In this document: one piece after another, positions 1 to 64,000 of the stretch
Numbering within the stretch: the first letter of the stretch is position 1
How the letters are laid out: each line of letters opens with the position of its first letter
IMG/VR virus record: IMGVR_UViG_3300033156_000392
Span: 9,254-73,253 of that record
Source of the DNA: a virus
Length of the DNA: 64,000 nt
Direction: 5' to 3' (one strand)
Position numbers and translations under genes: made by a program
The notes under the pieces: model-generated
Told to the model about the DNA's origin: nothing
The model's database searches: none
Seen by the model: the letters and a program-made list of their open reading frames with translations, nothing else

Positions 1-28
1 GAGTGGGACTGAGTGGAGAGTCAAGTGG

Positions 29-487
29 GTGGCTAAGAGACCTTTCAAGAGGTATAGATACAGGACGAGAGGAGAAATGTCACTGGAAGTGGAGGGACTC
101 CTTCCCATAACAGACATCTCACACTTGGACAGGATGGTCAGAGCTTCATCAATAGTTTCGTATGGGACAGGAGGTGTAGACATAGGAGCTGTTTTACGAT
201 TCAGATACTTCGACCCAGAAACTGTTCCTGGGTTCGTGAGTAAGGAGGGTGCAATTGTGACTTTCTCCACGCTCTCAAACTATCCGACTGTTCCAGATGA
301 CGAGGAGAACTCCTATCTGAGAGGAATACTGGGTGTAGACGCTAGGTTCTGGTTCGTATGCTCCAAGAGAACCACTCTGGAGCCTCTCAACAGGTGGGTG
401 AGTATAGACGGAACGAATACTCGTCTTGGGAAGTACACTTTGAGAGGAGAGATGATATACTATGGTCAAGACGGACAGCTTATTTAA
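29..487 (+). CDS. Hypothetical protein, probable tail component
   Basis: ORF co-oriented with the tail cluster; product inferred from context only. Confidence 0.5.
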   Translation: MAKRPFKRYRYRTRGEMSLEVEGLLPITDISHLDRMVRASSIVSYGTGGVDIGAVLRFRYFDPETVPGFVSKEGAIVTFSTLSNYPTVPDDEENSYLRGILGVDARFWFVCSKRTTLEPLNRWVSIDGTNTRLGKYTLRGEMIYYGQDGQLI

Positions 488-499
488 GGAGGTGAGAAA

Positions 500-787
500 G
501 TGATAGGAGACTCCAAGTCCGGTGTGGCAACTCTTACTCCCTCCGAGACGTATGACATCAAGCCTTCGGGAGTGAGAGAAGAGTGGATAGTGACCAATCT
601 GTACACCACTGGTGCATCGACGTTCGAGGTGACCGATGGGACCGACTCCGTTCCCTTCTGGGAGCCTACAGGCAGTGACAGGCTGAAGGGAGAGAGCTTT
701 CACCTGTCTAGCAGCTACTGGATCAAGGTCACCAACACCGGGTCGACGGAGATCAAGATAGCCTGGGACGGAGTGCAGAGCAGGTAG
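500..787 (+). CDS. Small beta-rich virion protein, paralogue of 55921..56211
   Basis: GGAGGTGA RBS; shares DIKP..EEWIV.N.Y, TDGT, FH and DG(V/I).S(R/K) with 55921..56211. Confidence 0.7.
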   Translation: MIGDSKSGVATLTPSETYDIKPSGVREEWIVTNLYTTGASTFEVTDGTDSVPFWEPTGSDRLKGESFHLSSSYWIKVTNTGSTEIKIAWDGVQSR

Positions 788-799
788 GGGGAGAGAACT

Positions 800-1219
800 A
801 TGCCTGACATGCTCTCCGAGACCGGGAAGAGAGTTTGGACACTCTCTGAGACTGGAGAATGGCTCTTCACCTCCATACTGGAAACTGGAGAAACTGCCTT
901 TCCTCTTGGCACTCTCGTTTCTCTCTACATGGAAGCTCATCTCCATGGCTGGGAGACTAGATCCACTTCTCTCTCTCTCGAGGCTCATATGGACAAGTTC
1001 GAGGTCCTGACACTGGACATACCTCTTGAGACGTCTCTGGAGACTCTCCCACCTCAGCTCGTCCTTTCGCCTTTTGGAGAGCTCTTCTTCGGAGCAGTGT
1101 CTGAGAGAGGGAGAGAGATGATACACACACTTGCTGAGACTGGAGAGAGACTGAGAATACCAGTTCCGGTTCCCTCAGTCGGGATGCCAAGTCCCACAGT
1201 TCTGGTGGTGAGGAGGTGA
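800..1219 (+). CDS. ETG-repeat virion protein, short relative of 59366..60955
   Basis: Repeated (S/L/A)ETG motifs and LEAHMDKF resembling LEAHLDWF of 59366..60955. Confidence 0.6.
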   Translation: MPDMLSETGKRVWTLSETGEWLFTSILETGETAFPLGTLVSLYMEAHLHGWETRSTSLSLEAHMDKFEVLTLDIPLETSLETLPPQLVLSPFGELFFGAVSERGREMIHTLAETGERLRIPVPVPSVGMPSPTVLVVRR

Positions 1220-1223
1220 GAAA

Positions 1224-4046
1224 GTGCCAGTAACACCAGGATACTACATCCCGGAAGATTCCATAGTCTACGTTCTCTCGGAAAGAAAAATAGACGAAGT
1301 TCCGAGGTTCGAGATAAGAGTCTGGGATCCCATCAAGAAGGGAGGGTCGATGGGAGAGATAGAGGCTGACATAGAGATCGGGGAGCCAGTGGAGATTAGA
1401 CTGGCTTCTCCAGAGGAGAGTCCGAGACCACTTGTGAAAGGACTGGTGTACTCCATAAAGAGAGAGGATGAGGAGATTATAGTTTCTGGCTATGGCTTCG
1501 AGAAGATGCTGACTAACTTGACAATTACTTTTGATGACGAGGAGAAGGAAGCGGAGCACTTCTGGAACAAGGACTACTCATATTTGTTGGAGTTTTTGAT
1601 AGAAGTCTGGGTGAACGGGAGAAACTTGAACGACTGGGTGGCCTATAAGAACGGAGAAGGAAGTGAGCCTCCTGCAGAGCATTACGTAATAGACACCACG
1701 GAGCTTGGAGCACAGCCTTTGGGAACAAAAGGATATTTCAAGATAAAGAAGGACGATAACCTGTGGGAAACCATTCTGTCACTGTGTAAGGAGCTGAAGG
1801 CTATTTTCTACTTAGACACCGTGATAGAATGGAACGAATCAGAGAACAAGTACGAGTTCAATCACACGGCCAGACTCAGATTCTACAGAGGTGGACCAAA
1901 CTTTGACGTAGAAGGTACAAGACTGGTTGAGGGAGACTGGGAGATTACGGACTTGGTTTTATCAAAGAGTCTTGAAAGGAGTCAGGATGATCCATATTCC
2001 ATCATCATAGTGAGTGGAGGGACTGACGGCTTCGCTGAGGAGTTCAATAAGGGTATTCTTGACTCTAGATGGTCATATCAAGAAGGGAGTGTCGAGTGGA
2101 GGAAGGATCCTACTTTCTCTTCTGAGGGAGAGTATGGTGTCCAAGGTACTTCTGAGGGACTCTCTCTCTTCCAGACGAAAGGAGTGTATGGCTACGGAAC
2201 CTATGAGTTTGAGGCTGTTCTCGATGCTGGAGCTCCTTCATGGGACTGGAAGACACCGCTAATAGTCATTTCTCCTCTCTTCAGTCTGTACATCCAAGGG
2301 AGAGGAATTCCTGGATCTTCTCCTCCAGCATACCAGTGGAGATTCACTTTCTCCCGCTCCGTCTACACCTCACTTGAAGAGCATACGTTCGGAGAGGAGT
2401 CAAGGACTCGGGAAGTGACGAGATATTCCTCGACTTCAAAGGTGAAAGTAGTTCTCCAGGTCAAGAGGAAAGAGGTCAGCTACCAGCTCTACATAGACGG
2501 CTCAAAAGACTTGGAGGATTCTTTCACTCTGCAGGAGGAGCCGGAGAGTCCGAGTGAAACGTTAAAGTTCTATTTGACGGACAAGTCCTTCCTCGATAGA
2601 GTCGTGGTTGCCAGTGACGAATCTATCATCTACACGATCATCGACTCCTATGCACTCGAAAGGTTCGGTCCCACCACCAAGAGAATATACATCCCCTCAG
2701 TGAGCACTCTGGAGGAAGCCAAGGAGCTGGCACAGTGGTATCAGGAGAGAGCCAGAGAGGGATTCTGGTCTGGGACTTTCGTCATTCCAGGCTCCCTCGA
2801 CGTCAAGCTTGGAGACACTGTCTATTATCAAGGAAGAGGATACTTCGTGACCGGGATCAAGCACACTCTCGATCCTTCTTTCGAGACCACTCTGGAGGTG
2901 GAGGAAGCACGTCCAGACTTGGTGAAAGAAATAAAAGACACCAATCAAGCTACTCTTGACAGACTATCCACCGATGAGTTCAAGAGAGACACTGTGATAG
3001 TTTCTCCAAAGATAGAGTCTGGAAGCTCTCTTCCGTCTACCGGAAGGCCGGGAGAGGTGTACTACAACGACTCTGACAGCAAGCTCTACGTCTACAAGAA
3101 GCAGGAAGATGGAAGCTATGCTTGGACGGAGATATTCGACACAGAGTCAACCTACTCAGTTCCTGGGACTTCTACAGTCGATCCGAACACCGTCCCTCTC
3201 TCAGTAGTCTCTTCTCCCACTAACATTTCCATCCAAGACTCAACCACCAACGTCAGTAACGTTTCTAATAACACTGGCTTGGGAGTAGGCAGTTCCAGTC
3301 TTCCTTCAGCCCAGACGGTGTCCTCTGCTACAGGTCTTACCTCGGTCTGGGTGCCTCAAAGTATTTACAAGAATCCCTCTCTCACTCTCTCTGGTTGGAA
3401 CGAGTACACGGGAGCGATTTCCTCTCTCTACTGTAACAAAGTTCTGGATTTCTTTGTCAGAGTTTCAGGAGTTGGCTCTGATACCAAAAAGAGATGGTTC
3501 CATATGGCTTTCCTTGGCACGTCTTTTACCGTTTCCAAGAAGCCTATCGTCCTGGGTATTCTGATACGCAGCACCGACTCCTCCGGAACCCTTGGGAGCA
3601 TAGCTCTCAGCGAGCAAAAGATGGTTTCTTCCTACGAAACTTCTCAGGAGCCAGATGGCACAGTCAGTCTGTCAGATTTCTCCTGGATAGTCCCCGTTAG
3701 TTGCAAGGACGGTGACTATTTCGTGGTAAGACTCCTTGCTAGAGACAAAGACGCCGTCGGAATGTCGTACACAGGAACTTCGGTAGTTTCTTTTTCAATA
3801 GCAAGTGGAGCACACGACCACAACATAGGTCCTATATCCGTCACTAATACCTCTCATGGACATGGTACGTCAGATCCTGGACACTCACACGGTGTCAACG
3901 ATCCTGGACATACTCACACCCCTTCTGATCCCGGACATTACCACTCTCTGGATCAGGAGGCTCACACTCACACGGTCTCAACTTCTGGTGGCGGTCTTGA
4001 AACAAAGAAGAGAAAGTATCTCAACATGGAGGTGTATTTGAAATGA
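1224..4046 (+). CDS. Large tail/baseplate hub-like protein with His-repeat fibre tip
   Basis: 940 aa; hub-like segment LDVKLGDTV...YFVTGIKHTL; C-terminal DPGHxH repeats typical of tail-fibre tips. Confidence 0.7.
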   Translation: MPVTPGYYIPEDSIVYVLSERKIDEVPRFEIRVWDPIKKGGSMGEIEADIEIGEPVEIRLASPEESPRPLVKGLVYSIKREDEEIIVSGYGFEKMLTNLTITFDDEEKEAEHFWNKDYSYLLEFLIEVWVNGRNLNDWVAYKNGEGSEPPAEHYVIDTTELGAQPLGTKGYFKIKKDDNLWETILSLCKELKAIFYLDTVIEWNESENKYEFNHTARLRFYRGGPNFDVEGTRLVEGDWEITDLVLSKSLERSQDDPYSIIIVSGGTDGFAEEFNKGILDSRWSYQEGSVEWRKDPTFSSEGEYGVQGTSEGLSLFQTKGVYGYGTYEFEAVLDAGAPSWDWKTPLIVISPLFSLYIQGRGIPGSSPPAYQWRFTFSRSVYTSLEEHTFGEESRTREVTRYSSTSKVKVVLQVKRKEVSYQLYIDGSKDLEDSFTLQEEPESPSETLKFYLTDKSFLDRVVVASDESIIYTIIDSYALERFGPTTKRIYIPSVSTLEEAKELAQWYQERAREGFWSGTFVIPGSLDVKLGDTVYYQGRGYFVTGIKHTLDPSFETTLEVEEARPDLVKEIKDTNQATLDRLSTDEFKRDTVIVSPKIESGSSLPSTGRPGEVYYNDSDSKLYVYKKQEDGSYAWTEIFDTESTYSVPGTSTVDPNTVPLSVVSSPTNISIQDSTTNVSNVSNNTGLGVGSSSLPSAQTVSSATGLTSVWVPQSIYKNPSLTLSGWNEYTGAISSLYCNKVLDFFVRVSGVGSDTKKRWFHMAFLGTSFTVSKKPIVLGILIRSTDSSGTLGSIALSEQKMVSSYETSQEPDGTVSLSDFSWIVPVSCKDGDYFVVRLLARDKDAVGMSYTGTSVVSFSIASGAHDHNIGPISVTNTSHGHGTSDPGHSHGVNDPGHTHTPSDPGHYHSLDQEAHTHTVSTSGGGLETKKRKYLNMEVYLK

Positions 4047-4279
4047 CGTGGAAGTGTCCAAACACGGGGAGTGAGTACGATCAGGAAACGCAGGACAAGA
4101 TAGACTCAGCTGGACCAGGAGCGACCGTCAGAGTCGACTGCTCCTTCTGTGGAGAGACACACTTCTTCACTCCTCCCCTTCCTTGGGAGATCGGAGACAG
4201 AGGGAAAGTGAAGGAAACGTACACTTTCAAGACAGTTCTCGTCATGGAGTCATTTCTTAAGGACAATGAGGACGCCTGA
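4043..4279 (+). CDS. Small Zn-ribbon-like protein
   Basis: ATGA overlap with upstream gene; CPNTG and CSFCGETH motifs. Confidence 0.55.
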   Translation: MTWKCPNTGSEYDQETQDKIDSAGPGATVRVDCSFCGETHFFTPPLPWEIGDRGKVKETYTFKTVLVMESFLKDNEDA

Positions 4280-4504
4280 GTGCTCTCTCCCACTTTCGTC
4301 ACTCTGCTTGATCGTCTCTATAGAGGAGAGAGTCACTCCGAAGAGTCTCTTAGCTCTCTCAGCCAGCTCATAGGCTTTCTCCATCCCGGTTCCGAAGGCT
4401 GTCACTCTCACCTCATCGTACTTCCCGAGCTTCACTGCTACAGCCGTCAAGTAGTTCCCTATGGGCTTCCTGGCTACTCTCACCAAGTTGTCATCACTCC
4501 TCAT
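4250..4504 (-). CDS. alba: Alba family DNA/RNA-binding protein
   Basis: VRVARKPIGNYLTAV...EVRVTAFG...KAYELAE...S.VLIVLKK follows the Alba pattern; start taken at ATG 4504. Confidence 0.8.
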   Translation of the reverse strand: MRSDDNLVRVARKPIGNYLTAVAVKLGKYDEVRVTAFGTGMEKAYELAERAKRLFGVTLSSIETIKQSDESGREHSGVLIVLKK

Positions 4505-5768
4505 TTTCCTCACCTTCCTCATCTTTGGAGAAGAACCTCATGCTTGGGTGTCCTCTGGCTAGCTTGTCTCTCTTCTCCCTCTCTTCCTCAGTGTTCGGTA
4601 TCTGAGGTAGTCCCTCTAGAGATCTTATCAGGTTCTCAGTCTCTATGTCTCTGGTCAGGAGACCAGCTCTGGTCAGAATACCAAGCCTTCTGGCCATCGA
4701 GAGTCTCGTGGTGGGAGAGTACTCTACAAAGCTTATCCTCGGTATGCTCTTGAGATTGTAGACAGGTGATATCTTCTCGAATATTTGCTCCTCTATCTGC
4801 TCCGCTAACTCGTTCTGTAGAGCTCTTATGGTTCTCTCGTAGTCAATGAGAGTGGTGTCTCTCCCTTTTTCCTCTGTTTCTATCCTTGGAAAACCAAGAC
4901 ACTCTCTTATGATGTTGGAGAAGTAGTGCAAGTACGTCTCCACTCTCTCTGGCTTTCCAAGCTCCATTGCTCTCATGTTTATCCAGTAAGGAAAGATGAA
5001 AGCACTCTTCGACGTCAGATTCTTCAAGTCTCCCTCCAGCTTGGTTACCAGTTCCTCTGATGGAGGGTGCTTGTCGTCTCCCACCGAGAGTATGATGGGT
5101 GGGAAGCCAATCCTCCAGACAGACTCTCCCACTCCCTCTTCCATGTTGAGCTTGAAGAGAATGGGCTTGTAGAGGATTTCGAGTGGAGATATGCCCATTC
5201 TTCCCTCCTCAAGGCTGTAGAGTGTGAAGAAAGCAACCTTTGAGACAGGGAGAGTTATTTTCTTCCCTCTCGAAGTAGTCTGGACGAACTCCGTCGGATA
5301 TCCGTACTCGTCCTGCTTTATACTCCCATTCGGCTCTCTTCCGTAGTCTATGGTCTTCGGATCCACTCTCAGTATCTTCAGGACCTCTGTGTTGGCTCTG
5401 TTGGGTATTATCTCGTATATGGCGAACCCGTATATCAAACAGTCTCTTATGACGGTTCTAAGGAACTTACCGAACCCTCTCTTCCTGTCTCTACAGAAGT
5501 TCTCCACTATTCTCCTGCTCTCTTCATCCTCAGAGGTTATTGTGTATCCTCCAGACACTACGTCTCTGGCGTACTTGTTGACAAGTCCGAAGACCAGTCC
5601 GTCCATCCTGTATATTTTTTCCAAAAGAGAGAGTCTCGCCTTTGGGGTTTCTCCTCTCTTCGAGAGAACTTCACCGCTACCTTCCACAGCAAGGCTTCTG
5701 ACGAGTCTCCTTACTTCTCCTTCAGTTTCAACCCTCTTGGTGGGGACTTCCTCTCTCCTGAATCCCAC
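4494..5768 (-). CDS. Portal protein
   Basis: 424 aa; RDCLIYGFAIYEI, RVDPKTI, GISPLE and E..IRSLEGLP motifs of HK97/SPP1-like portals. Confidence 0.85.
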   Translation of the reverse strand: MGFRREEVPTKRVETEGEVRRLVRSLAVEGSGEVLSKRGETPKARLSLLEKIYRMDGLVFGLVNKYARDVVSGGYTITSEDEESRRIVENFCRDRKRGFGKFLRTVIRDCLIYGFAIYEIIPNRANTEVLKILRVDPKTIDYGREPNGSIKQDEYGYPTEFVQTTSRGKKITLPVSKVAFFTLYSLEEGRMGISPLEILYKPILFKLNMEEGVGESVWRIGFPPIILSVGDDKHPPSEELVTKLEGDLKNLTSKSAFIFPYWINMRAMELGKPERVETYLHYFSNIIRECLGFPRIETEEKGRDTTLIDYERTIRALQNELAEQIEEQIFEKISPVYNLKSIPRISFVEYSPTTRLSMARRLGILTRAGLLTRDIETENLIRSLEGLPQIPNTEEEREKRDKLARGHPSMRFFSKDEEGEENEE

Positions 5769-5773
5769 TCACA

Positions 5774-5890
5774 TCACCCTGTCCTTGAGCAGAGAGGGCA
5801 CTCTTGGAGAGTTCCTACTATCTCCGTACCTTCTGAAACTTGAATTCTCCAAGTTGCTCCACAGCTTTGACACTTTATGTCTGTTTCCAT
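5774..5890 (-). CDS. 38-aa Zn-ribbon microprotein (not in ORF track)
   Basis: METDIKCQSCGATW...QECPLCSRTG; AGGTGA RBS upstream. Confidence 0.6.
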   Translation of the reverse strand: METDIKCQSCGATWRIQVSEGTEIVGTLQECPLCSRTG

Positions 5891-5926
5891 TCTTTCACCT
5901 CTTCACACTTCTCTCTACTTCTCGGT

Positions 5927-6109
5927 TTAAATACGTTTCTTGCATTTGTCACACATAACCGTTCTCTTTATACCTAACAGAGTGCTCTCCTTGTCCCTGG
6001 AGAGCCATAGAAGCTTCTGGTACTCTTGCCACTCGTGAAGTGTCATGGTGGCTTCTCTCACTTTCCCACATACTGGACAGGGCTTCAGTCTGACCTTCAC
6101 CTCAGTCAT
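5927..6109 (-). CDS. Small Zn-finger protein
   Basis: CPVC...CDKC; GAGGTG RBS. Confidence 0.6.
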   Translation of the reverse strand: MTEVKVRLKPCPVCGKVREATMTLHEWQEYQKLLWLSRDKESTLLGIKRTVMCDKCKKRI

Positions 6110-6111
6110 TT

Positions 6112-7047
6112 CTACACCTCCTTCGGTCTTCTATATCGGACTTGAGTGGTTCTCCCGAACCTGTCTAGAATCAGCCATCCGACCTGTGCTACATATCCCT
6201 TCCCAAGCAGATATGAGGACTCTTTCTGCAGGCATCCAGCCTCTATCAGCAGCTTGTTTCTCTCCGGAGTGAGAGCCAGGAGCTGATGTCTGTGTCCTGT
6301 GACAAGTATGTCTGGCTTGGGCTCGGGGAGCCTTCTGAATATGTTGAGAAGAGTGGAGCCTATCGAAACGGATACGCCTGCAGAGTGCATCATCATCAGC
6401 CTCCACCTTCCGTTTACTTTCAGGTTGGCCACTGAGCCGTAGTATCTGACGTTTCTAACCGAGTTTGCCACTGTCTTGAGAGGATCCAAGCCTACCTGAT
6501 ATCTACCTTTTATTTTCTCCTCATGCCCCCCTATTACCATGTGGACTCTACATCTTCTAGGAAGCATCTTCAGATGCTCTATCATCTCCTCTATCTGGTA
6601 CTCTATCTTTGGCTCTTTAAGGTCCATTAGCTCTATCCTGTACACACCAAGACCCTGAAGCAGATCTCCAGCAGCTAGTATGTCTCTGATTCTTTCTCTT
6701 CTCACGTCCCTGACGAGTTCTCTCCAAGCCATCTCCGAGAAGTATGTGCTTCCTATGTGCCAGTCAGACGTGATCAGAAAGGGAGTGGAAACCTTTCCTT
6801 GGATGTTGTAGGAGAAACCTGATCTGAGCATGGAGAGCTTTCGAACTCCACTGTCGACATGCTCTTGGATGTCATATCCAGCGTCTCTCAGATTCTTCAC
6901 TGTCGTTCTGATGCTCCTCTTGCTCACTCTCACTCCTATTTGATGGAAGAGTCTTCTCTGTATTTCTCTCTCAGCCATAGGTCCGGGATTGTCTTTTAGA
7001 ATTCTTATAATGAGACTCTCCAGAGACGGTAATTGAGACAGACGCAT
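6112..7047 (-). CDS. Calcineurin-like metallophosphoesterase with N-terminal HTH
   Basis: SDWH, GDLLQG, GGHE, H, GHRH motifs; N-terminal helix-turn-helix-like segment. Confidence 0.85.
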   Translation of the reverse strand: MRLSQLPSLESLIIRILKDNPGPMAEREIQRRLFHQIGVRVSKRSIRTTVKNLRDAGYDIQEHVDSGVRKLSMLRSGFSYNIQGKVSTPFLITSDWHIGSTYFSEMAWRELVRDVRRERIRDILAAGDLLQGLGVYRIELMDLKEPKIEYQIEEMIEHLKMLPRRCRVHMVIGGHEEKIKGRYQVGLDPLKTVANSVRNVRYYGSVANLKVNGRWRLMMMHSAGVSVSIGSTLLNIFRRLPEPKPDILVTGHRHQLLALTPERNKLLIEAGCLQKESSYLLGKGYVAQVGWLILDRFGRTTQVRYRRPKEV

Positions 7048-7052
7048 CTTAT

Positions 7053-7310
7053 CTATCCTCTCAGCTTCTTTCTAGCCCTTTTAATAGTCTCCGGTAGTCC
7101 ATATAAAACCCACCTAGATAGCTTCAGACTCTCTATTTTTCCTTCTTTCACGAGCTTTCTTGCAGTAAGAGAAACGTGTCCCTGACTTCTACCAAGACGT
7201 CTGGAGAGCTCCGAGCCAGTAAAAACCTCATTTTTGTGTTTCCTGATATACTTCAATATTTGCTTCTCCAGAGGATCTTTCCATAGTTTCTTTACTTCTT
7301 GGAGTTTCAT
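7053..7310 (-). CDS. Winged-helix DNA-binding protein
   Basis: ILKYI...TGSELSRRLGRSQGHVSLTARKLVKEGKI wHTH pattern. Confidence 0.75.
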   Translation of the reverse strand: MKLQEVKKLWKDPLEKQILKYIRKHKNEVFTGSELSRRLGRSQGHVSLTARKLVKEGKIESLKLSRWVLYGLPETIKRARKKLRG

Positions 7311-7333
7311 ACATTTTTCACTTCCTTTGGTTC

Positions 7334-7361
7334 CTTTTAAAGGTATCGGAAATTTATAAAA
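7334..7361 (-). promoter_or_regulatory. TTTATAAA box + N10 + TATA promoter for the 7310 operon
   Basis: Minus strand TTTTATAAAT-ttccgatacc-TTTAAAAG, ~24 nt before the ATG. Confidence 0.6.
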
Positions 7362-7393
7362 AGGAGAAAATCTAACGATATATTAGTGGGAGA

Positions 7394-7597
7394 ATGAGCA
7401 AAAAGTACACTCTGGAGAACGTCTTGAAGCAGCTCGAGAAGATATCTGAGAAGCAGGACAACGTTCTGGAGAGACTCACCAGACTCGAGGTAGGATTCAA
7501 TAATCACCTTGCCACACACGACAAAATATTCAAAGTCTTCCTAGCCTTCTTTTCCGTCGTCCTTGGTTTTGTTCTCAAGGTTCTTCTCTTCCCCTAG
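7394..7597 (+). CDS. Small coiled-coil protein with C-terminal TM helix (holin-like candidate)
   Basis: Heptad-rich N-terminus then hydrophobic IFKVFLAFFSVVLGFVLKVLLF. Confidence 0.55.
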   Translation: MSKKYTLENVLKQLEKISEKQDNVLERLTRLEVGFNNHLATHDKIFKVFLAFFSVVLGFVLKVLLFP

Positions 7598-9886
7598 ATA
7601 CATGAACAAAGACGTCTGACCGTCTCTTATGCTCTCAAAAGGCTTGTCTATCAGCTTCAGAAGCTCGTCAACTATGTTGGCGAACCTTTTCTTGTAGAAG
7701 TCCACGTCTACTCTCTTTTTCAGCTTCTTTCTGATCTTCTTCTCAAGTGCTTCGTTGAGAGCTATCCAGTTCACGTATCCGAACTCTCTACACGGTCTGA
7801 CTCTCACTATCACGGGCTTCGACCCTTTTCCGAACCTCGTCTTGAAGAGAGTGTTGGACGCCTCTATGGCTCTCAGGTGTGCTGGCTTCCTACTTGGTAT
7901 GTACTCCGATGGAGGCTTCTTCACCTGTACTGGTCTCCCTAGATCCATCAGAGAGGAGAAGGAGAGCTTCTTGAGCTTCTCGTACCTCTCTAGGACTAAA
8001 GAAACTATTTCTTTAGGCTCTTTCTTCTGCAGAATAGCTTGAGAGAGGAGCTCCTGAGTCCCTGCAAGAAACTCCTCAGAGTCCGATCTAACGAACTGTA
8101 TTCCTTTCTTCCAGACTCTTCCCTCAGAGTCTATTCCAGCGTATCTCTTCTTGGTGAGGAAGAAAATTCTCTTGAAGACCGTCTGAGCTTCAAGGAGCAG
8201 GCCAGGTGGGGAGTTCTTCTCCACTAGAGAGACGATTTCCTCATATTGTTTCTCTGGAGCGTATAAGAAAGCAGAGTCCGTGTCTGCATAGAGAACTCTC
8301 ACACCCTCACTCTCCACTTTCTCGATGAACTCCTTGATGTGCTTTCTTCCAGCAGCCGTTATAGATTCTGCTATCCAGGGCATTCTAGCTCTCAGATTGT
8401 GTCTTGTAGCTCCATAGAAGCTGTTCAAGACTCTTTTTACCGCCTCATGTTTCGTTTTGAGTCTCTGATACTCTTCTCCGGTGCTCTTTCTCATCTTTCT
8501 CTTGAGGCTCTCTTTTAGTCTCTTCACTTTCTCTACTGCTTGGGGGAGCAGACCTTTTGGCTTCGAGACGAAGGAGTAGTTCTCTATTCTGAGGTCTCCA
8601 TCATGGTCATACGTCTCCGGAGAGATGTTATAGAGGATGATGAGTGAGGGATAGAAGCCTGAGAAGTCCACCAGCACTACGTTCTCGAAGATTCCGACCT
8701 CTGGCTCTCTCACGTAAGCTCCCTCGTATCTGTCTTCTTCCTCTTCTTTCTTCGGCTTGTTCTCCAGGACTTTTCCTTTCTCCTTTGCCAGTCTCAGAAG
8801 AACTATGTCCACGAGAGTAGACTTGTGGAAGACGTCTTCCCACTGAGACCCAGTCACTCCTCTCACCTCGTCAAAGAAGTCGAATATTCCGAGTATTTCT
8901 TCAAGCTCTAAGAGTCCTTTCACGTCGTTCTCACACCTCTTTACTAGCTTCTCTGGGTTCTTTTTCCACGTTTCCTCGAACGTTCCTTCAATCTCTATTT
9001 TCTCCACCGGGACGGAGTGTCTCTTCAATATCTCTCCGAGAGCCTCGTTCCAAGAGCTCCTCAGCTCTCTCCCAACCCATTCTCGGTAGATTCTCGAGTA
9101 GTCTAGAACTGTTCTTCCCTTCACGGTCCATCTTCCTTCCTCGTCTCTCCTGACGAATCTCAGAGGAGAGAGAGCCCTGACGTAAGGGACTTTCAGCTTC
9201 CTGCATCTCTCGACCAAGTAGGGAAGGTCGAAGTTCTCTACGTTGAACCCTGTTATAATGTCTGGATCTATTCTGTCTATCTCCTGTATGAACTTTCTGA
9301 GCATTTGCTTCTCACTCTTGAAGTCCGTTAGCTTGAGCGTCCTCACTTTCCTCTCCCAGTTGTCCACGTAGGAAATCACGACTATCGGCCTCTTCTTTTC
9401 CTCCATGAGAGTGTCTATCCCTTCCTCTCCTGCAGGAACTTCTATGTCGAAATAGAGGACTTTAAAGAGAGATTTTCCGTTATTGACTGGTCTGAACCGT
9501 CTTTTCTCCAAATCAAGCTCTATAAACTTATGTATTCCGGAATCAATCATATATCTCCTAGTAAATGGAATATCAGACTCATATGTGGCTACTTTCCTCT
9601 GCAGAGAGTTGTTTCTGAGCCTCTTTATGTCTGTAGGATTACGTGTGAATATCTTTATGAGCTCGTCACTGGAGGTGAGAAGCTTCTCTCTGCATATCTC
9701 TGACGCCGTTATGTAGACTCTCGGCACTCTCCCCGAGATGTAGTCTCTCTTCTTCACGTAGCAGTAGGGTCTGAAGTCGTCTACTTTTATGACTACTCTC
9801 TCTTTCTCCTCTGACCATCCAAAAAGAAAAAGAAAAGGTCTCTCCTGACGTGTGACGTACTCCACTCTGTTCACACAGACTCTCAT
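7541..9886 (-). CDS. polB: Family B DNA polymerase
   Basis: Exo motifs FDIE, GFNVENFDLPYL; pol motifs DFSGFYPS, K...NSFYG, YADTDS, KKRY; C-terminal PIP-like QTSLFMY. Confidence 0.96.
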   Translation of the reverse strand: MRVCVNRVEYVTRQERPFLFLFGWSEEKERVVIKVDDFRPYCYVKKRDYISGRVPRVYITASEICREKLLTSSDELIKIFTRNPTDIKRLRNNSLQRKVATYESDIPFTRRYMIDSGIHKFIELDLEKRRFRPVNNGKSLFKVLYFDIEVPAGEEGIDTLMEEKKRPIVVISYVDNWERKVRTLKLTDFKSEKQMLRKFIQEIDRIDPDIITGFNVENFDLPYLVERCRKLKVPYVRALSPLRFVRRDEEGRWTVKGRTVLDYSRIYREWVGRELRSSWNEALGEILKRHSVPVEKIEIEGTFEETWKKNPEKLVKRCENDVKGLLELEEILGIFDFFDEVRGVTGSQWEDVFHKSTLVDIVLLRLAKEKGKVLENKPKKEEEEDRYEGAYVREPEVGIFENVVLVDFSGFYPSLIILYNISPETYDHDGDLRIENYSFVSKPKGLLPQAVEKVKRLKESLKRKMRKSTGEEYQRLKTKHEAVKRVLNSFYGATRHNLRARMPWIAESITAAGRKHIKEFIEKVESEGVRVLYADTDSAFLYAPEKQYEEIVSLVEKNSPPGLLLEAQTVFKRIFFLTKKRYAGIDSEGRVWKKGIQFVRSDSEEFLAGTQELLSQAILQKKEPKEIVSLVLERYEKLKKLSFSSLMDLGRPVQVKKPPSEYIPSRKPAHLRAIEASNTLFKTRFGKGSKPVIVRVRPCREFGYVNWIALNEALEKKIRKKLKKRVDVDFYKKRFANIVDELLKLIDKPFESIRDGQTSLFMYLGEEKNLENKTKDDGKEG

Positions 9887-10836
9887 CCTATCACACGTGG
9901 GATGGAGAGCTCCGGTATAGGATAGATGCCTATGGTTTCCATGTAGAATCTGTCTCCAGACGACCAGAGTCTTCCTGTGGCAACCACCGTCGAGTCTTCG
10001 TCAACGGTCAGAGGTACCCACGGATAGAGTCTGCATCTGAGAGAGATGTCAGGCTCTTCCACGTCTACCAGATCCACGGAGAATCTTCCGTTCTCTCCTC
10101 TAGGCTCTCGGATCCTGTAGATCACACCCTCCACGAAGGTGTATCTCTGGTTCCTTCGAGCCTTCGTGTGCTCGGGGAGCTGGTATATGGGCACCAGCAC
10201 TTTCTGGTTGCTCAGAATGTCTCTGACGTCCGGCACTGCCCCTTCCTTAGCCGTAAACTCGGTGTGCTCAGAGGAGTCCAGACGGAGAACGCCGTTCACG
10301 ACGTTTCCCTCCAGTGCCTTGAAGGAATAGAGACCGTTGGGCTTCGGTCCTTCCTCTGAAGCCTTCTCACCGTACATGGTCAGCCAGAAAGGCATCCACG
10401 CTCCTCCTCTCTTCAGGGCACCGAGTATGTCTCTGACGTACTCGTACCCGGAGAGAGGCTGTCCGTGGTTGGGATTGGGTCTTCCACGTACGTACGGCCT
10501 CCAGTCGATGGGAGTACCGTCTGGATCGACCATCCCTCTCTTTATGGCTGCCTGTAGGTCTTTCTTCGAGAAGCCTTCTGCTATTCTCTTCATCTCTTCT
10601 ATCACGTTCCTGAGCTCCGAAACACCGAGAATCACACCCTCGAAGTCCACTGCAGTTCTCCTTGCCATTCTCTCTCTTCGCAGCTTGTTCACTGTCTTGT
10701 TCAGAGCAAGCTTCTCCTTGTTCCCTGACTCTGGGAGAGTGGACAGCACCTCGTTGTAGATTTTCTCCACTTCGTCAAGAGAGACACCAAACTTGTTGGA
10801 GACTTTCTCCAACTTTGTTTTCACTTTTTCATCCAT
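9883..10836 (-). CDS. OB-fold ssDNA-binding (RPA-like) protein
   Basis: Helical N-terminus then beta-rich OB-like segments (FVEGVIYRIRE...VVATGRLW); coupled to polB. Confidence 0.6.
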   Translation of the reverse strand: MDEKVKTKLEKVSNKFGVSLDEVEKIYNEVLSTLPESGNKEKLALNKTVNKLRRERMARRTAVDFEGVILGVSELRNVIEEMKRIAEGFSKKDLQAAIKRGMVDPDGTPIDWRPYVRGRPNPNHGQPLSGYEYVRDILGALKRGGAWMPFWLTMYGEKASEEGPKPNGLYSFKALEGNVVNGVLRLDSSEHTEFTAKEGAVPDVRDILSNQKVLVPIYQLPEHTKARRNQRYTFVEGVIYRIREPRGENGRFSVDLVDVEEPDISLRCRLYPWVPLTVDEDSTVVATGRLWSSGDRFYMETIGIYPIPELSIPRVIG

Positions 10837-10866
10837 ATGTTCACCACTCCTTCTTGGGAACTTCTC

Positions 10867-10912
10867 TTTTAAAGCCTTTCTGAAATTTATAAAGAAAGGA
10901 CACCTTTAAATA
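10867..10912. promoter_or_regulatory. Symmetric bidirectional promoter
   Basis: Central ATTTATAAAG (10885-10894) with a TATA box exactly 10 nt away on each side, between divergent operons. Confidence 0.75.
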
Positions 10913-10935
10913 TCCTTCTGCTCTATCTAATACGG

Positions 10936-11892
10936 ATGAACATGAAGAAAGAAGTTAGCACAATAAGTAAGGAAGAAGCGGAAGAGCTCCTGGGAGGGAA
11001 GGCACACAACGTTTCTTCACACTCCGATGCGGACGGTATTTCTGCAGCAGTTCTCTTCAGTTTGGCTTGGAAAGTCAACTCCATAAGGTTTCCAGAGAGG
11101 TTCGGTGACGTGAAGAACGGAGAGACTGTCCTGGATATGACTCCTCTGGAGGAGGGATTTGAGGGGATTATCATAGATCACCACATCCCAAGGTGTGAGT
11201 ACCCGAACGCCGTCTATCTGCACGGTGACGAGCCAGCCACCTATTTGGTCTACTCACTCTCCAAGGAGAGAATACCACCGGAGCAGAGATGGAAGGTAGT
11301 CATCGGGTGTGTGGGTGACGGATCGGAGGAAGTCGTTCCTCCAGACGTGTGGATAAAAAACAAAGACTTGATAGTCGAGATGTCACAGGTGTACAGTGGG
11401 AGAGGAGGGATAGATCTCTATCCAAGACCTCTCTTCGAGAAGCTCTCACCAGCTCTCAATGCCTTCGCAAGGACTGGACATCCTGATATAGGATACAGAG
11501 TCCTTATGCAGTCTGCTACTCCTAGAGACTTCTTGTCACACACTCTGGTAGACGAGCACAAGAAAATGCTCCAGCAGGAGGAGAGCAGAGTCCTTAAAGA
11601 ATACCCGGTGAGAGAGGTGGGTCCCGTCTACTACTGGGAGATCAACACTTCTTTCCACATGTCGTACTTGGCTTCCAAGCTCCTCTCCAAGAAGCACAAG
11701 ACAGTCATTCTGGTGAACGCCTACAACAACAGTCTGTCTATAAGAGGTCCTCTTGCGGAGGTAGCCAGAGTCTTTCTCTCCGACATATGTGATCTCGGTG
11801 GCCACAGAGGGTTCATAGGAGGGAGCATAAAGGCTGGAGTAGATAGAAAAGAAGTTCTACGTACCTTCATCCGTAAATGGTGGAGCACTTGA
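10936..11892 (+). CDS. DHH family phosphoesterase (RecJ/GAN-like)
   Basis: HSDADG, IIDHH, GD and C-terminal GGH motifs. Confidence 0.85.
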   Translation: MNMKKEVSTISKEEAEELLGGKAHNVSSHSDADGISAAVLFSLAWKVNSIRFPERFGDVKNGETVLDMTPLEEGFEGIIIDHHIPRCEYPNAVYLHGDEPATYLVYSLSKERIPPEQRWKVVIGCVGDGSEEVVPPDVWIKNKDLIVEMSQVYSGRGGIDLYPRPLFEKLSPALNAFARTGHPDIGYRVLMQSATPRDFLSHTLVDEHKKMLQQEESRVLKEYPVREVGPVYYWEINTSFHMSYLASKLLSKKHKTVILVNAYNNSLSIRGPLAEVARVFLSDICDLGGHRGFIGGSIKAGVDRKEVLRTFIRKWWST

Positions 11893-12113
11893 GAGTGGAG
11901 AAGGTAGCGTATAGAGTTTGGTCAGTGAGTGATGAGAATGGGGAGCACTACGTCACCGTGGAGAGGGGAAACTGGAAGTGCATCTCGTGCCTGGAGTTTC
12001 TCCGGAAGAGATCCTGTCCTCACATTAGGAGAGTGTGGGAGTACCTTAAGGAGGAGAGAAAGTGGGACGGAAGTGTAGTGTCTGCGGAAGGAGAAAGGAA
12101 GGAGCAGAGGTGA
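11877..12113 (+). CDS. SWIM zinc-finger protein
   Basis: Y.V....WKCISC...F..KRSCPHI. Confidence 0.7.
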   Translation: MVEHLRVEKVAYRVWSVSDENGEHYVTVERGNWKCISCLEFLRKRSCPHIRRVWEYLKEERKWDGSVVSAEGERKEQR

Positions 12114-12301
12114 ACGGTGTGTACTACTGCATGAGCCATCTGCAGGGTCTAAGGGTCGTCTGTCCTCTCTGCAAGGAGTCTTTCATAGTCGCCAACTCGG
12201 AGAAGTACAGACATCTGGTTTACTCTAAGAACGGAGTTCTCAAGATAGTTTGTCCTCTTAAAATAAGAAAGAAAGGAGGTGAGAGAAAGTGCCTTCGCTG
12301 A
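12062..12301 (+). CDS. Small double Zn-finger protein
   Basis: CSVC, C..H, CPLC and C; lies in operon just before radA. Confidence 0.55.
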   Translation: MGRKCSVCGRRKEGAEVNGVYYCMSHLQGLRVVCPLCKESFIVANSEKYRHLVYSKNGVLKIVCPLKIRKKGGERKCLR

Positions 12302-13260
12302 AGGACATAAAAGGGCTAGGGCCGAAGAGCATAGCAAAGCTTGAGGAGAACGGTATAACCAGCATAGACCAGATAGCGGGGATGGATCCTACTGAACTCA
12401 TGAGAATCACTAGCTGGGGAAAGGCTCTGTGTGAGAGAGTGATAAAGGACGCAAAAGCTCTCTCCATAGACAACCTTATCCCACTACGGACAGCTGCAGA
12501 GGTCGAGGAAGAGAGAAAGAGCAAAGTCAAGTACTACTCCACTGGCTGTGTAGACCTGGACAAGATTCTCGGTGGTGGAGTGGAGACGGACTGCATACTC
12601 GGAGTAGCAGGACATTTGGGCTCTGGGAAGACCAACTTCTGCTTCTCAGTGGGAGTTTCATGCATCCAAGAGGGAAGAAAAGTCGTCTACATCGAGACTG
12701 AGCCTGGGATATTCAGGCTCGACAGAGTCCTGGAGATAGCAAAGAACAGGAACGTCGACATGGATCCCAACGACTTTCTTGTGGTCGATGCAAAGGTCAT
12801 AGACAACGACCCAGAGAAGCTCCTTCTCTCGTATGACAGAGTGGAGAAGGCAGTGAAGAACGGAATGGACATAGGTCTTCTCTGTGTGGACTCCTTTGCG
12901 GCTCCCATCAGGTCTTTCTACGTCGGAAGACAGTCTCTCGGAGACAGATCAAAGATGATATCGAGGCACATCAGATCTCTGCAGAAGCTGGCTGCCAAGC
13001 ACAATCTGGCCGTCATCCTGACCGACCAAGTGATGTCCCAGCCAGTGGCGGAGCCTGCTCTGCAAGCAATGACCGAGGCTATCTACGGCACACATAAGAT
13101 ACCAGTGCTCGGAGACACTCTCCTGCACTCAGTGACCATATGGCTCTCTCTTGAGAGAAGAGGAAAGAAGAAGTGGAGAGGGATAGCCTTCGATGCACCA
13201 CACTTGCCCATTGGAGAGGCTTTCTTCTGCATAGGTCCAGCCGGAATACAGAAAATATAG
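12289..13260 (+). CDS. radA: RadA/Rad51-type recombinase
   Basis: N-terminal HhH (IKGLGPK), STG..DLD.ILGGG, Walker A GHLGSGKT, Walker B LLCVDS. Confidence 0.92.
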   Translation: MPSLKDIKGLGPKSIAKLEENGITSIDQIAGMDPTELMRITSWGKALCERVIKDAKALSIDNLIPLRTAAEVEEERKSKVKYYSTGCVDLDKILGGGVETDCILGVAGHLGSGKTNFCFSVGVSCIQEGRKVVYIETEPGIFRLDRVLEIAKNRNVDMDPNDFLVVDAKVIDNDPEKLLLSYDRVEKAVKNGMDIGLLCVDSFAAPIRSFYVGRQSLGDRSKMISRHIRSLQKLAAKHNLAVILTDQVMSQPVAEPALQAMTEAIYGTHKIPVLGDTLLHSVTIWLSLERRGKKKWRGIAFDAPHLPIGEAFFCIGPAGIQKI

Positions 13261-13261
13261 A

Positions 13262-13912
13262 GTGGCGGGTGAGAGAGTGCAGATACTGGTGGACGTCAAG
13301 GAGCCTCCAGTGATGAGAGAGAGGCTCGTGGAGCTGGGCTTCGACGTTAAGGTGGAGAAGCTCCAAGTGGGAGACTACCAAGTCGGAGAGTACGTGGTGG
13401 AGAGAAAGACAGTAAAGGACTTTCTCTCGTCCATACTGGACAGAAAGAGACCCGACAGATTCAGAGTGCAGCTGATGAACTTGGCAGACGTGGAGAAGAG
13501 AGCTCTGATCATAGAGGGGTACAGACCTTCCAGAAGGGAGAAGATATACAAGACGTACATAGGATGGATGGTGGGAATAGAGGACGGATGGAAGATACCA
13601 GTGTACGAGACGAGAGACGAGACGGAGACGGCTCTCCTCCTCCATTTCTTGTACAGGAGATCAAAGAAGAAAGAGTTCCTGAGACCAGTCAGGAAGAGAG
13701 GTACGTCTCTCAGAGAGAGGAAGGAGGACATTCTCTGCTGTGTCCCGGGAATAGGGAGGAAGCAAGCTAGAGCTCTCTTGGCTAGGGAGCCCGTCATAGG
13801 GAAGCTTCTCTCCCTCCCGAGAGAGGAGCTGGAGAAAATAGAGGGTGTGAGAAAGAGGTCCATAGACGAGCTCTTGAAGCACTTCTGGGAGAGTGGTGAA
13901 GATGATAGTTAA
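13262..13912 (+). CDS. xpf: ERCC4/XPF-type structure-specific nuclease with HhH
   Basis: VD.KE, GDY, VERKT..DF nuclease motifs; VPGIG and IEGV HhH pair; short form without helicase domain. Confidence 0.9.
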   Translation: MAGERVQILVDVKEPPVMRERLVELGFDVKVEKLQVGDYQVGEYVVERKTVKDFLSSILDRKRPDRFRVQLMNLADVEKRALIIEGYRPSRREKIYKTYIGWMVGIEDGWKIPVYETRDETETALLLHFLYRRSKKKEFLRPVRKRGTSLRERKEDILCCVPGIGRKQARALLAREPVIGKLLSLPREELEKIEGVRKRSIDELLKHFWESGEDDS

Positions 13913-14039
13913 GTACGTCTGTGGAGTCTGTGGATACACAAGTCCCGAAGTCAGGACAGACTCTCTCCTCACCGAGAGCAAGACGTGTCCAATTTGCTTC
14001 AGTCCTCTTGAGGTGGAGGTGGTGGAGGTGACGTCATGA
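13902..14039 (+). CDS. 45-aa Zn-ribbon microprotein (not in ORF track)
   Basis: MIVKYVCGVCGY...CPICFSPLEV; GGTGA RBS; ATGA overlap with next gene. Confidence 0.6.
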   Translation: MIVKYVCGVCGYTSPEVRTDSLLTESKTCPICFSPLEVEVVEVTS

Positions 14040-15181
14040 AGATACTCCTTCTGGCAGCCTCTCCCTTCCTCCAGACGGCGTATGGGTACATAGGGAGGTG
14101 TCTCGGGAAGACTCTCGCTCTGAAGCACGAGGTGTACTACTTCGGAGCAAAGTACTACGGTCTCCCCTACTCGAGAGACGGGTACGTCCTTCTTCCCACT
14201 GCTCTCTCTTCCTCTGGCCAAGAGATAAAGACAGGGACGGAGAGAGCCATAGCAGCCATCAACAGAATAAAGCCTGACATCTTAGTTACTCTCGGGGACC
14301 TTCTCTTCCTCAAGTATCTTGAGGTCGTGAGAGAGAGGCCGTACTGGATAGGATACTTCCCGGTGGAGTCCGATCCCTTCAGACCCTCAGAGATAGGAAC
14401 CGCTAGAAAGATGGACTTAGCCGTTGTCCCGACTAAGTGGGGGCAGAGAGTGCTCAAGAGAGACGGTGTGGAGGCTGAGTACATACCACATCCCTTGAAT
14501 CCCTCTTTCTACCACGTACGGAAGGAGAAAGCTAGGTCTATGCTCCTCACTACGGAGGACAGAGACCTAAAGAAACAGTTTATTTTCGGGTACTGTGGGA
14601 CCAACGTCGAGAGGAAGAGAATAGACAGGCTGATGGAGGCTTTCAAGAGTGCTTTCAAAGGGGAGGAGGACGTTCTTCTCTGGCTGAACACTCCCACAAC
14701 GGATCCTCTTGGCTGGGATCTGCCGTACATGTCAAAGGTGCTGGGGATAGAGAAGCAGGTAGTCTTCACCTCATACATCGACTTCTTCCCTCCCTCTGAG
14801 GAGGAGCTGAACACCATCTACAACTCGTGGGACGTCCACGTCACAGCATCCTCCGGAGAGGGATTCTGCCTCCCCGTCCTCGAGACTATGTCTCTCGGGA
14901 AGCCACAGATAGGGACGAAATACTCCTCTCTCCCGGAGCTGATAGGAGACTCCGGGATACTGGTTCCTCCTAGAGAGATAGTCTTCGGAAATCTTGGGCA
15001 CAGAGCTCTGGTCGACATAGACCTTCTCGCAGAGGCTATGAGAAAGATGTACGAGAACGAGGAAGCAAGGAGAGTTTTCTCTGCCAGAGCAGAGGAGAGA
15101 GGGAAGGAGTACGAGTACAAGAGAGTGATGACGCAGTGGCTCTCTCTCCTTGACAGAGTGGAGGAGGATCTCTTTGGCTAG
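14036..15181 (+). CDS. GT-B glycosyltransferase (GT4-like)
   Basis: N..RKR, EGFCLPVLETMSLG motif. Confidence 0.9.
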   Translation: MKILLLAASPFLQTAYGYIGRCLGKTLALKHEVYYFGAKYYGLPYSRDGYVLLPTALSSSGQEIKTGTERAIAAINRIKPDILVTLGDLLFLKYLEVVRERPYWIGYFPVESDPFRPSEIGTARKMDLAVVPTKWGQRVLKRDGVEAEYIPHPLNPSFYHVRKEKARSMLLTTEDRDLKKQFIFGYCGTNVERKRIDRLMEAFKSAFKGEEDVLLWLNTPTTDPLGWDLPYMSKVLGIEKQVVFTSYIDFFPPSEEELNTIYNSWDVHVTASSGEGFCLPVLETMSLGKPQIGTKYSSLPELIGDSGILVPPREIVFGNLGHRALVDIDLLAEAMRKMYENEEARRVFSARAEERGKEYEYKRVMTQWLSLLDRVEEDLFG

Positions 15182-16328
15182 GATACTGGTTCTCTCCAAC
15201 TCTCCCTTGAACCCCTCCGGGTTCGGGACTGCATGTGACGTCATATGTAGGTCTCTGGCTGACAGACATGAGGTGATGGCTCTCCCCCTCTTCCTCCCTT
15301 CTCCGTCTCCTCTCTCCTTCAACGGCTACCAGGTCCTTCCTACAAGACAGGGATTCTACTCTCTCATGAGAGAGAAGGAAGGAAAGTACCTGCTGGACTA
15401 CTACTCTCCGGACTTGGTCATAACCATGTGTGATCTCTATCTCTTCTCCGGATTCAGACCCAAAGTTCCTTGGATAGCATGCTTCCCGGTCGACGGTGAC
15501 CCTCCGAGACCCTCAGAGAGAGAAGTCTCAAAGATTCCAGACGTACTGGTAGCCATATCCAAGTTCGGGAAGAGAATGGTCAGGAAGTACTGGGGAGAAG
15601 ACGCCGTCTACATTCCTCACGCCGTCTTGGACGACTTCAGGCCAGTACGGAAAAAGAGAGCAAAGGAGGCGTTCGGAATAGACGCTGAGAAGATAGTATT
15701 CGGCTACAACGGGTCGAACGACGTGAGGAAGCTCCTGAACGTCCTTCTCCAAGCTTGGAAGAGAGCGTTCGGTGACAGTGATGACACTCTCCTCCTCCTG
15801 AACACTCCTCGTGTCAGGAACTCTCCGAGATCTTTCGACACCACTGCTCTCATAGAGGGACTCCAAGTAGAGAACTGTCTGATACCTTTCGAGACTCTCG
15901 TCAGACCTCCCTCAAGAGCAGAGATCAATCTTTTCTACAACGCTCTGGACGTCCACGTGATGGTGACTGGAGGAGAGGGATTCGGACTACCGATAGCCGA
16001 GAGCATGGCCTGTGGAGTCCCCAACATAGGGACGAACTTCTCTGCCATCCCCGAGATCATGGGTGGAGGAGGGGTCAAGGTGAGAGTCAGAACCGTTCTC
16101 TTGGACACTTTCGGATCGGGGAAAGCCATACCGGAGGTCTCTGACGTAGCCAGGAAGATGAAGCTCCTGAAGGAGAGAGAGGAGCTGAGAAAGGAGCTCG
16201 GAAACTGTGCTCTCATGGAGGCTGACAGGTACAGAATGGAAAAGGTAGCTCCTCTCTGGGAGGACTTGGTGGAGAGAGTCCTCCAAGAAAAGTATATAAG
16301 GGGTAAGAGAAAGACTCTTCATAGGTGA
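15150..16328 (+). CDS. GT-B glycosyltransferase (GT4-like), paralogue of the upstream gene
   Basis: SGFG, N..RK, EGFGLPIAESMACG; true start probably slightly downstream (TTG ~15174). Confidence 0.9.
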   Translation: MTEWRRISLARILVLSNSPLNPSGFGTACDVICRSLADRHEVMALPLFLPSPSPLSFNGYQVLPTRQGFYSLMREKEGKYLLDYYSPDLVITMCDLYLFSGFRPKVPWIACFPVDGDPPRPSEREVSKIPDVLVAISKFGKRMVRKYWGEDAVYIPHAVLDDFRPVRKKRAKEAFGIDAEKIVFGYNGSNDVRKLLNVLLQAWKRAFGDSDDTLLLLNTPRVRNSPRSFDTTALIEGLQVENCLIPFETLVRPPSRAEINLFYNALDVHVMVTGGEGFGLPIAESMACGVPNIGTNFSAIPEIMGGGGVKVRVRTVLLDTFGSGKAIPEVSDVARKMKLLKEREELRKELGNCALMEADRYRMEKVAPLWEDLVERVLQEKYIRGKRKTLHR

Positions 16329-16329
16329 T

Positions 16330-16491
16330 ATGATGGAAGAAATAACAGAAAAGAAAGTCGTACTAGGGAGCGTTCTGGCTGGCTTCGCTCTAGTGGGGTA
16401 CGTTCTGAACTTCCACGAGCTGACAGCCATCATGATAGCTCTCTTGGCTGGTCTCTTCGGCTTGGAAGGGTACAACAAGCTCAAGAAATAG
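16330..16491 (+). CDS. 53-aa two-TM membrane protein (not in ORF track)
   Basis: AGGTGA RBS; two hydrophobic segments and basic tail YNKLKK. Confidence 0.55.
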   Translation: MMEEITEKKVVLGSVLAGFALVGYVLNFHELTAIMIALLAGLFGLEGYNKLKK

Positions 16492-16509
16492 ACAGAGAGA
16501 GGACTACAA

Positions 16510-18102
16510 ATGCCTTTTCGGATAGTCGTCGTCAATGCGTCTGGATACGGAAACGCAGGTGACGATGCTCTGAACGAGGCTATTTTTTCCTACTTAAGAG
16601 AGCAGTTTCCAAGAGACTTTGTGGAGATAGAGAGGAAACACCCTGCTGATCCCTTGCCGGACTGTGACTTTCTCATCATAGGTGGAGGAGGACTGATATA
16701 CGAGGAGCCCTTTGCCAACGTGGAGAACTACACCGGATACGCCTTTGAGGCGAAGAAGAGAGGAGTTCCATACTGCTACTTCGGCATAGGTGTCCAGTCT
16801 CCCATCAGGAAGTCGAGAGCGGTAGAAGCGTACAGAAAGGCTCTCTCCTCTGCCTTATTTGTCTCAGTAAGGAATCCTCACAGCCTGAATAGGCTAAAGG
16901 AGATAGGAATTCACTCCTTTCTTGGAGAGGACACTGGATGGCTCCTGAATCTCGGAAATAAGGGAGTAGAGAGCTCCAACGGTGTAAGAGTGGGTCTAGC
17001 GGCTAGAAACTTTCCGGAAGCAGAGTCTATAATGGAGAAGCATCTGAGGGGAATCGTCTCTTCTCTGAAAGGATACGACCTTCTTCTCTTCTCTCAGTCA
17101 AGAGTAGACGATGACGAGGTGATGGAGAGGCTCTCCGAGGAGCTCGGTGCCCCTCTCTTCAAGTACTCCGAGATGGAGGGGAGGCCGAGTGACTTTTTCT
17201 CTCTCCTGGGGAGCGTCGACGTCTTGGTTTCTTCTAGATTCCACTCCGCCCTCTACGCTCTGAAGATGGGTGTTCCCGTGGTCGGGATGACTGGTGGAGG
17301 AGGGAAGCTCTTCTCGCTCCTCTCGAGAGTCGGACTCGACGACTACATGGTCAGGAAGACGGAGACGGAGAGAGTGGGTGAGAAAGTGGAGAAGATGCTG
17401 AGAGAGAGGAGCACCGCCAGACAGAGAATTGCTTCTTCTCTCCCTCTTCTCATGGAGAAGTGTAGAGAGAACTATCGTCTTCTGATGGAGTATTTGTATC
17501 CCTCGTATTTGGAGAAGGCGTACTCGTCCTCGTACTATAACGAGAGGAGCACCGGATGGTCTGGAGGATACAGGGAGGAGAGCCTGAGAGGAGCTATGGA
17601 GAGCTTCCTGGACGAGTGCAGAGAGAAGGGAATGCACCCGGAAGGTAAGACTCTGGTGGTGGGGTGTGCCAAAGGACTGATGGTCAAGATCCTGAAGGAG
17701 AGAGGTGTGGAAGCGACTGGTGTGGAAGTCTCTGCCGACGCTGTCAGAGAGAAAATGACGGAGCGGGTCGTGCAGGGGAGTATTCTCTCCGTTCCCTTCG
17801 GAGACTCGTCTTTCTCATGCACCGTCTGCTCAGACGTCTTGGAGCATGTCCCAAGAGTCTTCTTACAGAGAGCTCTGGGTGAGCTTTCAAGAGTGACGGA
17901 GAGCTTGGTTATAGTCAAAGTCCCTGGGCCCAGAGTCACCTTTGATCCTACTCACATTTCCCTCTTTGACAGAGACGAGTGGCTCTCTCTTCTATCATCT
18001 AAGTTCTTCCTCCTGGGAGAGACGGAGTGGGCAGGGAACTTTGTCTTCTTTTTAAAGCCCAGAAAGGTTTTATACCACCCGGGGAGAGCTTTAGAGAGGT
18101 AG
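16510..18102 (+). CDS. Polysaccharide pyruvyltransferase-like domain fused to class I SAM methyltransferase
   Basis: YGNAGDDA, GGGG, SVRN, RFHS in N-terminal part; LVVGCAKG and DVLEH in C-terminal part. Confidence 0.82.
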   Translation: MPFRIVVVNASGYGNAGDDALNEAIFSYLREQFPRDFVEIERKHPADPLPDCDFLIIGGGGLIYEEPFANVENYTGYAFEAKKRGVPYCYFGIGVQSPIRKSRAVEAYRKALSSALFVSVRNPHSLNRLKEIGIHSFLGEDTGWLLNLGNKGVESSNGVRVGLAARNFPEAESIMEKHLRGIVSSLKGYDLLLFSQSRVDDDEVMERLSEELGAPLFKYSEMEGRPSDFFSLLGSVDVLVSSRFHSALYALKMGVPVVGMTGGGGKLFSLLSRVGLDDYMVRKTETERVGEKVEKMLRERSTARQRIASSLPLLMEKCRENYRLLMEYLYPSYLEKAYSSSYYNERSTGWSGGYREESLRGAMESFLDECREKGMHPEGKTLVVGCAKGLMVKILKERGVEATGVEVSADAVREKMTERVVQGSILSVPFGDSSFSCTVCSDVLEHVPRVFLQRALGELSRVTESLVIVKVPGPRVTFDPTHISLFDRDEWLSLLSSKFFLLGETEWAGNFVFFLKPRKVLYHPGRALER

Positions 18103-18103
18103 A

Positions 18104-19084
18104 ATGAGAGACTCTGAGATCAAGAAAGTCCTTCTCCGCTACCAGAAGGAGCTCATGTCCTATCCGAACGTGGTGGGAGTCTGTGTGGCAAGGAAGGTGG
18201 TGAGGGGAAAGAGGACGAGAGAAAAAGCCATCCAGGTTCTGGTGAGAGAGAAAGTCCCCGAGAAGTACCTGAGACCAGCACATGTTCTCCCGAAGAGGGT
18301 GGAGGAGGTGCAGACGGACGTTCTGGAGGTGGGTGAGATAAGAGCTCTTGGTCTCAGCGTCAGACCGTACTTGGAGAGAAAGAGAAAGTACAGACCCGTC
18401 GTCGGTGGAGTCTCGTGTGGGAATCCGTACATCACGGCTGGAACTCTTGGAGGATTCGTGGAGAAAGGAGGAAAGACATACATTCTCTCGAACTGGCACG
18501 TCCTTGGAGACGGTGCGAAGAAAGGGGATCCTATCCTGCAGCCTGGGAGATACGACTCTGGGACTCTTGCTGACGAAGTAGCCGTCCTGTCGGAGAAGAT
18601 AGACGTGAGAACGAGGAGAGGACTTCTCTCTCTGATTCTCAGAAGGAAGGTGGAGAACAGGATAGACGCTTCCATAGCCGAGATGGTTACAGAGTACGAT
18701 CCTAAGATTCTTGAGATAGGGTATCTGACGTCCGATCCTGTGAGAGCCAGAATAGGCGACAAAGTCCGGAAGTCCGGGAGAACCACTGGATACACGGAGG
18801 GAGAGGTGCTGTCAGACTCAGCCACCGTGAGAGTGAGCTATGACGACGGTACGGCTCTCTTCACTGAGCAGATAATGACCTCTCCCATCCTGAAGCCTGG
18901 AGACTCAGGCTCATGGCTGGTGAGGGGGAAGAGCGTCTGTGGCTTGTGCTTTGCAGGATCTGACAGAGTGGGTCTCGCTAATCATGTCTCTGACGTCTTC
19001 ACTGCCTTCAAGATAGAGAGAGTAGCTACTGGAGCGGACGTCCCAAAGAGGAGAAGAGTCGATCTCAGATTCTGTCCAGAGTGA
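18104..19084 (+). CDS. Trypsin-like serine protease with N-terminal prodomain-like region
   Basis: GTLG, SNWHV (His), DAS (Asp), PGDSGS (Ser). Confidence 0.85.
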   Translation: MRDSEIKKVLLRYQKELMSYPNVVGVCVARKVVRGKRTREKAIQVLVREKVPEKYLRPAHVLPKRVEEVQTDVLEVGEIRALGLSVRPYLERKRKYRPVVGGVSCGNPYITAGTLGGFVEKGGKTYILSNWHVLGDGAKKGDPILQPGRYDSGTLADEVAVLSEKIDVRTRRGLLSLILRRKVENRIDASIAEMVTEYDPKILEIGYLTSDPVRARIGDKVRKSGRTTGYTEGEVLSDSATVRVSYDDGTALFTEQIMTSPILKPGDSGSWLVRGKSVCGLCFAGSDRVGLANHVSDVFTAFKIERVATGADVPKRRRVDLRFCPE

Positions 19085-19296
19085 GGTACTTCTCGCTCGC
19101 TCTTATCTCTCTCACCATCCTCTGGAGCTCATGAGAGAGGAGCTCTGCCTTGTGTACGGGTAGAAAGAGAGTTTCTCTCCCCACCCCTATCTTTATTCCT
19201 GTGTCGAGCTTGGTGACCGTCACTATCTTTGTAAGTGCTTTCCCTTCCTTGTAGAAGACTCCTCTGTACTTCTTCCTGTCCCTATCATCTCTCTTC

Positions 19297-19581
19297 TTAG
19301 GTTTCTTCGGAAGCATCTTCACCACCGGAGGAGAGGAGGTGTGTAGCCAGTGCTCCAAACACCTCTTTCTCTATCTTCTCCCAGCACTCCTCACACATTC
19401 TGATCTCCATGCTCAGGGACTTTCCCTCCAGAAGGACTCTGACCGTTCCTTGCTTCCCACACTTGCACTTGAACGCCCTGTTCTCGGTGTCAGCAAGCTT
19501 CCATTTGACGTCTGTAGACCAAGAATACCAAGGGTAGTGCTCGTAGGTGGTAGAGGGAATGTCTGTGCTCTCAGAAGTCAT
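19297..19581 (-). CDS. Small Cys-containing hypothetical protein
   Basis: CKC...CEEC; ATGA overlap with upstream gene. Confidence 0.5.
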   Translation of the reverse strand: MTSESTDIPSTTYEHYPWYSWSTDVKWKLADTENRAFKCKCGKQGTVRVLLEGKSLSMEIRMCEECWEKIEKEVFGALATHLLSSGGEDASEET

Positions 19582-20477
19582 TTTTTACTCCTCCTCAGAG
19601 GCTTGTACACGCTTTGGAGCCAGTTACTCTTCAAGGGTAACACACGTATCTTGTGGTGAGCCTTCCCAAGGTCGTTTTCTTTCGGAAAGAGAACCCATCT
19701 TGGTGTCCTAGCTATGTTCTGCATCTTCTCATAGACTCTAAGGAGTACTCTCCTGTCTCCTTTTCCGTTATTCTCCTTGATATAGTCTTTTATCTGGTGT
19801 TTAAGGTCTATGAAGAGTCTTCTTGCGTATAACCACTTGTTAACACCTCTGATCAGTAAAATCTCCCTTACTAGCTCCTCTTCCTCCGTACTGAGAGAAA
19901 AGAGATCGGATATGTCTCTCACGACCAGCTCGGGGTGGTTCTGGGCGTAGCTGTCTATGGTGGAGGGAGAGGCTCTCGACAGCTCGTCAAGAACTCTCTT
20001 TCTCCTGTAAACTATGCTTTCTATTTTCTTCTCTATCTCACTGTCTTCCTTCTTCAAGTCTTCTGAAGTGAGGATGAGAACGCTCAGACCGAGTCTTGAG
20101 AGCCATTTCTGCCTCCTTCTGTCTTTCTCCTCTGCGTCTCCAAGTCTATGCCATATCTTTGGTGAAACTTCTATCACGAGTCTCCAGTAGGGGAGAAGAA
20201 AGTCGAGAGAGTAGTATCCAGTCTGTTTCTCGTTCTGTATCTTGAAGTTGTGGTAGAAGTCCTCCCCTTCCACCAGACCCATTCTCTCTAGTATTCTCTT
20301 TATTCTCTTCTCCTCGGAGCTCCACTTCCCGTTCCGTTCGAAGCGGTGCATCACCTCCCCACACAGAACTCTGAAGTTTGCTCTCTTGATTCTCCCTTTC
20401 TTGACGTCTTCTATCACTCTCTTCTCCAGACGTCTGATTCTCTCTCTCAGCCTCTGAATCTCTTTTTCTTTCTTCAT
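19578..20477 (-). CDS. DUF559/Vsr-like endonuclease domain protein
   Basis: S.EE, Y.LDF, LVIEV...WH, D..R..WL...G..VL pattern. Confidence 0.78.
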   Translation of the reverse strand: MKKEKEIQRLRERIRRLEKRVIEDVKKGRIKRANFRVLCGEVMHRFERNGKWSSEEKRIKRILERMGLVEGEDFYHNFKIQNEKQTGYYSLDFLLPYWRLVIEVSPKIWHRLGDAEEKDRRRQKWLSRLGLSVLILTSEDLKKEDSEIEKKIESIVYRRKRVLDELSRASPSTIDSYAQNHPELVVRDISDLFSLSTEEEELVREILLIRGVNKWLYARRLFIDLKHQIKDYIKENNGKGDRRVLLRVYEKMQNIARTPRWVLFPKENDLGKAHHKIRVLPLKSNWLQSVYKPLRRSKK

Positions 20478-20605
20478 TCAGCCTTCACCCTCTTCACTCT
20501 CTCCTCTCTCGTCTTCCAGAATATCCTTCCCCCACAGTAGGGACATATGGGCTTCTCGAGCTTCTCGAACTTTCTCCAGCATCTTTCACACTTGTACACC
20601 TTCAT
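20474..20605 (-). CDS. rpoP: RNA polymerase subunit P (Rpo12/RPB12) homologue, 43 aa, not in ORF track
   Basis: MKVYKCERCWRKFEKLEKPICPYCGGRIFWKTREERVKRVKAE; GAGGAGG RBS; ATGA overlap with next gene. Confidence 0.8.
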   Translation of the reverse strand: MKVYKCERCWRKFEKLEKPICPYCGGRIFWKTREERVKRVKAE

Positions 20606-20624
20606 CCCTCCTCCTCACAGAAGT

Positions 20625-20645
20625 CTAAAAAAATAGTTACTTTAG
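20625..20645. repeat. 21-bp palindrome copy (degenerate)
   Basis: CTAAAAAAATAGTTACTTTAG, 3 mismatches to CTAAAATAACAGTTATTTTAG. Confidence 0.65.
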
Positions 20646-20756
20646 GAGTGTCTGTGTCACTTTTCATGAGTAACATTCTTCTGTTCTTGGACTTTGTCAC
20701 TTCGTCACTCTCCCAAGTTTCTTTTTTTTCACCCAGTTTTTAAGTCTAGTGATTGT

Positions 20757-20942
20757 TTATAAACTCTTGAAGAGTTCTCTGAGGTAGGAGAGCCTGAACC
20801 TCCGTTCCTTTCCACAGTGTGAGCAGTAGAGAAGAGTCGTCTTTCCGTTTCCTTCTTTCAGAGTCTCTTCTCTCGTCAGAATGTTGGTCGAGACTCTCAT
20901 GCATCTCTTGCATACCCACTTCAGAGCTATCATGTTTTTCAT
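20757..20942 (-). CDS. Small Zn-ribbon protein
   Basis: CKRC...CSHC. Confidence 0.55.
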   Translation of the reverse strand: MKNMIALKWVCKRCMRVSTNILTREETLKEGNGKTTLLYCSHCGKERRFRLSYLRELFKSL

Positions 20943-20944
20943 AT

Positions 20945-21334
20945 CTACTCCTCCCTTTTTCCTTTATCCGAGGACCAGAACGAAACGTACTTCCATCCTT
21001 TCTTCAGAAGCTTGGAGAGATTTACCTCCGTTTCCCACTTCAGCTCGACATCGTATCCGTATTTCTTGAAGATGTAGAGGACGAGATAGGGCTCTCTCAG
21101 CCACTCATCTCCGAGAGGCCAGAGATTGTCGGCTATGAGAAGAAGGGTCTTCAAGTCAGTCATAGTCAGATCCTTGTACTTCTTCTCCATCACGTCCAGT
21201 GCATCTTCGGAGGCTCTTTCGAAGGTGGAGAAGGAGTTCAGGACTCTCTCCCACTCTTCTTCCTCAATATGGATGTTTCCGAGATCCCATACCAGTTTCA
21301 GAGTGGGAACCAAGAGGTACTGATGAGTGCTCAT
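20945..21334 (-). CDS. Hypothetical protein
   Basis: Purine-rich coding strand, operon context. Confidence 0.55.
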   Translation of the reverse strand: MSTHQYLLVPTLKLVWDLGNIHIEEEEWERVLNSFSTFERASEDALDVMEKKYKDLTMTDLKTLLLIADNLWPLGDEWLREPYLVLYIFKKYGYDVELKWETEVNLSKLLKKGWKYVSFWSSDKGKREE

Positions 21335-21435
21335 GCTTCATGCACCTCGTCCTCAAAGGACGAACTCTGTTCTCTTGCTTCTGTCTTCTCCATCGGGTAA
21401 ACCTCTCCCAAGAGTAATAAAAGGGTTGTGGTTGT

Positions 21436-21996
21436 TTATAAACTGGGAAAGGACCATACGTCGGAATAACGGAGAAAGAGAGTCGTATAGTAGAGAGCGT
21501 CGTCCAGAGCTCTGTGTCTTCTTCCTTGCATCGGTACTTCTCGGTAGACAACACTGTTTATTTCTCTCGGTCTTACTCCTCTTGACGAGGCCAGCTGGTG
21601 CTTCAGACTTATGTGTCTATCCAAGAGGCGAAGAATGGATCCCTCATATCCTTTCATCTTTGCTTCTCGGAGAATTTGTTTCTTGTCATAGAAGCCCCAA
21701 GAGCACATGACGGTTTTCTCTTTCCCTATCCATTTCTCGAACTCTTGCATGGCCTCGTGGAATACTTTTCCTCCGTCCACGTCCTTCTGCTCTATGCCAG
21801 TGAGCCTAGTGCAGTACTCGGAAAGTACCGGATTGAGAACTGGTCTGACTAGGAGATTGAAGGTGTCCGCTCGCTCTGGTGGAGAGCCCAGCACTCTCAC
21901 GGCTCCTATCTCTATGATTTCGCTGCTGTGCCTTTGTTTTTCTTTATCCGCCCAGCACGTCGCCTCCAGATCGAATATTATGTACTGTGTCATCAT
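21436..21996 (-). CDS. DEDDh 3'-5' exonuclease (ERI1/KapD-like)
   Basis: FDLEATC, EIIEIGAV, WG.YD, HRALDDA. Confidence 0.9.
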   Translation of the reverse strand: MMTQYIIFDLEATCWADKEKQRHSSEIIEIGAVRVLGSPPERADTFNLLVRPVLNPVLSEYCTRLTGIEQKDVDGGKVFHEAMQEFEKWIGKEKTVMCSWGFYDKKQILREAKMKGYEGSILRLLDRHISLKHQLASSRGVRPREINSVVYREVPMQGRRHRALDDALYYTTLFLRYSDVWSFPSL

Positions 21997-22243
21997 ATCA
22001 CCTTTTGGTTCGGACCTGTATAAAACAGTGTCTGAAGATTTATAAACTTCTCTCTTTTTCTCTTCTAAGGAGAGAGGCTATCCTGTCGCAGATAGTACAG
22101 GGCAGGAGTCCTCTCTTTTTCCCTTCCTTGTTCAGAGACTCGTATCCGTGCTCAATGAGAGCGGCCATGTGAGAGAATTCTACCGAGTCAAGCTTCAGGA
22201 CGTAGTTCCCGAACAGAGTTCTTTTTATCTTCATGTCCTCACT

Positions 22244-22606
22244 TCAAGACTTTTTCTTGCCTCCCTCATACTTGAGTCTTAGAAGAGCGTTGGTCAGCTG
22301 GAAAACTATTCTGTTTCTCTCCTTCCAGCTCTCAGAGAGGAGAAGGAGTTCGAGAAGCTCGTGCACCAGGACTCTCTCGTTTGACGCCCCCACGATAAAG
22401 TGTCTCTCGTTCACTCCCTCTCTGACGTACCCCTCCCAGCCCTCTGTTCTCTCAAGCTCCACTCCGAGATCACAGAGCCCGAGTCTGTGCTGCCACTCCT
22501 CAAGGAGATACATGAGCTCCTCCATCGTCACTTCTCCCTCGCTCTTCTTGCACCACTCAGGCTTGTTACTCTTGATGAGTAACTTTCTCTTTTTGGCTCT
22601 ACTCAT
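22244..22606 (-). CDS. Hypothetical protein with degenerate zincin-like motif
   Basis: EWQHRLGL...VLVHELLE (second His of HExxH replaced). Confidence 0.45.
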   Translation of the reverse strand: MSRAKKRKLLIKSNKPEWCKKSEGEVTMEELMYLLEEWQHRLGLCDLGVELERTEGWEGYVREGVNERHFIVGASNERVLVHELLELLLLSESWKERNRIVFQLTNALLRLKYEGGKKKS

Positions 22607-23042
22607 GCTCCTCTCCTCTCTTCTTCTTTTTCAGACGAACTATCTTTGAGGCTATCAGGTAGACTATGGCCGCCTTGTGCTGTATCTCTTTCTCTTCCGG
22701 CTTCCTTGGATAGCAGGTGCCCATGACGTACAGAGCACTGGCGTACGCCACTATCTTGGAGAGACCCTTAACTTTTTTCTCACTTATCTCTAAACATCTC
22801 TTGAAGAGATCTATGTTCCCTAGATAGTACAGGTTCTTTCTCTTTCTCTTGATCTCTCCCTCTCTGACCATGTCTTCCAAGAGAGTCCCGAAGTACTGAC
22901 ACTCTCTGTCACCACATATCCAGCACTTTCTCTTTCTCACTTTCTCACCAGCTTGTTCCAGAACCTCTTTCCGACCTTCTTCAGGAGTCTGGCCGAGGGC
23001 TTCTTTCTCGAGACGGAGACGTATCCGTTGTACCAGCCCCAC
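22599..23042 (-). CDS. Hypothetical protein; true start probably internal
   Basis: CWIC..C motif; 5' part overlaps 22937..23119. Confidence 0.45.
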   Translation of the reverse strand: MGLVQRIRLRLEKEALGQTPEEGRKEVLEQAGEKVRKRKCWICGDRECQYFGTLLEDMVREGEIKRKRKNLYYLGNIDLFKRCLEISEKKVKGLSKIVAYASALYVMGTCYPRKPEEKEIQHKAAIVYLIASKIVRLKKKKRGEEHE

Positions 23043-23115
23043 AGGTACGTCTCTAGCAGTGTCTTGTCAATAGTGAGGAGAAGGATGGCTAGCTCTTTCT
23101 CTTCCCCGCTCTTTC

Positions 23116-23421
23116 TCATGCAGAGAGCACCTCCATCTTCTTGTTTCTCTCTCTGCAGTACCTTCTCAGCTCTCTCAGATAGTACGACTTGATGTCTTTC
23201 TCGATCCTTATGATCTCATCCTCCACGAAGTGAACACCCCTGACCGTGAGCACCATGAGAGTTCTGGTGTACGAGAGCTTTCTCGGTCCTCTGAACCTGG
23301 CTCTGAAGGAAACGTTTCTATTTTCCTTCTTCTCCAGGTAGGACTTTAGCTTCTTCTTGAAAGTCTTGAAGAAGCCTTTTGGACCGTACTTCATGTACAG
23401 ATACACGTCTACGACAAACAC
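23116..23421 (-). CDS. Hypothetical basic protein
   Basis: Tight operon packing. Confidence 0.5.
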   Translation of the reverse strand: MFVVDVYLYMKYGPKGFFKTFKKKLKSYLEKKENRNVSFRARFRGPRKLSYTRTLMVLTVRGVHFVEDEIIRIEKDIKSYYLRELRRYCRERNKKMEVLSA

Positions 23422-23423
23422 TC

Positions 23424-23849
23424 TCAGACCTCCAGAACCGTCACTCTGTCAACGAAGAGGCGACAGGAGAGAGGAGTCGTGAAAGATCTCTTCCTTCTTC
23501 CCGTATAGACGTCCAGTGGGTGCAGGAGTTTCTCTAACATTCTCTCTCCCTCTGGGAGGACGTTTCTCTTCTCCTTCACTATCTTCATGGTGTATCCGTT
23601 GTTGACACTCGCCGTAACTAGGTAGGCAGTTCTGCAAGGAAGATCGAAGTCGATGCATACGTTCAGATAGGAAGTGGTATCGAAAGAAACTGACTTGTTC
23701 TCTCTCAGGAGAGAGCTGTACGCCTTGCTCTTCTCTCTTATCCACTTCTCTCTAGCAGTCTTAGAGCCTATCAAGAAGTAGTACTCCGCCTTGCCGTTGA
23801 CCGTCACAGTCACCAGAGAGTACTCACCCTTCTCCAATCTTCTGGTCAT
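23424..23849 (-). CDS. Hypothetical protein
   Basis: Tight operon packing, RBS. Confidence 0.55.
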   Translation of the reverse strand: MTRRLEKGEYSLVTVTVNGKAEYYFLIGSKTAREKWIREKSKAYSSLLRENKSVSFDTTSYLNVCIDFDLPCRTAYLVTASVNNGYTMKIVKEKRNVLPEGERMLEKLLHPLDVYTGRRKRSFTTPLSCRLFVDRVTVLEV

Positions 23850-24183
23850 GCAGCTCCCCCTTTCCGTGCCTTTCTCTCTTATGCTCTCTCACTTCCTCCC
23901 ATGTTAAGAATTCTTTCCCACACTCTCCACATACAAAGACGCTCTCTATGTGGAGCTTCAGAAGGTAGATGAAGTAGAGAAAGGTGAGAAGGATGAGAAA
24001 GAGAAAAGAGAATCCTAGTACGTACGCACCATTCCCGAGCATGAAGCAAGAAGCGATAAGTGAAAGGGCAAGTCCTATCGAATAGAAGAACTGAAGGCAC
24101 TTCATGGGGTTTAGGATGTGGAGAAAGTCTTTTTTAAAACCTTTCCACAGCCACTTCCAGAATCCTCTCTCCATGCTACTCAC
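23824..24183 (-). CDS. Two-TM membrane protein with C-terminal C2H2 zinc finger
   Basis: Two hydrophobic helices then CGECGKEF......REHKRERH. Confidence 0.65.
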   Translation of the reverse strand: MSSMERGFWKWLWKGFKKDFLHILNPMKCLQFFYSIGLALSLIASCFMLGNGAYVLGFSFLFLILLTFLYFIYLLKLHIESVFVCGECGKEFLTWEEVREHKRERHGKGELHDQKIGEG

Positions 24184-24583
24184 CTCCTTTCTTTGAAGTC
24201 TGGTTTCGTGACTTCTTTGCTCTCTCGCTCTTCTCTCTCACTTTCAGGAGTTCTCTGAGCATGAGCTTCCATACTTCGCAGAGAATGTAGAATTTCTTTA
24301 TAAACAGTCTTTTTACGACAGAAGCTTTCTCACTGTATCCGATCACGTACACCTTTCCGTTCTTCTCTCGATAGAAGCCGACAAAGAAGATTTCCTCCGG
24401 CTCGAGAGTGACTCTGAACGTCATTTCCTTCCCTCGATCACTGACATGTGAGCATACTTTCTTCTTTCTATTGACTCTAACTTTCGATCTCTTGGTGTTT
24501 CTCCCACTTCTTTCTGGTGGACAGATTGTAGCGGGGAGAGGACAGGACTTCTTCTTGCATCCTTTACATCTTGAGTGTATCAT
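24176..24583 (-). CDS. Hypothetical basic Cys-rich protein
   Basis: GAGGTGA RBS; CKGC...C...C. Confidence 0.5.
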   Translation of the reverse strand: MIHSRCKGCKKKSCPLPATICPPERSGRNTKRSKVRVNRKKKVCSHVSDRGKEMTFRVTLEPEEIFFVGFYREKNGKVYVIGYSEKASVVKRLFIKKFYILCEVWKLMLRELLKVREKSERAKKSRNQTSKKGGE

Positions 24584-24770
24584 TCGTTCACCTCTCTCAG
24601 CTTCTCAGCAGCTTTGCATAGCAGAAAGACTAGTGCGAAAACCGGGAGGAAGAAGTAGTATACGAAAGTCTCCCACTTTGAAGGATAGTATACTCTGAAA
24701 GGATGGTCTACGGCCAACAGACCAGCTAGGAAGTATGCCACAAGACCAGTGACGATCCAGTCGATCCAGC

Positions 24771-25079
24771 TCACACGTTCACCTCCTCATTTTCTTGAAT
24801 GAATTTCTGAATCTTCTTATGACTCTTCATTCGCTTCCAGTGTTTTTCAAGAACTTCAAGAATTTTCGAGGCAAGATTGGCACTTCTCATATCTTTTGTT
24901 AATAAAGCGGTCGCCTGAAGTTGGGCGTAAATCAAATTCAACTCATGTAAGTTCAGTTCAATTCTCACAGTAGTTTGTTTCTGCTCATTCTCAAATTCAG
25001 ATAGAAGTTTTGCATACTCCTTGCCTAACTGAAACTCTTTTTGAATTTGTTTCCAATCTTCAAGATTTATTCCATTCAC
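24771..25079 (-). CDS. Hypothetical protein in AT-richer cassette
   Basis: GGAGGTGA RBS; codon usage differs from neighbours. Confidence 0.55.
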   Translation of the reverse strand: MNGINLEDWKQIQKEFQLGKEYAKLLSEFENEQKQTTVRIELNLHELNLIYAQLQATALLTKDMRSANLASKILEVLEKHWKRMKSHKKIQKFIQENEEVNV

Positions 25080-25245
25080 CCGCTCACCTCCTCATCTTCC
25101 ATCATTTGTTCAATTTCATCTTCACTGAAAGTCGTTCGGCATCGAGGACAAATTCCTCTGCCACTCGGAAGTTGCTCGATGTATGAATTTTGGCAGTTGG
25201 GACAGATTAGAGTTAATTCAGCCATCACCGCTCACCTCCTCATCT
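25080..25245. repeat. 18-bp direct repeat at consecutive gene junctions
   Basis: CCGCTCACCTCCTCATCT at 25080-25097 and 25228-25245. Confidence 0.8.
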
Positions 25246-25565
25246 CCTAACCTTTCCACAACTTCAACTATGAAAAACGGAACTGTTTTGTAGTGGCTTC
25301 TGAAAAATGCTTCAGCACAAAGCTTTGCGTCGTCCAAATTATCATACGCTCCTATCAGTTCTAAAGAGGTGCATTTTGAACAAGTTTCTTTGACAACCCA
25401 ATATTTCCGTTTTATGAGTTCACTCACGACGGTTCACCTCTTCGTAGTCCATACACTCACCTTCGTCGTTTATAGTAATTACACGTTTCTCACAGAATTT
25501 CCTCTCTCCAGTGAGTGATAGAGCAGTTCTGTGTACACACTTTTCTCGATAGCATCTGATACTCG

Positions 25566-26087
25566 TCATTTCTCAACCTCCACTACCTTTACCTTGTCAG
25601 CCCAATCAAGACACATCCCCATCTTGAAGGCTTCTTCGAGAATCTTCTGAATAGTCGCTGGAGCAACAAAGCTCATGAAGATCCTGAACTTCTCCTCATC
25701 GGAGCGTAGGAACTTGTCAGTGAACTGTCTCGCCTCTATCTCCAGCTGTCTGACGTAGGATGTGGAGTATCTTCCCTTTCGTTCTTTTCTCTCTGTCCTC
25801 TTGACTTCGTGGATGTAGCCCCAGTCGCTCTCTCTCATACCGAGTTCTCGGATAGCCTCTTTCCATTCTCTCAAAGACTTGAAACCGGAGTCTTTCACGA
25901 ACAGATGGAGCATAGAGGGACTTGCCTCCGTCCTCCAAACGACCTCGATGTCACATATCTTTTTCCCTCCTCTCCTGTCAGTCGCCCAGTCTCTTCCGTA
26001 CTTGTGGGGCTTCTTTCTGAACGTGTAGACCACACCCTTCTCGAGGAGCTGTCTTCTGGCTTTCTCGTTCTGGAATATCATCACCAT
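25566..26087 (-). CDS. ASCH/PUA-like domain protein
   Basis: G...T.R near N-terminus and SGFKSL.EW motif. Confidence 0.6.
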   Translation of the reverse strand: MVMIFQNEKARRQLLEKGVVYTFRKKPHKYGRDWATDRRGGKKICDIEVVWRTEASPSMLHLFVKDSGFKSLREWKEAIRELGMRESDWGYIHEVKRTERKERKGRYSTSYVRQLEIEARQFTDKFLRSDEEKFRIFMSFVAPATIQKILEEAFKMGMCLDWADKVKVVEVEK

Positions 26088-26310
26088 TTGTCACTACCTC
26101 CTCTCACCGATCACGACTGTTATTTCTTCACCGTTCTTTACTGGAAAGTTGTTCTTTTCCACGAAGGCAGTCCATTCCTTCGTTTCTTTCGACCAAAAGA
26201 AGTTCACAAGTCTCTTTGCCAGTTCCTTCCTGTATTCAATCGGTATTCTCCCACTGAACTCGAGAACCACTTTTATTTGAAGCTTATTGTGATCCATGAG
26301 AGTACCTCCT

Positions 26311-26496
26311 TCAATCAACTCCGAGGAGTGACTTTAGTACCTGGAAGAGAATTACTATCGTCTCGTCTCTGTCTATCTCCACACTCGTTCTCTCTCCTTC
26401 GTCTTTCAGTACGATGGAGTAGCAGATTCCTCTCTCCGGTCCTCCATAGAAGCGGTGTATTTCTATTTTGTCGGTATCGTACACCTTCATCTTCAT
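26311..26496 (-). CDS. Small protein, paralogue of 27779..27982
   Basis: KIEIHRFYGGPERGICYS vs KITIKRFWGGIQRGTCYS. Confidence 0.7.
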   Translation of the reverse strand: MKMKVYDTDKIEIHRFYGGPERGICYSIVLKDEGERTSVEIDRDETIVILFQVLKSLLGVD

Positions 26497-26638
26497 CAGA
26501 CTCTATTACTCACATGGTTTTATAAGCGTATTCAAAGTTTATAAACAAGGAGAAGTGTTATAAGGCGTTATGCTTTCTTTCTCTCTCCCCTGAAAAGTAT
26601 TTAAGGACTGAATCAAGAAGTTAGAGAGGTGAGTACAA

Positions 26639-26944
26639 GTGCCAAAGAACGACATTCTCGCCTGGGACAGAAAGTCTGGAGCGGGAAGCATAACGGCTTC
26701 TGTGAACTGCTTGGACGTCACCAACAACCGAGTCTTTCCCCATCTTGAGGTCTTTGTAGCTTCTACCACGGCTAACGACTTCTACGTCGAGTGCTCCACC
26801 GACAACAGTGTCTGGAGACTGGCTGAGACCATATCTGTGTCTGGTACGTCTGAGATGAGAGGATACTTGAACGCCTACCCGTTCGTAAGAGTCAGATCTG
26901 GGAGTCAGGGAACCAACGAGGTGGAAGTCGTAGCCTCGGGGTGA
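26639..26944 (+). CDS. Beta-sandwich virion-like protein
   Basis: GAGGTGA RBS; VE.S.D...W and YPFVRVR pattern; S/T/V-rich. Confidence 0.6.
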   Translation: MPKNDILAWDRKSGAGSITASVNCLDVTNNRVFPHLEVFVASTTANDFYVECSTDNSVWRLAETISVSGTSEMRGYLNAYPFVRVRSGSQGTNEVEVVASG

Positions 26945-26948
26945 TGCT

Positions 26949-27323
26949 TTGCCGTTTAGCTTCATAAGGAGAAGAGGAGACAAGATAGTGGGACAGATAG
27001 AGATGGTCACCACTGACCCAGTGATACAGATGACGAACGATGACGGAGTCTCTGGTGGCATAGCAGTCACCTCTGAAGGGTTCAACATGAGCTCTGGAGA
27101 CACTTCTGTCCAAGTCTCTGAAGATGGTCCAGTCCTGCTCACTCCCGCTCCAAGTTATGGGATCAAGTTCGACACGTCTGGTACTATGCCGACTGCTGAA
27201 GAAACGTACAGAGGGCAGCTCTTCATAGTCTACGATGACCAGCCTGAGGGAAAAGACAGAGTGTACATTTGCCTGAAGTCTGCATCTGACAACTTCAACT
27301 GGGTCGAGATAGCAAGAGGATAG
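26949..27323 (+). CDS. Tail-fibre-like protein
   Basis: C-terminal D.VYICLKS..DNFNWVEI motif. Confidence 0.55.
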   Translation: MPFSFIRRRGDKIVGQIEMVTTDPVIQMTNDDGVSGGIAVTSEGFNMSSGDTSVQVSEDGPVLLTPAPSYGIKFDTSGTMPTAEETYRGQLFIVYDDQPEGKDRVYICLKSASDNFNWVEIARG

Positions 27324-27334
27324 GAGGTGTTAGG

Positions 27335-27601
27335 ATGGGTGTTACTCCTAAAGGATTCAGGACTCCTGACGAGAAGGTCATCATAGAGGACGGTAAAGTC
27401 CTGAGTAGGGGTGTACAGGTCAAGGACGAGGCTGAAGTGACTGTCTTTGAAGTAACGGGAGAAGGAAGTGTTTTCCATGGTAAGTCCAAGCATGAGCAAG
27501 ATCCCTCGGTACTCGGTGGAATCGTCATGTACTCACCGACGAAGAAGTGGAGACTTACGGTTTCCGATACTGGACAGATCGTCACGACTCAAATCGAGTA
27601 G
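27335..27601 (+). CDS. Tail-fibre-like small protein
   Basis: C-terminal GIVMYSP.KKWRLTVSDTGQI motif. Confidence 0.55.
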   Translation: MGVTPKGFRTPDEKVIIEDGKVLSRGVQVKDEAEVTVFEVTGEGSVFHGKSKHEQDPSVLGGIVMYSPTKKWRLTVSDTGQIVTTQIE

Positions 27602-27604
27602 GAG

Positions 27605-27793
27605 GTGAGTGAAGTGCCTGACATGGTTGAGAGGACTGGTGGAGAAACATGGGGAAAGAAAGACGTCACCCTCAATGAGGGACAGACCATAGAAATCCGT
27701 GTCGACGGAGTAGCTACAATCACCGCTACTGTCCCTACAGGGAAGAAGTTTGTCGGAACCTACGGCTACTGGGGCGTCCTAGCTTCTCTCTGA
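27605..27793 (+). CDS. Small beta-rich protein
   Basis: GGAGGTG RBS; last gene of the + strand island. Confidence 0.55.
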   Translation: MSEVPDMVERTGGETWGKKDVTLNEGQTIEIRVDGVATITATVPTGKKFVGTYGYWGVLASL

Positions 27794-27982
27794 GCCCTTC
27801 AGTCCCTCCGTCCAGTTCAGCTCGTGCAACAATCTTAGGACAATCTGGAACAGCTCATCCTTTCTGAACTCTGTGTATCTTCTCGAGTCCTTCACCGTCA
27901 GAGAGTAGCATGTTCCTCTCTGTATGCCTCCCCAGAAACGCTTTATTGTTATTTTCTCGTTATCTATGATTTCTGTTCCCAT
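27779..27982 (-). CDS. Small protein, paralogue of 26311..26496
   Basis: RFWGG..RG.CYS motif; GGAGGTG RBS. Confidence 0.7.
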   Translation of the reverse strand: MGTEIIDNEKITIKRFWGGIQRGTCYSLTVKDSRRYTEFRKDELFQIVLRLLHELNWTEGLKGSERS

Positions 27983-28004
27983 GCTCTACACCTCCTTCTT
28001 TTTT

Positions 28005-28487
28005 TTATCTCTCCACTTTCAGCTTCTCAGCCACACTTTTCTTTTCGGTGGAGAGAAAGACCAAGATCATTCCGAAGACCGATCCAGCCATTGAAGCCAT
28101 TCCTAGGTCCACCCCTCCCACCCAGAAGTGAATTCCCTCCAGTATCCCGTACGCCAGCTGAGTTCCAAGCCAGTACAGGCATGCCAGTCTTGCGTAGTAG
28201 TCCGGAGCCTCGTCAAGCCACCACAGGTAGAAATACAGGAAGAGAAGGAAGCATCCAAGACCTCCTATAAATGCTACTGCCACCAGTGTCGCTCCTGAGA
28301 GTCCGTCTATGACCGTGTATCCGGAGAAGAAGAGATACTTCACCTCTGCAGTTCCTCCAAGGGCTCTTGTTAGAGTTGCGTGTCCGTACTCATGGAAAGC
28401 TACAGTGACCATGGAGAAGACCAGAAACGCAGTGAGGAAATCGACAAGGTGAATTATTCGCTCTTTGTTCTTCTTGCTGAGTTTCAT
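28005..28487 (-). CDS. Membrane zinc metalloprotease-like protein (M50-like)
   Basis: HEYGH next to a TM helix; four hydrophobic segments. Confidence 0.65.
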   Translation of the reverse strand: MKLSKKNKERIIHLVDFLTAFLVFSMVTVAFHEYGHATLTRALGGTAEVKYLFFSGYTVIDGLSGATLVAVAFIGGLGCFLLFLYFYLWWLDEAPDYYARLACLYWLGTQLAYGILEGIHFWVGGVDLGMASMAGSVFGMILVFLSTEKKSVAEKLKVER

Positions 28488-28902
28488 AACATCACCTCTC
28501 GGTAGCTACTCTTCTCTTTCTCTTATAAGAGCTATGATTGTTTATAAACTTCTCGTACTGCTTGGCTGTCCAGCATGCTCCGCAGAGAGGACCTTTCTCG
28601 TCTCTGAAGGCATAGACGCCTCCCGGAAGGTCGGAGTGGCACTTATTACACTTGTATCCTGTCACAATGCACCCCATCCCTTTCTCTCCATCTCTCTGAG
28701 AGCTATTCTCAGACACTTCCTGCACTCCTTCTCGTCACCGTTCGCCAGTGCCTCTATCGACCAAGCCAGCCACTCTATGCTCTCGGAGTACCAGTCCTTG
28801 TCAGCGACTCTCTCTGGGTCAGAGAGTCTTGCTATGAGTCTTGCCAGACCAGCTATCAGCTCTCTTCTCTCCCTGTCAGAGTGTAGCTTCATCCTCCTCT
28901 CC

Positions 28903-29209
28903 TCAGAATCTCTTTCCGTGCTTGTACTCTCTCTTCTTGTTTCTCTCCATCTTCTCCAGAATAGCTTTCTCTATGTCCATCTTCCATGCATGGCAGAAGT
29001 CCAGAATCCGTATGATGCAGTCAGCAAACTCCTCAGCTATTCTCTCTTTCCTGTACAATGGTCTTCTGAACTTCTCCAGAGCCTCTGAGAGCTCTGAGTG
29101 CATCAGAGCTATGCACTCACCAGGGGCTTCTCTCCGATTCCCAGAAACCTTTCTCTACAGCTATTCTGTGTGCCTCCTCCGCAAGCTCTGTGATGCTTTT
29201 GTATGTCAT
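28903..29209 (-). pseudogene. MazG-like NTP pyrophosphohydrolase, frameshifted as sequenced
   Basis: HSELSEALE...EEFADCIIRILD...KHGK; N-terminus MTYKSITELAEEAH...KGFW from ATG 29209 is one base out of frame at the G4 run near 29123-29126. Confidence 0.7.
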
Positions 29210-29296
29210 AAACTCACCTCCTTGAGTGGATAGTGAACATTCTTCGCTTCTTCCCTTTCCCCACCCAGAACCTGACTTTCTTTCCTTTCTCTCTCC

Positions 29297-29566
29297 TCAC
29301 TTCTTCACCTTCTTTATTATTTCTCTGAAGAGAGTGGAGTTGTCAAGCAGGTACTCAGACCCTTTCTCGTCGACAAGTACGGTCCACTTTATTCCTATGT
29401 ACTTTATTCTCCCTCTCACTCCCATAGCTTCTATGACGTCTCCCGGGAGGAGCAAAGGATGCATCATCAGTATTAAGCCAGTTAGGAAGTCCACTATTAC
29501 GTCTTTCAGGACGTACAGGAGAGCTCCAGCAAGAGCGAGAGCCAAGACGTCGCTCAAGAGAGTCAC
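29297..29566 (-). CDS. Minimal MscS-family mechanosensitive channel-like protein
   Basis: LKDVIVDFLTG...GDVIE..G..G.I..IG...T.L....G.....N pattern. Confidence 0.7.
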   Translation of the reverse strand: MTLLSDVLALALAGALLYVLKDVIVDFLTGLILMMHPLLLPGDVIEAMGVRGRIKYIGIKWTVLVDEKGSEYLLDNSTLFREIIKKVKK

Positions 29567-29577
29567 CTCTTGGAGAG

Positions 29578-29707
29578 TGGAGATCGGTGAAAGGAAAAGT
29601 GACTGAGGCTCATAGAGACGGAATCACCTCCAATGTCTGTGCCGTCTCTCACCAAAGGGTGGTGATGTGAAACGGTAACCCACGCATTTACCATCCACCG
29701 ACCTCCA
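29578..29707 (-). ncRNA. Candidate structured RNA (multi-stem junction)
   Basis: 14-bp closing stem with 2 G-U pairs, three internal hairpins; TATA TTTTAAGA at 29735-29728 predicts a start at the stem's 5' end. Confidence 0.55.
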
Positions 29708-29799
29708 GAGAATGTATGTCTTTCCTCTCTTAAAAGGTTACTGTTGTTTATAAACTCTGAGTAGTTACTCTTTTATTTCCATGAAAAGAGTATAATCTG

Positions 29800-29940
29800 A
29801 TGGAAGAGAAAATATGCTACATATGGCGGTGTCCGAGAAGGGCTGTAGCTTCTGTAAGAGGTATCTATCTCTGTGAGGAGCACCTAAAGGAGCTCTCTGA
29901 GGGCTTCAGAACGGTAGAGCCTAAGAAGAAGGGAAAGTAG
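29800..29940 (+). CDS. 46-aa Zn-finger microprotein (not in ORF track)
   Basis: MEEKICYIWRCPRRA...YLCEEH. Confidence 0.5.
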   Translation: MEEKICYIWRCPRRAVASVRGIYLCEEHLKELSEGFRTVEPKKKGK

Positions 29941-30020
29941 CTTCCTGTGCCTGTAGCTCCAGACCAGTCCTCTTGGAGTGAGTATACTTCTCAGCATCCC
30001 TCTGAACTCAGCAGTAGTCC

Positions 30021-30317
30021 TTATAAGTCTTTTCCCTTCGTCTCTACGTCTGTAAGCTGTAGCTGTTGCGGTTTCTTCTTCTGCTCCATGAGGAAGGAGA
30101 AGAGGTTCCTCAAGTCTTCCTTGTCAACTGGCTCCATCGTCACTTTCAGGGCTCCGAGGAGCTTTGTCACGTACGCCACTCCCGCTGGGCACTGCTTTCT
30201 GAGTGTTTCTATCTCTTCTATGCTCTCTTTCTTAAGAGGGAAGTATATAAGGAATCTGTTCTTGTCGTTCTTCAGTGTTATCTCCCAGTCTATAATTTCC
30301 TTCAGCTTCTCCTTCAA
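30021..30317 (-). CDS. Hypothetical protein
   Basis: GAGGTGA RBS; operon context. Confidence 0.55.
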   Translation of the reverse strand: MKEKLKEIIDWEITLKNDKNRFLIYFPLKKESIEEIETLRKQCPAGVAYVTKLLGALKVTMEPVDKEDLRNLFSFLMEQKKKPQQLQLTDVETKGKDL

Positions 30318-30784
30318 GTGGAATCACCTCCCAGTCTTGCTATCACCAAGCTGTTCACGGATTCTTGGAGTGAGAGAGTTTCTTCTTCCACCCTGAAGTA
30401 GAAGGGTGGGTTCCATTTTTCCATGCTCTCGTATCTGAAGGAGTAGACCATCTGCCACGCCCCTCTGGCTACTCCGTATAGGAGAAGATACTTCGGGCCT
30501 GGACTCTTCAGTGAGAGGAGCTTCATCAGTATCTCTGAGAAAGTGGAGAGGTCCTCTGGGACGGTGTGCAGAGGAATCTCTATCTTGAACTCACTGGAGG
30601 TATAGTTCTTGTTAGCTATCTTGAGAACTACGGGGAGAGTTATGACGTCTTCGTAGCTCTTCATCTCTTCCTTTCTGACGAAGTCTTTCTTGTCCCTGCT
30701 GTAGAGAGCCACTCCCTGTAGCATCTGCTTTCTCACTTTCTCTCCTCCATCCATCTCTTGAGATCGTACTTGATGTCTCCACAC
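30314..30784 (-). CDS. Hypothetical protein; true start probably internal
   Basis: Operon context. Confidence 0.5.
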   Translation of the reverse strand: MWRHQVRSQEMDGGEKVRKQMLQGVALYSRDKKDFVRKEEMKSYEDVITLPVVLKIANKNYTSSEFKIEIPLHTVPEDLSTFSEILMKLLSLKSPGPKYLLLYGVARGAWQMVYSFRYESMEKWNPPFYFRVEEETLSLQESVNSLVIARLGGDST

Positions 30785-30937
30785 TTCACACAGTGGAAGT
30801 ATCCTATGCTCTCCATTGGCAGATAGTCATGCTGGCACATGAGTCTACTTTTTCTGTAGCTGAGAACGCTCTCAACCTCTCTCTGACACTCCGTACACAG
30901 ACTGTACAGACTGCAGCTCCCTCTCCTTCCACACCCG

Positions 30938-31219
30938 TCACACTCTTCCGTCATCTCTCTTCTCCTCCTCTTTTTTCTTCTCTCTTCTCACCTTCTCGAC
31001 CTCCTCTGGGAAGAGCTCTGCGAGTACTCCCTGTATCGAGACTGGCTGGCCACACTTGTCACACTCCAGAGACATGGCCATGCTCTCTCCAAGCTTGTAT
31101 CCCACGGCCTTGACTCTCTTTGATCCACATCTCTTGCACTTGTACACCCTTCTCTCTCCGTGTCTGAAGTCCACCAGCTTGAGCTTCTCTTTCGGTACGT
31201 TCAATATCACCATACACAT
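30938..31219 (-). CDS. Zn-ribbon protein
   Basis: CKRC...CDKC; GGAGGTGA RBS. Confidence 0.6.
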   Translation of the reverse strand: MCMVILNVPKEKLKLVDFRHGERRVYKCKRCGSKRVKAVGYKLGESMAMSLECDKCGQPVSIQGVLAELFPEEVEKVRREKKKEEEKRDDGRV

Positions 31220-31229
31220 TCACCTCCTT

Positions 31230-32330
31230 TCACTCCTCACTCTCGAAGACCATAGGAATTTCTATGTTCAGCATAGTTTCTCCCTCCTCTTCCTCCTCTA
31301 TAGTCTCCTCATCCAAGTCGTCTAAAGAAATTGTTTTTTTATCTTCTCTCTCCCTTCTGTCTCCGAGTACGGCAATCTCGTACGAAGTCCATTTCTGCTC
31401 AGCCATAAATCTTCTCAGCTTGAAGACGAAGACAACGGGAATAGGAAGGAGAGAGTATGCTCCGAGAAAGGGTAGAAGGACGTAGATGAATCCTGATATA
31501 AGAGTTCCGTAGAAGATTGCTGATATGAAGGCGTAGGGAAGCTCCTTTAGAAGTATCTCGAACATCTGGAGAGGCGTCTTCTTCTTGACTACTTTCTTCC
31601 ATCCAACGACGTCGTACTCCTCGTCTCCCTTTTTGAGAGTCCCTATGCTCTCCTCTCTCACCTCCGTCAGGTAGTTTCTCTCCGCCATCCCTGTCTTCAA
31701 CCACTTCACGTCTCCGGTCTTGTTTATGACCATTGAGTACTGGTAGAGCTCTCTGTTCAGGAGCTTGTTCTGATCTATTCTGGCCAGTGTCTGTATGGCT
31801 CTCTCTCCGGCGTACTGCTTCAGAAAGTCTCTGTCATACTTGTTGTCTGGACAGCTCTTGCAGACTATGAAGTCGAAGTTGGTTCTCATCTCTACTGGTA
31901 ATCCATGAAATCTATGTAATCCCATTATAGTGAGAATGTATCCATTAGTCCTATTACCTAATTCTCTGAATTCATGTCTTATTCTGAAGAACTTGGCCAA
32001 GGCTTCCTTCTCCTGTGGGACGAGAGTGACGTCGTCCACGAAGACTATCTGGATGGGTTTCTCGTTCAGTGCTCCGTAGCACAGATCGAGTCTTCCAGCC
32101 TTTATCTCGAGAGCGTTGACGTTCTTCTCTCCGTATATCTTGCATGCTTCCTCCACCAGCTTCCTAACTAGCTCCGACTTTCCAGCTCCTTGTCCACCGT
32201 AGAGAATGACGTTTCTCCAAATTATGTTGTTGGGCTTGTACGGGAGATCGTCTCTTACTGGTATCACCACTTTGTTGTAAGGGGGAAATATCTCTCTCAG
32301 AATCTCTCTGTTTCTCGGCTTAGGAGGCAC
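31230..32330 (-). CDS. P-loop ATPase (FtsK/HerA/A32-like) with C-terminal TM helices
   Basis: Walker A GGQGAGKS, Walker B IVFVDD, LP.EMRTNFD Arg-finger-like segment; two hydrophobic helices; acidic tail. Confidence 0.7.
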   Translation of the reverse strand: MPPKPRNREILREIFPPYNKVVIPVRDDLPYKPNNIIWRNVILYGGQGAGKSELVRKLVEEACKIYGEKNVNALEIKAGRLDLCYGALNEKPIQIVFVDDVTLVPQEKEALAKFFRIRHEFRELGNRTNGYILTIMGLHRFHGLPVEMRTNFDFIVCKSCPDNKYDRDFLKQYAGERAIQTLARIDQNKLLNRELYQYSMVINKTGDVKWLKTGMAERNYLTEVREESIGTLKKGDEEYDVVGWKKVVKKKTPLQMFEILLKELPYAFISAIFYGTLISGFIYVLLPFLGAYSLLPIPVVFVFKLRRFMAEQKWTSYEIAVLGDRREREDKKTISLDDLDEETIEEEEEGETMLNIEIPMVFESEE

Positions 32331-32806
32331 CTCAAGTCACCCACAACTCTTTGTCGTCCCTCTCTATCTCCAAGATGAGGGACTTTATTTTTGTTCTCCG
32401 TCCTTTCTTGTCGACAGCCTCCACTCTCTTTATTTCTCCGAGGCTGGAGAGAGAAGTCTCTTGGAGAAGCTCCTTAAGCTCTCTCTCAGTGAGGACGGTC
32501 TTCATCTCACCACATGTTTCACTCTTCCTTCCAGATTTATAAACCTTCACACCATCCACTCTCCGGGAGTCCCTATTTCTCTCCATTTCTTCTTGAGTGA
32601 CCGTGCCTTTTCCACGGCCTCTTTCTCCTCCCCGAAGACGTGTCTCTCCTCGTATCTGGCTACCCCTTTCTCGGTCAGACCAGTGGCAACGAGAGTGACT
32701 ATGCTTCTCTCACCGAACTTCTCTCTCTCTTTCTCGACGTATATTCTGTAGTGTATACTTTCTGGAAACGCCTTGAAGAGGAAGTCGTCTTCCACGTCAA
32801 GAGCCT

Positions 32807-32827
32807 CTAAAATAACTGTTATTTTAG
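32807..32827. repeat. 21-bp perfect palindrome
   Basis: CTAAAATAAC-T-GTTATTTTAG; contains the stop codon of 32819..33040. Confidence 0.9.
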
Positions 32828-33036
32828 CACCTCCTTCTTTCTCTTTCTCACGTGTATCACCAGTGTTTTCTTCTCTCTGTCGACTACTATTCTCCCCTCA
32901 AGATCGTCTTCCTTCTTGAATCCGAGCTGTCTCAAGTAGAACCAAGCTATGGGGAAGATTCTTGACGCCTTCACTCTCACGAACTTCTTCCACTGCTTCT
33001 CTTCATATTTGTTTGTGGAGTCTGTATCCATTCCTA

Positions 33037-33387
33037 TCACGACCCAGACTTAACTACTCCGAGTATTCCCAAGTTGAGGATGACGCCAGCTATGAAGGCG
33101 AAGGCGAAGAGAACTGCCGTGAGATTGGTAGCCCATATGCCAGTGAGAGAGAAGACAAAAGGCTCCGCTACCTTCCAAGCGACTAAGAGCTGTAGGAGAA
33201 CTCCTATGAGAGGGATTAGAGCAAGCAAGACCGTCAAGCTCAAGAAGAAGCTGTAGAGAAGGGTTGCGAGAAAGCCCGAGACTCCTCCGTATACGAAGTA
33301 TCCAAGGGAGCCGAGAACTATCCATATTGGTGTGGCTTCCCAACTCTCCCATATTTTTTTCACTTTTGTCCACTCTCCTACGTTCAT
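33037..33387 (-). CDS. Multi-pass membrane protein
   Basis: Largely hydrophobic; TATA ~23 nt upstream of ATG. Confidence 0.65.
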   Translation of the reverse strand: MNVGEWTKVKKIWESWEATPIWIVLGSLGYFVYGGVSGFLATLLYSFFLSLTVLLALIPLIGVLLQLLVAWKVAEPFVFSLTGIWATNLTAVLFAFAFIAGVILNLGILGVVKSGS

Positions 33388-33408
33388 CAGACACCTATCG
33401 TCTTCTTG

Positions 33409-33456
33409 GTTTATAAACCTATTCTTTGTTTATAAACTTCCGTACTTCTTTTATAC
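33409..33456. promoter_or_regulatory. Bidirectional GTTTATAAAC-centred promoter
   Basis: GTTTATAAAC 33428-33437 with TTTATAAA 10 nt to the left and TTTTATAC 11 nt to the right. Confidence 0.65.
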
Positions 33457-33473
33457 GAGAAGCTGGATGCGAA

Positions 33474-33614
33474 GTGACCTTCTTGTAACGTGTGCGGGAG
33501 GAAGGATGAGAGAGATGGTGAGGAGAGGTCTCCAGCACTCTCTCCTGCACTGTATGAAAGCCGTGTGGAGCCTCTCCTTACCCTTCTTTCTCTCCCAGCT
33601 GGCATGTATGTCAC
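33474..33614 (+). ncRNA. Candidate structured RNA (long hairpin)
   Basis: 33517-33534 pairs with 33566-33582 (17 bp, one G-U, one bulge); GTGAC/GTCAC closing pair; TATA at 33449. Confidence 0.45.
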
Positions 33615-33642
33615 CCTCTCTCACCTCTACTCAGAGGCGTTC

Positions 33643-34011
33643 TCAGTAGTATTCCTTACCGTCTCCGCTCTGGTCGGCTATGTCCTGTGGCGTAAGGCCG
33701 TAGAATCTCACCAAGTCTCTGAGAACGTGTACCTTTGCCTCGTCTCTGATTAGCTGTTCCACTGGCAGGGTGAAGAAGCCCATGAATATTGATCTCGCCA
33801 GCACGTACTTCTTTCTCTCGTCGATGTTCATCTTCTTTATTCTGTCCAGCACTCTGAACAGCTTGTGTACGAACTCTGAGCAGGCTTTTCCTGTTTCATC
33901 GACTAGCTTCCTGATGTCGTCCCTGTCCTTCTCCTCCACTTTCAGGTCGTTCAGAACCAAGTCCAGAGGGTCTACTCTCTCCTCTGTCTTCTTTTCCTCC
34001 ACTTCTGTCAC
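33643..34011 (-). CDS. Hypothetical protein
   Basis: GGAGGTGA RBS. Confidence 0.6.
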   Translation of the reverse strand: MTEVEEKKTEERVDPLDLVLNDLKVEEKDRDDIRKLVDETGKACSEFVHKLFRVLDRIKKMNIDERKKYVLARSIFMGFFTLPVEQLIRDEAKVHVLRDLVRFYGLTPQDIADQSGDGKEYY

Positions 34012-34181
34012 TTTCTCTCACCTCCTTTTTCTTTCTCCTTCTCAAGACTTTCTTGAGACAGTCCTCGTGGTAGATGCCCACTATTCTCATTGGATTGTAT
34101 CTGTTTCTTGAGAAGGTTGCCTGAACGAGAGCGTATCCTCTCTCCGTCTTCTCACCACAGACGGTGCAGAGGAGATTGCTC

Positions 34182-34520
34182 TCAGACTTCACTTCTCTCT
34201 TTCTTGACATCCATCAACCACCTCCTTATTCTGTTGTGCTCTCTTGACAGATTGAGAAGTGAGAGTGCCGCTCTTTCACTCTTCCTCTCCACCATCATCA
34301 TTATCTTGTCCAGATACTCTTTATACGCTTTCACGACGTTCTCCAGGATTTCCTCAGTAGAGCTTCCCTCAGTTTCTATCCGCACCGGAGGCACACTCTC
34401 CAGTCCAAGAGTCTGCATATATCTCGGCTCTGGATACCATATCGAGATGTATTTCTTGAGTGTACGAGCTATCTCTTTCACTTCTTCTCCAAGCTCTTTG
34501 AGACTCTCTCTTTTTTTCAT
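34182..34520 (-). CDS. Hypothetical protein
   Basis: ATGA overlap, RBS. Confidence 0.55.
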   Translation of the reverse strand: MKKRESLKELGEEVKEIARTLKKYISIWYPEPRYMQTLGLESVPPVRIETEGSSTEEILENVVKAYKEYLDKIMMMVERKSERAALSLLNLSREHNRIRRWLMDVKKERSEV

Positions 34521-34747
34521 TCTTCCTCCTCCCAGATTCTTCTGATGGTCGTGACCATGTACTTCAAGAGAGCCTTTGCCGGATTCTTTCTGACCTCGTC
34601 CTCGTTGACGTCCGCTAGAAGCTCTCCGAGAGTGTAGAGAGACTCTGCCTGATCGGAGGCTCTGACTATGTCTCTCTCTGAAAGACCTCCATTGAAAGCC
34701 TCCACTGCCTCTCTCACTAGGTCTAGAACTAGCTCTTCTATCTCCAT
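34517..34747 (-). CDS. Hypothetical protein
   Basis: Operon context. Confidence 0.55.
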   Translation of the reverse strand: MEIEELVLDLVREAVEAFNGGLSERDIVRASDQAESLYTLGELLADVNEDEVRKNPAKALLKYMVTTIRRIWEEEE

Positions 34748-34788
34748 CTCTCTCTCTTTCCTCCTCTCTCTTTGTTACTCTTCATGGC

Positions 34789-35562
34789 TCACTCCGTCTT
34801 CGGTAGGAGAAGGTCGAGAGCCACCGTCTCCAGAATTCTCTCTGCCAGTAGGTCCAGCTTCTTCTGCTTGTGTATCTCTGACTTGTACTTTCTACTGGTT
34901 ATGGCTGAAACTATCCTCTGGAAGCAGTCCCAGACAGTCATGTCCTCTATTTCCTTCTTTTGATGGTCTACGGCTATTCTCTGCTCTATTTTCTCTTTAA
35001 GTCTCTCTCCAGCCTTTATTCTCTGAAGAATGGCTGTATACTCCTCGTAATCAAGTTTTCTCTGTGCTAGCTTCTCCACTATCGGTTTCCAGAGCTCTAC
35101 GACCTTGTTTACCACCTTGAAGTAGTCCTGTACAGCGACGTCTATCTTTCCTCTGTGGGTCTTTCTGAAGGGTCTGGTGGCGGCCTTTGGGAGCTTGTAG
35201 TGGAAGCCTGTTACTCTGTGCACGAAGTCTATTTTGAGAGCGTTCTTGCCGTCAGCGGTGTTCATGACCTTTATCCCGACGTCGCTCTCCAGTGGGTACA
35301 CCGTCATCTGCCCTCTTCCTTCCCAATATATCACTCTCCCCTCGATCTCCTCCGGAAGGTTCTTGAGTGCCTCTCTGTAGAGATCTCTGAACTGCACCAG
35401 CTTGTAGTACTTCGAGACCACCGATATGGCTTTCTTCTTCCCTTTCTCTCTTATGGCTCTGAGCTCCTTCTGCCTCTCCCAGCTTCCGTTGTCGTCTATG
35501 GCTATGTCCGTCATCTCAAGCTCCGGTAGCTCTGCAACTCTCTCCAGTAGCTCTTTCTTCAC
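34789..35562 (-). CDS. DUF932-like protein
   Basis: SVVSKYYKLVQ, N..DG...L and H.G motifs. Confidence 0.6.
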   Translation of the reverse strand: MKKELLERVAELPELEMTDIAIDDNGSWERQKELRAIREKGKKKAISVVSKYYKLVQFRDLYREALKNLPEEIEGRVIYWEGRGQMTVYPLESDVGIKVMNTADGKNALKIDFVHRVTGFHYKLPKAATRPFRKTHRGKIDVAVQDYFKVVNKVVELWKPIVEKLAQRKLDYEEYTAILQRIKAGERLKEKIEQRIAVDHQKKEIEDMTVWDCFQRIVSAITSRKYKSEIHKQKKLDLLAERILETVALDLLLPKTE

Positions 35563-35575
35563 TTTCTACCACCTC

Positions 35576-36226
35576 CTAATTTAATAGTTTCTTTAGCTCA
35601 TCTTTAGGGATGAGAGCAATCTTGTCTGAGAACTTCTTCTTACTCTTCAGGATGAAGGCCTCTCCCTTCCTCAAGACACGTCTGTACTCTCCGAGAAGCT
35701 TCTTTCTCCTCTCTACAGCCCTATCGAAGTCCAGCAGGATGTTGAGTATCTTTCTATCACTAAGGTCTTCTATGTCCCTTCCACAATTCAGAGACCAGTA
35801 GAACTTTTGTACTTTCTTCATAATCTTTATCCCTTCCAATATCACGTCACCGAACTCCTCCAGTCCTTTCTCTCTGAGCCCGAAGAAGAACGTGTCTGGA
35901 AGTCCTTCTGAGAGAACATCTATCCTCTGGACGGTCCGGTACTTGTATATTCCACCACGTCTCAGAGTGTACTCTGAGTAGATGGATATTCTATTCTCCC
36001 AAGCAATGGCAGAGGCTATGAGATGTACAGTTTCTTCCATTCTCTCCATAAGGTCTCTGAGAACGGCTGGACTGATCTCTTTCTCTATCTCTTTCAGTGT
36101 CACCACTTTCTCTCTCCTCTCCGATACCAGCCTCTTGTACTCCTTCTCTTTGAAGAGGTTCACACGTTTCTGGAGGAGGCTTAGAGCCTTCAGCCTCTTC
36201 TTGAGCTCTTGGTCAATCATCCTCAT
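35576..36226 (-). CDS. Array paralogue 8 (coiled-coil family)
   Basis: DQELKKRLKAL...MEETVHLIASAI...RRGGIY...KKFSDKIAL. Confidence 0.75.
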   Translation of the reverse strand: MRMIDQELKKRLKALSLLQKRVNLFKEKEYKRLVSERREKVVTLKEIEKEISPAVLRDLMERMEETVHLIASAIAWENRISIYSEYTLRRGGIYKYRTVQRIDVLSEGLPDTFFFGLREKGLEEFGDVILEGIKIMKKVQKFYWSLNCGRDIEDLSDRKILNILLDFDRAVERRKKLLGEYRRVLRKGEAFILKSKKKFSDKIALIPKDELKKLLN

Positions 36227-36863
36227 CTCTCCCAAGTGAGTTCAGAGCTATCTCTGTTGAGAACTTATCGATGATCTCCTCTCTCAGCTCGTCTATCTTC
36301 TGTTTCAGAGGGAGTGTTCGTCTGTCTATCTTTCTGAGCTCTCTGAGCAGCTTCTCCCCTTCTATGAGCGTTTCAAGAGTGTTGTCGAGTGTGTCAACCT
36401 TGAAGTAGATAGAGTCCTTCCATACCTTCTTGAAGAGCGTGTCCACGTGCTTTCTGAGCTTGAGAGAGTATCTGAGAAGCTCTTTCATCCTCTTCATCTT
36501 CGTCTTTCTGAGCAGCTCTCGCAAATCTTCTTCATCTATTACGAGAAGATGTACTCTCTCTGGAGAGTCAGACCAGAATATCCCTTCTCTCGGGACGTAT
36601 GTGATAGCGTAGTCATCTAACTCCACTTTCACTTTCTCCGTGACCATAGCACCAGCCACTCTGTGTATCAGACCTTCTATGGCGTCTGGAAGAGGTGTAA
36701 CTCTTTCCATCAGCTTCCTCCTGAGTGCAACCAGTTCATCAAGGAGCTCTCTCTTCTCCTCTTTCATTCTCTTCTTCTCGTCCTCTACGTACTTCTGGAA
36801 CTCCTTCTCAAGCCTCTGGAGAGTCTTGACTCTCCTCTGTAAATTCCTGTCCGTTTCTCCCAC
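36213..36863 (-). CDS. Array paralogue 7
   Basis: DRNLQRRVKTL...IEGLIHRVAGAM...VPREGIF...DKFSTEIALNSL. Confidence 0.75.
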   Translation of the reverse strand: MGETDRNLQRRVKTLQRLEKEFQKYVEDEKKRMKEEKRELLDELVALRRKLMERVTPLPDAIEGLIHRVAGAMVTEKVKVELDDYAITYVPREGIFWSDSPERVHLLVIDEEDLRELLRKTKMKRMKELLRYSLKLRKHVDTLFKKVWKDSIYFKVDTLDNTLETLIEGEKLLRELRKIDRRTLPLKQKIDELREEIIDKFSTEIALNSLGRDEDD

Positions 36864-36870
36864 CTCTCTA

Positions 36871-37125
36871 TCAGAGTACGTCGGGGTACCTCTCCAGGAG
36901 GTACGATGCTGGGTATGGTCTCCCGTCGACTTTCTTCCCGTCTCTCAGGAGTATTATCACAGCTATTTCGTTGACGTTGTCCAAGAGTATGACGTCACTG
37001 GCCAGCTCTGAGGCAATGTTCTCAAAGACCTCCTCTCTAAGCTCTGCACCATATCTTTCCAACATTCTCTGGTCCACTCTCATCTCGGTTAGGATGCCCA
37101 TTCGCAGGCCTTCTATCTCTCTCAC
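36871..37125 (-). CDS. Hypothetical protein interrupting the array
   Basis: No array motifs. Confidence 0.5.
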   Translation of the reverse strand: MREIEGLRMGILTEMRVDQRMLERYGAELREEVFENIASELASDVILLDNVNEIAVIILLRDGKKVDGRPYPASYLLERYPDVL

Positions 37126-37296
37126 TCACTCTACCTCTGTGGTCCATAAATAGATGCAAGCGTTTCCACGTTCCATTTCTTCTCTGTACCCACGTTTGAG
37201 TTTCTTTCTCTTTTTCTCTGCATCCTTCCTTCTCTTGAATACATAGACCTCTTCAACGAGCCCTCTCCACTCCAGAATTACTGCGTACACTTTCAA
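37126..37296 (-). CDS. 56-aa hypothetical protein (not in ORF track)
   Basis: GGAGGTGA RBS, TTG start, MKVYAVILEW...EVYVFKRRKDAE. Confidence 0.55.
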   Translation of the reverse strand: MKVYAVILEWRGLVEEVYVFKRRKDAEKKRKKLKRGYREEMERGNACIYLWTTEVE

Positions 37297-37991
37297 ACTA
37301 TCACCTCCTTTTTTTCTCGTTCTCGTCTTGAAGGAAGAAGAGCCAAGATGTGAGAGAATTTCTCCAAGCTCCTCCTGATGAACTCGTCCGCCTCTCTAAT
37401 AGCTTTCTTCCCTTTCTCCCTCCTTTTCAGCAGCTTCTCTCTCAGTTCATCATAGTGTATCAGGATGTCTACTATTCGGTCCTCTCCGAGGTCCACTCCA
37501 AGAGTCGTTAAGTCCAAATTCTCCAAGGGAGCGAAACGTTCGTGTAAGGAAGTGTAACGTGCTAGCCCCTTCAGCTTCCTTGCTATCTTTCTTCCTCTCT
37601 TGATGCATTGACCATACTGTATCAGGAGTTCGTCGTCCACAGTCCCAAGAAGGTACAGCTCTGGAAACTCTCTCTCGTCGGAGAGAATGTCCACTGCGTA
37701 ACGTGCTCCGTACCGATATATCCCATCTTTTCTTATACTGTAGCTCCTGCCGAGAATGACTTTGCCCTTCACTAAGAAAATGGCAGAAGCTATGACGTCC
37801 ATCGTCTCTTCCATCTCCTCCAGCTTCTCTGCAAACAGAGTCGTTTCACTCTCTCTGTAAAGAGCTCTGAGAGCTCTCAGGTCTTCTCTTCTCTCTCTGA
37901 TGATCCGTTTGTGCTCCCTCTCGATCATTCTCTCCACTCTCCTCCGGAGCTTTTCAAGAGCCTCTACTCGCTTCTTCAGCTCTCTGTCCAT
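37293..37991 (-). CDS. Array paralogue 6
   Basis: MDRELKKRVEAL...MEETMDVIASAI...RKDGIY...EKFSHILAL. Confidence 0.75.
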   Translation of the reverse strand: MDRELKKRVEALEKLRRRVERMIEREHKRIIRERREDLRALRALYRESETTLFAEKLEEMEETMDVIASAIFLVKGKVILGRSYSIRKDGIYRYGARYAVDILSDEREFPELYLLGTVDDELLIQYGQCIKRGRKIARKLKGLARYTSLHERFAPLENLDLTTLGVDLGEDRIVDILIHYDELREKLLKRREKGKKAIREADEFIRRSLEKFSHILALLPSRREREKKEVIV

Positions 37992-37992
37992 G

Positions 37993-38619
37993 TTACGACA
38001 CTCTCCCTCTCTTGAGCGTTGACAGAGCAAGCTCCTCCGAGAACTCCTCCATCATTCTCTCCTTCAGCTTCTCCAGTCTCTCTTCTATCTCTCTTCTCTT
38101 CTCTAAGTGTGCGTTGAGCTTCTCGAGAATTGTGTCGGCGTTCTGGAGTGCCTCTATCTGGCCGTGTAGGTAGCCAAGAGATGGTATGTCTGAAGGTTGT
38201 CCGGAACTTCTGTAGCTCCGATAGTTCGCCATTATCCTTTGGTACTCTTCCAAGCACTCTCCGAGTACTTCAAGTTTCCTCTCTCCGGACTCCTTGAGAT
38301 ATTTCAACACTGGTGAGGAGAAGTATTTCAAGTAGATTGGGTACTTATGTCTGTAGTAGAAAATCCCTCTCCCGGGTCTGAGGCTAATCTGCTGGCTCAC
38401 TGTCTTCGTCTCTGTATACATGTTTCCGGCTATCTGATGGAACATTCGTTCTATGTCTTCTCCCAAGTCTTTGTACACCTCTGCTTTCTTCTCCTCTATT
38501 TCCTTCAGGACGTCTTCTCTCTCCTTGACCAGCTCCATCTTCCTCTTCTCTATGAACTCCTCAACCCTCTCTCTGAGAGTTTCAAGCCTCTTGAGCTCCT
38601 CATTCAGCTTCTCATCCAT
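37993..38619 (-). CDS. Array paralogue 5
   Basis: MDEKLNEELKRL...IERMFHQIAGNM...LRPGRGIFY...EEFSEELALSTL. Confidence 0.75.
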   Translation of the reverse strand: MDEKLNEELKRLETLRERVEEFIEKRKMELVKEREDVLKEIEEKKAEVYKDLGEDIERMFHQIAGNMYTETKTVSQQISLRPGRGIFYYRHKYPIYLKYFSSPVLKYLKESGERKLEVLGECLEEYQRIMANYRSYRSSGQPSDIPSLGYLHGQIEALQNADTILEKLNAHLEKRREIEERLEKLKERMMEEFSEELALSTLKRGRVS

Positions 38620-39265
38620 TCTTCTTCCTCCTCAACGAGTACATACTCGCTTCCTCAGAGAATTTCTCCAGCATTTCTCCTCTCAGCTTCTCGATTTCTC
38701 TCTCAATCCTGTCTTTCTCTCTCAGAGCTTCTTCCAGTCTCTCTTTCTCCTCGTCTATCGTCGACAAGTACTCTATCATCTCTATCCCGTGGTAGTCCGG
38801 TCCAGCGTAGTATGGAGGGCTCTCAAAGCTATGATACAGAGCCCGTAGTCCCTCGTACAAGCAGGAGAGTCTGTGTATGTAGAAGCCGAGAGCTCTCACT
38901 CTCTCGTTCTCAGAGCTCATCATACTTCTTCCAGCTCCATCGTCATAGAATATCGGTGCTCTGTGTTTCTTTCTGTGGTAGAAAATTCCTCCGTTCGGTC
39001 TTATCACTAAGTATTCGGAGTTCAGATAGGGCTTCTGTAGAGGTATCTTGATGAGCTTGTTGCTCATCTCTCCAGCTATTCCGTGTATCAGTTCTTCCAT
39101 CTCGTTTGTCGAGGGTGGAGAGAGTTCTTTATATAGCTCTCTCACCCTCATTAGCTCTTCGTGCTTGGAGTTCACGATTGTGTCTATCCTGCTGTATATG
39201 AAGTTTCTCACTCTCACCTTCAGTGTCTTCAGCCTTTCAGCCTCTTTGACAAGCTTAACGTCCAC
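38612..39265 (-). CDS. Array paralogue 4
   Basis: MDVKLVKEAERL...MEELIHGIAGEM...IRPNGGIFY...EKFSEEASMYSL. Confidence 0.75.
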   Translation of the reverse strand: MDVKLVKEAERLKTLKVRVRNFIYSRIDTIVNSKHEELMRVRELYKELSPPSTNEMEELIHGIAGEMSNKLIKIPLQKPYLNSEYLVIRPNGGIFYHRKKHRAPIFYDDGAGRSMMSSENERVRALGFYIHRLSCLYEGLRALYHSFESPPYYAGPDYHGIEMIEYLSTIDEEKERLEEALREKDRIEREIEKLRGEMLEKFSEEASMYSLRRKKNG

Positions 39266-39266
39266 A

Positions 39267-39884
39267 CTATCTCCTCCTCTCCTTCAGGAAGTAGAAGGTG
39301 GCCTCGGTACTCATCTTCTCCAGAAGTCGTCCTATCTCTCTCCAGATTTCTCTGAACGTCTTCTTCTTGAATTTTAGGACTTCTCTTCCGTACTTCAGGT
39401 GACTGTCCAAGCGAGCAATGAAGTACAACCTCTCTCTCTTCTGCTCAGGGACGGCTGGAAGAAGGTTTCTTACCGAGAAATAGGAGTCCAGCAGTCCACG
39501 GACTCTTCCAAGAGTCTTAGCAATCTCTCTTACCTTCTCGTTCTTCGAGTTCAGCATCCCAGCTATCCCAATCAACGAGAGTACGTCGACTCTCAAAATC
39601 TTCTCTCTCTTCTTTCCTCCGTACAGTCCTTTCCCCGGACGTATGACCAATTTTCCACACCGGACTGGCTTCTCTGCTATCTGCCCAAGCAAGCCCTGTA
39701 TGAGGTCCTCCACCTTTAATATCTCAGGATAAGGGTTTGTTTTATCTATTAGCTCTGTGTATTTCTTGAGCTTCCTCATTCTCCTTCTCTCCAGCTTCTC
39801 CATCTCTTTCTCCACAAAGGTAAACATGGCTGTCTCAAGCTTCTCCAGAGACTTAACTCTCGCAAGGAAGTCCTCATCTCTCAC
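39267..39884 (-). CDS. Array paralogue 3
   Basis: DEDFLARVKSL...VEDLIQGLLGQI...IRPGKGLY...EKMSTEATFYFL. Confidence 0.75.
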   Translation of the reverse strand: MRDEDFLARVKSLEKLETAMFTFVEKEMEKLERRRMRKLKKYTELIDKTNPYPEILKVEDLIQGLLGQIAEKPVRCGKLVIRPGKGLYGGKKREKILRVDVLSLIGIAGMLNSKNEKVREIAKTLGRVRGLLDSYFSVRNLLPAVPEQKRERLYFIARLDSHLKYGREVLKFKKKTFREIWREIGRLLEKMSTEATFYFLKERRR

Positions 39885-40503
39885 GTTTCTCCCTCGACAG
39901 CAGATAGAGAGGAAGGTCTTCTGAGAACTCGCTATAGACCTCTCTCTCGATCTCTCTAATCATCTCCTCAATTTTTCTTTTCCTTCTCAGCTTTCTTTTG
40001 AGTTCTCTCAGTACGGTCTTGTGGTTGAGAGCCAAAGACGCTTTCTCCTCCTCCGAAGTATTCTCTATCAACCAGACTCCGTACAGACAGGCATCCAGTT
40101 TCTCGTACAAAGCAGAAATTCTCTCCGAGAAGTCCGCCACCCTTATCGCTCTCTTCTCACCAGTTTCTCTGAGCTTCTTTATGAGCGTCTTAGAGGGGTA
40201 GTACGTAAGCAACATTCCTCCCTCATCCGAGAGTCTGACTCCTCTCCCCGGAACGATGAGTAGACTCAGACCGTTTATCTCTCCAAGATACACAATTTCT
40301 CTCAGGTCGGCAGAGAGAACGTACTGCAGGAAGTCCTCCAAGTTTCTCCTGACTCTCCATAGGTGTCCGTCCAATAGCTCGTGTGCGACTCTCTCTATCT
40401 TTCTAAGCTCTACTCTGTGCTCTCTCAGTATCCTCTTTATTTCAGCTTTCTTCCTGTAGACGTACTCTTCAAAAGTTAGTCCCTTCTCACGCTTCAAAGT
40501 CAT
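39874..40503 (-). CDS. Array paralogue 2
   Basis: LEDFLQYVL...IVPGRGV...SEFSEDLPLYLL. Confidence 0.7.
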   Translation of the reverse strand: MTLKREKGLTFEEYVYRKKAEIKRILREHRVELRKIERVAHELLDGHLWRVRRNLEDFLQYVLSADLREIVYLGEINGLSLLIVPGRGVRLSDEGGMLLTYYPSKTLIKKLRETGEKRAIRVADFSERISALYEKLDACLYGVWLIENTSEEEKASLALNHKTVLRELKRKLRRKRKIEEMIREIEREVYSEFSEDLPLYLLSREKRER

Positions 40504-41170
40504 CCCTCCTTCTGAGAGCGTACATAGAAATCTCTGTGGGGAACTCGCTCGTGAGTTTCTCCACTAGCTTCGCTAGCTCCATTCTCAAGTGTCTCGCTTC
40601 CTCAGCCGCCTTCTCTGCTCTTTCCATCTTGAAGTCTATGAAAGCCAAGAACCAGAGTCGTTCGACTGTGTCAGAGGGTATCTCTGGCACTGAGCCCCTT
40701 ATTTCTCTGTATCCCTGGACGATCTCGAGGAACGTATCCAGTCTCTCTCCCAGTTTTTTCTGCTTCTTGTCCTTACTTCCGTATAGCTCTATGATGACGT
40801 TTGTGATTTCTCTTATCGGAAGAGTCAGCAGAACGTACTTTATTCCCAAGTTTATCCCTACTTCGGGACTCTCTGCCGTCTTCACCATCCTCTCCAGCCG
40901 TATTTTGCCTCTCGTCACCTCTGTCAACAGTTCTCGTAGGAGAGATTCAACAAGACATAGCTCGTCTCCGAGTTTCTCCAAGTCTTTCAGAGTGTCGATG
41001 TACTCTCTCATTTTCTTCTCTCCTTCTTTCAGCATTCTCTCCTTCTCGCTGAGTATGAAGCCTCTCATTCCTCTCTCAAGCCTCTCAAGGGCGACCAGTG
41101 TTTTCATAATACTCCTCTCCGGCATTTGTTCTTTTTTCTCCATTCTACCAGCCACTACTTCAGAAGCCAT
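40487..41170 (-). CDS. Array paralogue 1
   Basis: MKTLVALERLE...VESLLRELL...SPEVGI...SEFPTEISMYAL. Confidence 0.7.
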   Translation of the reverse strand: MASEVVAGRMEKKEQMPERSIMKTLVALERLERGMRGFILSEKERMLKEGEKKMREYIDTLKDLEKLGDELCLVESLLRELLTEVTRGKIRLERMVKTAESPEVGINLGIKYVLLTLPIREITNVIIELYGSKDKKQKKLGERLDTFLEIVQGYREIRGSVPEIPSDTVERLWFLAFIDFKMERAEKAAEEARHLRMELAKLVEKLTSEFPTEISMYALRRRDDFEA

Positions 41171-41700
41171 ATACAGAGCCTCTCTGAGTGCTTCATAACG
41201 AAGTCCTTGAGAATTTCTTCCGCCTCCTCCGCTTTCTCTCTCGTTTCCATCAGCATCTTCGCTAGCTCTCTCTCTATTCTCTTCCTATGTCTATAGAAGC
41301 ACTCATAAGAGGTTGGGTCCTCCGGGTTAATAAATCTCTCTCCTCTCTTTATTCGGAGTTTAGAGTCTATAATGAGGGTAAATTCACTATTTAGTCGTTT
41401 CTCTCTCTTCTTTAGAGTAAATATCTTGTTTATTTTTCTGTATATGGAAAATAGTCCCTTTATGACCTCTATTTTGTCTTTACTGAGAGAATATATATCT
41501 ATTCGTTCGCCTTCCCAAGTGTAGATGCCGTTTCTCCTAAGTAGCACCTCTCTCTCCAGCTCACTCTCTATCAACTTGAGTACTTTGGCTACTATATTCC
41601 TGTGTGCTCTTCTCCAGATGCCCTCCACGTACAGGTGGAGCTCGCTCAGATGTTGGTAGACGCTCCATTCTCTCAACCAGAAGGCTTCTTCTCTTCTCAC
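41155..41700 (-). CDS. Probable divergent array member
   Basis: LRRNGIY...RIDI as in paralogues 6 and 8; ends KHSERLCIWLLK. Confidence 0.6.
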   Translation of the reverse strand: MRREEAFWLREWSVYQHLSELHLYVEGIWRRAHRNIVAKVLKLIESELEREVLLRRNGIYTWEGERIDIYSLSKDKIEVIKGLFSIYRKINKIFTLKKREKRLNSEFTLIIDSKLRIKRGERFINPEDPTSYECFYRHRKRIERELAKMLMETREKAEEAEEILKDFVMKHSERLCIWLLK

Positions 41701-41710
41701 ACAATCTCAC

Positions 41711-42100
41711 CTATCTTCTTTTCAGGAGCTTCCAGAGTCCAAGCTTCCCTATGAAGGTCCAGTACTTTTCTCTCCCCAAGAATCTCTCTCCCCATCTCTC
41801 GGAGAAGGCTTTGGGGCAGTCTATGACGTGCTTCGGGAGAGTTTCTATGATGTATTTCTTCAGTTTCTCCTCGCTCTCGAAGCTCAAGTAGAAGCTCTTG
41901 TCTTTTCCGGCTACTCTGACTATCTCTGCTTTCTTGTCCAGAGCACCTCTCAGTATCTCTGACGCTATCGAAGGGTCTATGGACTTGAAGGGGAAGCTGA
42001 GTATCCTCCACTCTCCCTCGTAGGCTCTGTGAACCCAGAGAGCCTCTCTCCACGTGGGGAGGAGTCCCTCTATGTAGCACAGCAGTTTCTTCCTACTCAT
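41711..42100 (-). CDS. Hypothetical protein
   Basis: Follows a palindrome; ends KLGLWKLLKRR. Confidence 0.55.
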   Translation of the reverse strand: MSRKKLLCYIEGLLPTWREALWVHRAYEGEWRILSFPFKSIDPSIASEILRGALDKKAEIVRVAGKDKSFYLSFESEEKLKKYIIETLPKHVIDCPKAFSERWGERFLGREKYWTFIGKLGLWKLLKRR

Positions 42101-42122
42101 ACTTCTTCCTCGCTCTGTAATC

Positions 42123-42143
42123 CTAAAATAATCATTATTTTAG
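42123..42143. repeat. 21-bp perfect palindrome
   Basis: CTAAAATAAT-C-ATTATTTTAG. Confidence 0.9.
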
Positions 42144-42147
42144 CTCT

Positions 42148-42519
42148 CTACTGCTGGCTCGCTCCCTCTGACAGGATCTCAATCGCTATGTTCTGGTATA
42201 TCTCGTCCCAGTCCTCATCAGTCATTCCAAGCACTGTTTTGCTCTCTCTTATGAACTTCTTCGTGTACTTCTTCATATATTTGGAGAGGTACTTGATGAA
42301 CTCTATCATTTTCTTTCTCCTCTTGAATATGAAGAATATGTACGATTTCTTCACAAGCGGAATTTCTATTTCTCCCCTCAGTGCTATTCCTCTCTTCACT
42401 ATCTCCGTAAGCGTCTCACTCCTAAAGCCGTACGCTTTGAAAAACACTCCGTTAAAGCCGGAATTGTACCACAAGAGAGTCCCGAATATCTTCATTTCTC
42501 CTATCACTTTGTCCACCAT
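42148..42519 (-). CDS. Hypothetical protein, paralogue of 42562..42936
   Basis: LTEIVKRG, F.R..K..EF..YLS, LG...E shared; flanked on both sides by palindromes. Confidence 0.7.
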   Translation of the reverse strand: MVDKVIGEMKIFGTLLWYNSGFNGVFFKAYGFRSETLTEIVKRGIALRGEIEIPLVKKSYIFFIFKRRKKMIEFIKYLSKYMKKYTKKFIRESKTVLGMTDEDWDEIYQNIAIEILSEGASQQ

Positions 42520-42538
42520 CTCACCTCTCTTTCTTTTG

Positions 42539-42559
42539 CTAAAATAACAGTTATTTTAG
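42539..42559. repeat. 21-bp perfect palindrome
   Basis: CTAAAATAAC-A-GTTATTTTAG. Confidence 0.9.
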
Positions 42560-42561
42560 GA

Positions 42562-42936
42562 CTACTGAGTCCTCTCAGCAAGCCTGTTTACGACGACGTT
42601 GCTCTCTATAGTCTGGTACTCCTCCTCACTCAGTCCAAGTTTCTCTCTTCCTTCGAGTCTGAACTTCCTCGTAAGACTCCTCAGAACGGTGCTGAGGTAG
42701 AGGAGAAACTCTCTCAATTTCTCCATACGTTGAAACCGGAGAACCAGCGTCGCTCTCGACTTAGACCGAAACGCTGACGTGAACAGCAGGAGAGTCGCTC
42801 CTCTCTCCACACCCTCTTTCACTATGTCCGTGAGAGCCTGTGCCGGAAGGGTGTCTGCTCTGAAACTTATGTCTCTCTCCATCTCGAACCAGACCGGAAT
42901 CTTCTTCTCGGTCATTCTGCCTATCATCAGAGTCAT
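42562..42936 (-). CDS. Hypothetical protein, paralogue of 42148..42519
   Basis: LTDIVKEG...FQRMEKLREFLLYLS...LGLSEEEY; start taken at ATG 42936. Confidence 0.7.
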   Translation of the reverse strand: MTLMIGRMTEKKIPVWFEMERDISFRADTLPAQALTDIVKEGVERGATLLLFTSAFRSKSRATLVLRFQRMEKLREFLLYLSTVLRSLTRKFRLEGREKLGLSEEEYQTIESNVVVNRLAERTQ

Positions 42937-42955
42937 ATGCTCGCCTCTCTCTTCC

Positions 42956-44215
42956 TCACTCTTCCTTCCGTATTCTGGTAGTTCTCCCAAATGGTACTTC
43001 TTCCTCTGCCTTACCGTCTGGTGTCAGTATCCAGAGTGTCTCGTGTCTTCCTCTCCTCTCTGGGAAGTCTCCGTACCCGTCGGTGAAGTAAATCAGCAGT
43101 TTCGCTCTCTTCTTATGCTCTCTTATCCACTCGAAGACTGGTCTGAAGTCCGTCCCACCGTATCCAGTCCTCTTGAAGACTCTCTTTCTGGAGACCTTCT
43201 CAAGAGGTTCTGCCATCTTGATGCTGGCGTCGCACTCTATGTATGTCCCTCTCAGTGTGTCTCTGTGTATGTCGAATATTCTCCTAATCTCTCCCATAAA
43301 CTGAGAGTAGTCCTCGTCAGATATTGACCCAGACGTGTCCACCGCTATCACTATGTCTATCTTCTCCTTGAGTACTGATGGGAAGTATGTCCCGAGTGTC
43401 TGAGAACGTTTGTGCGGTCTTCGCCAAGTGTAGTCTTTTGGTATCTCTTTCGTGATGTATCTCCATAGCATCTGCTTCCACCCAAGTTTAGACGGTAGTA
43501 TCTTGTCTATCAGTTTCTGTAGTCCTGCTGGCAGTTTTCCCTGTACCTTAGCGAATGTGGCGGCCTTGATGGTGATGTCCTTCCAGAACTCTCCTATGTC
43601 CGTCTCCGGATGTTTAAAAGGCTCTTCGTTGCCTCCGGAGCCCTTCTCGTCCTTCTTTCCCTCGTTGTCTTCTCCCTCTTCGCCATAGAACCCTTCTTTC
43701 TTGTCGTTGTGGGTGTCGAACTGCTTCTGGAGTATTCCCTTTCCTTCTCTGTCTCCCTTTCCGTCTCCACCACTTCCAGAGACGGGTATGTGTATCTTCT
43801 TTGCGTTCTTCATCAAGTAGTCGTAGACCGCCTCTACCACCTTGCCTCTGAACGTCTCCAGCGGCTGTATTGCGAAGTCTGGCACTGGACTCCCAGACTC
43901 GTAGAGCATAGTGTTCACGACGTAGTCTCCCGCTATATTCCAGACGACTGGCTCTCTCCCCTGTCTCCTCAACAAGTGCTCAAGTATCAGATGGAGTATC
44001 TCGTGCTTTATGACGAACTGTAGTTCTATGTCTCCCAGCTTCTTCACGAAGTCTGGATTGTACGGTACGTTTCCGTATCTGTCTACTCCCATCGTCGGTA
44101 TCTTCTTGTTCTCTCTGAACTTCAGGTATGTGGCTATGTAGGAGAAGAACGGCTCTTCTTCCTGTAGGAGAACTATGGCTCTCGTTATTCTCTCTCTTGG
44201 AGTCAGTTGAAACAC
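42956..44215 (-). CDS. DUF2201-type HExxH metallopeptidase-like + vWA domain protein
   Basis: TMGVD, HEILH, WNIAGD..VN; vWA MIDAS DTSGS, GGTDF, YFTDG. Confidence 0.9.
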   Translation of the reverse strand: MFQLTPRERITRAIVLLQEEEPFFSYIATYLKFRENKKIPTMGVDRYGNVPYNPDFVKKLGDIELQFVIKHEILHLILEHLLRRQGREPVVWNIAGDYVVNTMLYESGSPVPDFAIQPLETFRGKVVEAVYDYLMKNAKKIHIPVSGSGGDGKGDREGKGILQKQFDTHNDKKEGFYGEEGEDNEGKKDEKGSGGNEEPFKHPETDIGEFWKDITIKAATFAKVQGKLPAGLQKLIDKILPSKLGWKQMLWRYITKEIPKDYTWRRPHKRSQTLGTYFPSVLKEKIDIVIAVDTSGSISDEDYSQFMGEIRRIFDIHRDTLRGTYIECDASIKMAEPLEKVSRKRVFKRTGYGGTDFRPVFEWIREHKKRAKLLIYFTDGYGDFPERRGRHETLWILTPDGKAEEEVPFGRTTRIRKEE

Positions 44216-44292
44216 TTTCTACCACCTCCTTATCTTTCTCTCTCAAACTATGTATGGGGATCGCTAATAAAGTGTATGGGAGAGAGACGTTC

Positions 44293-45027
44293 TTACTTGT
44301 CTCTCTCCAGAAGTTTCACGGAGACGTATGGTGCGGCTATCATATAGGCCGCCCTCACTCTTTCCTCTAAGTCGTCTCTGAACTTCCTGAACTCCTCTAC
44401 TCTCTTTCTGACTTCCTGTCTGATGAACTCCTCGTGTATGTAGAAGAGAGTCAGAGAGTCGAGGTCGCTGTAGAGTCGTGTCCTTATACCGTAAAGTTTG
44501 CTCTGAACCTCTATGCTTGTGTACGGAAACGCTATCCACAGTTCGACTGTCTCTGTCTCCACTGTATACTTCGTCTTCCACTCCACGCCCTTCACTTGCT
44601 TCAGACACTCTATCAGAGTCTTCAGCATTTCCTTCTTTGTGGGTCTGACGTTCGCTCTCGCTTCCTCTGTCTGGAGAAGGTCTATGAACTTCTCTATCTT
44701 ATATGACCTCGCATAGACGCTGTCGTCGTATACCTTGAACTCAAACACACTCCCTCGCCCACTGTTGTAGTACCCTTTGTAGACGAGTCCCGTGTTCGTT
44801 ATGGCGACGTCGTCAAGGTCTGCTCTCTTCCTCATCAGCCCTCTCGACAGTGTTCTTATCAGTTTCTCGTAGTTTGTACAGAGAGTATGTACGTCTTGGG
44901 AAATCTTCGTCACCTCTTTGTCCACCTCGCTCTTCCACTCCGTCAGTTCGTCTCTGAGTTCGTCTACCTCTCTCCAGAACTCGAAGTTCTGGGGCTGTGT
45001 GTACTCCTGCTCAGGCATCTCCACCAC
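44293..45027 (-). CDS. Coiled-coil protein between AAA+ and vWA genes, possible distant array member
   Basis: Helical termini; YEKLIRTL...ITNTGL; ends PYVSVKLLERDK. Confidence 0.6.
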   Translation of the reverse strand: MVEMPEQEYTQPQNFEFWREVDELRDELTEWKSEVDKEVTKISQDVHTLCTNYEKLIRTLSRGLMRKRADLDDVAITNTGLVYKGYYNSGRGSVFEFKVYDDSVYARSYKIEKFIDLLQTEEARANVRPTKKEMLKTLIECLKQVKGVEWKTKYTVETETVELWIAFPYTSIEVQSKLYGIRTRLYSDLDSLTLFYIHEEFIRQEVRKRVEEFRKFRDDLEERVRAAYMIAAPYVSVKLLERDK

Positions 45028-45033
45028 TCTGTC

Positions 45034-46131
45034 TCAGAAGGTGTACTTGACTATCGTCTTTGAAATCTCCTTCCACTCCGGTATCTTTGCTGAGACTCTC
45101 CGTACGTACTTCTGGTGTCTGAGTACCAAGTTTCTCATCAGGACTATTCCGAACTCTGGTTTTTCCCACGCTGTCTCTGTCAACTGTGCTATCTTACAGT
45201 ATGCTCTGAAGAACTTCTCGTCCTCTTTGAAGAAGTGTATCAGAGCAGATGTCAGAGCCCATCTCTCGTTGAGAGCAGTTATGTCTCTCACTCTGTTGGG
45301 GTCTCTCACGAAGTCCTCCACCTTGTACTTCTTGACCAGTCGTGAGAACTCTATGAACTCCTTCGCTATGCCGTTGCCCACCGATGACGCCACGAGTATC
45401 TCTATCTCTTTCTCGTCCTCTACGTCAGAGATTAGTTTAGAGGCTCTCCACCAACTCCTCGGAGTCGGGAAGGCTCTCTCCTCAGTGTTCTCTTCCAACT
45501 TGAAGAGATAGTCTGCTCTGAAGTTCAGAAATGCCTGTATCCTGTGGTCTACACCGTTCTTCATAGCCCACCGTGTCCAGATGTTTATGTGTGGCACTCT
45601 GAGTTCAACCCAGTCAAATCTGTTCTCAAGTGGCTTGGCCATCTCGAAGGTGTGTGCTCTGTCTTCCTCTTTGTTTCCAGCACCTATCACCACGTATCCC
45701 TCTGGGAGTACGTAGTCTCCGAGTTGTCTGTCCAGAATCAACTGGTAGCACGCACTCTGTATGCTCGGTGGGGCTAAGTTTATCTCGTCTAAGAAGATAA
45801 TCCCTGCCCCTGTCTTTGGGAACCAAGATGGGGGTATCCACTTGGTTATTCCACCGTGTCCGTTCTCCATTATCTTAGGCAGTCCGAGAAGGTCGCTTGG
45901 CTCTAACTGAGAAACTCTCCTGTCTATAAGGCAGAAGTGCTTCTCAGAGTTTATGTCCTCTGGTCGCTCTGAGTACTCGAGTTTCATAGACTCCGCTATC
46001 TCTTTGGCAGTCTTCCTGACTGTGTCCGACTTGCCTATCCCTGTCCTCCCCTGTATACAGAGAGGTATCCTCTTCTCATAGTGTCTCCGTATGACTCTCT
46101 CGAGTTCTTCGTGGTTCACTTCTCTCACCAT
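45034..46131 (-). CDS. MoxR/dynein-related AAA+ ATPase
   Basis: Walker A GRTGIGKS, Walker B IIFLDE, AGN sensor, L.NRF Arg finger, FPTPRSW. Confidence 0.92.
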   Translation of the reverse strand: MVREVNHEELERVIRRHYEKRIPLCIQGRTGIGKSDTVRKTAKEIAESMKLEYSERPEDINSEKHFCLIDRRVSQLEPSDLLGLPKIMENGHGGITKWIPPSWFPKTGAGIIFLDEINLAPPSIQSACYQLILDRQLGDYVLPEGYVVIGAGNKEEDRAHTFEMAKPLENRFDWVELRVPHINIWTRWAMKNGVDHRIQAFLNFRADYLFKLEENTEERAFPTPRSWWRASKLISDVEDEKEIEILVASSVGNGIAKEFIEFSRLVKKYKVEDFVRDPNRVRDITALNERWALTSALIHFFKEDEKFFRAYCKIAQLTETAWEKPEFGIVLMRNLVLRHQKYVRRVSAKIPEWKEISKTIVKYTF

Positions 46132-46548
46132 TTCACATCACCTCACTTTCTTTCTCCTCCTTCTTGTATGCCCGTATCATCGAGGCTGTGCCTCTCTATG
46201 GCCGTGAAGTCTACTCGTTCTTATCCTCTCCCTACTCTGCTGTACTCTCTCCAGCACTCCAAGTGTGTCATAGGTAACTCTCTTCTCTCGTACTTGAAGG
46301 TGTCTCTCCGGACTCTCCCTCTGTCTATGACCACCACTCTGTCGCCTTCCTTGAGTCTTCCTCCACATACGGGACAACGTATATCTCCCAAACTCATCAC
46401 TCTCCTTTCTACTCTCGTTTAAATGTGTGCTCACCAGTCATCGGTCTTAGCACACTTTGAGCAGTAGTTTCCGTATCTCTCTTTCTCGTACTCCGTCAAG
46501 TGCTCTCCACAAGTCAGACATTTTTTCACCTTTCCACCTCTTTCTCTC

Positions 46549-46809
46549 TCAGTCTATTATTTTGATGTCTTTCTCCCACTCTCTCACGAGTTCTTCGACC
46601 GACTTGTTCTCTCCAAAAAACTCTGGATATTTCTTAATCTGTTCGATGATGGAAGTCGTCTTAGGCTTCTCTTCCGTCTCTATGTGGACGTTCGCTGGGA
46701 CTTTGTATTTCAGCGTTCCAGTGTCATCAACTACTGGGACTGTTTTCTCTTTGTCGATGTAAGGGAGTTCTTCGTACTCTCTACAGGAGATTAGTTTCCA
46801 TTCCGTCAC
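46549..46809 (-). CDS. Hypothetical protein sharing an N-terminal module with 47951..48706
   Basis: EW..I..REY..L.......P.VD..G.L...VPA. Confidence 0.6.
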   Translation of the reverse strand: MTEWKLISCREYEELPYIDKEKTVPVVDDTGTLKYKVPANVHIETEEKPKTTSIIEQIKKYPEFFGENKSVEELVREWEKDIKIID

Positions 46810-47074
46810 TTCTTCTTCACCTCCTATCTCTTTCTTTGTATGTCATTGAGGCTATGCCTCTCCATACTCGTGATGCTTCAGTCTGCTCTTCAGTATTCTC
46901 TCGGTCTGCTTCATATACTCCAGACGCCTGAGAACCCGCTTCTTCTTCTCTCTCAGTTTCTCCACTATGTCGTCAATCACTTCTACGAGTCTCTCTGCGT
47001 TCTTCTTGTACTCTTCTATGCTCTCCAGAACAGACTCTATTGTTTCTCTCTCCTTCTTGTTCAGAGAATCACCA

Positions 47075-47239
47075 CTACAAGCCACAAGCCTTTCTGAATC
47101 TCTCTTCGTCGAAGTTCGGGTTGTCGTAGGCGAAGAGATTGCTGAAGGCTCTAACTGCTCTCTCCTTGACACTCTGTACGTCTATCGTCTTCAGAATCTC
47201 TGCCACCTGCTTGTAGTGTCTCCTTTGGAAGTCAGGCAT
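47075..47239 (-). CDS. 54-aa small viral protein (not in ORF track)
   Basis: GAGGTGA RBS; MPDFQRRHYKQVAEIL...DNPNFDEERFRKACGL. Confidence 0.65.
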   Translation of the reverse strand: MPDFQRRHYKQVAEILKTIDVQSVKERAVRAFSNLFAYDNPNFDEERFRKACGL

Positions 47240-47439
47240 TTGCTCTCACCTCTCTTTATTTTCTATTCACAGGGTCTATCTTGTATATCTTCCTGAGCCT
47301 GTGTAGGAGTTGCTTCTCATTCCTTGCGTGTATCTCTCCCACTTTGTTTCCTCTGTCCCATATCTCCACGTCTCTAAGGCTCAGGCAGACCAACACGTAG
47401 TTTCTCACGGTTTCACCTCTCTCTTCCTCTCTCCGGATC

Positions 47440-47613
47440 TCACTCCATCGCTATCTCCAGCAGGAGAGTGATGAGCGTCCCTGCCACAACTCCTCTCAAG
47501 AGGGCTGTGGGGCTCTCTCTCCAGCCGAGCACAAGTTGTATTCCCAGCACCAAGACCAGAGCCGCCACCAGTAGCACCGTCTCTCTAAGAGTCGGTTTCT
47601 CTCTCTTTTTCAT
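47440..47613 (-). CDS. 57-aa two-TM membrane protein (not in ORF track)
   Basis: MKKREKPTLRETVLLVAALVLVLGIQLVLG...; follows a palindrome. Confidence 0.55.
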   Translation of the reverse strand: MKKREKPTLRETVLLVAALVLVLGIQLVLGWRESPTALLRGVVAGTLITLLLEIAME

Positions 47614-47624
47614 ATCTCTATCTC

Positions 47625-47645
47625 CTAAAATAACTGTTTCTTTAC
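47625..47645. repeat. 21-bp palindrome copy
   Basis: CTAAAATAACTGTTTCTTTAC. Confidence 0.75.
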
Positions 47646-47897
47646 GACCATCTCAACTCTCCGAACATCACTATCTCAGGCGTTATGAGAGGCGTTATGG
47701 AGAGTGGTATGCCGGAGTGTCTCATAACGTCTATACCGTCAAATGAGCACTCTATCAGCACCAGAGTGGACGAGGAGAATAGTGTATTCCTCACCTCTCT
47801 CCTCTCTCCCTCTACTCCTACTCCACTCTCTCTAACGCCTCTAACGCCTCTCTTTCCTTCTTTTCTCACTATATCTCCTCTTTTCTCTCTACGAATG

Positions 47898-47918
47898 CTA
47901 AAAAAACAATTGCTTTAG
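47898..47918. repeat. 21-bp palindrome copy (degenerate)
   Basis: CTAAAAAAACAATTGCTTTAG. Confidence 0.6.
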
Positions 47919-47950
47919 GCTTCTCTCAGGCAGTTTCTACCGTAGGGCGG

Positions 47951-47971
47951 CTAAAATAACTGTTTCTTTAG
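47951..47971. repeat. 21-bp palindrome copy
   Basis: CTAAAATAACTGTTTCTTTAG. Confidence 0.8.
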
Positions 47972-48706
47972 TCTCCGTTTGCTATGAAAATGACTCTGTG
48001 CCATCGCTTCAGATGTATCTCCGGGTGCTGTGGGTGCTTTATTTTTTCCTTTTACGTAGATGCCTGTCAGTCTGTATTCTTCCAGATGTTCTATGTCTTG
48101 GACGGCTCTCACTCTGATTTCCTCCGCCTTGTGGTATCCGAGTTGCCACTTCACCGACTTTCTCAAATGAAGTCTCACTGCCTTCGGAATTCTCTGTCTC
48201 GGTGGTCTCTCCGGTACGAGGTACAGGTCTCCCTGTCTCTTTACTTCCTTCTCTCTCTTCAGGACTTCCTCTGGGAAGAGTTTCTTTAGTATCTCTGACG
48301 GCTTGTCTTTCTTTCCCTTCTCCCTGAAGTAGAGTCTGCTCTCTGTGTACTGCTCTCCGTCTTTCAGTACGACGAGACACACCGGGGTTGTTGTCTGGAA
48401 GTAATAAATCTCCAGACCGAACTTTCGGAAAATCTTTCCCTCTTTTGCTGATTGTAGTGTCTGGTAGTTTTTCACAAGGTATCCAGCGAGTACTCTCTGC
48501 GTCTCCTCGTCCACGTCTTTGAACAACTCTCTCACTTTCGTTAGAGCCCTCTCTCCGATGCTCTGCTTCTCTGAGACCCACTCTGCTGGCACTCTCCACC
48601 TCAGTTTCCCTTTCTCGTCCACGAAGGGTATTGCTCTCTCTTGCTTGCTCCAGTTTAGTCTATTGTACTCTCTCCTCCCTATCGTAGTCCACTCCATCGC
48701 TTTCAC
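47951..48706 (-). CDS. RQGD-motif hypothetical protein, probable frameshift near C-terminus
   Basis: RQGDLYLVP, H.A; adjacent frame after the T6 run (48042-48047) reads KIKHPQHPEIHLKRWHRV. Confidence 0.6.
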   Translation of the reverse strand: MKAMEWTTIGRREYNRLNWSKQERAIPFVDEKGKLRWRVPAEWVSEKQSIGERALTKVRELFKDVDEETQRVLAGYLVKNYQTLQSAKEGKIFRKFGLEIYYFQTTTPVCLVVLKDGEQYTESRLYFREKGKKDKPSEILKKLFPEEVLKREKEVKRQGDLYLVPERPPRQRIPKAVRLHLRKSVKWQLGYHKAEEIRVRAVQDIEHLEEYRLTGIYVKGKNKAPTAPGDTSEAMAQSHFHSKRRLKKQLF

Positions 48707-49516
48707 CTCCTCCCACTCTCTCTTGGAGTGAGTATGAACTCGCTCTCTCTCATCTGTAGCACTCTCTCAAGGCTCTCAAGGCTCTTCGTCGCTACTCCCT
48801 CTCCGTCTATCACGACTGCCAAGACGACTCTATCTCTGTCTCTCACGATCTCCCTCTCTCCGTTTCTTCTCTCATCAGAGCCTTGCTCTCTGGAGGTATC
48901 TTGATATTTGCTCCAGAGTGCTCTCACGGTCTCTATCCATCCACCTCACCTGTGTGCTATCTGTATCCTTCTCAGACACAAGGGACAGACCGGACGTCCT
49001 CTCCAGTCTCTCATAGAGTCTGCAGTCCAGACTCTCTCGCAGGTGGGACACTTCACTATCTCTATCCGTCTGCCCGTGAGTCTCTCGCTCTCGTTAAGAA
49101 GTTCTCCTTCCATATCTCTCACCTCTCTACTCCCATATATCGTGGTTGTTAACACAGTCGCAACAGTTCTGTACTATCCAGTCTTCGTCCGTCTCGCTTG
49201 CTCTGTACTCATTCCCACATACCGGGCACGTCCACACTTCTTCTTTCTCCATTTATCTCACTCCTTCTCTCACAGTCTCTTCTTCTCCACCTTCTCCATC
49301 AGACTGTCTCCGACTTTGATTTCCTCGCTCCCGACGTAGTTTATCCAGAGTTTGCCCCGTACCTCTTCCACGAATACCAGCCCTATATGTTCACTGCTGA
49401 AGGCGTTCTCTCTTCTCACCTCAAGACAGACGTAGTTCCCTTTCTTCATCTCGTCTATCCGAATCTCTAAACCCATTCACATCACCTCTCTATCTCTTCG
49501 TCTCTCTAAGAAGTTG

Positions 49517-49537
49517 CTAAAATAACAGTTATTTTAT
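49517..49537. repeat. 21-bp palindrome copy
   Basis: CTAAAATAACAGTTATTTTAT. Confidence 0.85.
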
Positions 49538-49903
49538 CTCTTTCTCTTCTTCTCTCTCGTCGCTCTCTCCACCAGCATCGCTATCTCCCACGCTATCGCT
49601 ACCGCCAGACTCGGAGAGTCCACATAACCCATCTCTAAGACCTTATCACTTTCCATCTCAATACCTCTCCCTCGTCTATGCTCGCTGGTGGTCTATAAGG
49701 CTTTCTCCCTCTCCCTCTGTGGGGCTTTGCGTGTCCTTCTCCTCCTCCCCACGTCCTGAGTTGCTTCTTTGCTTGCTTTCTCCTCGCTCTCTCTTCGTCT
49801 ATCTCCATCTTCTTTATTGTCTTCTGTACTATGTCTATCATAAAAGAGCAGTTAATCTTTCTGTAATACTCTAACTTCTCTTTCAGTAGGTCTTTAAGGT
49901 CTT

Positions 49904-50221
49904 TCATTCCAAACACCGAAATAGATAAGGAAGACAAAAGTAGTCTGGACACGTCCTTATATAGCGGTCTATCTCTCTTATGTTCTCGTACTCTACTTTG
50001 AAGTCTCTTATGGTCTTCTGTCTTCCGTGAGATAACTCCCTCATCAGTTTGAGATATGGGTTAACGGACTCTACGGATAAGACTATCTCCTCTCTTCTCC
50101 TCTCCTCTCTCCTCTCATCATCGGTCTGGAATATGGGAGAGAGGTTAAGGGGTCTCTCGACTATGAAGTCTGTTATTCTCGTCTGCCGTGTCTTTCCCGT
50201 TCTCATCATCATCATCTCCAT
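49904..50221 (-). CDS. Small protein with two PIP-box-like motifs
   Basis: QTRITDF and QKTIRDF. Confidence 0.6.
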   Translation of the reverse strand: MEMMMMRTGKTRQTRITDFIVERPLNLSPIFQTDDERREERRREEIVLSVESVNPYLKLMRELSHGRQKTIRDFKVEYENIREIDRYIRTCPDYFCLPYLFRCLE

Positions 50222-50275
50222 TTCAAACTAACACAAAAAATAAAGGAAAGGGAGAGGTTGGGGCGTGTTCTCTCC

Positions 50276-50581
50276 CTATAACTTCTTAGGTCTCACTAAG
50301 ACTTGGGCGGGGTTCTGTTTGTATGACACTCGCCAGTTTGGATATTTTCTCTTCAACTGTTGTGCTACACTCCTCACGTTCTCTGTTTTGATTGGTGCGG
50401 TTGTGTGTTCTTTGAAAACGTCAAAAGGAATAGCCACGAACTCATCAGTTTTCTTGACGTTCTGTATAGCGTTGTTTATGGCAGTCTTCAGCGTCTCATC
50501 AATATCCCACTTTGTCGAGATTGGTTTAACGACAACCTCGAGCGTCAACTGAACCCCTTCATTTTTGTTGTTGTTCTTCAT
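50276..50581 (-). CDS. Hypothetical protein, candidate regulator
   Basis: GGTGA RBS; BRE/TATA GAAAGA-CTTAAATA upstream; T-tract downstream. Confidence 0.6.
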   Translation of the reverse strand: MKNNNKNEGVQLTLEVVVKPISTKWDIDETLKTAINNAIQNVKKTDEFVAIPFDVFKEHTTAPIKTENVRSVAQQLKRKYPNWRVSYKQNPAQVLVRPKKL

Positions 50582-50627
50582 TTTCGTCTCACCGAGTAGG
50601 TATCGACACGTGAGTATTTAAGTCTTT

Positions 50628-50648
50628 CTAAAATAATAATTTCTTTAG
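50628..50648. repeat. 21-bp palindrome copy abutting a BRE/TATA
   Basis: CTAAAATAATAATTTCTTTAG directly upstream of the 50581 promoter. Confidence 0.75.
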
Positions 50649-50869
50649 GCAATTGTCGAAGTGTGCCTTCTTTATATACTCTCGTAAAATAAGACTAATG
50701 TTATGTTCTAACGCCTTTATAACGCCTTTAACGTTTTGTCTGGGTTTGGGGGAAAATGAGACAAAACCCCTCTTTAAATACTCTTTAGACAGTTGTCGAC
50801 ATTACGCTTTATGGGTGAATTGAGCAAAAGACTTTTAACCCTACACGAGAAGGGTTAGCGGTGATGTGA

Positions 50870-51529
50870 ATGGTAAGGCCACGAAAAGACGCAACAATCG
50901 GGGTCTTGGAAGCGTACGAGATTTACAGAACCAACCCAACCCGAGCCATAGAGGGTTTGGGTGGGTTGTCGGCGAAGACGTGGTTGAGAAGATTTCGAGA
51001 GAACGGATTAAAGATAAGACAACAGCGTAAGCGGAAGGTACACAATAACGACTATGTGAACGTTGAGGAGTTGGAGAAGTGGGTTAGCGTTGATATAGAC
51101 GAGATAACCTTTAAGCCCCTCCACACCAAGCATCAACGTGTTGTTAAAGAACTCGATGCCCAACTCGTAAAGGTCGGACTACACGAAGACGATGAGCATA
51201 AAGCGTTTGTGTTGATTACGCCGAGAACGTTAAGCAAACGAATAGCACAACGGATTTTAGAGATTTACAGAGAGAAGGGTTTTAGCACAGTAGCGGATAA
51301 GGAGTTTGAAGCAGAGTTTAACGTTCGACACGGCACACGTGGGAAAGCACTTGTAGAAAACATAACGGCACGAATTAAAAACCTTGTCTATATGAACCTG
51401 CGACTCTTCAAGAAGGACGAGAGAAGCAGAGTTATCCAAGACTTATACGAGAACGCAATAAAGACACTATGCGATGAGCCACCAGCCGAGATTAAACGAT
51501 TAGTTGAAGACCCCCGAGCACTCTTTTAG
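50870..51529 (+). CDS. HTH-containing hypothetical protein
   Basis: GLSAKTWLRRFRENGLKIR HTH-like; AAAAGACTTTTAA promoter and GGTGA RBS upstream. Confidence 0.6.
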   Translation: MVRPRKDATIGVLEAYEIYRTNPTRAIEGLGGLSAKTWLRRFRENGLKIRQQRKRKVHNNDYVNVEELEKWVSVDIDEITFKPLHTKHQRVVKELDAQLVKVGLHEDDEHKAFVLITPRTLSKRIAQRILEIYREKGFSTVADKEFEAEFNVRHGTRGKALVENITARIKNLVYMNLRLFKKDERSRVIQDLYENAIKTLCDEPPAEIKRLVEDPRALF

Positions 51530-51532
51530 CAC

Positions 51533-51561
51533 TTCTTTTTTTCTTTTTCTTTTTTTCTTTT
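51533..51561 (+). terminator. Archaeal oligo-T terminator
   Basis: Long T-tracts directly after the 51529 stop. Confidence 0.7.
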
Positions 51562-51629
51562 CTCTCCTCTAACTCTCTACACGTCATAACACTTCATAAC
51601 ACCCCTTATCTTCTCCTACACTAAAAAAA

Positions 51630-51650
51630 TTCAAATAATGATTATTTTAA
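51630..51650. repeat. 21-bp palindrome copy (degenerate)
   Basis: TTCAAATAAT-G-ATTATTTTAA. Confidence 0.65.
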
Positions 51651-51824
51651 CAGTCCACCCCCGGTTCTAGTCACGACACACAATCATAACACACTGATCA
51701 CAACAGATTATCATACACCTTCTAGAACGAGAACTTTCAAAGAAAGCAGACGGCATGCATAAAAGTGTGTATTTAGAAAAAACTTCCAGAAAGGAGTGTT
51801 AGACCCTCTCTCTGTTCCATCTTT

Positions 51825-51852
51825 GTTTATAAACAACAGAGAAGATATATAA
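51825..51852 (+). promoter_or_regulatory. GTTTATAAAC-N10-TATA promoter of the terminase operon
   Basis: GTTTATAAAC-aacagagaag-ATATATAA, ~25 nt before the start codon. Confidence 0.7.
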
Positions 51853-51874
51853 GAGAGGTGTTATAAAGCGTTAT

Positions 51875-52417
51875 GTGATGCCGTACCTCTGTAACTGTCA
51901 GTGCAAGATAGGAAAGTCTCCCAATAGAGATCTCTACCACGATCTGAGAGTCAAGGAGAGATACTCCTACGAGAGGCTCTCGCAGGTGGCTAGAGAGAAA
52001 GGGGAAGATATTTCTCCCATGGCCTTCCACAGACACTTCACCAAGCACGTCAAGCCTGCACTGGAGGAGTACGTAAAGATGAATGCGTCAGAGGCTTGGC
52101 TCAGGGAGAGAGCCAGAGAAGAGGTCAACTTGTACCACGAGATTCTATCTAACCTAGTTCTGCTCAGAGAGAAGGTCGAGGAAGCGTGTAGACTCCCTCT
52201 CTCATCCTCCAACATCACTGCACTCACCAATCTTCTGGGTGAGATAAGAAAGACTATCGTATACATCGCACAGCATAAAGACCAGCTTGTCGGGATAAGA
52301 GGAGAGATGAGTGAAGACATAACTCTCTCCTATCTCTTCGAGATCATAGACGAGCTTCCGGAAGACAAGAGACAGAAGCTGAAGGCGAAGCTTCAGGCTC
52401 TGGTGGGTCTGACATGA
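51875..52417 (+). CDS. terS: Terminase small subunit (putative)
   Basis: Directly upstream of TerL with ATGA overlap; Cys cluster, HTH-like SYERLS...IS..AFHRH, helical C-terminus. Confidence 0.65.
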   Translation: MMPYLCNCQCKIGKSPNRDLYHDLRVKERYSYERLSQVAREKGEDISPMAFHRHFTKHVKPALEEYVKMNASEAWLRERAREEVNLYHEILSNLVLLREKVEEACRLPLSSSNITALTNLLGEIRKTIVYIAQHKDQLVGIRGEMSEDITLSYLFEIIDELPEDKRQKLKAKLQALVGLT

Positions 52418-53697
52418 ACATAGCGTGGAAGGCATATAAAATATGGGAATGGTACAGTGCTCCGTCCATCTACTTCAAGGACGTGACGGGACAGGATCCC
52501 ATAAAAGGACAGAAGCATATAATGGACTTTCTACCGACCAACGAGAACAGGTTGCTGGTGTGTGCCGCCTCTGGAGCCGGGAAGACGAGAGTGCTGGCTG
52601 CTGCAGCTCTCTGGGAGTGTACGGTACTACCTACCATCATCAGGAGGCCAGTCAAGGCACTGGTTCTTTCTGGATCTTTGGAGCAGTCAAAAGTTCTCTA
52701 CGACTACACCTCAGAATACATCAAGAGGTGCAGCATAGTCGGTGACATGGTACAGACCAGATTGAAGACTGAAACGAGATTCAAGAACGGCTCTCTTTTG
52801 AAGGCTCTTCCCTGCTCCGAGAGAGCCTTCTACGGTAAGCATGTAGACCTACTGATCATAGACGAGGCAGCTCTAAAAGACATACCAGAAACGATCATAG
52901 ACCATGCTCTGTCCATAGTGGCTCCAGTAAAAGGCTCCAAGCTCATGATGTCTTCGACTCCCTATGAGCCTTCCTCAAGGTTCGTGAAGATGTGGGAGAA
53001 GGCACCAGAGGAGGGGTGGCTGAGGATAAACTGGTCGGCTGAGGAGTGCAACTGGATTCCGAAGAGTGTGATAGAGGAGGCACGGAGGACTCTCTCAGAG
53101 ACGGAGTTCAGAATAAGGTGGAAGGGAGAGATAGTTACACCTTCAGACACGTACTTCAGACGGGAGAGTATAAAGCAGTGTTTGATCAGTCAAAAGCCAA
53201 GGAGGGGAGAAGGAGAGATATTTGGAGGACTTGACTGGGGCTTCAAACATTCGACTGTTCTTACTCTTGTCCAGTCTGAGGGTGAAGAAATTAACGTATT
53301 ACTCACGAAGGAGTGGAAGAGAGAACGAATAGACAAAATATACGCCGATATTCTCACTATTTGTAACGAGTATCATCCGAGACTCATCAATGCAGACTCT
53401 TCTCACGTCTTCGAGAACAACAAGTTAAAGGAGCTTGGAGTCCCTTTGGAGCCTATATCCTTTGCTAAGGAGAAGGAGAATATGCTGAACAATCTCGCCT
53501 CTCTTTTGGAGCACGGGAAGCTCTCCATCTGGGAAGAGGAAACTACTCTCATCTCCCAACTGAGGGACTACAAGAAGGGACTTCGTGGAGGGGACGACTT
53601 CGTTGACTCTCTCATGCTTGCGGTGAAAGACGTCTACAGTCCCACATATTCCGTACCAGCTGAGAAAGTACCTTTCAAGGTGGTAAAATACTTATAG
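52414..53697 (+). CDS. terL: Terminase large subunit
   Basis: Walker A AASGAGKT, Walker B LIIDEAA, SSTP motif III, nuclease GLDWG and DDFVDS. Confidence 0.93.
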   Translation: MNIAWKAYKIWEWYSAPSIYFKDVTGQDPIKGQKHIMDFLPTNENRLLVCAASGAGKTRVLAAAALWECTVLPTIIRRPVKALVLSGSLEQSKVLYDYTSEYIKRCSIVGDMVQTRLKTETRFKNGSLLKALPCSERAFYGKHVDLLIIDEAALKDIPETIIDHALSIVAPVKGSKLMMSSTPYEPSSRFVKMWEKAPEEGWLRINWSAEECNWIPKSVIEEARRTLSETEFRIRWKGEIVTPSDTYFRRESIKQCLISQKPRRGEGEIFGGLDWGFKHSTVLTLVQSEGEEINVLLTKEWKRERIDKIYADILTICNEYHPRLINADSSHVFENNKLKELGVPLEPISFAKEKENMLNNLASLLEHGKLSIWEEETTLISQLRDYKKGLRGGDDFVDSLMLAVKDVYSPTYSVPAEKVPFKVVKYL

Positions 53698-53709
53698 ATA
53701 GGAAGGAGA

Positions 53710-54879
53710 GTGTCTTTGATGACAAGAGTTAAAGTTCTTGGGTCAAGAGGTCTCATAGACGAGAAAGACAGACTGATTAGAAGGCACTCTGGCCTCTTGA
53801 TAGACGAGAGAATACTGGTCGACTGTGGAGAAAAAGAGTTTCTGGGTACTAAGCCAGATGTCTGTTTTCTTACTCATGCACACCCAGATCACTGGTTCCC
53901 TGTTAAGGAAAAAGTAGAGAAAGTTCCTCTCTCAGTGTACTGCTCTGGGAGAACTGCACAATTGCTGAATACTGAAATAGAACAAATTAGAGTATTCAAG
54001 AGGTTATCTATTTCTAGAATCAGAAGTCCTGACTACACTGTCTACACCTACCCTGTCGTCCATTCGATAAAGGCACCTGCGAACGGATACGTTCTGAGTC
54101 TCGGTAGCTCAAAGATAGTCATTCCGGGTGACGTACTTTCAGTGAAGGAGAGGATAAGAGAGAAGCTGTGGACAGATGCTCTAGTCTACGTGGGTGACGG
54201 TTCATCCATAGAGAGGGAGCTAGTTCGTAGAAAGGAGGGAGAGATATACGGACACGCCTCTGTCATGAGACAGCTTGGATGGTGTAACCAAGGAAAGATA
54301 GAAGTAGCCGTACTCAGACACTGGGGCTCTGAAACTGTCAAGAAGGGAATCAGATGGGCGAGAAGAAGGATAGAGCAGTTACTGGATGAGAAAGACTGGA
54401 GTTACCCATCAAGAGTAATTTTGGCTACCGACGGTGCGACTCTGGACATCGACAGCCTCCAAGTGAAGACTCCAGACGTTTCTCCGGTGGAGCCTAAGAG
54501 ATTCATAAAAAGAGTACCAAGGGCTGGCTTGTATCTCACTCCTCCACACGGAGAGTTGATTTGGGAGAGGAAAAAGACTTTGATAGTCAAGAGCAAGAAG
54601 TTCGAGAAGTACGTTGGAGAGCCTCTCTACCTTCTCTCTGACGGAAAGTGCTATGGAATTCTGAGTCTTCGCTCTCCCTACAAGATAGATAGGAATGAGT
54701 TTGAGAAGCTGAGAGACAAGCACAGGATCTCTGATGAGGAAGTTAAAAAGTGGGGATGGAAAGGAACTCTGTGGGCCTACGACTTTGACCTCCTCAGAAG
54801 ATTTGACCCTCCTCTGAGAGTACGAATTCCGAGAGGAGTACAGGTTTTCGTTGACTCTGAGAACATTAAGTTTGAGTAG
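53710..54879 (+). CDS. Metallo-beta-lactamase-fold hydrolase fused to ASCH/PUA-like domain
   Basis: VDCG, THAHPDH, HS, GD, GHAS, RHW; C-terminal L..PHG.LIW..KKT...LWAY...FDPP. Confidence 0.8.
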   Translation: MSLMTRVKVLGSRGLIDEKDRLIRRHSGLLIDERILVDCGEKEFLGTKPDVCFLTHAHPDHWFPVKEKVEKVPLSVYCSGRTAQLLNTEIEQIRVFKRLSISRIRSPDYTVYTYPVVHSIKAPANGYVLSLGSSKIVIPGDVLSVKERIREKLWTDALVYVGDGSSIERELVRRKEGEIYGHASVMRQLGWCNQGKIEVAVLRHWGSETVKKGIRWARRRIEQLLDEKDWSYPSRVILATDGATLDIDSLQVKTPDVSPVEPKRFIKRVPRAGLYLTPPHGELIWERKKTLIVKSKKFEKYVGEPLYLLSDGKCYGILSLRSPYKIDRNEFEKLRDKHRISDEEVKKWGWKGTLWAYDFDLLRRFDPPLRVRIPRGVQVFVDSENIKFE

Positions 54880-54892
54880 TAAGACTTATAAA
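54880..54892 (+). promoter_or_regulatory. BRE/TATA promoter of structural operon
   Basis: AAGA-CTTATAAA followed by GGAGGTG RBS and ATG 54929. Confidence 0.55.
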
Positions 54893-54928
54893 TCCATCAC
54901 GAGTAGATTATCTTAGGAGGTGTAAAGA

Positions 54929-55486
54929 ATGACAGCTACGGTTACTGTAGAGGAGGGAAACGGCTCTACTCCCACTTGGACGACTGTCACTACTATAAGG
55001 TTCTGCAGCTCTGACACCTATGATCCACAGCTGAACTACCCGATTCTGATTCCCACATCTGGGAGCAACTACTCCTACTGGAAGAACGTCAGACTGGCCT
55101 GGACCGGAGACTACACACAGATCACCAACATCAAAGTCTATCCAGCTGATACTACTCTGGACTGGACCGGGTGTACTCTGTGGATAGGATGTACAGAGGG
55201 AACCTTCAATGCTGACAACGTTGGCTTGACAGACGCTCAGTACGTCCAAGCGACTGGGACTCAGGGAACCACTGGTGACGAGATGGTAGCCAATCACACC
55301 AACGTAGCTAGCAGAGACAGCTTGTTCAGCTACTCTTCGTCAAGTCCTCTGACGGTGGACACCACTCAGTACGGAACTGGTGGAGGACACTCCAAGCACA
55401 TAGTCCTCCAACTGGAAGTCAGCTCTACAGCCACGTCTGGTGTGAAGACGGGAGAGACTCTCACTTTCCAGTGGGATGAGATTTAG
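54929..55486 (+). CDS. Virion structural protein (T/S/G-rich, beta)
   Basis: SYWK.VRL and LTFQWDEI termini; composition. Confidence 0.6.
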   Translation: MTATVTVEEGNGSTPTWTTVTTIRFCSSDTYDPQLNYPILIPTSGSNYSYWKNVRLAWTGDYTQITNIKVYPADTTLDWTGCTLWIGCTEGTFNADNVGLTDAQYVQATGTQGTTGDEMVANHTNVASRDSLFSYSSSSPLTVDTTQYGTGGGHSKHIVLQLEVSSTATSGVKTGETLTFQWDEI

Positions 55487-55522
55487 ATAAGATGGGAGCC
55501 TCCATCCAAGGAGGATGTAAGA

Positions 55523-55924
55523 ATGGGATACAACCCTCAGTTGAAGTACGTCTGGAAGGCCGTGTATGCTGACGGGACCGTTCTCAAGCAGTTCGACGAG
55601 AACGGTAGGGAGAGGAAGTTCTCCGAGATAGACCAATCTAGATTGAAAATCTTCTCTTGGGAACCTGTATACAACGGGGGAAGGCCAGTGTCGGTGACGC
55701 TGAAAGAGGGACAGAGGCTGATAGCGTTCAGGAGAGTGAAGTGGAGACCTTTCTTGCCCGGCTCAACTCCCGTCATTCTGTACGCTATAGGTTGGCAGAG
55801 CACCGTCAATGGAAGAAACGTGAAGTCCATCACTTGGATCCTTCCAGACGACTCGGTGGTGGTTTCCGAGGACGTAGATACTCTTTTTAACGATAACAGT
55901 AGAAAAGAGAATGGAGGTGCTTGA
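55523..55924 (+). CDS. Hypothetical virion-associated protein
   Basis: W.A.Y.DG..L.Q motif; structural operon. Confidence 0.6.
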   Translation: MGYNPQLKYVWKAVYADGTVLKQFDENGRERKFSEIDQSRLKIFSWEPVYNGGRPVSVTLKEGQRLIAFRRVKWRPFLPGSTPVILYAIGWQSTVNGRNVKSITWILPDDSVVVSEDVDTLFNDNSRKENGGA

Positions 55925-56211
55925 GAATGGTAGGAGAAGCTGTAGGTATCTTGTCAGCCACGGCTGCCTCGGGTACTCTGGACATAAAGCCTCCCGCCGG
56001 GGAGGAATGGATAGTCCACAACGTATACCACGATGGGCCAGCCACACTCTACAAGACAGACGGAACGAACACGGTTACGATAGATACAGACACCTCTGGA
56101 GGAGTGTGGTCGGGGTTCTTCTTCCACGTCACAAACTCCCACTACCTACAGGTGAAGAACGACGACAGCTCCTCGAAGGTGCTCGGGTACGATGGAATCA
56201 GAAGCAAGTGA
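55921..56211 (+). CDS. Small beta-rich virion protein, paralogue of 500..787
   Basis: DIKPPAGEEWIVHNVY...TDGT...FHVTNSHY...YDGIRSK. Confidence 0.7.
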   Translation: MRMVGEAVGILSATAASGTLDIKPPAGEEWIVHNVYHDGPATLYKTDGTNTVTIDTDTSGGVWSGFFFHVTNSHYLQVKNDDSSSKVLGYDGIRSK

Positions 56212-56222
56212 GGTGACTATCT

Positions 56223-56876
56223 TTGACGATACTTACGCCTAGGCTACGAATGTTCAGAGAGCACTCTCACTCTGGAGGTGTAGACGGTTCGGTCGTCCAC
56301 TACAAGGCTCTACCGATCAGACCTGGTATGTTCATAAACGATGACTGGGGCGATGACAGAATATCCAGCAGAGTCCAGAGATCCGACAGATACAGACCGG
56401 AGTGGCAGGCTGTGAACGGCTCTTGGCAAGCCTCTGGTGGTGAGCTGAGAGAGACCACCATTACGGCTAACTGGGCAGAGATACAGACTCCTTCCAGCTT
56501 CACCGTCGGTTCCTGGGTGGTGAGAGGGAGTCTTGGGAACACCGGGAGCAACAACGATCTGGCTCTCAGATTCATGTACATAGACTCTCAGAACTTCTAT
56601 CAGTTGCAACTCGGAGGAACTGGTAACTTCATTCTGGTCAAAGTGGTCGGTGGCTCTGCCTATCAGATAATATCCGATCCGTGGACGGTTGACACCAACT
56701 GGCACGTGATGAAAGTCACCAGAGACGAAGACGGGAACTTTGACATCTATCTCGATGGAACGTCCAGAGGGAGCACTCAAGACACGACTTTCTCGACTTC
56801 CAACTACATGAGATTCGCCATAGTGCAGTCGAGCACCGCTTCTCCCACTCGGATAGACTATGTGAAGGTGTATTGA
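56223..56876 (+). CDS. Concanavalin A-like lectin-fold virion protein (paralogue A)
   Basis: HSHSGG..G N-terminus; YRPEW...NGSW; WH.MKVTRDEDG; DY.KVY end. Confidence 0.7.
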   Translation: MTILTPRLRMFREHSHSGGVDGSVVHYKALPIRPGMFINDDWGDDRISSRVQRSDRYRPEWQAVNGSWQASGGELRETTITANWAEIQTPSSFTVGSWVVRGSLGNTGSNNDLALRFMYIDSQNFYQLQLGGTGNFILVKVVGGSAYQIISDPWTVDTNWHVMKVTRDEDGNFDIYLDGTSRGSTQDTTFSTSNYMRFAIVQSSTASPTRIDYVKVY

Positions 56877-56877
56877 G

Positions 56878-58209
56878 ATGAGGACGAGATTTCCTTTCAC
56901 GTATATAGATGCTAGGCACTCCCACTCCGGTGGACTGGACGGCCCAAGCTTGAACTACAAGGCTCTCCCCTTCAGAGGGAAGTACTACATATACGACGAC
57001 TTCGGAGACTTGGTCAACCTGGATGAGGGTCTGGTCGGATACTGGAAGTTTGATGAAGGAAGTGGGACAACCGTCCAAGACAGCTCACCAGAGTCCAATG
57101 ATGGGAACATATTCGGGAGTACGTGGACCTCAGATGCGGTGCTGGGCAACGCTCTGGACTTTGACGGATCCGATGACTACGTTTCCGTCCCGAACTCTTC
57201 TTCTCTAAATCCCTCAAGAGAAATAACTCTCACGGCTTGGATAAAGATCCCTTCTTATAACCATCAGGGAGTAATTTCAAAAGGAGTTGAGGCTGGTGCA
57301 GCTCTACCGTATTTTCTGAGTATCCAAGACGCTGGAGAGTTACGTCTCGGAGTCTGTAATACCAGCCCACAGGGCTTTCATGATGTCTGGGGCAGCACTG
57401 TACCTCTGAATCAGTGGGTTTTCGTCGCTGGGACGTTCTCCACCGACGGAAGACTGAGTGTCTACATCAACGGAGAGCATGACAACTCAGCCTTCACTTC
57501 AGCGACTGGGATACGCTCTAATACAGAGAAGGTGTACATCGGCTGCATGTATGATGCAGAAGGAGGGACTTACGGATTCTCGAACGGGATCATTGATGAA
57601 GTCCGTATCTACAACAGAGCTCTTTCTCCAAGAGAGATACTCCATCTCTACTCACATCCTTCCGGAACTCCCTCAGTGGTCAATAGCTTGCAGAGCAGAG
57701 AAATCTCCTCAGACGTGTTCAGGCCGTCATGGTCTCTCACTTCCGGCAGCACGGTTACTGGGGGTGGTCTTCTCACTCTCAGCAGCGGGAACACTATCAT
57801 CTCTACATCTAGTGAGGCGTCATTTGGTGTCTGGGAGCTCAAATGGAGGTGGGACTCGATCCCCACCACGAAATGGCTGACTTTTCTCTTCCTGTATGAG
57901 GACTCACAGAACAACTGGAGAGTCGAGTGCACCTACGACGGCTCTGTCAAGCTCCAGAAGGTCGTTGGAGGAGTTTCTTCGTATCTTGTGACGGGTAGTT
58001 ATACGGTGGACACCTCCTTTCACACTCTCAGAGTGGAGAGAGATGAGGGGAGTGACACCTGGAACCTCTACTTCGATGACACTCTCATTGGAACGGCGAC
58101 TGACAGTGACGTCAAGACATCTACAGAGATGAGAATATTGAACGATGGTACGGATGCTGACGTCAAGCTGGACTACTTGAAGGTGTATCCTCTGGAGGTG
58201 GATGGATGA
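56878..58209 (+). CDS. Lectin-fold virion protein (paralogue B) with inserted LamG domain
   Basis: HSHSGG; GLVGYWKFDEGSG...ALDFDG...IDEVRIYNRALS LamG signature; DYLKVY. Confidence 0.82.
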   Translation: MRTRFPFTYIDARHSHSGGLDGPSLNYKALPFRGKYYIYDDFGDLVNLDEGLVGYWKFDEGSGTTVQDSSPESNDGNIFGSTWTSDAVLGNALDFDGSDDYVSVPNSSSLNPSREITLTAWIKIPSYNHQGVISKGVEAGAALPYFLSIQDAGELRLGVCNTSPQGFHDVWGSTVPLNQWVFVAGTFSTDGRLSVYINGEHDNSAFTSATGIRSNTEKVYIGCMYDAEGGTYGFSNGIIDEVRIYNRALSPREILHLYSHPSGTPSVVNSLQSREISSDVFRPSWSLTSGSTVTGGGLLTLSSGNTIISTSSEASFGVWELKWRWDSIPTTKWLTFLFLYEDSQNNWRVECTYDGSVKLQKVVGGVSSYLVTGSYTVDTSFHTLRVERDEGSDTWNLYFDDTLIGTATDSDVKTSTEMRILNDGTDADVKLDYLKVYPLEVDG

Positions 58210-58886
58210 CGATAGTACTACCAAGATTCTACTCGAAGAGGCGACATGACCACTCTGGTGGGAAGGAAGGACTGCAGACAGACGTCACTTCTCTCCCATA
58301 CAGAGGGAGATACTACGTATTTGACACCTGGGGCGACAACCGAATGAGTGAGAGAGTCCAGATGGGAAACGAGTACAGACCGGACTGGATAGTCAGGAAC
58401 GGCTCTTGGTCAGCTTCCTCTGGCTACTTAGAGAACTCCGTGAGTGACGGGTCAGCTGACATCTACACCACCTCCACCAAGTCGAGTGGAGTCTGGGAGC
58501 TCTCCATAAACAACTACACTCTCACCAACAACAACGATACTTCCTTCTTCATAATGAGCAGTAACTTAACTCCCACTATCGACGGAAACGGATACTGCTA
58601 CCGACTTAACCCCAACCATGCCGATCACTACTTGTACAAGTACGTCGGCGGCAGTCCGACTGCTCTTCTCTCCTTCTCATACACGTTCACTTCCAACAAG
58701 TGGTACAAGCTGAAAATCGTCAGGGACGAAGATGGAACTTTTGAAGTCTACCTTGGTGACGAACTTGGATACGACTTGAAGGGAACCGTGACGGACAAGA
58801 CTTTCATGAGCTCGAAGTACATGCTCATCATTCACTCCACTATCGGACTTCAGACTACTTATTACGATAACTTGAAAGTGTATTGA
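58206..58886 (+). CDS. Lectin-fold virion protein (paralogue C)
   Basis: HDHSGG; YRPDW...NGSW; RDEDG; DNLKVY. Confidence 0.7.
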   Translation: MTIVLPRFYSKRRHDHSGGKEGLQTDVTSLPYRGRYYVFDTWGDNRMSERVQMGNEYRPDWIVRNGSWSASSGYLENSVSDGSADIYTTSTKSSGVWELSINNYTLTNNNDTSFFIMSSNLTPTIDGNGYCYRLNPNHADHYLYKYVGGSPTALLSFSYTFTSNKWYKLKIVRDEDGTFEVYLGDELGYDLKGTVTDKTFMSSKYMLIIHSTIGLQTTYYDNLKVY

Positions 58887-58893
58887 ACAGGAG

Positions 58894-59364
58894 GTGGAAG
58901 AAGTGAAGATCTGGAGCACCGTGAGCTGGACTGGGGCTGGAACTTCAGACGATCCGAGGAGACCAGACATCAGTGGAGTTTCCTATGCCGTCCTCGAGGT
59001 TCCACACACTTCTCCAGAGACTGGGACGTACTGTCTAGTGAAGGCTGCCGGACTCCCTGGAGACGTTTCCGCTCTGACTTCTATCGATGACCAGCAAGCC
59101 ATAGCTCTGATGACTCCCGTGAACCCGTCTCTCACTTGGTCTTCTCTGGAGGTCGCTGATCCGGAGTTGGAGTCTATCGGAGACACACTTGGTGTCGATG
59201 TAAAGGAAGTCAGGAACAGAGCTTCTGGGAACTTGTCCTACAGGGAGTGGGAAGTCGTAAGAGCTCTTGCCAACAAGAAGGGCGTGGACGTTTCTCAGTA
59301 CGAGTGGGACGTTAAGCAAGGGAAGTGTGTCCAGTTCGAGTCTGCTCTCAAGCTTCTGAGGTAG
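58894..59364 (+). CDS. Hypothetical virion protein
   Basis: GAGTSDDPRRP motif; structural operon. Confidence 0.55.
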   Translation: MEEVKIWSTVSWTGAGTSDDPRRPDISGVSYAVLEVPHTSPETGTYCLVKAAGLPGDVSALTSIDDQQAIALMTPVNPSLTWSSLEVADPELESIGDTLGVDVKEVRNRASGNLSYREWEVVRALANKKGVDVSQYEWDVKQGKCVQFESALKLLR

Positions 59365-59365
59365 G

Positions 59366-60955
59366 GTGAGAGAGGTGCTTTTGGATGAGACAGGCTCTCT
59401 CGGCTTCGATACTCTTCTCGAGACTGGATACGTCGTCTTTCCACCTCTCACGGAGACTGGGACAAGGCTGCTGGTGAGGACCTACTCGACTGACGCTTCT
59501 CTCTGGGTCAGTACGTACGTAAGCTCCTCCGTGTCGGCTGCTCTCTCCGCTCTTCTCTCCCAGAGAAAGACGACGGATGTTGGAATGGAAGCTCCCTTGC
59601 TTGCGGAGAAGGTGAAAGACGCTTCTCTGGAGAGCGTGCTAATGCAGACGTACATCACCTCTGGGCGGAGAGCGACTGAGACTGGAGAGGTGTTCTGGGG
59701 CGTTTCAGAGTCTGGGCTTACCGGAGATCCGATACTCGAGGATGGAGAGATCCTTCTTGGAGCTTATGGTCTGGTCATGGAGAGTGTCCTTAAAGGGGTG
59801 CTCTCTGCCTCAGCCTTACTTGAGGGGGTCATGAAGAGTGCTTTGAGCACCACCGCCACTCTCTCCTCCGTTCTCGGCCTCTCCGAGACCGTGAGTGCTT
59901 CGGTAGAGAGCGTTCTCAAGGCTCTTGCCTCAAAAGACGCTGCTCTTGAGGGACTTCTCCTCGGGACCTATCAGAAGGGAGTCGGACTGGAGGCCGAGAT
60001 CGAAACACTCTACAACAAAGTCGCCTCTCTAGAGGCAGTCTTGTTCACTCCGATGACTCTATCAGCCACTCTCGACGTCGCTCTTTCTGCTCTCAGAAAC
60101 GTCGGTCTTGCTCTCGAAACTGTCACGGCCTCGAGGCTCTCTCTCGGATCTTCTCTGGAGGGAGTCATACTCGGAGTCTACACTCTTGGCACGCCTCTCT
60201 CCGCTCCTCTCTACAAGTTTCTTACAACGACTCTGAGCATGGATGTCGCTCTCGGGTTGAGGAAAGCCGTTACGTCAAGCTTAGATTCTGTTCTCTTAAA
60301 TAGGAGGGTTTCTTCTGCACTTCTCGAGGGAGTCATCTTGGGCACTTACACGCTATCGACTCCCATGGACGTAGCTATCTACTCCGTAATGGAAACTTCA
60401 ACAGCCCTGGATGCTCCTCTGTACAACCTAGAGAGTGTACAAGCACAGATGGAAGTGGCACTCAAGTACATGCTGACCACTTCGGTTTCTCTTGACGCTC
60501 CTCTCTTCTCAAGGAGAGTCACCGCTCCGACTCTCTTCGCCCCTCTGTACTCCGTGGAGAGCACACAGACGTTTCTCTCGTCCTCTCTCTATAGGCGACT
60601 ATCAGATTCTCTCTCTCTTACAACTGCTCTGAAGTATTCTCTATCTTCTTCCGTATCTCTCTCCGCCGCTATCTACTCGACGCTGCAGAAAGGTACTCTG
60701 ATGGAGAGTCCTCTGTACACCCTTCTCTCTCTCGGAGCGTCAATGGAGACACCACTCTACAGAGTTCTCAGTGCCTCGTCCACTCTAGAAAGCTCACTGT
60801 ACTACTTGCTTACGGAGAGTCTTTCTCTTGAAGGGTGCATCTCTGCCAGGAAGAGCTCCACAGCCTCACTGGAGGCACATCTGGACTGGTTCGCTAAGGA
60901 GAGAGTGGTTATCTACTTCACACAACCTGGGAGGCTGATAGTTTCCTTTGAATAG
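59366..60955 (+). CDS. Repeat-built fibre-like protein (ETG motifs + ~27 x 14-aa repeats)
   Basis: [LM][ED]xx[LI] recurring every 14 residues. Confidence 0.7.
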   Translation: MREVLLDETGSLGFDTLLETGYVVFPPLTETGTRLLVRTYSTDASLWVSTYVSSSVSAALSALLSQRKTTDVGMEAPLLAEKVKDASLESVLMQTYITSGRRATETGEVFWGVSESGLTGDPILEDGEILLGAYGLVMESVLKGVLSASALLEGVMKSALSTTATLSSVLGLSETVSASVESVLKALASKDAALEGLLLGTYQKGVGLEAEIETLYNKVASLEAVLFTPMTLSATLDVALSALRNVGLALETVTASRLSLGSSLEGVILGVYTLGTPLSAPLYKFLTTTLSMDVALGLRKAVTSSLDSVLLNRRVSSALLEGVILGTYTLSTPMDVAIYSVMETSTALDAPLYNLESVQAQMEVALKYMLTTSVSLDAPLFSRRVTAPTLFAPLYSVESTQTFLSSSLYRRLSDSLSLTTALKYSLSSSVSLSAAIYSTLQKGTLMESPLYTLLSLGASMETPLYRVLSASSTLESSLYYLLTESLSLEGCISARKSSTASLEAHLDWFAKERVVIYFTQPGRLIVSFE

Positions 60956-60996
60956 GAGGGATTATATACCATGAGAGGCTTAGGAAGTTCTGGAGG

Positions 60997-61281
60997 ATGG
61001 TTGCCTTGTCGGTAGAGTTTCTTGTGGGAGAGACCGTCACCATCCAGGGAAGGATGATGGACATGTACAGGAACATTCTCCTGGATGCAGACTCTGGGAC
61101 GGTGACTGTCAAGCTTGGAGACGTCACGAAGGTGGATGAGCAGCCCATGACCAAAGTTCAAGACGGAGTCTTCGAGTACTACTACGTCCCAGACGAGACT
61201 GGCTTCCACGAGGCCATCGTGACTCTCGTTAAGTCTGGAAAGATACTCAAGGAGAAGTCGTACTTCCGGGTGGTCGAGTGA
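60997..61281 (+). CDS. Small Ig-like/BppU-like structural protein
   Basis: GETV.I...D.D...M.K..DGVFEYYY.P...G...F.V pattern. Confidence 0.55.
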   Translation: MVALSVEFLVGETVTIQGRMMDMYRNILLDADSGTVTVKLGDVTKVDEQPMTKVQDGVFEYYYVPDETGFHEAIVTLVKSGKILKEKSYFRVVE

Positions 61282-64000
61282 GAGTGGAGGAGCTTCTGGA
61301 GCCGGAACGCTTCAAGGCTGAAGGGATAGATAAAGACATGGAGAACAAAGAAGAGAGATGGAGAGAGCTAATAGCAGATTTGAGATACTTGGGAAATAGT
61401 GCCTTTCCGAGACTCAAAGAAGGAAAGAAATGGGGTGACTGGGATCTTCCTCTGGTCAGAAAGTACTTTGCCAAGATAGTCGACACTCTGAGGAGCATCT
61501 ATTTTCCTATCATTCCTCCTTGGCCTCCTTTTTCCGATTTGTATGAGAAAACGACAGGAAAGTCCGCTGGACGAGCTCAGAGAGCTTCTTTCTGGCTGCT
61601 CTACAGAGAGGCTGAGAAGTACATGGAGAGGAACCCTCCAAAGAGCATAGAAGAAGTTAAGGAGTGGGAGAAGAAGCGTAAAGAAATAATTAAATTAGGA
61701 CGTTTTCCTCCACTTGATAAGATTGATCCTCCGTACGTACAGAAGCTTACGGACAAAGAACTAGTTACTCTTTATAGGTATCTACATCACCTATACAGGG
61801 TAAGAGGTAAAGTGTGGGAAGACTTGCACAACGCTCACGTCTTTGTGGGAATAGAGATGGTGAAGAGAGGAATATACAATCAGAACAAGATAGAGGATGC
61901 TCTGACGGAAGCTACCAAGCTCGAGATTCTCGAGTATCCCACTCCAAAAGGGATACAGCACACTCTCTCAGACGTTCCAAGGGAGCTTGTGGAGAAAGGA
62001 TACGTCACAGTCGAAGACGTCTTGAAGTACTTCCCGAAGGAGATAGAGATACGTGTTCCTCCCTCTTCTCTCTATCTCACGGGAAGACTAGTCAACGAAG
62101 GGAAGATCCCTGTGGAGTACCTCTCTCCTGACTCCAAGCACGATATCGACGTCATCCACAGGGGACAGTACGACAGGAGAATTCCAGAGGCTCTTGCCAT
62201 GCTCCTCCCTCCCTGGCTGGCTAGGAAGATACACTATCATCCAGATCCAGACGGACCTCTTGAGGGGTGGGGCATCCCTCTCTACAATCTCTCCTTCAAA
62301 CGCCTTCCTCTGTCGAAAACTAGGAGAATTTCTCCCTGGGAGGTGTACGATCTCTCTCTCGTGGTGGGCAAGCCTTTCGTCCCGGTCAAGCCGAAGTCTG
62401 GGTTCGGAAAGACGGAGTTCTGGGACCCAGAGGAGATGTGGGAGAAGTGGGGGAAGGAGAGGATAGAGAGAGGAATAGTTGTACAGAGAAAGTATGACGG
62501 TCGAAGGTTCACGTTCCACTTCGACAGGAAGAGAGGGATCCTGAAGCTCTTCACCGAGGACAGGCAGAGGGACAGGTCTGATGAGCTGAAGGCTGCTGTC
62601 CAGGAGTTCATGAAGGAGTTCAAGGGGGACAGCATCATTCTGGACTTAGAAATAGAGGCGTACAGACTTCCTCCCAACGTCAAGGTGAAGAGTGCTGAGG
62701 GGAAGGTGAAGCTCGGTACACTCATCCCTAGAGAGGACACTGCCGCCTACACGGTGGGAAAGGTCTCTGAGGATCTTCTAGACAAGGCTGTTTTTGAGGT
62801 CTACGACATTCTCTATCTTGACGGCAGAGATCTGACGAAGGAAGGGTACTTGGAGAGAATCAAGACAATACACAAAGTGCTCCCCAAGAATATGTACTGG
62901 TGGAGAGCCACACCCTTCGGTCTGGCAAGGAGCAAGAAAGAGTTCCTCTCACTGGTGGAGAAGTTCAGGAGCATACCCGGCTCTGAAGGTGTGGTGTGTA
63001 AAACTGCTGACGCTGTCTATCCGGTGAAGTACTCCGGGGAGAACAGAACTGACCAGTTCTGCAAGCTGAAGAATCTCAAGGAAATAGACGTCATGGTCTA
63101 CAAGGTAGTACGTAAGAAAACGAGAGAAGGGAAGCCTCTCAATCAGTACATGTACGAGTGTGCATACTTGATTCCGGGAGACAGAAGGGACGAGTTCTGG
63201 AACTCCTTTGAGTACAAGGGAAGATGGTATGCACCGATAGGAAGATCCTACTCGACTAACGTAAAGTGTGACGTAAGTGACATTATAACGGTCATGCCTA
63301 TCAGAATAAGAAAGTACGAGAGAAACGGAAAGACAGCTTTCACTTGGATGTTTCCTCTCTTTAAAGAGAAAAGAGAGGACAAGAAGGAGCCGGACACTCT
63401 CACCACAGTCGAGAGGATAGCGAAGGTTGGAACTGCTCCTCTCTCCGTAATGTCTGAGGAGGAAATAGTGCACAGATTGGAGAGGTGTCCGTTCTGGAGA
63501 AATCCCTCAATATGTCCTTTTGCACTCAAGTTCGCTGCTCCGATGGACAATCTCTCAAAGGAGTACAGAGAGGTACTTAGATTCCCTGTTAGATGCAGAT
63601 TCGCCTACATCTATAAGTGCAGATACTGCAAGCCGTACTATTACGGGATTGTTCCGATAGATTCAAGCATGGTCGAGGACTCTCTCCTCTCTGACGACTG
63701 GAGGATGATAAGGAAGGTGGACATGGTTGCTAAGTACATGGAGTATCCTCCCAAGCAGCCAGTTCCCTTCGTCATCCAGAGGCACCAAATAGGAAACTCT
63801 CAGCACTTCGACTTCAGGCTGAAGGTGGACGGATACTTAGTGGGCTGGTCGATTGTTGGTTTCTCCACCGAGAAGCCAGCCACCATCGAGTATTTGCTCA
63901 AGAATATCGGAAAAGGATTCAGAGCAGAAGAAAAAAGTCGTCAACCCCCTTCTTGGATTAGTGTCTCCGGGGTGGTCAAACCTGGTGAGGTGGGTGCAGG
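61278..64000 (+). CDS. Multidomain protein: nucleotidyltransferase + ATP-dependent DNA ligase + LigD-type 3'-phosphoesterase; truncated by the window edge, absent from ORF track
   Basis: Open frame from GTG 61278; LYLTGRLV..G..HDID (NTase); KYDG (62490), ILDLE, YDILY, EGVVCK, KLK (ligase); FVIQRH...HFDFRL..DG.L.GW (63768+). Confidence 0.88.
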   Translation, partial: MRVEELLEPERFKAEGIDKDMENKEERWRELIADLRYLGNSAFPRLKEGKKWGDWDLPLVRKYFAKIVDTLRSIYFPIIPPWPPFSDLYEKTTGKSAGRAQRASFWLLYREAEKYMERNPPKSIEEVKEWEKKRKEIIKLGRFPPLDKIDPPYVQKLTDKELVTLYRYLHHLYRVRGKVWEDLHNAHVFVGIEMVKRGIYNQNKIEDALTEATKLEILEYPTPKGIQHTLSDVPRELVEKGYVTVEDVLKYFPKEIEIRVPPSSLYLTGRLVNEGKIPVEYLSPDSKHDIDVIHRGQYDRRIPEALAMLLPPWLARKIHYHPDPDGPLEGWGIPLYNLSFKRLPLSKTRRISPWEVYDLSLVVGKPFVPVKPKSGFGKTEFWDPEEMWEKWGKERIERGIVVQRKYDGRRFTFHFDRKRGILKLFTEDRQRDRSDELKAAVQEFMKEFKGDSIILDLEIEAYRLPPNVKVKSAEGKVKLGTLIPREDTAAYTVGKVSEDLLDKAVFEVYDILYLDGRDLTKEGYLERIKTIHKVLPKNMYWWRATPFGLARSKKEFLSLVEKFRSIPGSEGVVCKTADAVYPVKYSGENRTDQFCKLKNLKEIDVMVYKVVRKKTREGKPLNQYMYECAYLIPGDRRDEFWNSFEYKGRWYAPIGRSYSTNVKCDVSDIITVMPIRIRKYERNGKTAFTWMFPLFKEKREDKKEPDTLTTVERIAKVGTAPLSVMSEEEIVHRLERCPFWRNPSICPFALKFAAPMDNLSKEYREVLRFPVRCRFAYIYKCRYCKPYYYGIVPIDSSMVEDSLLSDDWRMIRKVDMVAKYMEYPPKQPVPFVIQRHQIGNSQHFDFRLKVDGYLVGWSIVGFSTEKPATIEYLLKNIGKGFRAEEKSRQPPSWISVSGVVKPGEVGA

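What the first reader, a model, noticed from the sequence alone, without database searches (positions are those of the whole stretch)
20625..51650. Ten copies of a 21-bp palindrome CTAAAATAAY-N-RTTATTTTAG, mostly at gene junctions
Seen at 20625, 32807, 42123, 42539, 47625, 47898, 47951, 49517, 50628 and 51630. Three are perfect palindromes, and 42123 has a compensatory C-G to T-A change that keeps symmetry. Most sit at or over the stop of one leftward gene and 10-40 nt before the next start; 42123/42539 bracket exactly one gene; 50628 abuts a BRE/TATA. I saw none in the replication or structural operons. Inference: operator of a dimeric viral regulator, or alternatively cassette-boundary recombination sites or RNA hairpin processing sites.
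Basis: partly seen in the sequence, partly recalled or inferred. Interest (0 to 1): 0.78.

Follow-up and report, generated by a model that had tools for sequence, protein, structure and literature searches.

The report
Palindromic control sites, archaeal virus
A tailed virus of a probably heat-loving archaeon carries at least a dozen copies of one 21-letter mirror-image DNA word, mostly squeezed between its early genes, which most likely is the docking site of a paired regulator protein that switches those genes; this is a fresh example of a known kind of viral control system.

Summary
All 10 listed sites exist, against 0 expected. It is incomplete, though. A weight-matrix scan of the whole 73-kb genome adds three solid members: 7996 inside PolB, 31322 inside an ATPase gene, and 35576 at a gene junction. 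It also adds two weak ones. Site 51630 is doubtful.

The unit is CTAAA-NN-AAY-N-RTT-NN-TTTAG. Its half-site occurs 23 times against 0.9 expected, and 21 of the 23 lie in the 15 listed 21-bp sites, 19 of them as inverted pairs with a 1-nt spacer. Ten of 12 solid sites lie at gene junctions or in non-coding DNA of the leftward early block. One lies 5 nt upstream of the TATA box of the first early gene.

RNA hairpins are too weak to count (0 kcal/mol at 80 °C, and the proteome looks hyperthermophilic). Only 2 of 12 sites carry a real oligo-T run. The single gene-sized indel between strains does not map to a site.

Best reading (about 0.5): dispersed operators of a dimeric DNA-binding regulator that gates early transcription. 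Main rival (about 0.25): self-sufficient repeat promoters like the halovirus HF2 intergenic repeats. No binding or transcript data exist, and no relatives could be fetched. This scan has noted similar palindrome-tagged promoter cassettes in other archaeal viruses. Verdict: new variant of a known kind.

The parts
7996..8016 (-). Solid family member inside the PolB gene. Sense strand reads CTAAAGAAATAGTTTCTTTAG; 9 of 10 arm positions are symmetric.
   Evidence: PWM 26.4 bits. No codon-shuffle round reached 23. It encodes PKEIVSL, which aligns without a gap to Thermococcales PolB.
20625..20645 (-). Site in the 151-nt gap before the 43-aa ORF 20474-20605, 19 nt before its ATG. It lies about 70-90 nt downstream of a canonical promoter (GTTTATAAAC at 20755, TATA at 20736). 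Its sense-strand 3' half has a T7 run.
31322..31342 (-). Solid member inside the 366-aa ATPase-like gene (31230-32330), 92 nt before its stop. Here the T7 run is on the antisense strand.
   Evidence: PWM 26.4 bits
32807..32827 (-). Perfect palindrome at a gene junction. The stop codon of ORF 32819-33040 lies inside it. The next start (GTG at 32795) is 11 nt downstream.
35576..35596 (-). Solid member at a junction in the paralogue array. Its terminal TAG is the stop of ORF 35576-36235, and the next GTG is 13 nt downstream. The 3' half is diverged (ATTAAATTAG).
   Evidence: PWM 23.5 bits
42123..42143 (-). Perfect palindrome with T/A inner bases. It is 4 nt after the stop of ORF 42148-42519 and 22 nt before the ATG at 42100.
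42539..42559 (-). Perfect palindrome, 2 nt after the stop of ORF 42562-42990 and 19 nt before the ATG at 42519. A step in strain divergence starts just to its right: 1 difference in 42072-42564 against 25 in 42565-43158.
47625..47645 (-). Junction site. The stop of ORF 47642-47869 lies inside it, and the ATG at 47613 is 11 nt downstream. The 5' half is GTAAAGAAAC.
47898..47918 (-). Junction site, 28 nt before the GTG at 47869. It is in tandem with 47951, with centres 53 bp apart. The sense strand has a T7 run.
47951..47971 (-). Site forming the last 7 codons (LKKQLF*) of ORF 47951-48706. Its TAG is the stop codon.
49517..49537 (-). Junction site with 9 of 10 positions symmetric. The ATG at 49476 is 40 nt downstream.
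50628..50648 (-). Site in the divergent control region. It ends 5 nt upstream of the canonical TATA of the first leftward gene.
50614..50622 (-). Canonical TATA-like 9-mer CTTAAATAC, 32 nt before the ATG at 50581.
   Evidence: 10.3 bits with a matrix trained on the virus's other TATA boxes. This 9-mer was itself one of the 15 training sequences.
51630..51650 (+). Doubtful member (16.8 bits). It lies between the oligo-T terminator of gene 50870-51529 and the terS/terL promoter. It is part of a roughly 60-nt block conserved in locus L009, where the symmetry is lost.
14567..14587 (+). Weak hit inside a glycosyltransferase gene (17.5 bits). It may be chance.
   Evidence: 8 of 300 codon-shuffle rounds reach 17
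61678..61698 (+). Weak hit inside the 907-aa ORF (19.5 bits). It may be chance.
   Evidence: 4 of 300 rounds reach 19
50276..50581 (-). Candidate regulator: the first leftward gene (101 aa), next to site 50628. The predicted topology is helix-strand-helix-helix-strand-strand, which is winged-helix-like.
   Evidence: AlphaFold2 single sequence, pLDDT 62. Foldseek gave no hit at E<=0.001, though many weak rows are winged-helix domains. No Pfam or PHROG family.
7053..7310 (-). Candidate regulator: an 85-aa winged helix-turn-helix protein downstream of PolB.
   Evidence: Pfam HTH_24 1.1e-4, just over its cut-off; MarR_2 4.3e-4, below its cut-off. PHROG transcriptional-regulator families. Sigma70_r4-like match below cut-off.
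50870..51529 (+). Candidate regulator: a 219-aa protein, the first rightward gene of the divergent region. The N-terminus has only sub-threshold HTH_28/HTH_32 hits.

Best explanation
The 21-bp element CTAAA-NN-AAY-N-RTT-NN-TTTAG is a dispersed operator: the double-stranded DNA binding site of one dimeric, sequence-specific DNA-binding protein. That protein is most likely virus-encoded. The best candidates are the 101-aa product of the first early gene, 50276-50581, and the 85-aa winged-helix protein, 7053-7310.

The sites lie at the head of the leftward early block, between its cistrons, and in the leader of the small ORF 20474-20605. Occupancy would gate transcription in two ways. At 50628 it would sit on or next to the BRE/TATA of the first early promoter. 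At the junction sites it would compete with TBP for the TATA-like A/T arm, or obstruct RNA polymerase reading through into the next cassette. This would give coordinated switching of the early genes.

Shown: the sites, their symmetry, their fixed spacing, their placement, and the weakness of any RNA structure. Inferred: that a protein binds, which protein it is, and whether the effect is repression, activation or a roadblock.
For: 1. There are 12 sites at or above 23 bits, against a best of 17.4 in 200 Markov genomes and no round reaching 23 in 300 codon-shuffles.
2. The half-site CTAAARNAAY occurs 23 times on both strands against 0.9 expected. 21 of the 23 lie in the 15 listed 21-bp sites, 19 of them as inverted pairs with exactly 1 nt between.
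3. Positions 2, 3, 4, 8 and 9 are invariant in 24 of 24 half-sites. Positions 6-7 vary freely. What is shared is a symmetric bipartite pattern, not general AT-richness.
4. The PolB copy (7996) has 9 of 10 symmetric arm positions. It codes for a helix that aligns without a gap to Thermococcales PolB. The symmetry is therefore laid over a coding sequence, not inserted into it.
5. 10 of 12 solid sites lie in non-coding DNA or on a stop codon, although about 89% of the genome is coding.
6. One site ends 5 nt upstream of a canonical TATA in the divergent control region. One lies between a canonical promoter and its gene. Two are in tandem 53 bp apart.
7. The virus has no TBP, TFB or ParB_N of its own. 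It does have small winged-helix candidates, one of them adjacent to site 50628.
8. RNA folding gives -4 to -6 kcal/mol at 37 °C for the three perfect sites only, and 0 for every site at 80 °C.
9. Precedents exist. Inverted repeats overlapping BRE in virus-specific early-gene regulatory sequences of Sulfolobales viruses are read as repressor sites (PMC11065993, passages read). Repressor sites in promoters and in short intergenic spaces are known in mycobacteriophages (PMC9283540, passages read).
Against: - No binding, footprint, transcript-end or expression data exist. No RNA run holds this virus.
- The A-flavour arm CTAAAATAA scores 7.6 bits (CTAAAAAAA 8.5) on a matrix of the virus's own TATA boxes. 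The distances from that arm to the next start codon (23, 23, 25, 31, 31, 34 ...) resemble those of the canonical promoters (21, 21, 33, 33). The sites could therefore simply be promoters.
- There is a weak polarity that a symmetric dimer does not explain. G at half-site position 6 occurs in 7 of 12 gene-distal halves but 2 of 12 gene-proximal halves. The sense strand ends in TTTTAG at all 9 original leftward sites.
- The fold assignment of the 101-aa candidate is low-confidence: pLDDT 62 and no significant structural match.
- Junction placement may partly reflect only that an A/T palindrome with stop codons is hard to fit inside genes.
Confidence: 0.5

Rival explanations
1. Self-sufficient repeat promoters. 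Each site is the TATA-bearing core of a virus-specific early promoter recognised by host TBP/TFB, as in the intergenic repeats of halovirus HF2. It would fire leftward into the next gene, or in both directions at the perfect palindromes. The symmetry would be incidental, or would reflect two back-to-back TATA boxes.
For: - The arm CTAAAATAA/CTAAAAAAA scores 7.6-8.5 bits on a matrix trained on 15 canonical TATA boxes of this virus, whose own scores range from 2.9 to 11.8.
- With the sense-strand 5' arm taken as TATA, the distance from TATA end to start codon is 23, 23, 25, 31, 31, 34, 40, 52, 58 nt. Canonical promoters here give 21, 21 (leaderless) and 33, 33 (leader beginning at the Shine-Dalgarno sequence).
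- The distribution is complementary. GTTTATAAAC-type promoters lie at 20.7-33.4 kb, and the palindromes mostly at 32.8-50.6 kb.
- HF2 intergenic repeats all showed promoter activity, and class II repeats worked in both orientations (PMC8707807, abstract and Results 3.1-3.5 read).
Against: - On the sense strand only the 3 perfect sites have a TATA-like arm. The other 6 original sites score no more than 4.6 bits there, and their better arm points antisense.
- The G-flavour arm CTAAAGAAA scores 3.8 bits, yet it is used in both arms of the PolB copy.
- Strict pairing of half-sites at 1-nt spacing is not a promoter property.
- 50628 and 20625 already have canonical promoters next to them.
- 47951 and 47898 are in tandem with no gene between them.
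- 7996 and 31322 lie inside genes.
Confidence: 0.25
2. Transcription terminators or attenuators. The T-run of the sense-strand 3' arm (TTATTTTAG or TTTTTTTAG) would stop or pause archaeal RNA polymerase after each cistron. The symmetric partner would make the signal bidirectional.
For: - Sites follow stop codons closely.
- All 9 original leftward sites end in TTTTAG on the sense strand.
- Two sites carry T7. Only 7 runs of T5 or longer exist on the sense strand of the 31-kb leftward block, and 2 of them are these sites.
- The two deep intragenic copies avoid T4+ on the sense strand.
- That archaeal RNA polymerase terminates at oligo-T is recalled knowledge.
Against: - 7 of the 9 original sites have only T2AT4.
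- The virus's clear terminator after gene 50870-51529 is T7-C-T5-C-T7-C-T4.
- A terminator needs neither a conserved sequence nor a conserved A-rich partner arm.
- 50628 has no leftward gene upstream to terminate.
- 35576 has no T-run.
- Genes after the sites have Shine-Dalgarno sequences typical of internal cistrons.
Confidence: 0.08
3. Recombination or cassette-boundary sites. The repeats would be substrates for homologous or site-specific exchange that shuffles single early genes, as proposed for PeSL elements of T4-type phages.
For: - Pairs of sites bracket single small ORFs: 42123/42539 and 47625/47898.
- In strain-variant contigs, divergence jumps from 1 difference in 493 nt to 25 in 594 nt just to the right of site 42539.
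- The virus encodes RadA and an ERCC4-family nuclease.
Against: - The only gene-sized indel between strains (46548->46833, which removes ORF 46549-46809) has no site at either end.
- The listed loose ends (39946, 41969, 44965, 48833, 48873, 49887) are not at sites. That table was truncated, with 46 more rows not shown.
- 21 bp is short for homologous exchange.
- The PolB copy is not an insertion.
- No integrase or recombinase was seen in the proteins scanned. That is about 100 of roughly 134 ORFs, so the scan was not exhaustive.
Confidence: 0.07
4. Binding sites of a protein with a non-transcriptional job, such as genome compaction, replication initiation or segregation. This would be analogous to parS or iteron sites.
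For: - The same symmetry evidence applies as for the operator reading.
- Six of the ten original sites cluster within 4 kb of the lowest-GC divergent region, which is also the minimum of cumulative GC skew.
- Intragenic copies exist.
Against: - No ParB_N domain is present.
- Sites track gene junctions of one transcription block, not one locus.
- None lies in the first 9.2 kb or near the terminal repeats.
Confidence: 0.07
5. RNA hairpins in the leftward transcripts that act as processing or stability signals.
For: - The three perfect sites can form 8-9 bp A-U stems at 37 °C, at -4 to -6 kcal/mol.
- G at position 6 of the sense 5' arm would still pair with U as a wobble pair.
Against: - Six of nine sense-strand sites fold at -2.5 kcal/mol or weaker at 37 °C, most sites are unfolded at 60 °C, and all are unfolded at 80 °C.
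- Position 7/15 is mismatched in the five G-flavour sites.
- The proteome composition indicates a hyperthermophilic host: IVYWREL fraction 0.461, about 97 °C by the Zeldovich relation, which is a recalled formula.
- The stem never extends into the flanks.
Confidence: 0.03

Closest known systems
Intergenic repeat (IR) promoters of halovirus HF2 and other haloferacalesviruses (Russ, Pfeiffer & Dyall-Smith 2021, PMC8707807; abstract and Results read)
   Same: Both are short sequence families private to one tailed archaeal virus lineage. Both recur in intergenic DNA, are AT-rich and tied to transcription units. Class II IRs are active in both orientations.
   Different: HF2 IRs are 58 or 29 bp and not palindromic. 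They carry a mapped BRE/TATA and a start site inside the repeat. Here the unit is a strict 21-bp palindrome, and only some arms are TATA-like. Two copies lie inside genes, and two copies sit beside separate canonical promoters.
Virus-specific early-gene (anti-defence gene) regulatory sequences of Sulfolobales viruses, some with inverted repeats over the BRE (PMC11065993; passages read)
   Same: One conserved regulatory sequence sits in front of many small, unrelated early genes. The inverted repeats are interpreted as the site of a virus-encoded repressor.
   Different: Those motifs are 30-100 bp and centred on a strong canonical BRE/TATA in front of single genes. Here a canonical TATA accompanies only 1 of 12 sites, and most sites lie between cistrons that carry Shine-Dalgarno sequences.
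Operators and 'stoperators' of Cluster A mycobacteriophages such as L5 (PMC9283540; abstract and introduction passages read)
   Same: There are many copies of one repressor site, both at a promoter and in short intergenic spaces across the genome. They are proposed to block initiation and elongation respectively.
   Different: Stoperators are asymmetric 13-mers bound by a monomer and are strictly orientation-dependent. They belong to temperate bacteriophages. Here the sites are palindromic 21-mers with at most weak polarity, in an archaeal virus with terminal repeats and no integrase seen.
KorB/KorA global operator network of plasmid RK2 (PMC11790492; passages read; the count of 12 OB sites is recalled, not seen)
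   Same: Palindromic operators for a dimeric regulator are scattered over a mobile genome, some at promoters and some far from them.
   Different: KorB is a ParB-family CTPase clamp, and no ParB_N domain is present here. The operator sequence and length differ, and the host is bacterial.
PeSL promoter/stem-loop cassettes of T4-type phages (PMC2839356, PMC4122927; search listing and start of abstracts only)
   Same: Repeated regulatory motifs flank small variable early genes.
   Different: PeSLs combine a bacterial early promoter with a stem-loop terminator, and indels between close relatives map to them. Here the hairpin is not stable, and the one indel seen does not map to a site.

Membership tests
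HF2-type intergenic repeat promoters | A conserved repeat private to the virus, recurring in intergenic DNA | tested here: met
   10 of 12 solid sites are non-coding or on a stop codon. Strict and degenerate patterns give only single, unrelated hits in IMG/VR contigs: 3 and 74 contigs, none with more than one site.
HF2-type intergenic repeat promoters | BRE/TATA inside the repeat at the canonical distance from a start site | tested here: inconclusive
   The A-flavour arm scores 7.6-8.5 bits and the G-flavour arm 3.8 bits on the virus's own TATA matrix. On the sense strand only 3 of 9 sites have a TATA-like arm. Distances to start codons are compatible. No start sites are known.
HF2-type intergenic repeat promoters | Promoter activity in a reporter, and mapped transcription start | not testable with these tools
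   No RNA run holds the virus.
HF2-type intergenic repeat promoters | Conservation of repeat sequence and position in related viruses | tested here: inconclusive
   The only fetched relative is L009, a 1475-bp fragment. It covers only the doubtful 51630 element, which is conserved as sequence but not as a palindrome.
Dimeric-regulator operator (generic) | Two inverted half-sites at fixed spacing, with symmetric conservation | tested here: met
   21 of 23 half-sites lie in the listed 21-bp sites, 19 of them as inverted pairs with a 1-nt spacer. Five positions are invariant in 24 of 24 halves.
Dimeric-regulator operator (generic) | A cognate DNA-binding protein that binds the site | not testable with these tools
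   There are candidates only: an 85-aa wHTH, a 101-aa protein with winged-helix-like topology at pLDDT 62, and a 219-aa protein with sub-threshold HTH hits.
Dimeric-regulator operator (generic) | At least one site overlapping or abutting a core promoter | tested here: met
   50628 ends 5 nt upstream of TATA 50614-50622, which is 32 nt from the ATG at 50581.
Mycobacteriophage stoperators | Asymmetric 13-mer bound by a monomer | tested here: not met
   The sites are 21-bp palindromes.
Mycobacteriophage stoperators | Orientation strictly correlated with the direction of transcription | tested here: inconclusive
   G at position 6 occurs in 7 of 12 distal halves against 2 of 12 proximal halves. 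31322 has the opposite polarity.
Mycobacteriophage stoperators | Sites at a promoter and in short intergenic spaces across the genome | tested here: met
Archaeal oligo-T terminator | A run of 5 or more T on the transcribed sense strand after a gene | tested here: not met
   Only 20625 and 47898 have T7. Seven of the nine original sites have T2AT4, and 35576 has none.
PeSL-type mobile regulatory cassettes | Gene gain and loss breakpoints between close relatives map to the repeats | tested here: inconclusive
   One divergence step falls at 42539. One gene-sized indel and six listed loose ends do not fall at sites. The table was truncated.
PeSL-type mobile regulatory cassettes | A stable stem-loop terminator in the repeat | tested here: not met
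   0 kcal/mol at 80 °C for all sites, and -2.5 or weaker at 37 °C for six of nine sense-strand sites.
KorB/ParB-type operator network | A ParB-family protein encoded by the element | tested here: not met
   No PF02195 match in the whole 73-kb genome at E<=0.1.

The most novel reading that the evidence does not exclude
An archaeal counterpart of the 'stoperator' or global-operator networks of bacterial phages and plasmids. One small viral winged-helix dimer would bind at least 12 dispersed palindromes. These lie at the first early promoter, between early single-gene cassettes, in front of the virus's own RNA-polymerase-subunit-like gene, and even inside the PolB and ATPase genes. The dimer would shut down or gate the whole early programme of a tailed virus of a hyperthermophilic archaeon, by competing with TBP and blocking elongating RNA polymerase.
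Probability: 0.3. Interest if true: 0.65.

Novelty: new variant of a known kind. Interest (0 to 1): 0.45.

Why it matters
Temporal control of transcription in tailed archaeal viruses is almost unexplored. For viruses of hyperthermophilic euryarchaea it has not been studied at all, as far as I know.

This genome offers a compact, testable regulon. It has one 21-bp palindrome in at least 12 copies, two or three small candidate regulators, and a second, separate promoter class (GTTTATAAAC-N10-TATA).

If one protein binds all the sites, that would be a simple system for studying how an archaeal RNA polymerase is blocked or redirected along a polycistronic unit. They would then be marked as a co-regulated early set, which is the class where anti-defence and host-takeover genes are usually found.

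If the sites are only promoters, the finding is an ordinary further example of viral repeat promoters.

Tried and rejected
**Host.** I first assumed a haloarchaeal host, because the PolB tblastn hits were Halorubrum viruses at about 25% identity. I rejected this. The proteome is not acidic (K+R 16.5% against D+E 14.7%), it uses AGA/AGG/ATA codons, and its IVYWREL fraction is 0.461. The best solved-structure matches of PolB and RadA are Thermococcales proteins. The host genus remains unknown.

**Expression.** No RNA holder is listed. Only two DNA runs, kept as contigs, hold the stretch.

**Relatives.**
- The megablast of 12 kb against phage records found nothing.
- TerL as a single protein and as a profile gave only one distant locus (23% identity) in IMG/VR, then none, one 1475-bp JGI fragment (L009), and none in GTDB genomes.
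- The DUF2201 protein gave one 29%-identity contig without a PolB match.
- RadA against genome contigs found nothing.
- Earlier-findings look-alikes: none.

**Other tests that led nowhere.**
- The bacterial-type promoter and terminator scan was uninformative: 11 terminator-like sites against 9.7 expected.
- Pfam, PHROGs and the Atlas gave nothing for the 101-aa and 219-aa candidates.
- I considered the Phr site of Thermococcales (TAAC...GTTA, recalled). I set it aside because the recalled spacing differs. This was not tested.

**Ideas considered and down-weighted.**
- An antisense-promoter reading, because the better TATA-like arm points rightward at 9 of 9 original leftward sites. I kept it only as a minor variant of the promoter rival. 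No rightward ORF with the genome's purine-rich coding bias follows the sites.
- Polarity as strong evidence. With all 12 sites it is 7/12 against 2/12, which is not significant.

**Limits.** Supplementary files of the papers were not opened. They may hold motif logos (PMC11065993) or repeat coordinates (PMC8707807) that bear on the comparison.

Full report
**What the window is.** The window is bases 9254-73253 of a complete 73,253-bp virus record with 114-bp direct terminal repeats and 48.6% G+C. It encodes a family-B DNA polymerase, a large terminase, a Mu-type portal, RadA, an ERCC4 nuclease, an Alba homologue and many small ORFans. So it is a tailed virus of an archaeon.

The proteome is not acidic: K+R is 16.5% and D+E 14.7%. 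Arginine is coded mostly by AGA/AGG and isoleucine by ATA. The IVYWREL fraction of 50 ORFs of 150 aa or more is 0.461, which the Zeldovich relation (recalled) converts to about 97 °C. Among solved structures the best PolB matches are Thermococcales polymerases (226 bits, against 107 for Sulfolobus PolB1). The best RadA match is Pyrococcus furiosus. I therefore treat the host as a hyperthermophilic, probably euryarchaeal, organism. This is an inference.

The DNA is held by two runs labelled seawater and sediment metagenome. No RNA run is listed.

**The observation.** 100 dinucleotide-preserving shuffles gave none.

I built a weight matrix from the nine leftward sites and scanned the whole genome. 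This recovered the nine sites at 29.7-33.9 bits (leave-one-out 26.3-32.7).
- 7996-8016 inside the PolB gene (26.4 bits)
- 31322-31342 inside the 366-aa ATPase-like gene (26.4 bits)
- 35576-35596 at a gene junction in the paralogue array (23.5 bits)
- 61678 (19.5) and 14567 (17.5), weaker hits inside genes
- 51630, which scores only 16.8

Two null models set the scale. In 200 second-order Markov genomes the best score averaged 10.5 and never exceeded 17.4. In 300 rounds of codon shuffling of 75 CDS, 8 rounds reached 17, 4 reached 19 and none reached 23.

So there are 12 solid members and 3 doubtful ones. The statement that the replication and structural operons have none is wrong at this sensitivity. 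The first 9.2 kb of the genome, which lies outside the window, has no member.

**Anatomy.** Over the 24 half-sites of the 12 solid members the pattern is C(21) T(24) A(24) A(24) A(23) R(A14, G9) W(T13, A10) A(24) A(24) Y(C15, T9). The full site is CTAAA-NN-AAY-N-RTT-NN-TTTAG.

The half-site CTAAARNAAY occurs 23 times on both strands, against 0.9 ± 0.9 expected. 21 of these lie in the 15 listed 21-bp sites, 19 of them as inverted pairs with exactly one base between.

The inner Y/R positions are symmetric in 7 of 12 sites. That is about what base frequencies predict, so the 'compensatory change' at 42123 carries no statistical weight.

The palindrome never extends into the flanks.

**Placement.** My rough gene calls make 89% of the genome coding. 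Even so, 10 of the 12 solid sites lie in non-coding DNA or on a stop codon of the 31-kb leftward gene block.
- The upstream stop codon is inside the site at 32807, 47625 and 49517.
- At 35576 and 47951 the terminal TAG of the site is itself the stop codon.
- The stop is 2-4 nt upstream at 42123 and 42539.
- The next start codon follows after 11, 11, 13, 19, 19, 22, 28, 40 and 46 nt.
- 47951 is followed after 32 nt by 47898.

Nearly every gene in the block, including those after the sites, is preceded by a GGAGGTGA-type Shine-Dalgarno sequence. The block is therefore read largely as polycistronic RNA.

Three contexts are informative.
1. Site 50628 lies in the divergent control region. It ends 5 nt upstream of a canonical TATA (CTTAAATAC, 50614-50622), which is 32 nt from the ATG of the first leftward gene.
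2. Site 20625 lies about 70-90 nt downstream of a canonical promoter and 19 nt before the 43-aa ORF 20474-20605. I did not test that.
3. The two deep intragenic copies lie 455 nt and 92 nt before the stops of PolB and the ATPase gene.

**The virus's ordinary promoters and terminators.** A second repeat, GTTTATAAAC, has 12 matches at one mismatch or fewer, against 0.5 expected. It sits 9-10 nt upstream of CTTWWAWA TATA boxes. These are followed after 21 nt by a start codon (leaderless) or after 33 nt by a start codon whose Shine-Dalgarno sequence begins at the predicted start site. These promoters lie mostly at 20.7-33.4 kb, while the palindromes lie mostly at 32.8-50.6 kb.

A clear terminator follows gene 50870-51529 (T7-C-T5-C-T7-C-T4). 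A hairpin plus T6 follows gene 50276-50581.

The virus has no TBP, TFB or ParB_N of its own.

**RNA hairpin: disfavoured.** At 37 °C only the three perfect sites fold appreciably (-4 to -6 kcal/mol). Six of nine sense-strand sites are at -2.5 or weaker. At 60 °C most are open, and at 80 °C all are. The five G-flavour sites also have a mismatch in mid-stem. In a hyperthermophile this is not a credible RNA signal.

**Terminator: minor.** All nine original sites end in TTTTAG on the sense strand, two have T7, and the deep intragenic copies avoid T4+ on the sense strand. This keeps some attenuating side-effect possible. But seven of the nine have only T2AT4, and 35576 has no T-run. 50628 has nothing upstream to terminate. 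A terminator also explains neither the conserved A-rich partner arm nor the fixed spacing.

**Recombination boundary: weak.** Contigs of a strain variant show 1 difference in 42072-42564 and 25 in 42565-43158. That is a divergence step just to the right of site 42539. Against this, the only gene-sized indel (46548->46833, removing ORF 46549-46809) has no site at either end. The listed loose ends (39946, 41969, 44965, 48833, 48873, 49887) are not at sites either. The tables were truncated, so this is not exhaustive.

The PolB copy encodes PKEIVSL, which aligns without a gap to the corresponding helix of Thermococcales PolB. It is therefore not an inserted element.

**Promoter versus operator.** A matrix trained on 15 canonical TATA boxes of this virus, none taken from the palindrome, gives CTAAAATAA 7.6 bits and CTAAAAAAA 8.5. 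These are at the low end of the training range (2.9-11.8). It gives CTAAAGAAA only 3.8.

If the sense-strand 5' arm is the TATA box, the distance from TATA end to start codon is 23, 23, 25, 31, 31, 34, 40, 52, 58 nt. That resembles the 21/33-nt geometry of the canonical promoters. HF2 intergenic repeats are proven promoters (PMC8707807). This keeps the promoter reading alive.

Several points count against it.
- On the sense strand only the three perfect sites have a TATA-like arm.
- The better arm points antisense at all nine original sites.
- The PolB copy uses the poor G-flavour arm twice and is still 9/10 symmetric.
- Two sites already have canonical promoters beside them.
- Two sites are in tandem with no gene between.

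What all members share is symmetry at fixed spacing, not TATA quality. That is the signature of a dimeric DNA-binding protein.

Published parallels exist. Inverted repeats over the BRE occur in virus-specific early-gene regulatory sequences of Sulfolobales viruses (PMC11065993). Repressor sites occur both at promoters and in short intergenic spaces in mycobacteriophages (PMC9283540). Palindromic KorA/KorB operators occur on RK2 (PMC11790492).

**Candidates for the protein.**
- The 85-aa product of 7053-7310 matches HTH_24 just over its cut-off, MarR_2 below its cut-off, and regulator PHROGs.
- The 101-aa product of the first leftward gene (50276-50581) has no family. A single-sequence AlphaFold2 model (pLDDT 62) has the helix-strand-helix-helix-strand-strand order of a winged helix. 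Foldseek gives no significant match, though many weak rows are winged-helix domains.
- The 219-aa product of 50870-51529 has only sub-threshold HTH hits.

None of these is tied to the site by any evidence beyond adjacency.

**Conservation elsewhere.** The strict and the degenerate pattern hit 3 and 74 IMG/VR contigs, each at one place only. The window's own record may be left out of that scan. So the family is private to this lineage in that collection.

The only relative fetched is L009, a 1475-bp fragment with TerL 70% identical. It covers just the 51630 region. A block of about 60 nt is conserved there, but the element is one base shorter and no longer symmetric. This is why I doubt that 51630 belongs to the family.

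**Verdict.** The finding is real and larger than described. I put about 0.5 on dispersed operators of a dimeric regulator of early transcription, and 0.25 on plain repeat promoters. The remainder is split among terminator, recombination, non-transcriptional binding and RNA hairpin.

Notes from this scan on other genomes describe similar palindrome-tagged promoter cassettes in archaeal tailed viruses. Together with the HF2 and Sulfolobales precedents, this makes the finding a new variant of a known kind. The unusual points are these:
- strict palindromy without an accompanying canonical TATA at 11 of 12 sites
- placement between Shine-Dalgarno-led cistrons
- copies written into the PolB and ATPase coding sequences
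- a probably hyperthermophilic host

Noticed in passing
window 20755, 21434, 22038, 26537, 28540, 29746, 33409, 33428, 51825; variants at 7352-7361 and 10886-10895: There is a second repeat family. The 10-bp palindrome GTTTATAAAC sits 9-10 nt upstream of CTTWWAWA TATA boxes, which are 21 or 33 nt from the start codon. At 10837-10935 one central copy serves two divergent TATA boxes. It is the subject of another first-stage note.
   Followed up: partly
whole genome: Proteome composition (IVYWREL fraction 0.461, AGA/AGG/ATA codons, purine-rich coding strands) points to a hyperthermophilic host. So do the Thermococcales-like PolB and RadA. As far as I recall, a complete tailed virus genome of such a host would itself be uncommon.
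   Followed up: partly
window 4250-4522 (-): The virus encodes an Alba (Sac10b) chromatin-protein homologue, with Pfam PF01918 above its cut-off.
   Followed up: no
window 12289-13912 (+): A RadA/Rad51 recombinase is followed directly by an ERCC4 (XPF/Hef-type) nuclease with HhH motifs. This looks like a recombination module in a virus with PolB.
   Followed up: no
window 51620-51680 and L009 55-115: A block of about 60 nt of non-coding DNA (AAAAAATTCAAAT...TTTTAA...CCCGGTTCTRGTCAC..CACAC) is conserved between this virus and a relative whose TerL is 70% identical. It lies between an oligo-T terminator and the terS/terL promoter. Its function is unknown; a small RNA or a packaging-related site is possible.
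   Followed up: partly
window 50643-50661 and 50785-50803 (+): A 19-nt direct repeat, CTTTAG-RCARTTGTCGA, occurs twice in the divergent control region. One copy continues from the right arm of site 50628. The other lies 2 nt after the rightward TATA CTTTAAATA.
   Followed up: no
window 46549-46832: Strain-variant contigs in two runs lack exactly one small gene (ORF 46549-46809 plus 23 nt). This is a clean single-gene presence/absence polymorphism with no repeat at its ends.
   Followed up: no
window 48676-49342: Summed contig depth in both runs jumps to 107-118, against about 3-12 elsewhere, with loose ends at 48833 and 48873. A short stretch here seems to be shared with something far more abundant in those samples.
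   Followed up: no
window 47660-47690, 50700-50735, 51560-51600, 51680-51700, 26550-26570: Short words CATAACAC and TAACGCC (GGCGTTA on the other strand) recur in several non-coding stretches (read by eye). They were not counted against chance.
   Followed up: no
window 50222-50275 (-): After the first leftward gene comes a GGAGAG...CTCTCC inverted repeat, followed by TTTATTTTTT. The next gene's ATG is 15 nt further on, with no Shine-Dalgarno sequence. This is possibly a terminator that doubles as the TATA of a leaderless transcript.
   Followed up: no

Follow-up and report, generated by a model that had tools for sequence, protein, structure and literature searches.

In the hok/sok type I toxin-antitoxin system of plasmid R1, translation of the mRNA is held down by a long-range helix of the 5' end; an overlapping upstream frame (mok) matters by its translation and not by its product, and the downstream product is a small membrane protein. 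The 5'-terminal stem-loops of the ompA type stabilise bacterial and phage mRNAs, and unpaired 5' tails are poorly tolerated in such leaders. To our knowledge, hardly any cis-regulatory RNA leader has been shown to be functional in archaea, and for archaeal viruses the field is almost empty. Long archaeal leaders as such are common in T. kodakarensis, for which PMC4247193 lists 245 mRNAs with 5' UTRs of 50-300 nt (~20%; median 103 nt), many of them before transporter genes. The paper states that neither attenuators nor riboswitches had direct in vivo support in Archaea.

The element analysed here is a stretch of 130 nt on the minus strand (29707-29578) of the window, by which we mean the whole 64,000-nt piece of the IMG/VR record IMGVR_UViG_3300033156_000392 under study. 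The record belongs to a tailed, heat-loving archaeal virus, the TerL protein of which is at most 26% identical to that of any isolate phage. The element sits between a promoter and a tiny channel-like gene, mini-MscS, and ends 8 nt before the GAGGTGA ribosome-binding site (RBS) of this gene, in line with the preliminary description of the locus, where the end had been placed just before that site (Table 1). The genome is very tightly packed, and the start codon is found 20-35 nt after most promoters. The next minus-strand gene upstream of the promoter ends at 30021 and a plus-strand ORF intervenes; hence the promoter is predicted to serve mini-MscS, and the 130 nt must belong to its transcript. 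Here and below, all statements on transcription of the element are predictions from sequence. Stable RNAs of hyperthermophiles are usually G+C-enriched; the element, with a G+C content of 51.5% against ~48% in the window, lacks such enrichment.

Table 1. Features of the element and its surroundings. Positions are those of the window; RNA positions are counted from the first base of the element.
Feature	Position	Strand	Details
TTTATAAA box, likely TATA box	29747..29754	-	Core of the palindrome GTTTATAAAC (29746-29755)
Second A/T box TTTTAAGA	29728..29735	-	11 nt after the first box
Predicted single-stranded 5' tail, given a start near 29724	29708..29727	-	Depends on the predicted start site
Clamp 5' arm UGGAGGUCGGUGGA	29694..29707	-	Holds Shine-Dalgarno-like GGAGGU and the A of AUG 29694
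43-codon ORF	29563..29694	-	AUG 29694, UGA 29565-29563; fills the element
Hairpin 1, GGUAA/UUACC	29674..29692	-	RNA 16-34 (16-20/30-34); present in the sequence, absent from the reference MFE structure
Hairpin 2, UCACCA/UGGUGA	29649..29665	-	RNA 43-59 (43-48/54-59); in the reference MFE structure, 37-90 °C
Hairpin 3, AGAGACGG/CCGUCUCU	29614..29649	-	RNA 59-94 (59-66/87-94); 20-nt loop holds GGAGGUGAU
U-rich run UUUUCCUUU	29590..29598	-	Just 5' of the 3' arm; seen in the sequence only
Clamp 3' arm UUCACCGAUCUCCA	29578..29591	-	RNAfold and stem scan
RBS GAGGTGA (29569-29563) and mini-MscS gene	29297..29569	-	Pfam MS_channel_2nd

The upstream promoter claimed in the preliminary description is genuine, recurring and of archaeal type. 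The TTTATAAA box has 13 copies in the window against 0.31 expected, and the palindrome GTTTATAAAC has eight against 0.01 expected. An 8-bp A/T-rich TATA box thus recurs before genes, with start codons at a fixed range. On the plus strand, inspection by eye showed no TATA-like box ahead of the element. The TTTATAAA promoter is possibly bidirectional, since a 46-aa ORF at 29800 diverges from it on the plus strand. Of the contexts of TTTATAAA, 9 of 13 in minus orientation and 7 of 13 in plus orientation have a box with at least seven A/T out of eight positions 6-17 nt downstream. The distances between TATA box and start site used below follow PMC4247193 and PMC5316973, and the latter is also the source for the position of the promoter-proximal element and for the -10 A/T element. 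An archaeal start is expected about 23-27 nt downstream of its TATA box, with a pyrimidine-purine at -1/+1. Two candidate starts were considered, one near 29724, without a Y-R dinucleotide, and one near 29706, at U-G. Should the TATA box be the perfect TTTATAAA, with the second box serving as the -10 A/T element, the start would be near 29724, ~17 nt upstream of the first stem base; this position is favoured because ribosome-binding-like motifs are found behind the second box at other units. A start directly at the first stem base, as originally suggested, is less likely, as it would hold only with the second A/T box acting as the TATA box. What had been described as the RNA's own promoter is a real promoter, but simply that of the mini-MscS unit and not a separate one.

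The minus strand of the element folds at -53.6 kcal/mol in RNAfold (z -4.14), an energy matched by none of 200 shuffled sequences; the plus strand is weaker (-46.2 kcal/mol, z -3.65). The comparison with shuffled sequence that had been suggested as a check thus came out in favour of a fold. The 14-bp end-to-end stem with two G-U pairs that had been noticed by inspection was confirmed on the minus strand, both by RNAfold and by a separate stem scan. This clamp consists of 14 uninterrupted pairs (seven G-C, five A-U and two G.U). Its mean pair probability is 0.82-0.96 from 37 to 90 °C in the reference and in a natural variant, the energy parameters at 80-90 °C being extrapolations, and it persists in longer predicted transcripts from either start site. 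The GGAGGU motif in the 5' arm has an unpaired probability of 0.00 at 37 °C and 0.04 at 80 °C.

Inside the clamp, the agreement with the original proposal is partial. Its exact structure has an energy of -41.7 kcal/mol and is not the reference minimum free energy (MFE) structure. All three proposed hairpins exist in the sequence, but only hairpin 2 belongs to the reference MFE structure, where RNA positions 33-39 pair with 60-66, a pairing that competes with hairpin 3. The proposed pseudoknot between the loop GAGGUGAUU (78-86) and its putative partner AGUCACUUU (104-112) is not supported: both strings are present in the sequence, but the central U82-A108 pair is broken in the natural variant.

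One independent variant is at hand, the X1 and X2 contigs being identical to each other. It carries five substitutions in the 43-codon ORF, which lead to four residue changes, and eight in mini-MscS, all of them silent (Fisher p = 0.007). The sole change inside the clamp, 29590 A>G (plus strand), turns G13.U118 into a G-C pair and so strengthens the clamp, and it converts the last U of UUUUCCUUU to C. In terms of covariation, this single variant offers one G.U to G-C change in the clamp and no double compensatory change. The substitutions U38G and U43A break pairs of the reference MFE structure, and the inner fold differs between reference and variant. U43A removes the outermost pair of hairpin 2; five of the six pairs of this hairpin are in the variant MFE structure at 37 and 65 °C, and hairpins 2 and 3 are both part of that structure. 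A hand search for pairings that could link variant positions 38/43 to 104/108 gave no fitting helix.

Locally the fold is more than chance; across the window this is only partly so. The whole gap between the genes has a z of -2.84 and takes fourth place among 54 strand-gaps. By GC-corrected energy the element ranks about 8th of 12,776 windows of 130 nt, at -3.2 sd, a level that the best few of ~12,800 windows reach anyway. Stems of 14 bp (up to two G.U pairs, span of at most 200 nt) number six in the 64-kb window and 4.8 +/- 2.7 in 47 shuffles, 16 of which reach six; a second count by a slightly different rule lists five real stems.

The 43-codon ORF has the signals of a gene start. GGAGGT precedes its ATG by 6 nt, and this ATG follows the second promoter box at 33 nt, a spacing that resembles that of a real gene (~33-35 nt at the 28541 unit). 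Its UGA is located inside the GAGGUGA motif, 5 nt before UUG 29557, and overlaps the GUG of mini-MscS. By composition and variation, the ORF looks non-coding. The codon score is -0.152 against a mean of -0.145 for 231 spurious small ORFs; 54% of the latter equal or exceed this value, and among 264 true 43-codon gene segments 5.7% score as low. The purine share is 0.45, compared with 0.54-0.70 in the 11 neighbouring and control genes scored. The encoded peptide contains 18.6% Ser, 11.6% His and no Glu, whereas the long ORFs of the virus have 7.8%, 1.8% and 8.9%, respectively. The frame remains open in the variant. Among 5.8 billion proteins, we found none sharing words with the peptide, not even a gene call from the virus's own record, and a search of 1.84 billion representatives with the 43-aa ORF returned only one repetitive 5,940-aa protein. 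A conserved peptide frame had been named at the outset as an explanation that would displace an RNA element; codon usage, the variant and the homologue searches all argue against one. The sequence could instead serve as a short upstream ORF for which the act of translation matters rather than the product.

The mini-MscS gene starts at UUG 29557 (86 aa, P0001) or at GUG 29566 (89 aa). The protein matches Pfam MS_channel_2nd (E 1.5e-6; 28.7 bits, the cut-off being 20.2) and PDB MscS chains (E 4e-4), with query residues 6-79 aligned to residues 91-165 of 7dlu; it would be a minimal MscS, composed of the pore helix and the beta-domain only. A MazG-like gene lies behind it. The predicted openness of the mini-MscS RBS is 0.43-0.57 at both 37 and 80 °C. 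Direct control of mini-MscS is therefore not evident, as its RBS is not sequestered. An RNA thermometer was rejected, because the masked RBS is that of the ORF and stays paired at 80 °C, while the RBS of mini-MscS is equally open at both temperatures. The 130 nt could also not be explained as an N-terminal extension of mini-MscS, the in-frame upstream stretch having a stop and no start codon.

Searches for known families and relatives placed the element in no described group. No Rfam family matched anywhere in the window at gathering thresholds; at E <=10, nothing but snR58 came up in 29400-29900, on the plus strand and with 17.3 bits where the threshold is 70. ARAGORN found no tRNA or tmRNA genes in the window, which agrees with the original statement that the element is not a tRNA. 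A tRNA-derived attachment site was likewise dismissed: the 5' arm resembles a tRNA variable-loop/T-stem string in one bacterial match, and ARAGORN finds no tRNA here. In viral contigs, queries with the 366-aa ATPase, mini-MscS and an alignment of ATPase homologues revealed no relatives. A metagenome scan identified three loci, one of which (L003) is 99.5% identical and covers only 30205-32258 of the window, the other two (L004, L005) being distant ATPase relatives without the element region. Mini-MscS has no near-length homologue in these searches but itself. Neither blastn of 28000-33000 against phages and plasmids nor tblastn of the ATPase against phages gave a match. A look-up of RNA runs for 27500-32000 of the window listed none.

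The simplest alternative to a functional RNA is a spacer, in which 130 nt of decayed or junk DNA happen to form a clamp and hairpins by chance pairing. Such a spacer is compatible with shuffled windows as rich in 14-bp stems, with the modest z of the whole gap, with an inner fold that changes between reference and variant, with five substitutions in 130 nt that show no clear avoidance of reference MFE pairs, and with the lack of a homologue, an Rfam family or a further copy in the searches above. It fits poorly with a tightly packed genome whose promoters mostly lie 20-35 nt from start codons, with a clamp that spans almost exactly the distance from the predicted start region to the next RBS at a z of -4.1, and with the strengthening of the clamp by its sole change. 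We consider a spacer rather unlikely, but it deserves weight. Less likely again is an ordinary small protein gene, the 43-aa ORF being the first cistron, translationally coupled to mini-MscS, with a fold that is incidental or tunes translation. The well-spaced GGAGGT and ATG, the stop codon overlapping the RBS and GUG of mini-MscS, the open frame in the variant and the presence of other real genes of 43-61 aa in this virus (e.g. the zinc-ribbon ORF 20474-20605) would all suit such a gene. The ORF, however, has the codon score and purine share of spurious ORFs, four of its five changes alter residues against none of eight in mini-MscS, and its Ser/His-rich peptide without Glu is unlike the virus's long ORFs; it has no homologue in the searches and no gene call in its own record, and the predicted fold leaves no part of its RBS unpaired.

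If the element were a trans-acting sRNA, separate or processed, termination at 29598-29590 or a cleavage would set it free to act on viral or host mRNAs, possibly through the anti-Shine-Dalgarno-like UCACC and AUCUCC segments or the exposed GGAGGUGAU loop. The strong fold, a promoter at hand, an internal U4CCU3 run and a second folded stretch after the same type of promoter (33471-33620) speak for it. An archaeal oligo-U terminator or attenuator would call for a run of at least five U at which transcripts end; the element has only UUUUCCUUU, which is weak as a candidate site of pausing or termination. Termination there would remove the 3' arm of the clamp, and the natural variant shortens the run. 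After the clamp there is neither a terminator-like run of at least five U nor a promoter for mini-MscS. Predicted duplexes with 105 viral start regions did not surpass those of shuffled RNAs: in RNAduplex, a crude test that ignores self-structure, the real minimum was reached by 14 of 82 shuffles and the real mean by 21 of 82. The sequence of the element is also unlike that of the 33.5-kb stretch, and an sRNA of this kind seems improbable to us. At the DNA level, the element could be a miniature inverted-repeat transposable element or a protein-binding inverted repeat, its ends being inverted repeats (12 of 14 positions complementary as DNA) with CTC flanking both sides. This is very hard to reconcile with a single copy in the 73-kb genome and with two mismatches that both become G.U on the transcribed strand; the 3-bp flank repeat carries no weight. 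A scan for the two-arm pattern found one stretch in IMG/VR and eight among one genome each of 185,579 species; the matches are all in unrelated bacteria, their interiors are unrelated, and some are tRNA-like or G+C-rich palindromes.

Given the unusually good fold and an appearance that is not protein-coding, the element is probably a folded mRNA leader. We tentatively favour the more specific reading, in which it acts in cis as the structured 5' leader of the mini-MscS mRNA made from the 29754-29728 promoter. Of the two identities offered initially, a viral sRNA or a structured regulatory leader, the latter is the natural one because of the position between a recurring archaeal-type promoter and the mini-MscS RBS, and it agrees with the fold; a separate sRNA gene is not indicated, since a second promoter would not fit in and the element is not followed by a clear terminator. 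A long 5' UTR is nothing unusual for a Thermococcales mRNA (PMC4247193), which also counts for a leader.

The proposed leader could work as follows. Transcription would begin near 29724, less likely near 29706, and yield an mRNA encoding mini-MscS and the MazG-like protein. Once its 3' arm is made, the clamp would close the ~130-nt leader and bury the first RBS and AUG, those of the 43-codon ORF, whose product bears no mark of selection. The RBS of mini-MscS, 8 nt past the clamp, would be about half open before a weak UUG start. With so compact a leader, the output of the small pore-type membrane protein is probably kept low and under control, by blocked upstream initiation and possibly also by shielding of the 5' part of the mRNA from decay. 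Ribosomes that start at AUG 29694 before the clamp has closed would unzip it and terminate at the UGA inside the mini-MscS RBS, and thereby couple or occlude the start of mini-MscS.

Compared with the T. kodakarensis leaders of PMC4247193, the viral leader is alike in its predicted length (~135-155 nt), the TATA promoter before it and the gene with a GGDGRD-type RBS after it. Those leaders are reported there as not notably structured, with none shown to regulate, whereas the viral one has a predicted end-to-end 14-bp clamp and is known from sequence alone. The likeness to hok/sok consists in a predicted long-range helix involving the 5' end, in an upstream frame whose stop overlaps the start region of a membrane-protein gene, and in a small membrane protein as the downstream product. 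The helix here, in contrast, closes the leader alone instead of joining both ends of the whole mRNA; inspection by eye gave no sign of an antisense RNA gene and the downstream RBS is not sequestered, and the viral element is not a member of that family. As with the ompA leader, pairing in the 5' region could shield the mRNA from decay that depends on the 5' end; unlike there, a start near 29724 would leave a mostly unpaired tail of ~17 nt, and the archaeal decay pathway differs.

We speculate further that the leader might be a ribosome-gated clamp that times a viral pore, a kinetic switch of the hok/mok type for a viroporin- or holin-like gene, with the 33.5-kb RNA as a sister device. Early ribosomes that reach AUG 29694 ahead of the synthesis of the 3' arm would then open the clamp and pass on to the UUG of the minimal MscS, and the folded mRNA would be locked at low output. 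We regard this elaboration as a long shot; we know of no such switch described for an archaeal virus. If the proposed leader is real, it would offer a small, testable model of post-transcriptional control at high temperature and reveal how a virus doses a protein that may damage membranes. A single orphan sequence and its one variant make a candidate that merits a place in RNA-seq and probing studies of this virus group, and not a discovery.

Two minor observations concern other parts of the window. The tail together with base 29707 has a 21-nt identity to the sense strand of a protease-like ORF (18468-18488); a repeated 21-mer occurs in 5 of 40 shuffles. Behind a promoter of the same type there is another stretch of ~140 nt, at 33471-33620 on the plus strand, that folds strongly, is poor in ORFs and runs against the direction of gene flow; it shows no meaningful alignment to the element, and its fold, paucity of ORFs and orientation suggest that the virus may make small RNAs.

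The predicted 130-nt folded element on the minus strand, before the mini-MscS gene, is closed by a clamp, a helix of 14 unbroken pairs, two of them G·U, that joins its two ends. The clamp, three inner hairpins and both strings of a pseudoknot suggested in the preliminary description are all present in the sequence. The minus strand folds at -53.6 kcal/mol (z -4.14), and in the comparison with shuffled sequence, a check named beforehand, 0 of 200 shuffles were equally good; the plus strand gives -46.2 kcal/mol (z -3.65). The mean pair probability of the clamp is 0.82-0.96 over 37-90 °C, and the clamp is still predicted in longer transcripts. The stems of the structure proposed earlier exist, but its exact inner fold lies about 12 kcal/mol above the minimum free energy (MFE) fold of the reference (window) sequence, which favours pairing of RNA positions 33-39 with 60-66, counted from 29707. 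Hairpins 2 and 3 appear in the MFE fold of a natural variant. The GGAGGU motif in the clamp is predicted to be closed (unpaired probability 0.00-0.04), and the mini-MscS ribosome-binding site roughly half open (0.43-0.57).

The two-part promoter motif noticed upstream is real and recurrent: the window has eight copies of GTTTATAAAC where 0.01 would be expected, and 13 of TTTATAAA where 0.31 would be. In many TTTATAAA contexts a second A/T-rich box lies 10-12 nt downstream; with seven of eight A/T at 6-17 nt as the criterion, it is found in 9 of 13 minus-orientation and 7 of 13 plus-orientation contexts. At most units a convincing gene has its start codon 21-35 nt past the second box, and four promoter copies have a 25-nt extended pattern in common. 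This recurring palindromic TATA-type box is the main promoter type of the virus, and some of its sites may work in both directions.

PMC4247193 gives a median of 23 bp from TATA box to start site. At the element, the likelier assignment takes TTTATAAA as the TATA box and TTTTAAGA as a -10 element, with a start at about 29724, 17 nt upstream of the clamp. It is favoured by ribosome-binding-like motifs within 20-24 nt past the second box in units 7353(-), 22039(-) and 33429(-), which would otherwise precede the transcript. Less probably, the second box is the TATA box and transcription starts at about 29706, the second base of the clamp, behind a pyrimidine. This second assignment is the one originally proposed; its exact start, at the first stem base, is not supported. 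Since the preceding gene on the minus strand stops at 30021, with a 46-aa ORF on the plus strand in between, mini-MscS is served by this promoter and by no other; the arrangement thus makes the 130 nt the 5' portion of its mRNA. The 46-aa ORF, which runs outward from that palindromic TATA box, has a gene-like codon score (0.195), a C-x4-C...C-x2-H pattern and a weak match to Pfam WRC (E 0.0086), and possibly encodes a small zinc-binding regulator. The leader's predicted 5' tail has a 21-nt exact identity (23/24 over 24 nt) with the sense strand of an ORF for a 326-aa protease-like protein; this may be chance, since some repeated 21-mer also turned up in 5 of 40 shuffled windows.

Positions of features in the window
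Feature	Position	Strand	Remarks
Clamp, 5' arm	29707-29694	-	UGGAGGUCGGUGGA
Clamp, 3' arm	29591-29578	-	UUCACCGAUCUCCA
43-codon ORF	AUG 29694 to UGA 29565-29563	-	
mini-MscS gene	29297-29566	-	
MazG-like gene	28903-29296	-	
46-aa ORF	29800-29940	+	
TTTATAAA before element	29754-29747	-	
TTTTAAGA before element	29735-29728	-	
GTTTATAAAC boxes	20755, 21434, 26537, 28540, 29746, 33409, 33428, 51825		
Further TTTATAAA sites	7353, 10886, 22039, 24297, 32536		
25-nt extended pattern	20741, 21420, 28526, 29732		
21-nt identity, leader tail	29727-29707	-	
21-nt identity, protease-like ORF	18468-18488	+	
Folded gap	29567-29799	-	z -2.84, rank 4 of 54 strand-gaps
Gap ranked above it	33388-33642	both	
Gap ranked above it	46401-46548	+	z -4.59
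Other top-ranked locus, 130-nt scan	47701	-	
Other top-ranked locus, 130-nt scan	33471-33501	+	
Other top-ranked locus, 130-nt scan	23251-23281		
Second strong fold	33471-33620	+	-64.5 kcal/mol, z -4.74; whole gap z -4.92
Top-ranked fold	47700-47960	-	-4.0 sd
Top-ranked fold	23251-23400		within coding sequence
CTAAAATAACTGTTATTTTAG copies	32807-32829, 42537-42559, 47623-47644, 47951-47971, 49510-49537		
Weaker CTAAAATAACTGTTATTTTAG copies	7996, 14567, 35575, 20640		

A natural variant was obtained from two DNA runs of different studies (X1 and X2), whose 512-nt contigs spanning 29399-29910 are identical and were thus counted as one. It differs from the window at 14 positions, 13 of which are known. 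Eight of these 13 lie in mini-MscS (29450-29483) and are all silent, five lie in the element, and none falls in 29708-29910, which holds the promoter and the covered part of the 46-aa ORF. As RNA, the changes in the element are U38G, U43A, A104G, A108U and U118C. The last turns the clamp pair G13·U118 into G-C; U38G and U43A disrupt pairing in the reference MFE fold and occupy unpaired or terminal positions in the structure proposed earlier. The suggested pseudoknot is not supported, its middle being disrupted by A108U. The variant is compatible with a conserved clamp and a loosely defined interior, though five changes prove nothing.

The mini-MscS product matches Pfam MS_channel_2nd (E 1.5e-6) and MscS chains in PDB (E 4e-4; query residues 6-79 with residues 91-165 of 7dlu). 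The alignment covers the pore-lining helix and the beta-domain of MscS; the protein lacks all other parts and has no near-length homologue except itself among 5.8 billion proteins. This predicted channel-like stub would be worth controlling. In the window record, frame shifts break up the neighbouring gene for a MazG-like pyrophosphatase; its 66-aa C-terminal piece matches PHROG 3301 (E 1.7e-18). The variant contigs of X1 and X2 have one base less at 29123 and an additional C after 29258, which yields a single 133-codon frame. At this locus the window record probably has indel errors or represents a broken allele.

The element had been proposed to be a viral sRNA or a structured regulatory leader. 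We consider the latter the best reading, tentatively and at somewhat less than an even chance. In its most likely mode of action, the leader would fold during its own synthesis, and once the 3' arm emerges the clamp would bury the GGAGGU and AUG of the upstream frame, leaving the mini-MscS ribosome-binding site about half open before a weak UUG start. The leader would suppress wasteful or interfering upstream initiation and may also stabilise the mRNA. The few ribosomes loading before closure would unzip the clamp and end translation at the mini-MscS ribosome-binding site, resulting in kinetic coupling.

Chance structure in a spacer is rather less probable and keeps appreciable weight. When 12,776 windows of 130 nt were folded on both strands with GC-corrected energy, the element lay at -3.2 sd with seven windows lower, about the level expected of the best few among that many. 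Unbroken stems of at least 14 bp (at most two G·U, span up to 200 nt) number six in the real window, or five by a slightly different count, against 4.8 +/- 2.7 per dinucleotide shuffle, and 16 of 47 shuffles reach six; the clamp alone is thus no evidence. We also folded whole each gap of at least 90 nt left uncovered by a crude set of 106 ORFs picked by codon score (Table). The case for a real structure is carried by position rather than by stem count, since the clamp nearly fills the interval from the predicted transcription start to the next ribosome-binding site.

It is unlikely that the 43-codon ORF inside the element is a fast-evolving small protein gene. GGAGGU stands 6 nt upstream of its AUG, which lies 33 nt past the second box as in the 28541 unit with its real 160-aa gene, and its stop falls within GAGGUGA, the mini-MscS ribosome-binding site. 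However, its codon score (-0.152) matches that of spurious small ORFs (mean -0.145, n = 231), and just 5.7% of 264 true 43-codon gene segments score that low. The purine share is 0.45, against 0.54-0.70 in all 11 neighbour and control genes scored, and the composition is unusual (18.6% Ser, 11.6% His, zero Glu). No protein in the 5.8-billion collection shares a word with it, so it was not called as a gene in its own record; a full HMMER search of 1.84 billion representatives returned a single match, to 25 residues of a repetitive 5,940-aa protein. In the variant its frame stays open, and the five differences alter four residues (S9A, H10Q, S31G and H32L), against none altered by the eight in mini-MscS (Fisher p = 0.007). 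A processed or terminated sRNA is more doubtful still: the sRNA half of the original proposal is unsupported, and no evidence for trans targets was seen among 105 viral start regions. An element acting at the DNA level is by far the least probable explanation.

The structured leader resembles hok in logic, where fold-back is combined with control through coupling to mok. In its proposed working it is closest to the long 5' UTRs of Thermococcales presented in PMC4247193. It matches no Rfam family, membership tests assign it to no named RNA family, and no tRNA or tmRNA was detected, in line with the initial view that it is not a tRNA. There is no second copy in the 73-kb genome, and viral contigs, metagenomes, phages and plasmids yielded no relatives with the region; no RNA runs holding it were listed. 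When IMG/VR and one genome for each prokaryotic species were scanned with a two-arm pattern, only unrelated bacterial loci with unrelated interiors matched; judged from these sequences, there is no family of elements with the same ends. The element is an orphan candidate, and few such elements have been tested in this biological setting.

The full virus record (73,253 bp), of which the window covers 9254-73253, has direct terminal repeats, and its T4-type large terminase and family B DNA polymerase indicate a tailed double-stranded DNA virus. The large terminase shares at most 26% identity with that of any isolate phage; its best matches include Halogranum tailed virus 1, Thermus phages and Meiothermus phages. 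Several features, including archaeal TATA-type promoters and ribosome-binding sites of the GGAGGTGA type, are consistent with an archaeal host that is probably hyperthermophilic. Taken together, I, V, Y, W, R, E and L account for 0.464 of long-ORF residues, and by a relation reportedly due to Zeldovich and colleagues such a share indicates a very hot habitat.

Two units of the same promoter family, 20606-20740 (-) and 21335-21435 (-), have 80-130 nt from promoter to first convincing gene; unlike the element, these gaps fold no better than shuffles (z -0.9 to +0.1). The former contains a 32-codon ORF, and the stop of this ORF overlaps the start of a zinc-ribbon gene. The second strong fold, at 33.5 kb, has no detected sequence likeness to the element. 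It is ORF-poor, lies directly past two tandem GTTTATAAAC boxes and is oriented against the genes around it, which are on the minus strand; none of the ORFs tested has a poorer codon score than its 47-codon ORF (-0.589). At 47.7-47.85 kb, tandem GGCGTTAGAG repeats lie opposite their complements. The 21-nt palindrome CTAAAATAACTGTTATTTTAG, present in at least five copies, probably serves as the operator of a viral regulator; some copies are in leaders, and a weaker one lies past the 20756 promoter, ahead of the zinc-ribbon ORF at 20605.

Follow-up and report, generated by a model that had tools for sequence, protein, structure and literature searches.

A translationally chained array of eight diverged orphan paralogues adjoins a MoxR-like ATPase/zincin-vWA gene pair in a probably archaeal tailed virus

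A 64,000-nucleotide stretch of viral DNA (the window; positions 9,254 to 73,253 of IMG/VR record IMGVR_UViG_3300033156_000392) carries on its minus strand eight co-oriented, translationally chained genes of one family (35576-41170), which at present form a well-documented orphan multigene family of a single genome. These copies are old and very diverged, and we tentatively read them, at somewhat less than an even chance, as a lineage-specific, diversified set of binding proteins placed in a slot for accessory genes. The virus is of the head-tailed type and probably a heat-loving or hyperthermophilic virus of archaea, with a host that probably grows at about 90 °C; tailed viruses of hosts growing near this temperature are a barely known group.

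All eight proteins were connected by BLASTP with composition correction on (E 1e-5 to 1e-29), and a profile HMM of the eight retrieved its own members at E 6e-55 to 2e-79 among the 974 six-frame ORFs of the genome, with the next-best ORF at E 0.005 and no additional family copies elsewhere in the 73 kb. When each member was left out of the profile in turn, it scored 36-115 bits, compared with at most 9.1 bits for shuffled sequences (500 per member) and less than 0 bits for reversed ones; the similarity therefore goes well beyond coiled-coil composition. The claim of true paralogy in the initial annotation is upheld by these searches, and its gene calls, coordinates and common minus-strand orientation were as it had described. 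From first to last on that strand, the members are 40487-41170 (227 aa, leave-one-out score 53.6 bits), 39874-40503 (209 aa, 36.3 bits), 39267-39884 (205 aa, net charge about +20, 53.3 bits), 38612-39265 (217 aa, 115.3 bits, the copy used for modelling), 37993-38619 (208 aa, 109.8 bits), 37293-38030 (232 aa from the ATG at 37991, 88.4 bits), 36213-36863 (216 aa, 79.2 bits) and, eighth and last, 35576-36235 (216 aa from the ATG at 36226, 76.4 bits). Even the most diverged copy, 39874-40503, stood clear of its top shuffle (6.7 bits) and aligned with the family profile at 3e-33 by hhalign, and 35576-36235 matched 37293-38030 at a BLASTP E of 1e-29. The public protein record of the 37293-38030 member (P0005) uses the ATG at 37991 (232 aa). 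Two small unrelated ORFs of 56 and 84 aa (36871-37296, minus strand) break up the array; 36871-37125 scored 4.1 bits against the family HMM, a value reached by 24 of 1000 shuffles.

Two further genes had been proposed as probable members, and one of them, 41155-41700 (minus strand, 181 aa), stood as a marginal ninth. Its product lacks the N-terminal helix and matched the family HMM weakly (11.0 bits, reached by 1/1000 shuffles; hmmsearch E 0.015-0.028 over model positions 55-213), while a weak hhalign match (E 0.007) covered 51 columns, the R-x-x-G-I-Y hairpin among them. A 112-aa ORF at 34182-34520 (minus strand) was weakly like the C-terminal half of the family (hmmsearch E 0.005; score reached by one shuffle in 1000). 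The other proposed member, 44293-45027 (minus strand, 244 aa), was rejected (-0.8 bits, with 671 of its 1000 shuffles scoring at least as high; hhalign E 0.16). Its product, encoded by the gene that parts the ATPase gene from the vWA gene, is an orphan: the homologue search came back empty and Pfam, PHROGs and NCBIfam gave no family; its single-sequence AF2 model (pLDDT 47.5) was unusable.

Searching 1.84 billion representative proteins with the family profile returned the same eight proteins only, all of them singleton clusters from one 73-kb contig. Pfam and NCBIfam gave no match above cut-off for any of the eight and no family common to more than one, and PHROGs, searched with the eight and 41155-41700, gave a single weak coiled-coil match (0.0025). 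Among PDB sequences, the best match to the array profile was not significant (E 0.028). The initial annotation had not recognised the family either, and its failure to do so agrees with these searches of Pfam, PHROGs and NCBIfam. The family was carried by one genome only.

The motifs proposed earlier for these proteins could be seen in the alignment of array members (alignment A2), and conservation along it followed the predicted plan of constant ends and a variable middle. Kept among the copies are an N-terminal helix, an E-x-x-[IL]-H-x-[IL]-A-G helix, a beta-hairpin (R-P-G-x-G-I-[FY]) and a C-terminal KFS...L..L.R helix; residues at about 41-55, 66-90, 96-120 and 130-170 vary. An acidic residue in one of the conserved helices, E57, is invariant. 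Across the copies, net charge varies between -3 and +20, and none of the eight proteins has a hydrophobic segment. The one member modelled, 38612-39265, was predicted with confidence by AlphaFold (AF2 pLDDT 90.6, pTM 0.78) as a bundle of long helices with a small sheet of three strands. Foldseek comparison of this model with PDB and BFVD gave nothing at E <=0.001, and its best VIA-align hits (Z 7.6 and 7.2) were all generic helical bundles, in the background range for helical models. Branches of the array tree were long (0.7-2.1 changes per site) and all eight reading frames were intact; selection therefore appears to maintain each copy. Array start codons overlap or abut the preceding gene, and the ribosome-binding sites sit within the tail of the gene before.

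The array forms part of the genome's leftward, non-structural region, within a minus-strand block whose gene order is ATPase, 44293-45027, zincin-vWA gene, three small paralogues, array and DUF932-like gene. As had been noted from the sequence, the block opens with a MoxR-type AAA+ ATPase and a HExxH/vWA gene, and Pfam, PHROGs and invariant motifs bear out both. The ATPase (45034-46131, minus strand, 365 aa) matched Pfam AAA_5 (1.1e-5, 25.9 bits; cut-off 22) and phrog_1297 (1.4e-80), and its relatives carry the source name 'MoxR family ATPase'; NCBIfam gave no match, nor did a comparison of its profile with PDB at E 0.001. Its Walker A GxxGxGKS and Walker B DE were invariant in 12/12 aligned relatives, as were G28, G31-S35, D115, E116, N153, R171 and R225, and tblastn found it in 835 phage records, N4 gp24 among them. 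The zincin-vWA gene (42956-44215, minus strand, 419 aa) fuses a zincin metallopeptidase-like DUF2201_N to a vWA-like DUF2201 (Pfam 2.5e-39 and 1.1e-19, both above cut-off; phrog_1314, 5.8e-85) and weakly matched MJ1213 chains by profile (E 0.003). In all 15 aligned sequences, its HExxH...H motif (HEILH...H) and MIDAS DTSGS were intact, with H71, E72, H75, H80, D293, T294, S295, G296, S297, T355 and D379 invariant; by Pfam, the peptidase domain is present and a C-terminal effector domain is absent. The pair is of a known type.

Between the zincin-vWA gene and the array lies a second, three-member family of small paralogues (minus strand, alignment A3). The first (42562-42990) has 142 aa from a TTG start, its start being more likely the ATG at 42936, and matched the second (42148-42519, 123 aa) at a BLASTP E of 3e-12; the third (41711-42100, 129 aa) belongs by alignment only, is 17% identical to the first and gave no significant BLASTP match to its paralogues. 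A 21-bp palindrome (42539-42559; repeat families D1, I2 and I9) stands at a gene junction, and a copy with one central variant (42123-42143) precedes the start codon of 41711-42100 by about 22 nt; a palindrome site thereby comes between the vWA unit and the gene that opens the array block. The block is closed by a gene for a 257-aa DUF932-like protein (34789-35562, minus strand; Pfam DUF932 0.0046, below cut-off), which scored -0.3 bits with the family HMM and does not belong to the array family. Its BLASTP matches were to genes just downstream of DUF2201 in two related loci, L013 (3e-4) and L006 (0.002).

Among related viral loci, the ATPase/DUF2201 pair was kept in 27/27, with DUF2201 within about 3.3 kb as in the window, and gene content beside the pair varied from locus to locus. 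The DUF932-like gene of L006 and L013 comes after DUF2201 directly or beyond three tiny ORFs, so that the array occupies an insertion slot. The array is lodged in an otherwise conserved same-strand ATPase/vWA/DUF932-like block, an arrangement that would fit a tie to the ATPase machine equally well.

Building on the observed paralogy, orphan status, conservation pattern, gene chaining and synteny, we propose that the eight, perhaps nine, genes make up an old multigene family confined to the lineage of this tailed virus, itself hyperthermophilic and probably archaeal, and that each would encode a soluble helical bundle of about 24 kDa. A constant core of terminal helices, one short helix and one beta-hairpin would carry central strands, loops and helices that, like the net charge, change from copy to copy. 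The array would be expressed as a single translationally chained block, in which the purine-rich final codons of each gene, encoding an R/K-rich tail, hold the ribosome-binding site for the next. Given a common core and a copy-specific surface, each copy may target a different host or viral partner, as expected of an accessory family of the host-takeover or anti-defence type; lodged in a variable slot with the conserved zincin-vWA gene on one side and a DUF932-like gene on the other, the set would probably work without need of the neighbouring ATPase machine.

A possible, though rather unlikely, alternative is that the array proteins are a partner set of the MoxR-like ATPase/zincin-vWA machine, as adaptors or clients, which is the idea put forward in the initial annotation. 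The conserved core would dock on the vWA protein, through its MIDAS, or on the ATPase component, and the variable centre would pick different targets, unless the copies are the clients and are themselves remodelled or cleaved; this would equip the virus with a remodeller or protease programmed by adaptors. The genes of known MoxR-vWA pairs usually lie close to that of the client on which the pair acts, as with CbbQ/O, NorQ/D and CoxD/E. A further example is the pair p618/p892 of the Acidianus two-tailed virus (ATV), which is described as acting with helical virion proteins (PMC4124505). A partnership would also be consistent with the shared strand and tight packing, the lack of the recurrent viral promoter motif between 33437 and 51825 (a span that includes the ATPase/vWA/array block), the position of the array between genes that adjoin each other in L006 and L013, the intact catalytic HExxH, MIDAS and Walker motifs and the invariant E57, which could be a MIDAS ligand. 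However, what points to a functional tie is position, namely adjacency in one genome. The array family was found in none of the 27 related loci that retain the pair, and paralogues were not enriched beside the pair (17/252 near vs 31/466 far, odds ratio 1.0). Moreover, three small unrelated genes and a palindrome site intervene between the vWA gene and the array, and the C-terminal array motif was not found in other operon proteins and is therefore not a common tag. Unlikely in its specifics is the version in which the copies are exchangeable adaptors, with one docking core and different recognition surfaces, that program the pair to remodel or cleave a range of different host proteins; if true, the widespread gp24/gp25-type phage pair would be an adaptor-driven host-takeover protease, with its adaptor repertoire openly displayed by this virus.

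We consider it quite unlikely that the array encodes virion or assembly proteins, structural or scaffolding, for example of a tail or appendages, with a MoxR-vWA chaperone assembling the helical copies and the zincin perhaps trimming them, much as in ATV. The passages on the pair in Iyer et al. 2021 (PMC7824862) predict virion assembly and processing for MoxR/metallopeptidase-vWA pairs of jumbo phages, ATV p618/p892 are described as interacting with helical virion proteins (PMC4124505), virion protein genes of roseophage RPP1 are listed near gp24/gp25 homologues (PMC4193335), and the array proteins are themselves predicted to be long-helix bundles. Against this, the array lies far from the terminase, portal and tail-fibre genes, its proteins showed no resemblance to PHROG structural families, and orphan families of eight very diverged copies are probably rare among structural genes. 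Very improbable is a set of nucleic-acid-binding or regulatory proteins, genome-organising or transcription-modulating and unrelated to the ATPase, since, although five of the eight proteins have a strongly basic pI (9.5-10.1), with charges of up to +20, and the recurrent palindromes of the region need a binding protein, three are neutral or acidic, neither family profiles nor structure comparison revealed a DNA-binding fold or family, and the palindromes flank the small three-member family instead of the array.

The array family is new by sequence, lacks a specific fold match and retains eight or nine intact copies, next to a pair that belongs to the core genes of N4-like phages, is also common in cyanophages and jumbo phages and has a role so far only predicted. 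If the copies are partners of the pair, they would give a first handle on its substrates; if they act independently, they would provide a ready panel of binding scaffolds, both thermostable and well folded, and would be candidates for an anti-defence family in viruses of archaea.

Several known systems resemble parts of this locus. ATV is likewise a hyperthermophilic archaeal virus with a MoxR and vWA pair, in which p618 (MoxR ATPase) and p892 (vWA) are described as acting on the helical virion proteins p387, p653 and p800 (PMC4124505). It differs in that its vWA protein, as characterised in the relevant passages of PMC7824862, is without a peptidase domain, whereas the zincin is present here; in those accounts, moreover, its clients are virion proteins with no tandem paralogue family, and the virus studied here is head-tailed. 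VMAP systems, as outlined by Kaur et al. 2020 (PMC7159879), share a MoxR and vWA core and a third, fast-diversifying and largely helical component, but they are cellular, occur in multicellular bacteria and have a vWA protein with fused effector domains. Their VMAP-C domain has about seven strands compared with the three predicted in the free-standing, 24-kDa viral array proteins. The pair described from jumbo phages by Iyer et al. 2021 (PMC7824862), for which a virion-assembly role is presented as a prediction only, is of the same kind as the upstream pair here, and in N4-like phages the gp24/gp25 core genes appear in the gene listing as 'Unknown' and 'vWFA domain' (PMC4193335). The upstream genes belong to this phage pair of MoxR-like ATPase and metallopeptidase-vWA (N4 gp24/gp25; PHROG 1297 and 1314), and the array family is not known from the 27 related loci or the phage matches listed. 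Archaeal rudiviruses have paralogous anti-CRISPR families, and T4-like phages have hyperplastic regions. The array has no known homology to these multigene families, and its copies are larger (about 210 aa) with a confident fold of their own, but it resembles them in being a tandem, translationally coupled set of paralogues that are very diverged, limited to viruses and located among non-structural genes.

The eight paralogous minus-strand genes at 35576-41170 (the array) form a single family. Their products were linked by BLASTP with composition correction (1e-5 to 1e-29), and an HMM of the eight retrieved exactly those eight from 974 six-frame ORFs (E 6e-55 to 2e-79; next match 0.005). When each copy was scored against an HMM of the others, it reached 36-115 bits, versus at most 9.1 bits for its own shuffled sequences (best of 500) and less than 0 for the reversed sequence; the similarity is therefore not one of coiled-coil composition, the alternative raised in the initial annotation, and the motifs named there are seen in the alignment of the eight. 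Two further genes had been put forward as probable members, and they fared differently. The product of 41155-41700 (181 aa) matches the model over positions 55-213, a span that takes in the R-x-x-G-I-Y hairpin and the terminal helix, with E 0.015-0.028, one of 1,000 shuffles scoring as well and a hhalign E of 0.007, making it a marginal candidate for a ninth member. The 244-aa product of 44293-45027, whose single-sequence model had a pLDDT of 47.5, was rejected (671 of 1,000 shuffles reached its score; hhalign E 0.16), as was 34789-35562 (359 of 1,000; hhalign E 0.15). A 112-aa ORF at 34182-34520 weakly resembles the C-terminal half of the array family.

The copies are highly diverged, with end branches of 0.7-2.1 changes per site, and the tree contains only two well supported pairs (35576 with 37293, and 39267 with 40487), the members of neither being adjacent. 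Eight intact reading frames at such divergence suggest that every copy is under selection. Consistently with the earlier description of a constant frame around a variable centre, column scores showed conservation of residues 1-40, of the E57...G65 helix, of G93-I94 in the hairpin and of residues 200-213, and variability at residues 41-55, 66-90, 96-120 and 130-170. An AlphaFold2 model of 38612-39265, for which the input alignment consisted of the eight array sequences only, was confident (mean pLDDT 90.6, pTM 0.78): a kinked long N-terminal helix (3-47), a short helix (54-66) and a three-stranded sheet (72-96) make up its first half, followed by helices 110-116, 121-145, 156-168, 170-201 and 203-216; statements about packing rest on secondary structure and conservation. 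No copy contains a hydrophobic segment, and net charges run from -3 to +20.

Sequence searches for relatives outside the window's own copies were negative. A profile of the eight had eight matches among 1.84 billion representative proteins, all of them the window's own, each a singleton cluster seen on one 73,253-base contig. None of the eight proteins matched a Pfam or NCBIfam family, and neither they nor the product of 41155-41700 matched a PHROG; a sequence-profile search of the PDB gave no match, and the best ESM Atlas score (0.77) was under the level of a lead. When ORFs from 28 viral loci were searched with the array HMM, no convincing member emerged (best E 0.0017), and hhalign of the array profile against 78 gene families from the loci and genomes gave a best foreign E of 0.0077. 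At the level of structure, Foldseek with the 38612-39265 model returned no match at E <=0.001 in the PDB or BFVD, and the best VIA-align Z values (7.6 among 48,161 chains, 7.2 in a second search), within the background stated for helical models, all belonged to generic helical bundles.

The array lies within a minus-strand block that opens with the gene for a MoxR-like AAA+ ATPase (45034-46131) and continues through the 244-aa ORF (44293-45027), the zincin-vWA gene (42956-44215), a second, small tandem family (41711-42990), the 181-aa ORF (41155-41700) and the eight array ORFs of 205-232 aa (from 40487-41170 down to 35576-36235), with a single interruption by a pair of small ORFs (36871-37296). 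The last gene of the block is a 257-aa ORF (34789-35562). The small family comprises ORFs of 142 aa (42562-42990) and 123 aa (42148-42519), which match each other by BLASTP at 3e-12, and a third of 129 aa (41711-42100) placed by alignment only; it matched no protein family.

Throughout the block, neighbouring genes overlap or adjoin at their start and stop codons, and the purine-rich ribosome-binding site of each gene falls within the R/K-rich last codons of the preceding one. A recurrent promoter-like motif of the virus, with 12 occurrences in the window versus 0.5 expected, is absent between 33437 and 51825. In the leftward region, a 21-bp palindrome recurs at gene junctions (32807, 42123, 42539, 47625, 47951 and 49517, with weaker copies at 20625, 31322 and 35576); two copies flank the middle gene of the small family, one of them lying about 22 nt before the start of 41711-42100, the gene that heads the array-containing run. 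Operator, promoter element and terminator are all conceivable roles for the palindrome. Given the promoter-motif gap and the palindrome before 41711-42100, the array may be transcribed as its own unit or jointly with the ATPase genes.

Among public sequencing runs, no RNA run was listed as containing the sequence. In two metagenomic DNA runs (X1 and X2, which may be the same data deposited twice), about 0.4 of the sampled words were present, and short contigs from these runs span 30 of 30 bins of 34000-46500, with no joints and with strain-level differences only. Some of these contigs match the array region up to 38538-38571, 39937-39946 or 44965 and then continue into unlike sequence, two of these three points falling close to boundaries between array genes. 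Array content may vary among co-occurring strains.

The viral genome itself carries a 114-bp direct terminal repeat (1-114 and 73140-73253 of the 73,253-bp contig) and is therefore probably complete; the window spans positions 9254-73253 of that contig. Its genes include those for a Mu-type portal, a large terminase, a family-B DNA polymerase and glycosyltransferases; tRNA genes are absent. Among cultured viruses, haloarchaeal tailed viruses have the polymerase and terminase closest to those of this genome (about 25% identity), and the IVYWREL fraction of the viral proteins (0.453) corresponds by a published linear rule to growth near 90 C, a rough estimate based on our own ORF calls; together these features suggest a head-tailed virus that infects a hyperthermophile, probably an archaeon. 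Relatives of the ATPase in genomes, the best in a Woesearchaeota MAG (45% identity) and the remainder in gammaproteobacterial MAGs (30-40%), gave no host assignment. The genome is rich in tandem duplications: the rightward structural block contains three tandem paralogues of the Laminin_G_3 type (56223-58886; 4.7e-31 for the middle one) that are probably tail fibres. A second ATPase-like gene in the leftward region (31230-32330, 366 aa) gave a weak DUF815 match just below the cut-off (9.1e-5) and no PHROG or NCBIfam family.

Our preferred reading, held tentatively, is that the array occupies an accessory slot and encodes a lineage-specific family of diversified binders that is independent of the ATPase/vWA machine. 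The somewhat less probable alternative is that the array proteins are partners of that machine. For the claim of the initial annotation that this operon feeds the array, no support was found beyond position beside the pair, which is real evidence, though from one genome. In all of 27 viral loci that encode a relative of the ATPase, a DUF2201 gene lay within about 3.3 kb; the array family occurred in none of them, by HMM or by profile-profile comparison, and the genes around the pair varied from one locus to another. Nor were genes with an in-locus paralogue enriched near the pair across 23 non-redundant loci (17 of 252 genes within five genes versus 31 of 466 further away; odds ratio 1.0, p = 1); L001, obtained with a different query, and four near-duplicate loci (L003, L014, L021 and L026) were excluded from this count. 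Other operon proteins likewise do not share the array's C-terminal motif, an HMM of which matched the eight only (E <=4e-9; next 0.34).

More favourable to a partnership is the gene that closes the block. The product of 34789-35562 is DUF932-like (Pfam 0.0046, below cut-off), and its only detectable relatives, L013:12698-13498 and L006:13225-13965 (BLASTP 3e-4 and 0.002), follow DUF2201 directly in the former locus and after three tiny ORFs in the latter, which hints that an ATPase/vWA/DUF932-like block is conserved and places the array within it. Relative to these two loci, the three small paralogues and the array fill a slot of about 7.4 kb, a placement that fits an insertion hotspot and a functional partnership alike. 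A complex prediction for the vWA protein with an array member scored 0.04 (mark 0.32) and is not evidence either way. A structural or assembly role for the array proteins is unlikely, and nucleic-acid binding by these proteins is more improbable still.

Three other viral genes, at 10936-13912 (318, 323 and 216 aa), have counterparts in L010 and L018, where their order is preserved, and L009 has a relative of one of them, in each case a few kb from the ATPase/vWA pair of that locus. L009, L010 and L018 are thus the closest relatives identified, and their layout is rearranged. ORFs of about 60-445 aa occupy the interval between the ATPase and vWA genes in many loci. A conserved third gene at this place was considered but is not proposed, as the ORFs compared show no detectable relation to one another or to the 244-aa protein (best hhalign E 0.0019 to 0.77). 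L007, L009, L010, L018, L022 and L025 carry ORFs of about 250-445 aa between the two genes or next to them, as paralogue pairs in L007 and L009; no relation among these ORFs or to the 244-aa gene was detected.

The ATPase scored above threshold for AAA_5 and matched phrog_1297 at 1.4e-80, its closest relatives (P0010 and P0011) being 51% identical; the next large gene encodes DUF2201_N and DUF2201 and matched phrog_1314 at 5.8e-85. The Walker motifs, the HExxH...H motif and the MIDAS sequence DTSGS are all intact, and MJ1213 chains in the PDB show a weak resemblance to the peptidase part. Because the ATPase profile had no PDB match, we withheld the label CbbQ/NorQ-like. The ATPase was found by tblastn in 835 phage records, and the pair corresponds to gp24/gp25 of N4. 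Literature on DUF2201, on MoxR/vWA proteins in phages and archaeal viruses and on N4-like gp24/gp25 yielded no demonstrated function, and no published account of paralogue arrays beside the pair was found (subscription journals lay outside coverage). PMC4193335 counts the pair as two of the 14 core genes in N4-like phages, labelled 'Unknown' and 'vWFA domain', and places both with the middle genes. Iyer et al. (PMC7824862) treat the jumbo-phage pair as a chaperone of the MoxR-vWA type that carries an N-terminal metallopeptidase and, taking p618/p892 of ATV (PMC4124505) as the analogue, predict that it takes part in virion assembly. As for the array, its protein family is new; multigene families restricted to viruses and encoded in translationally chained blocks are of a familiar kind.
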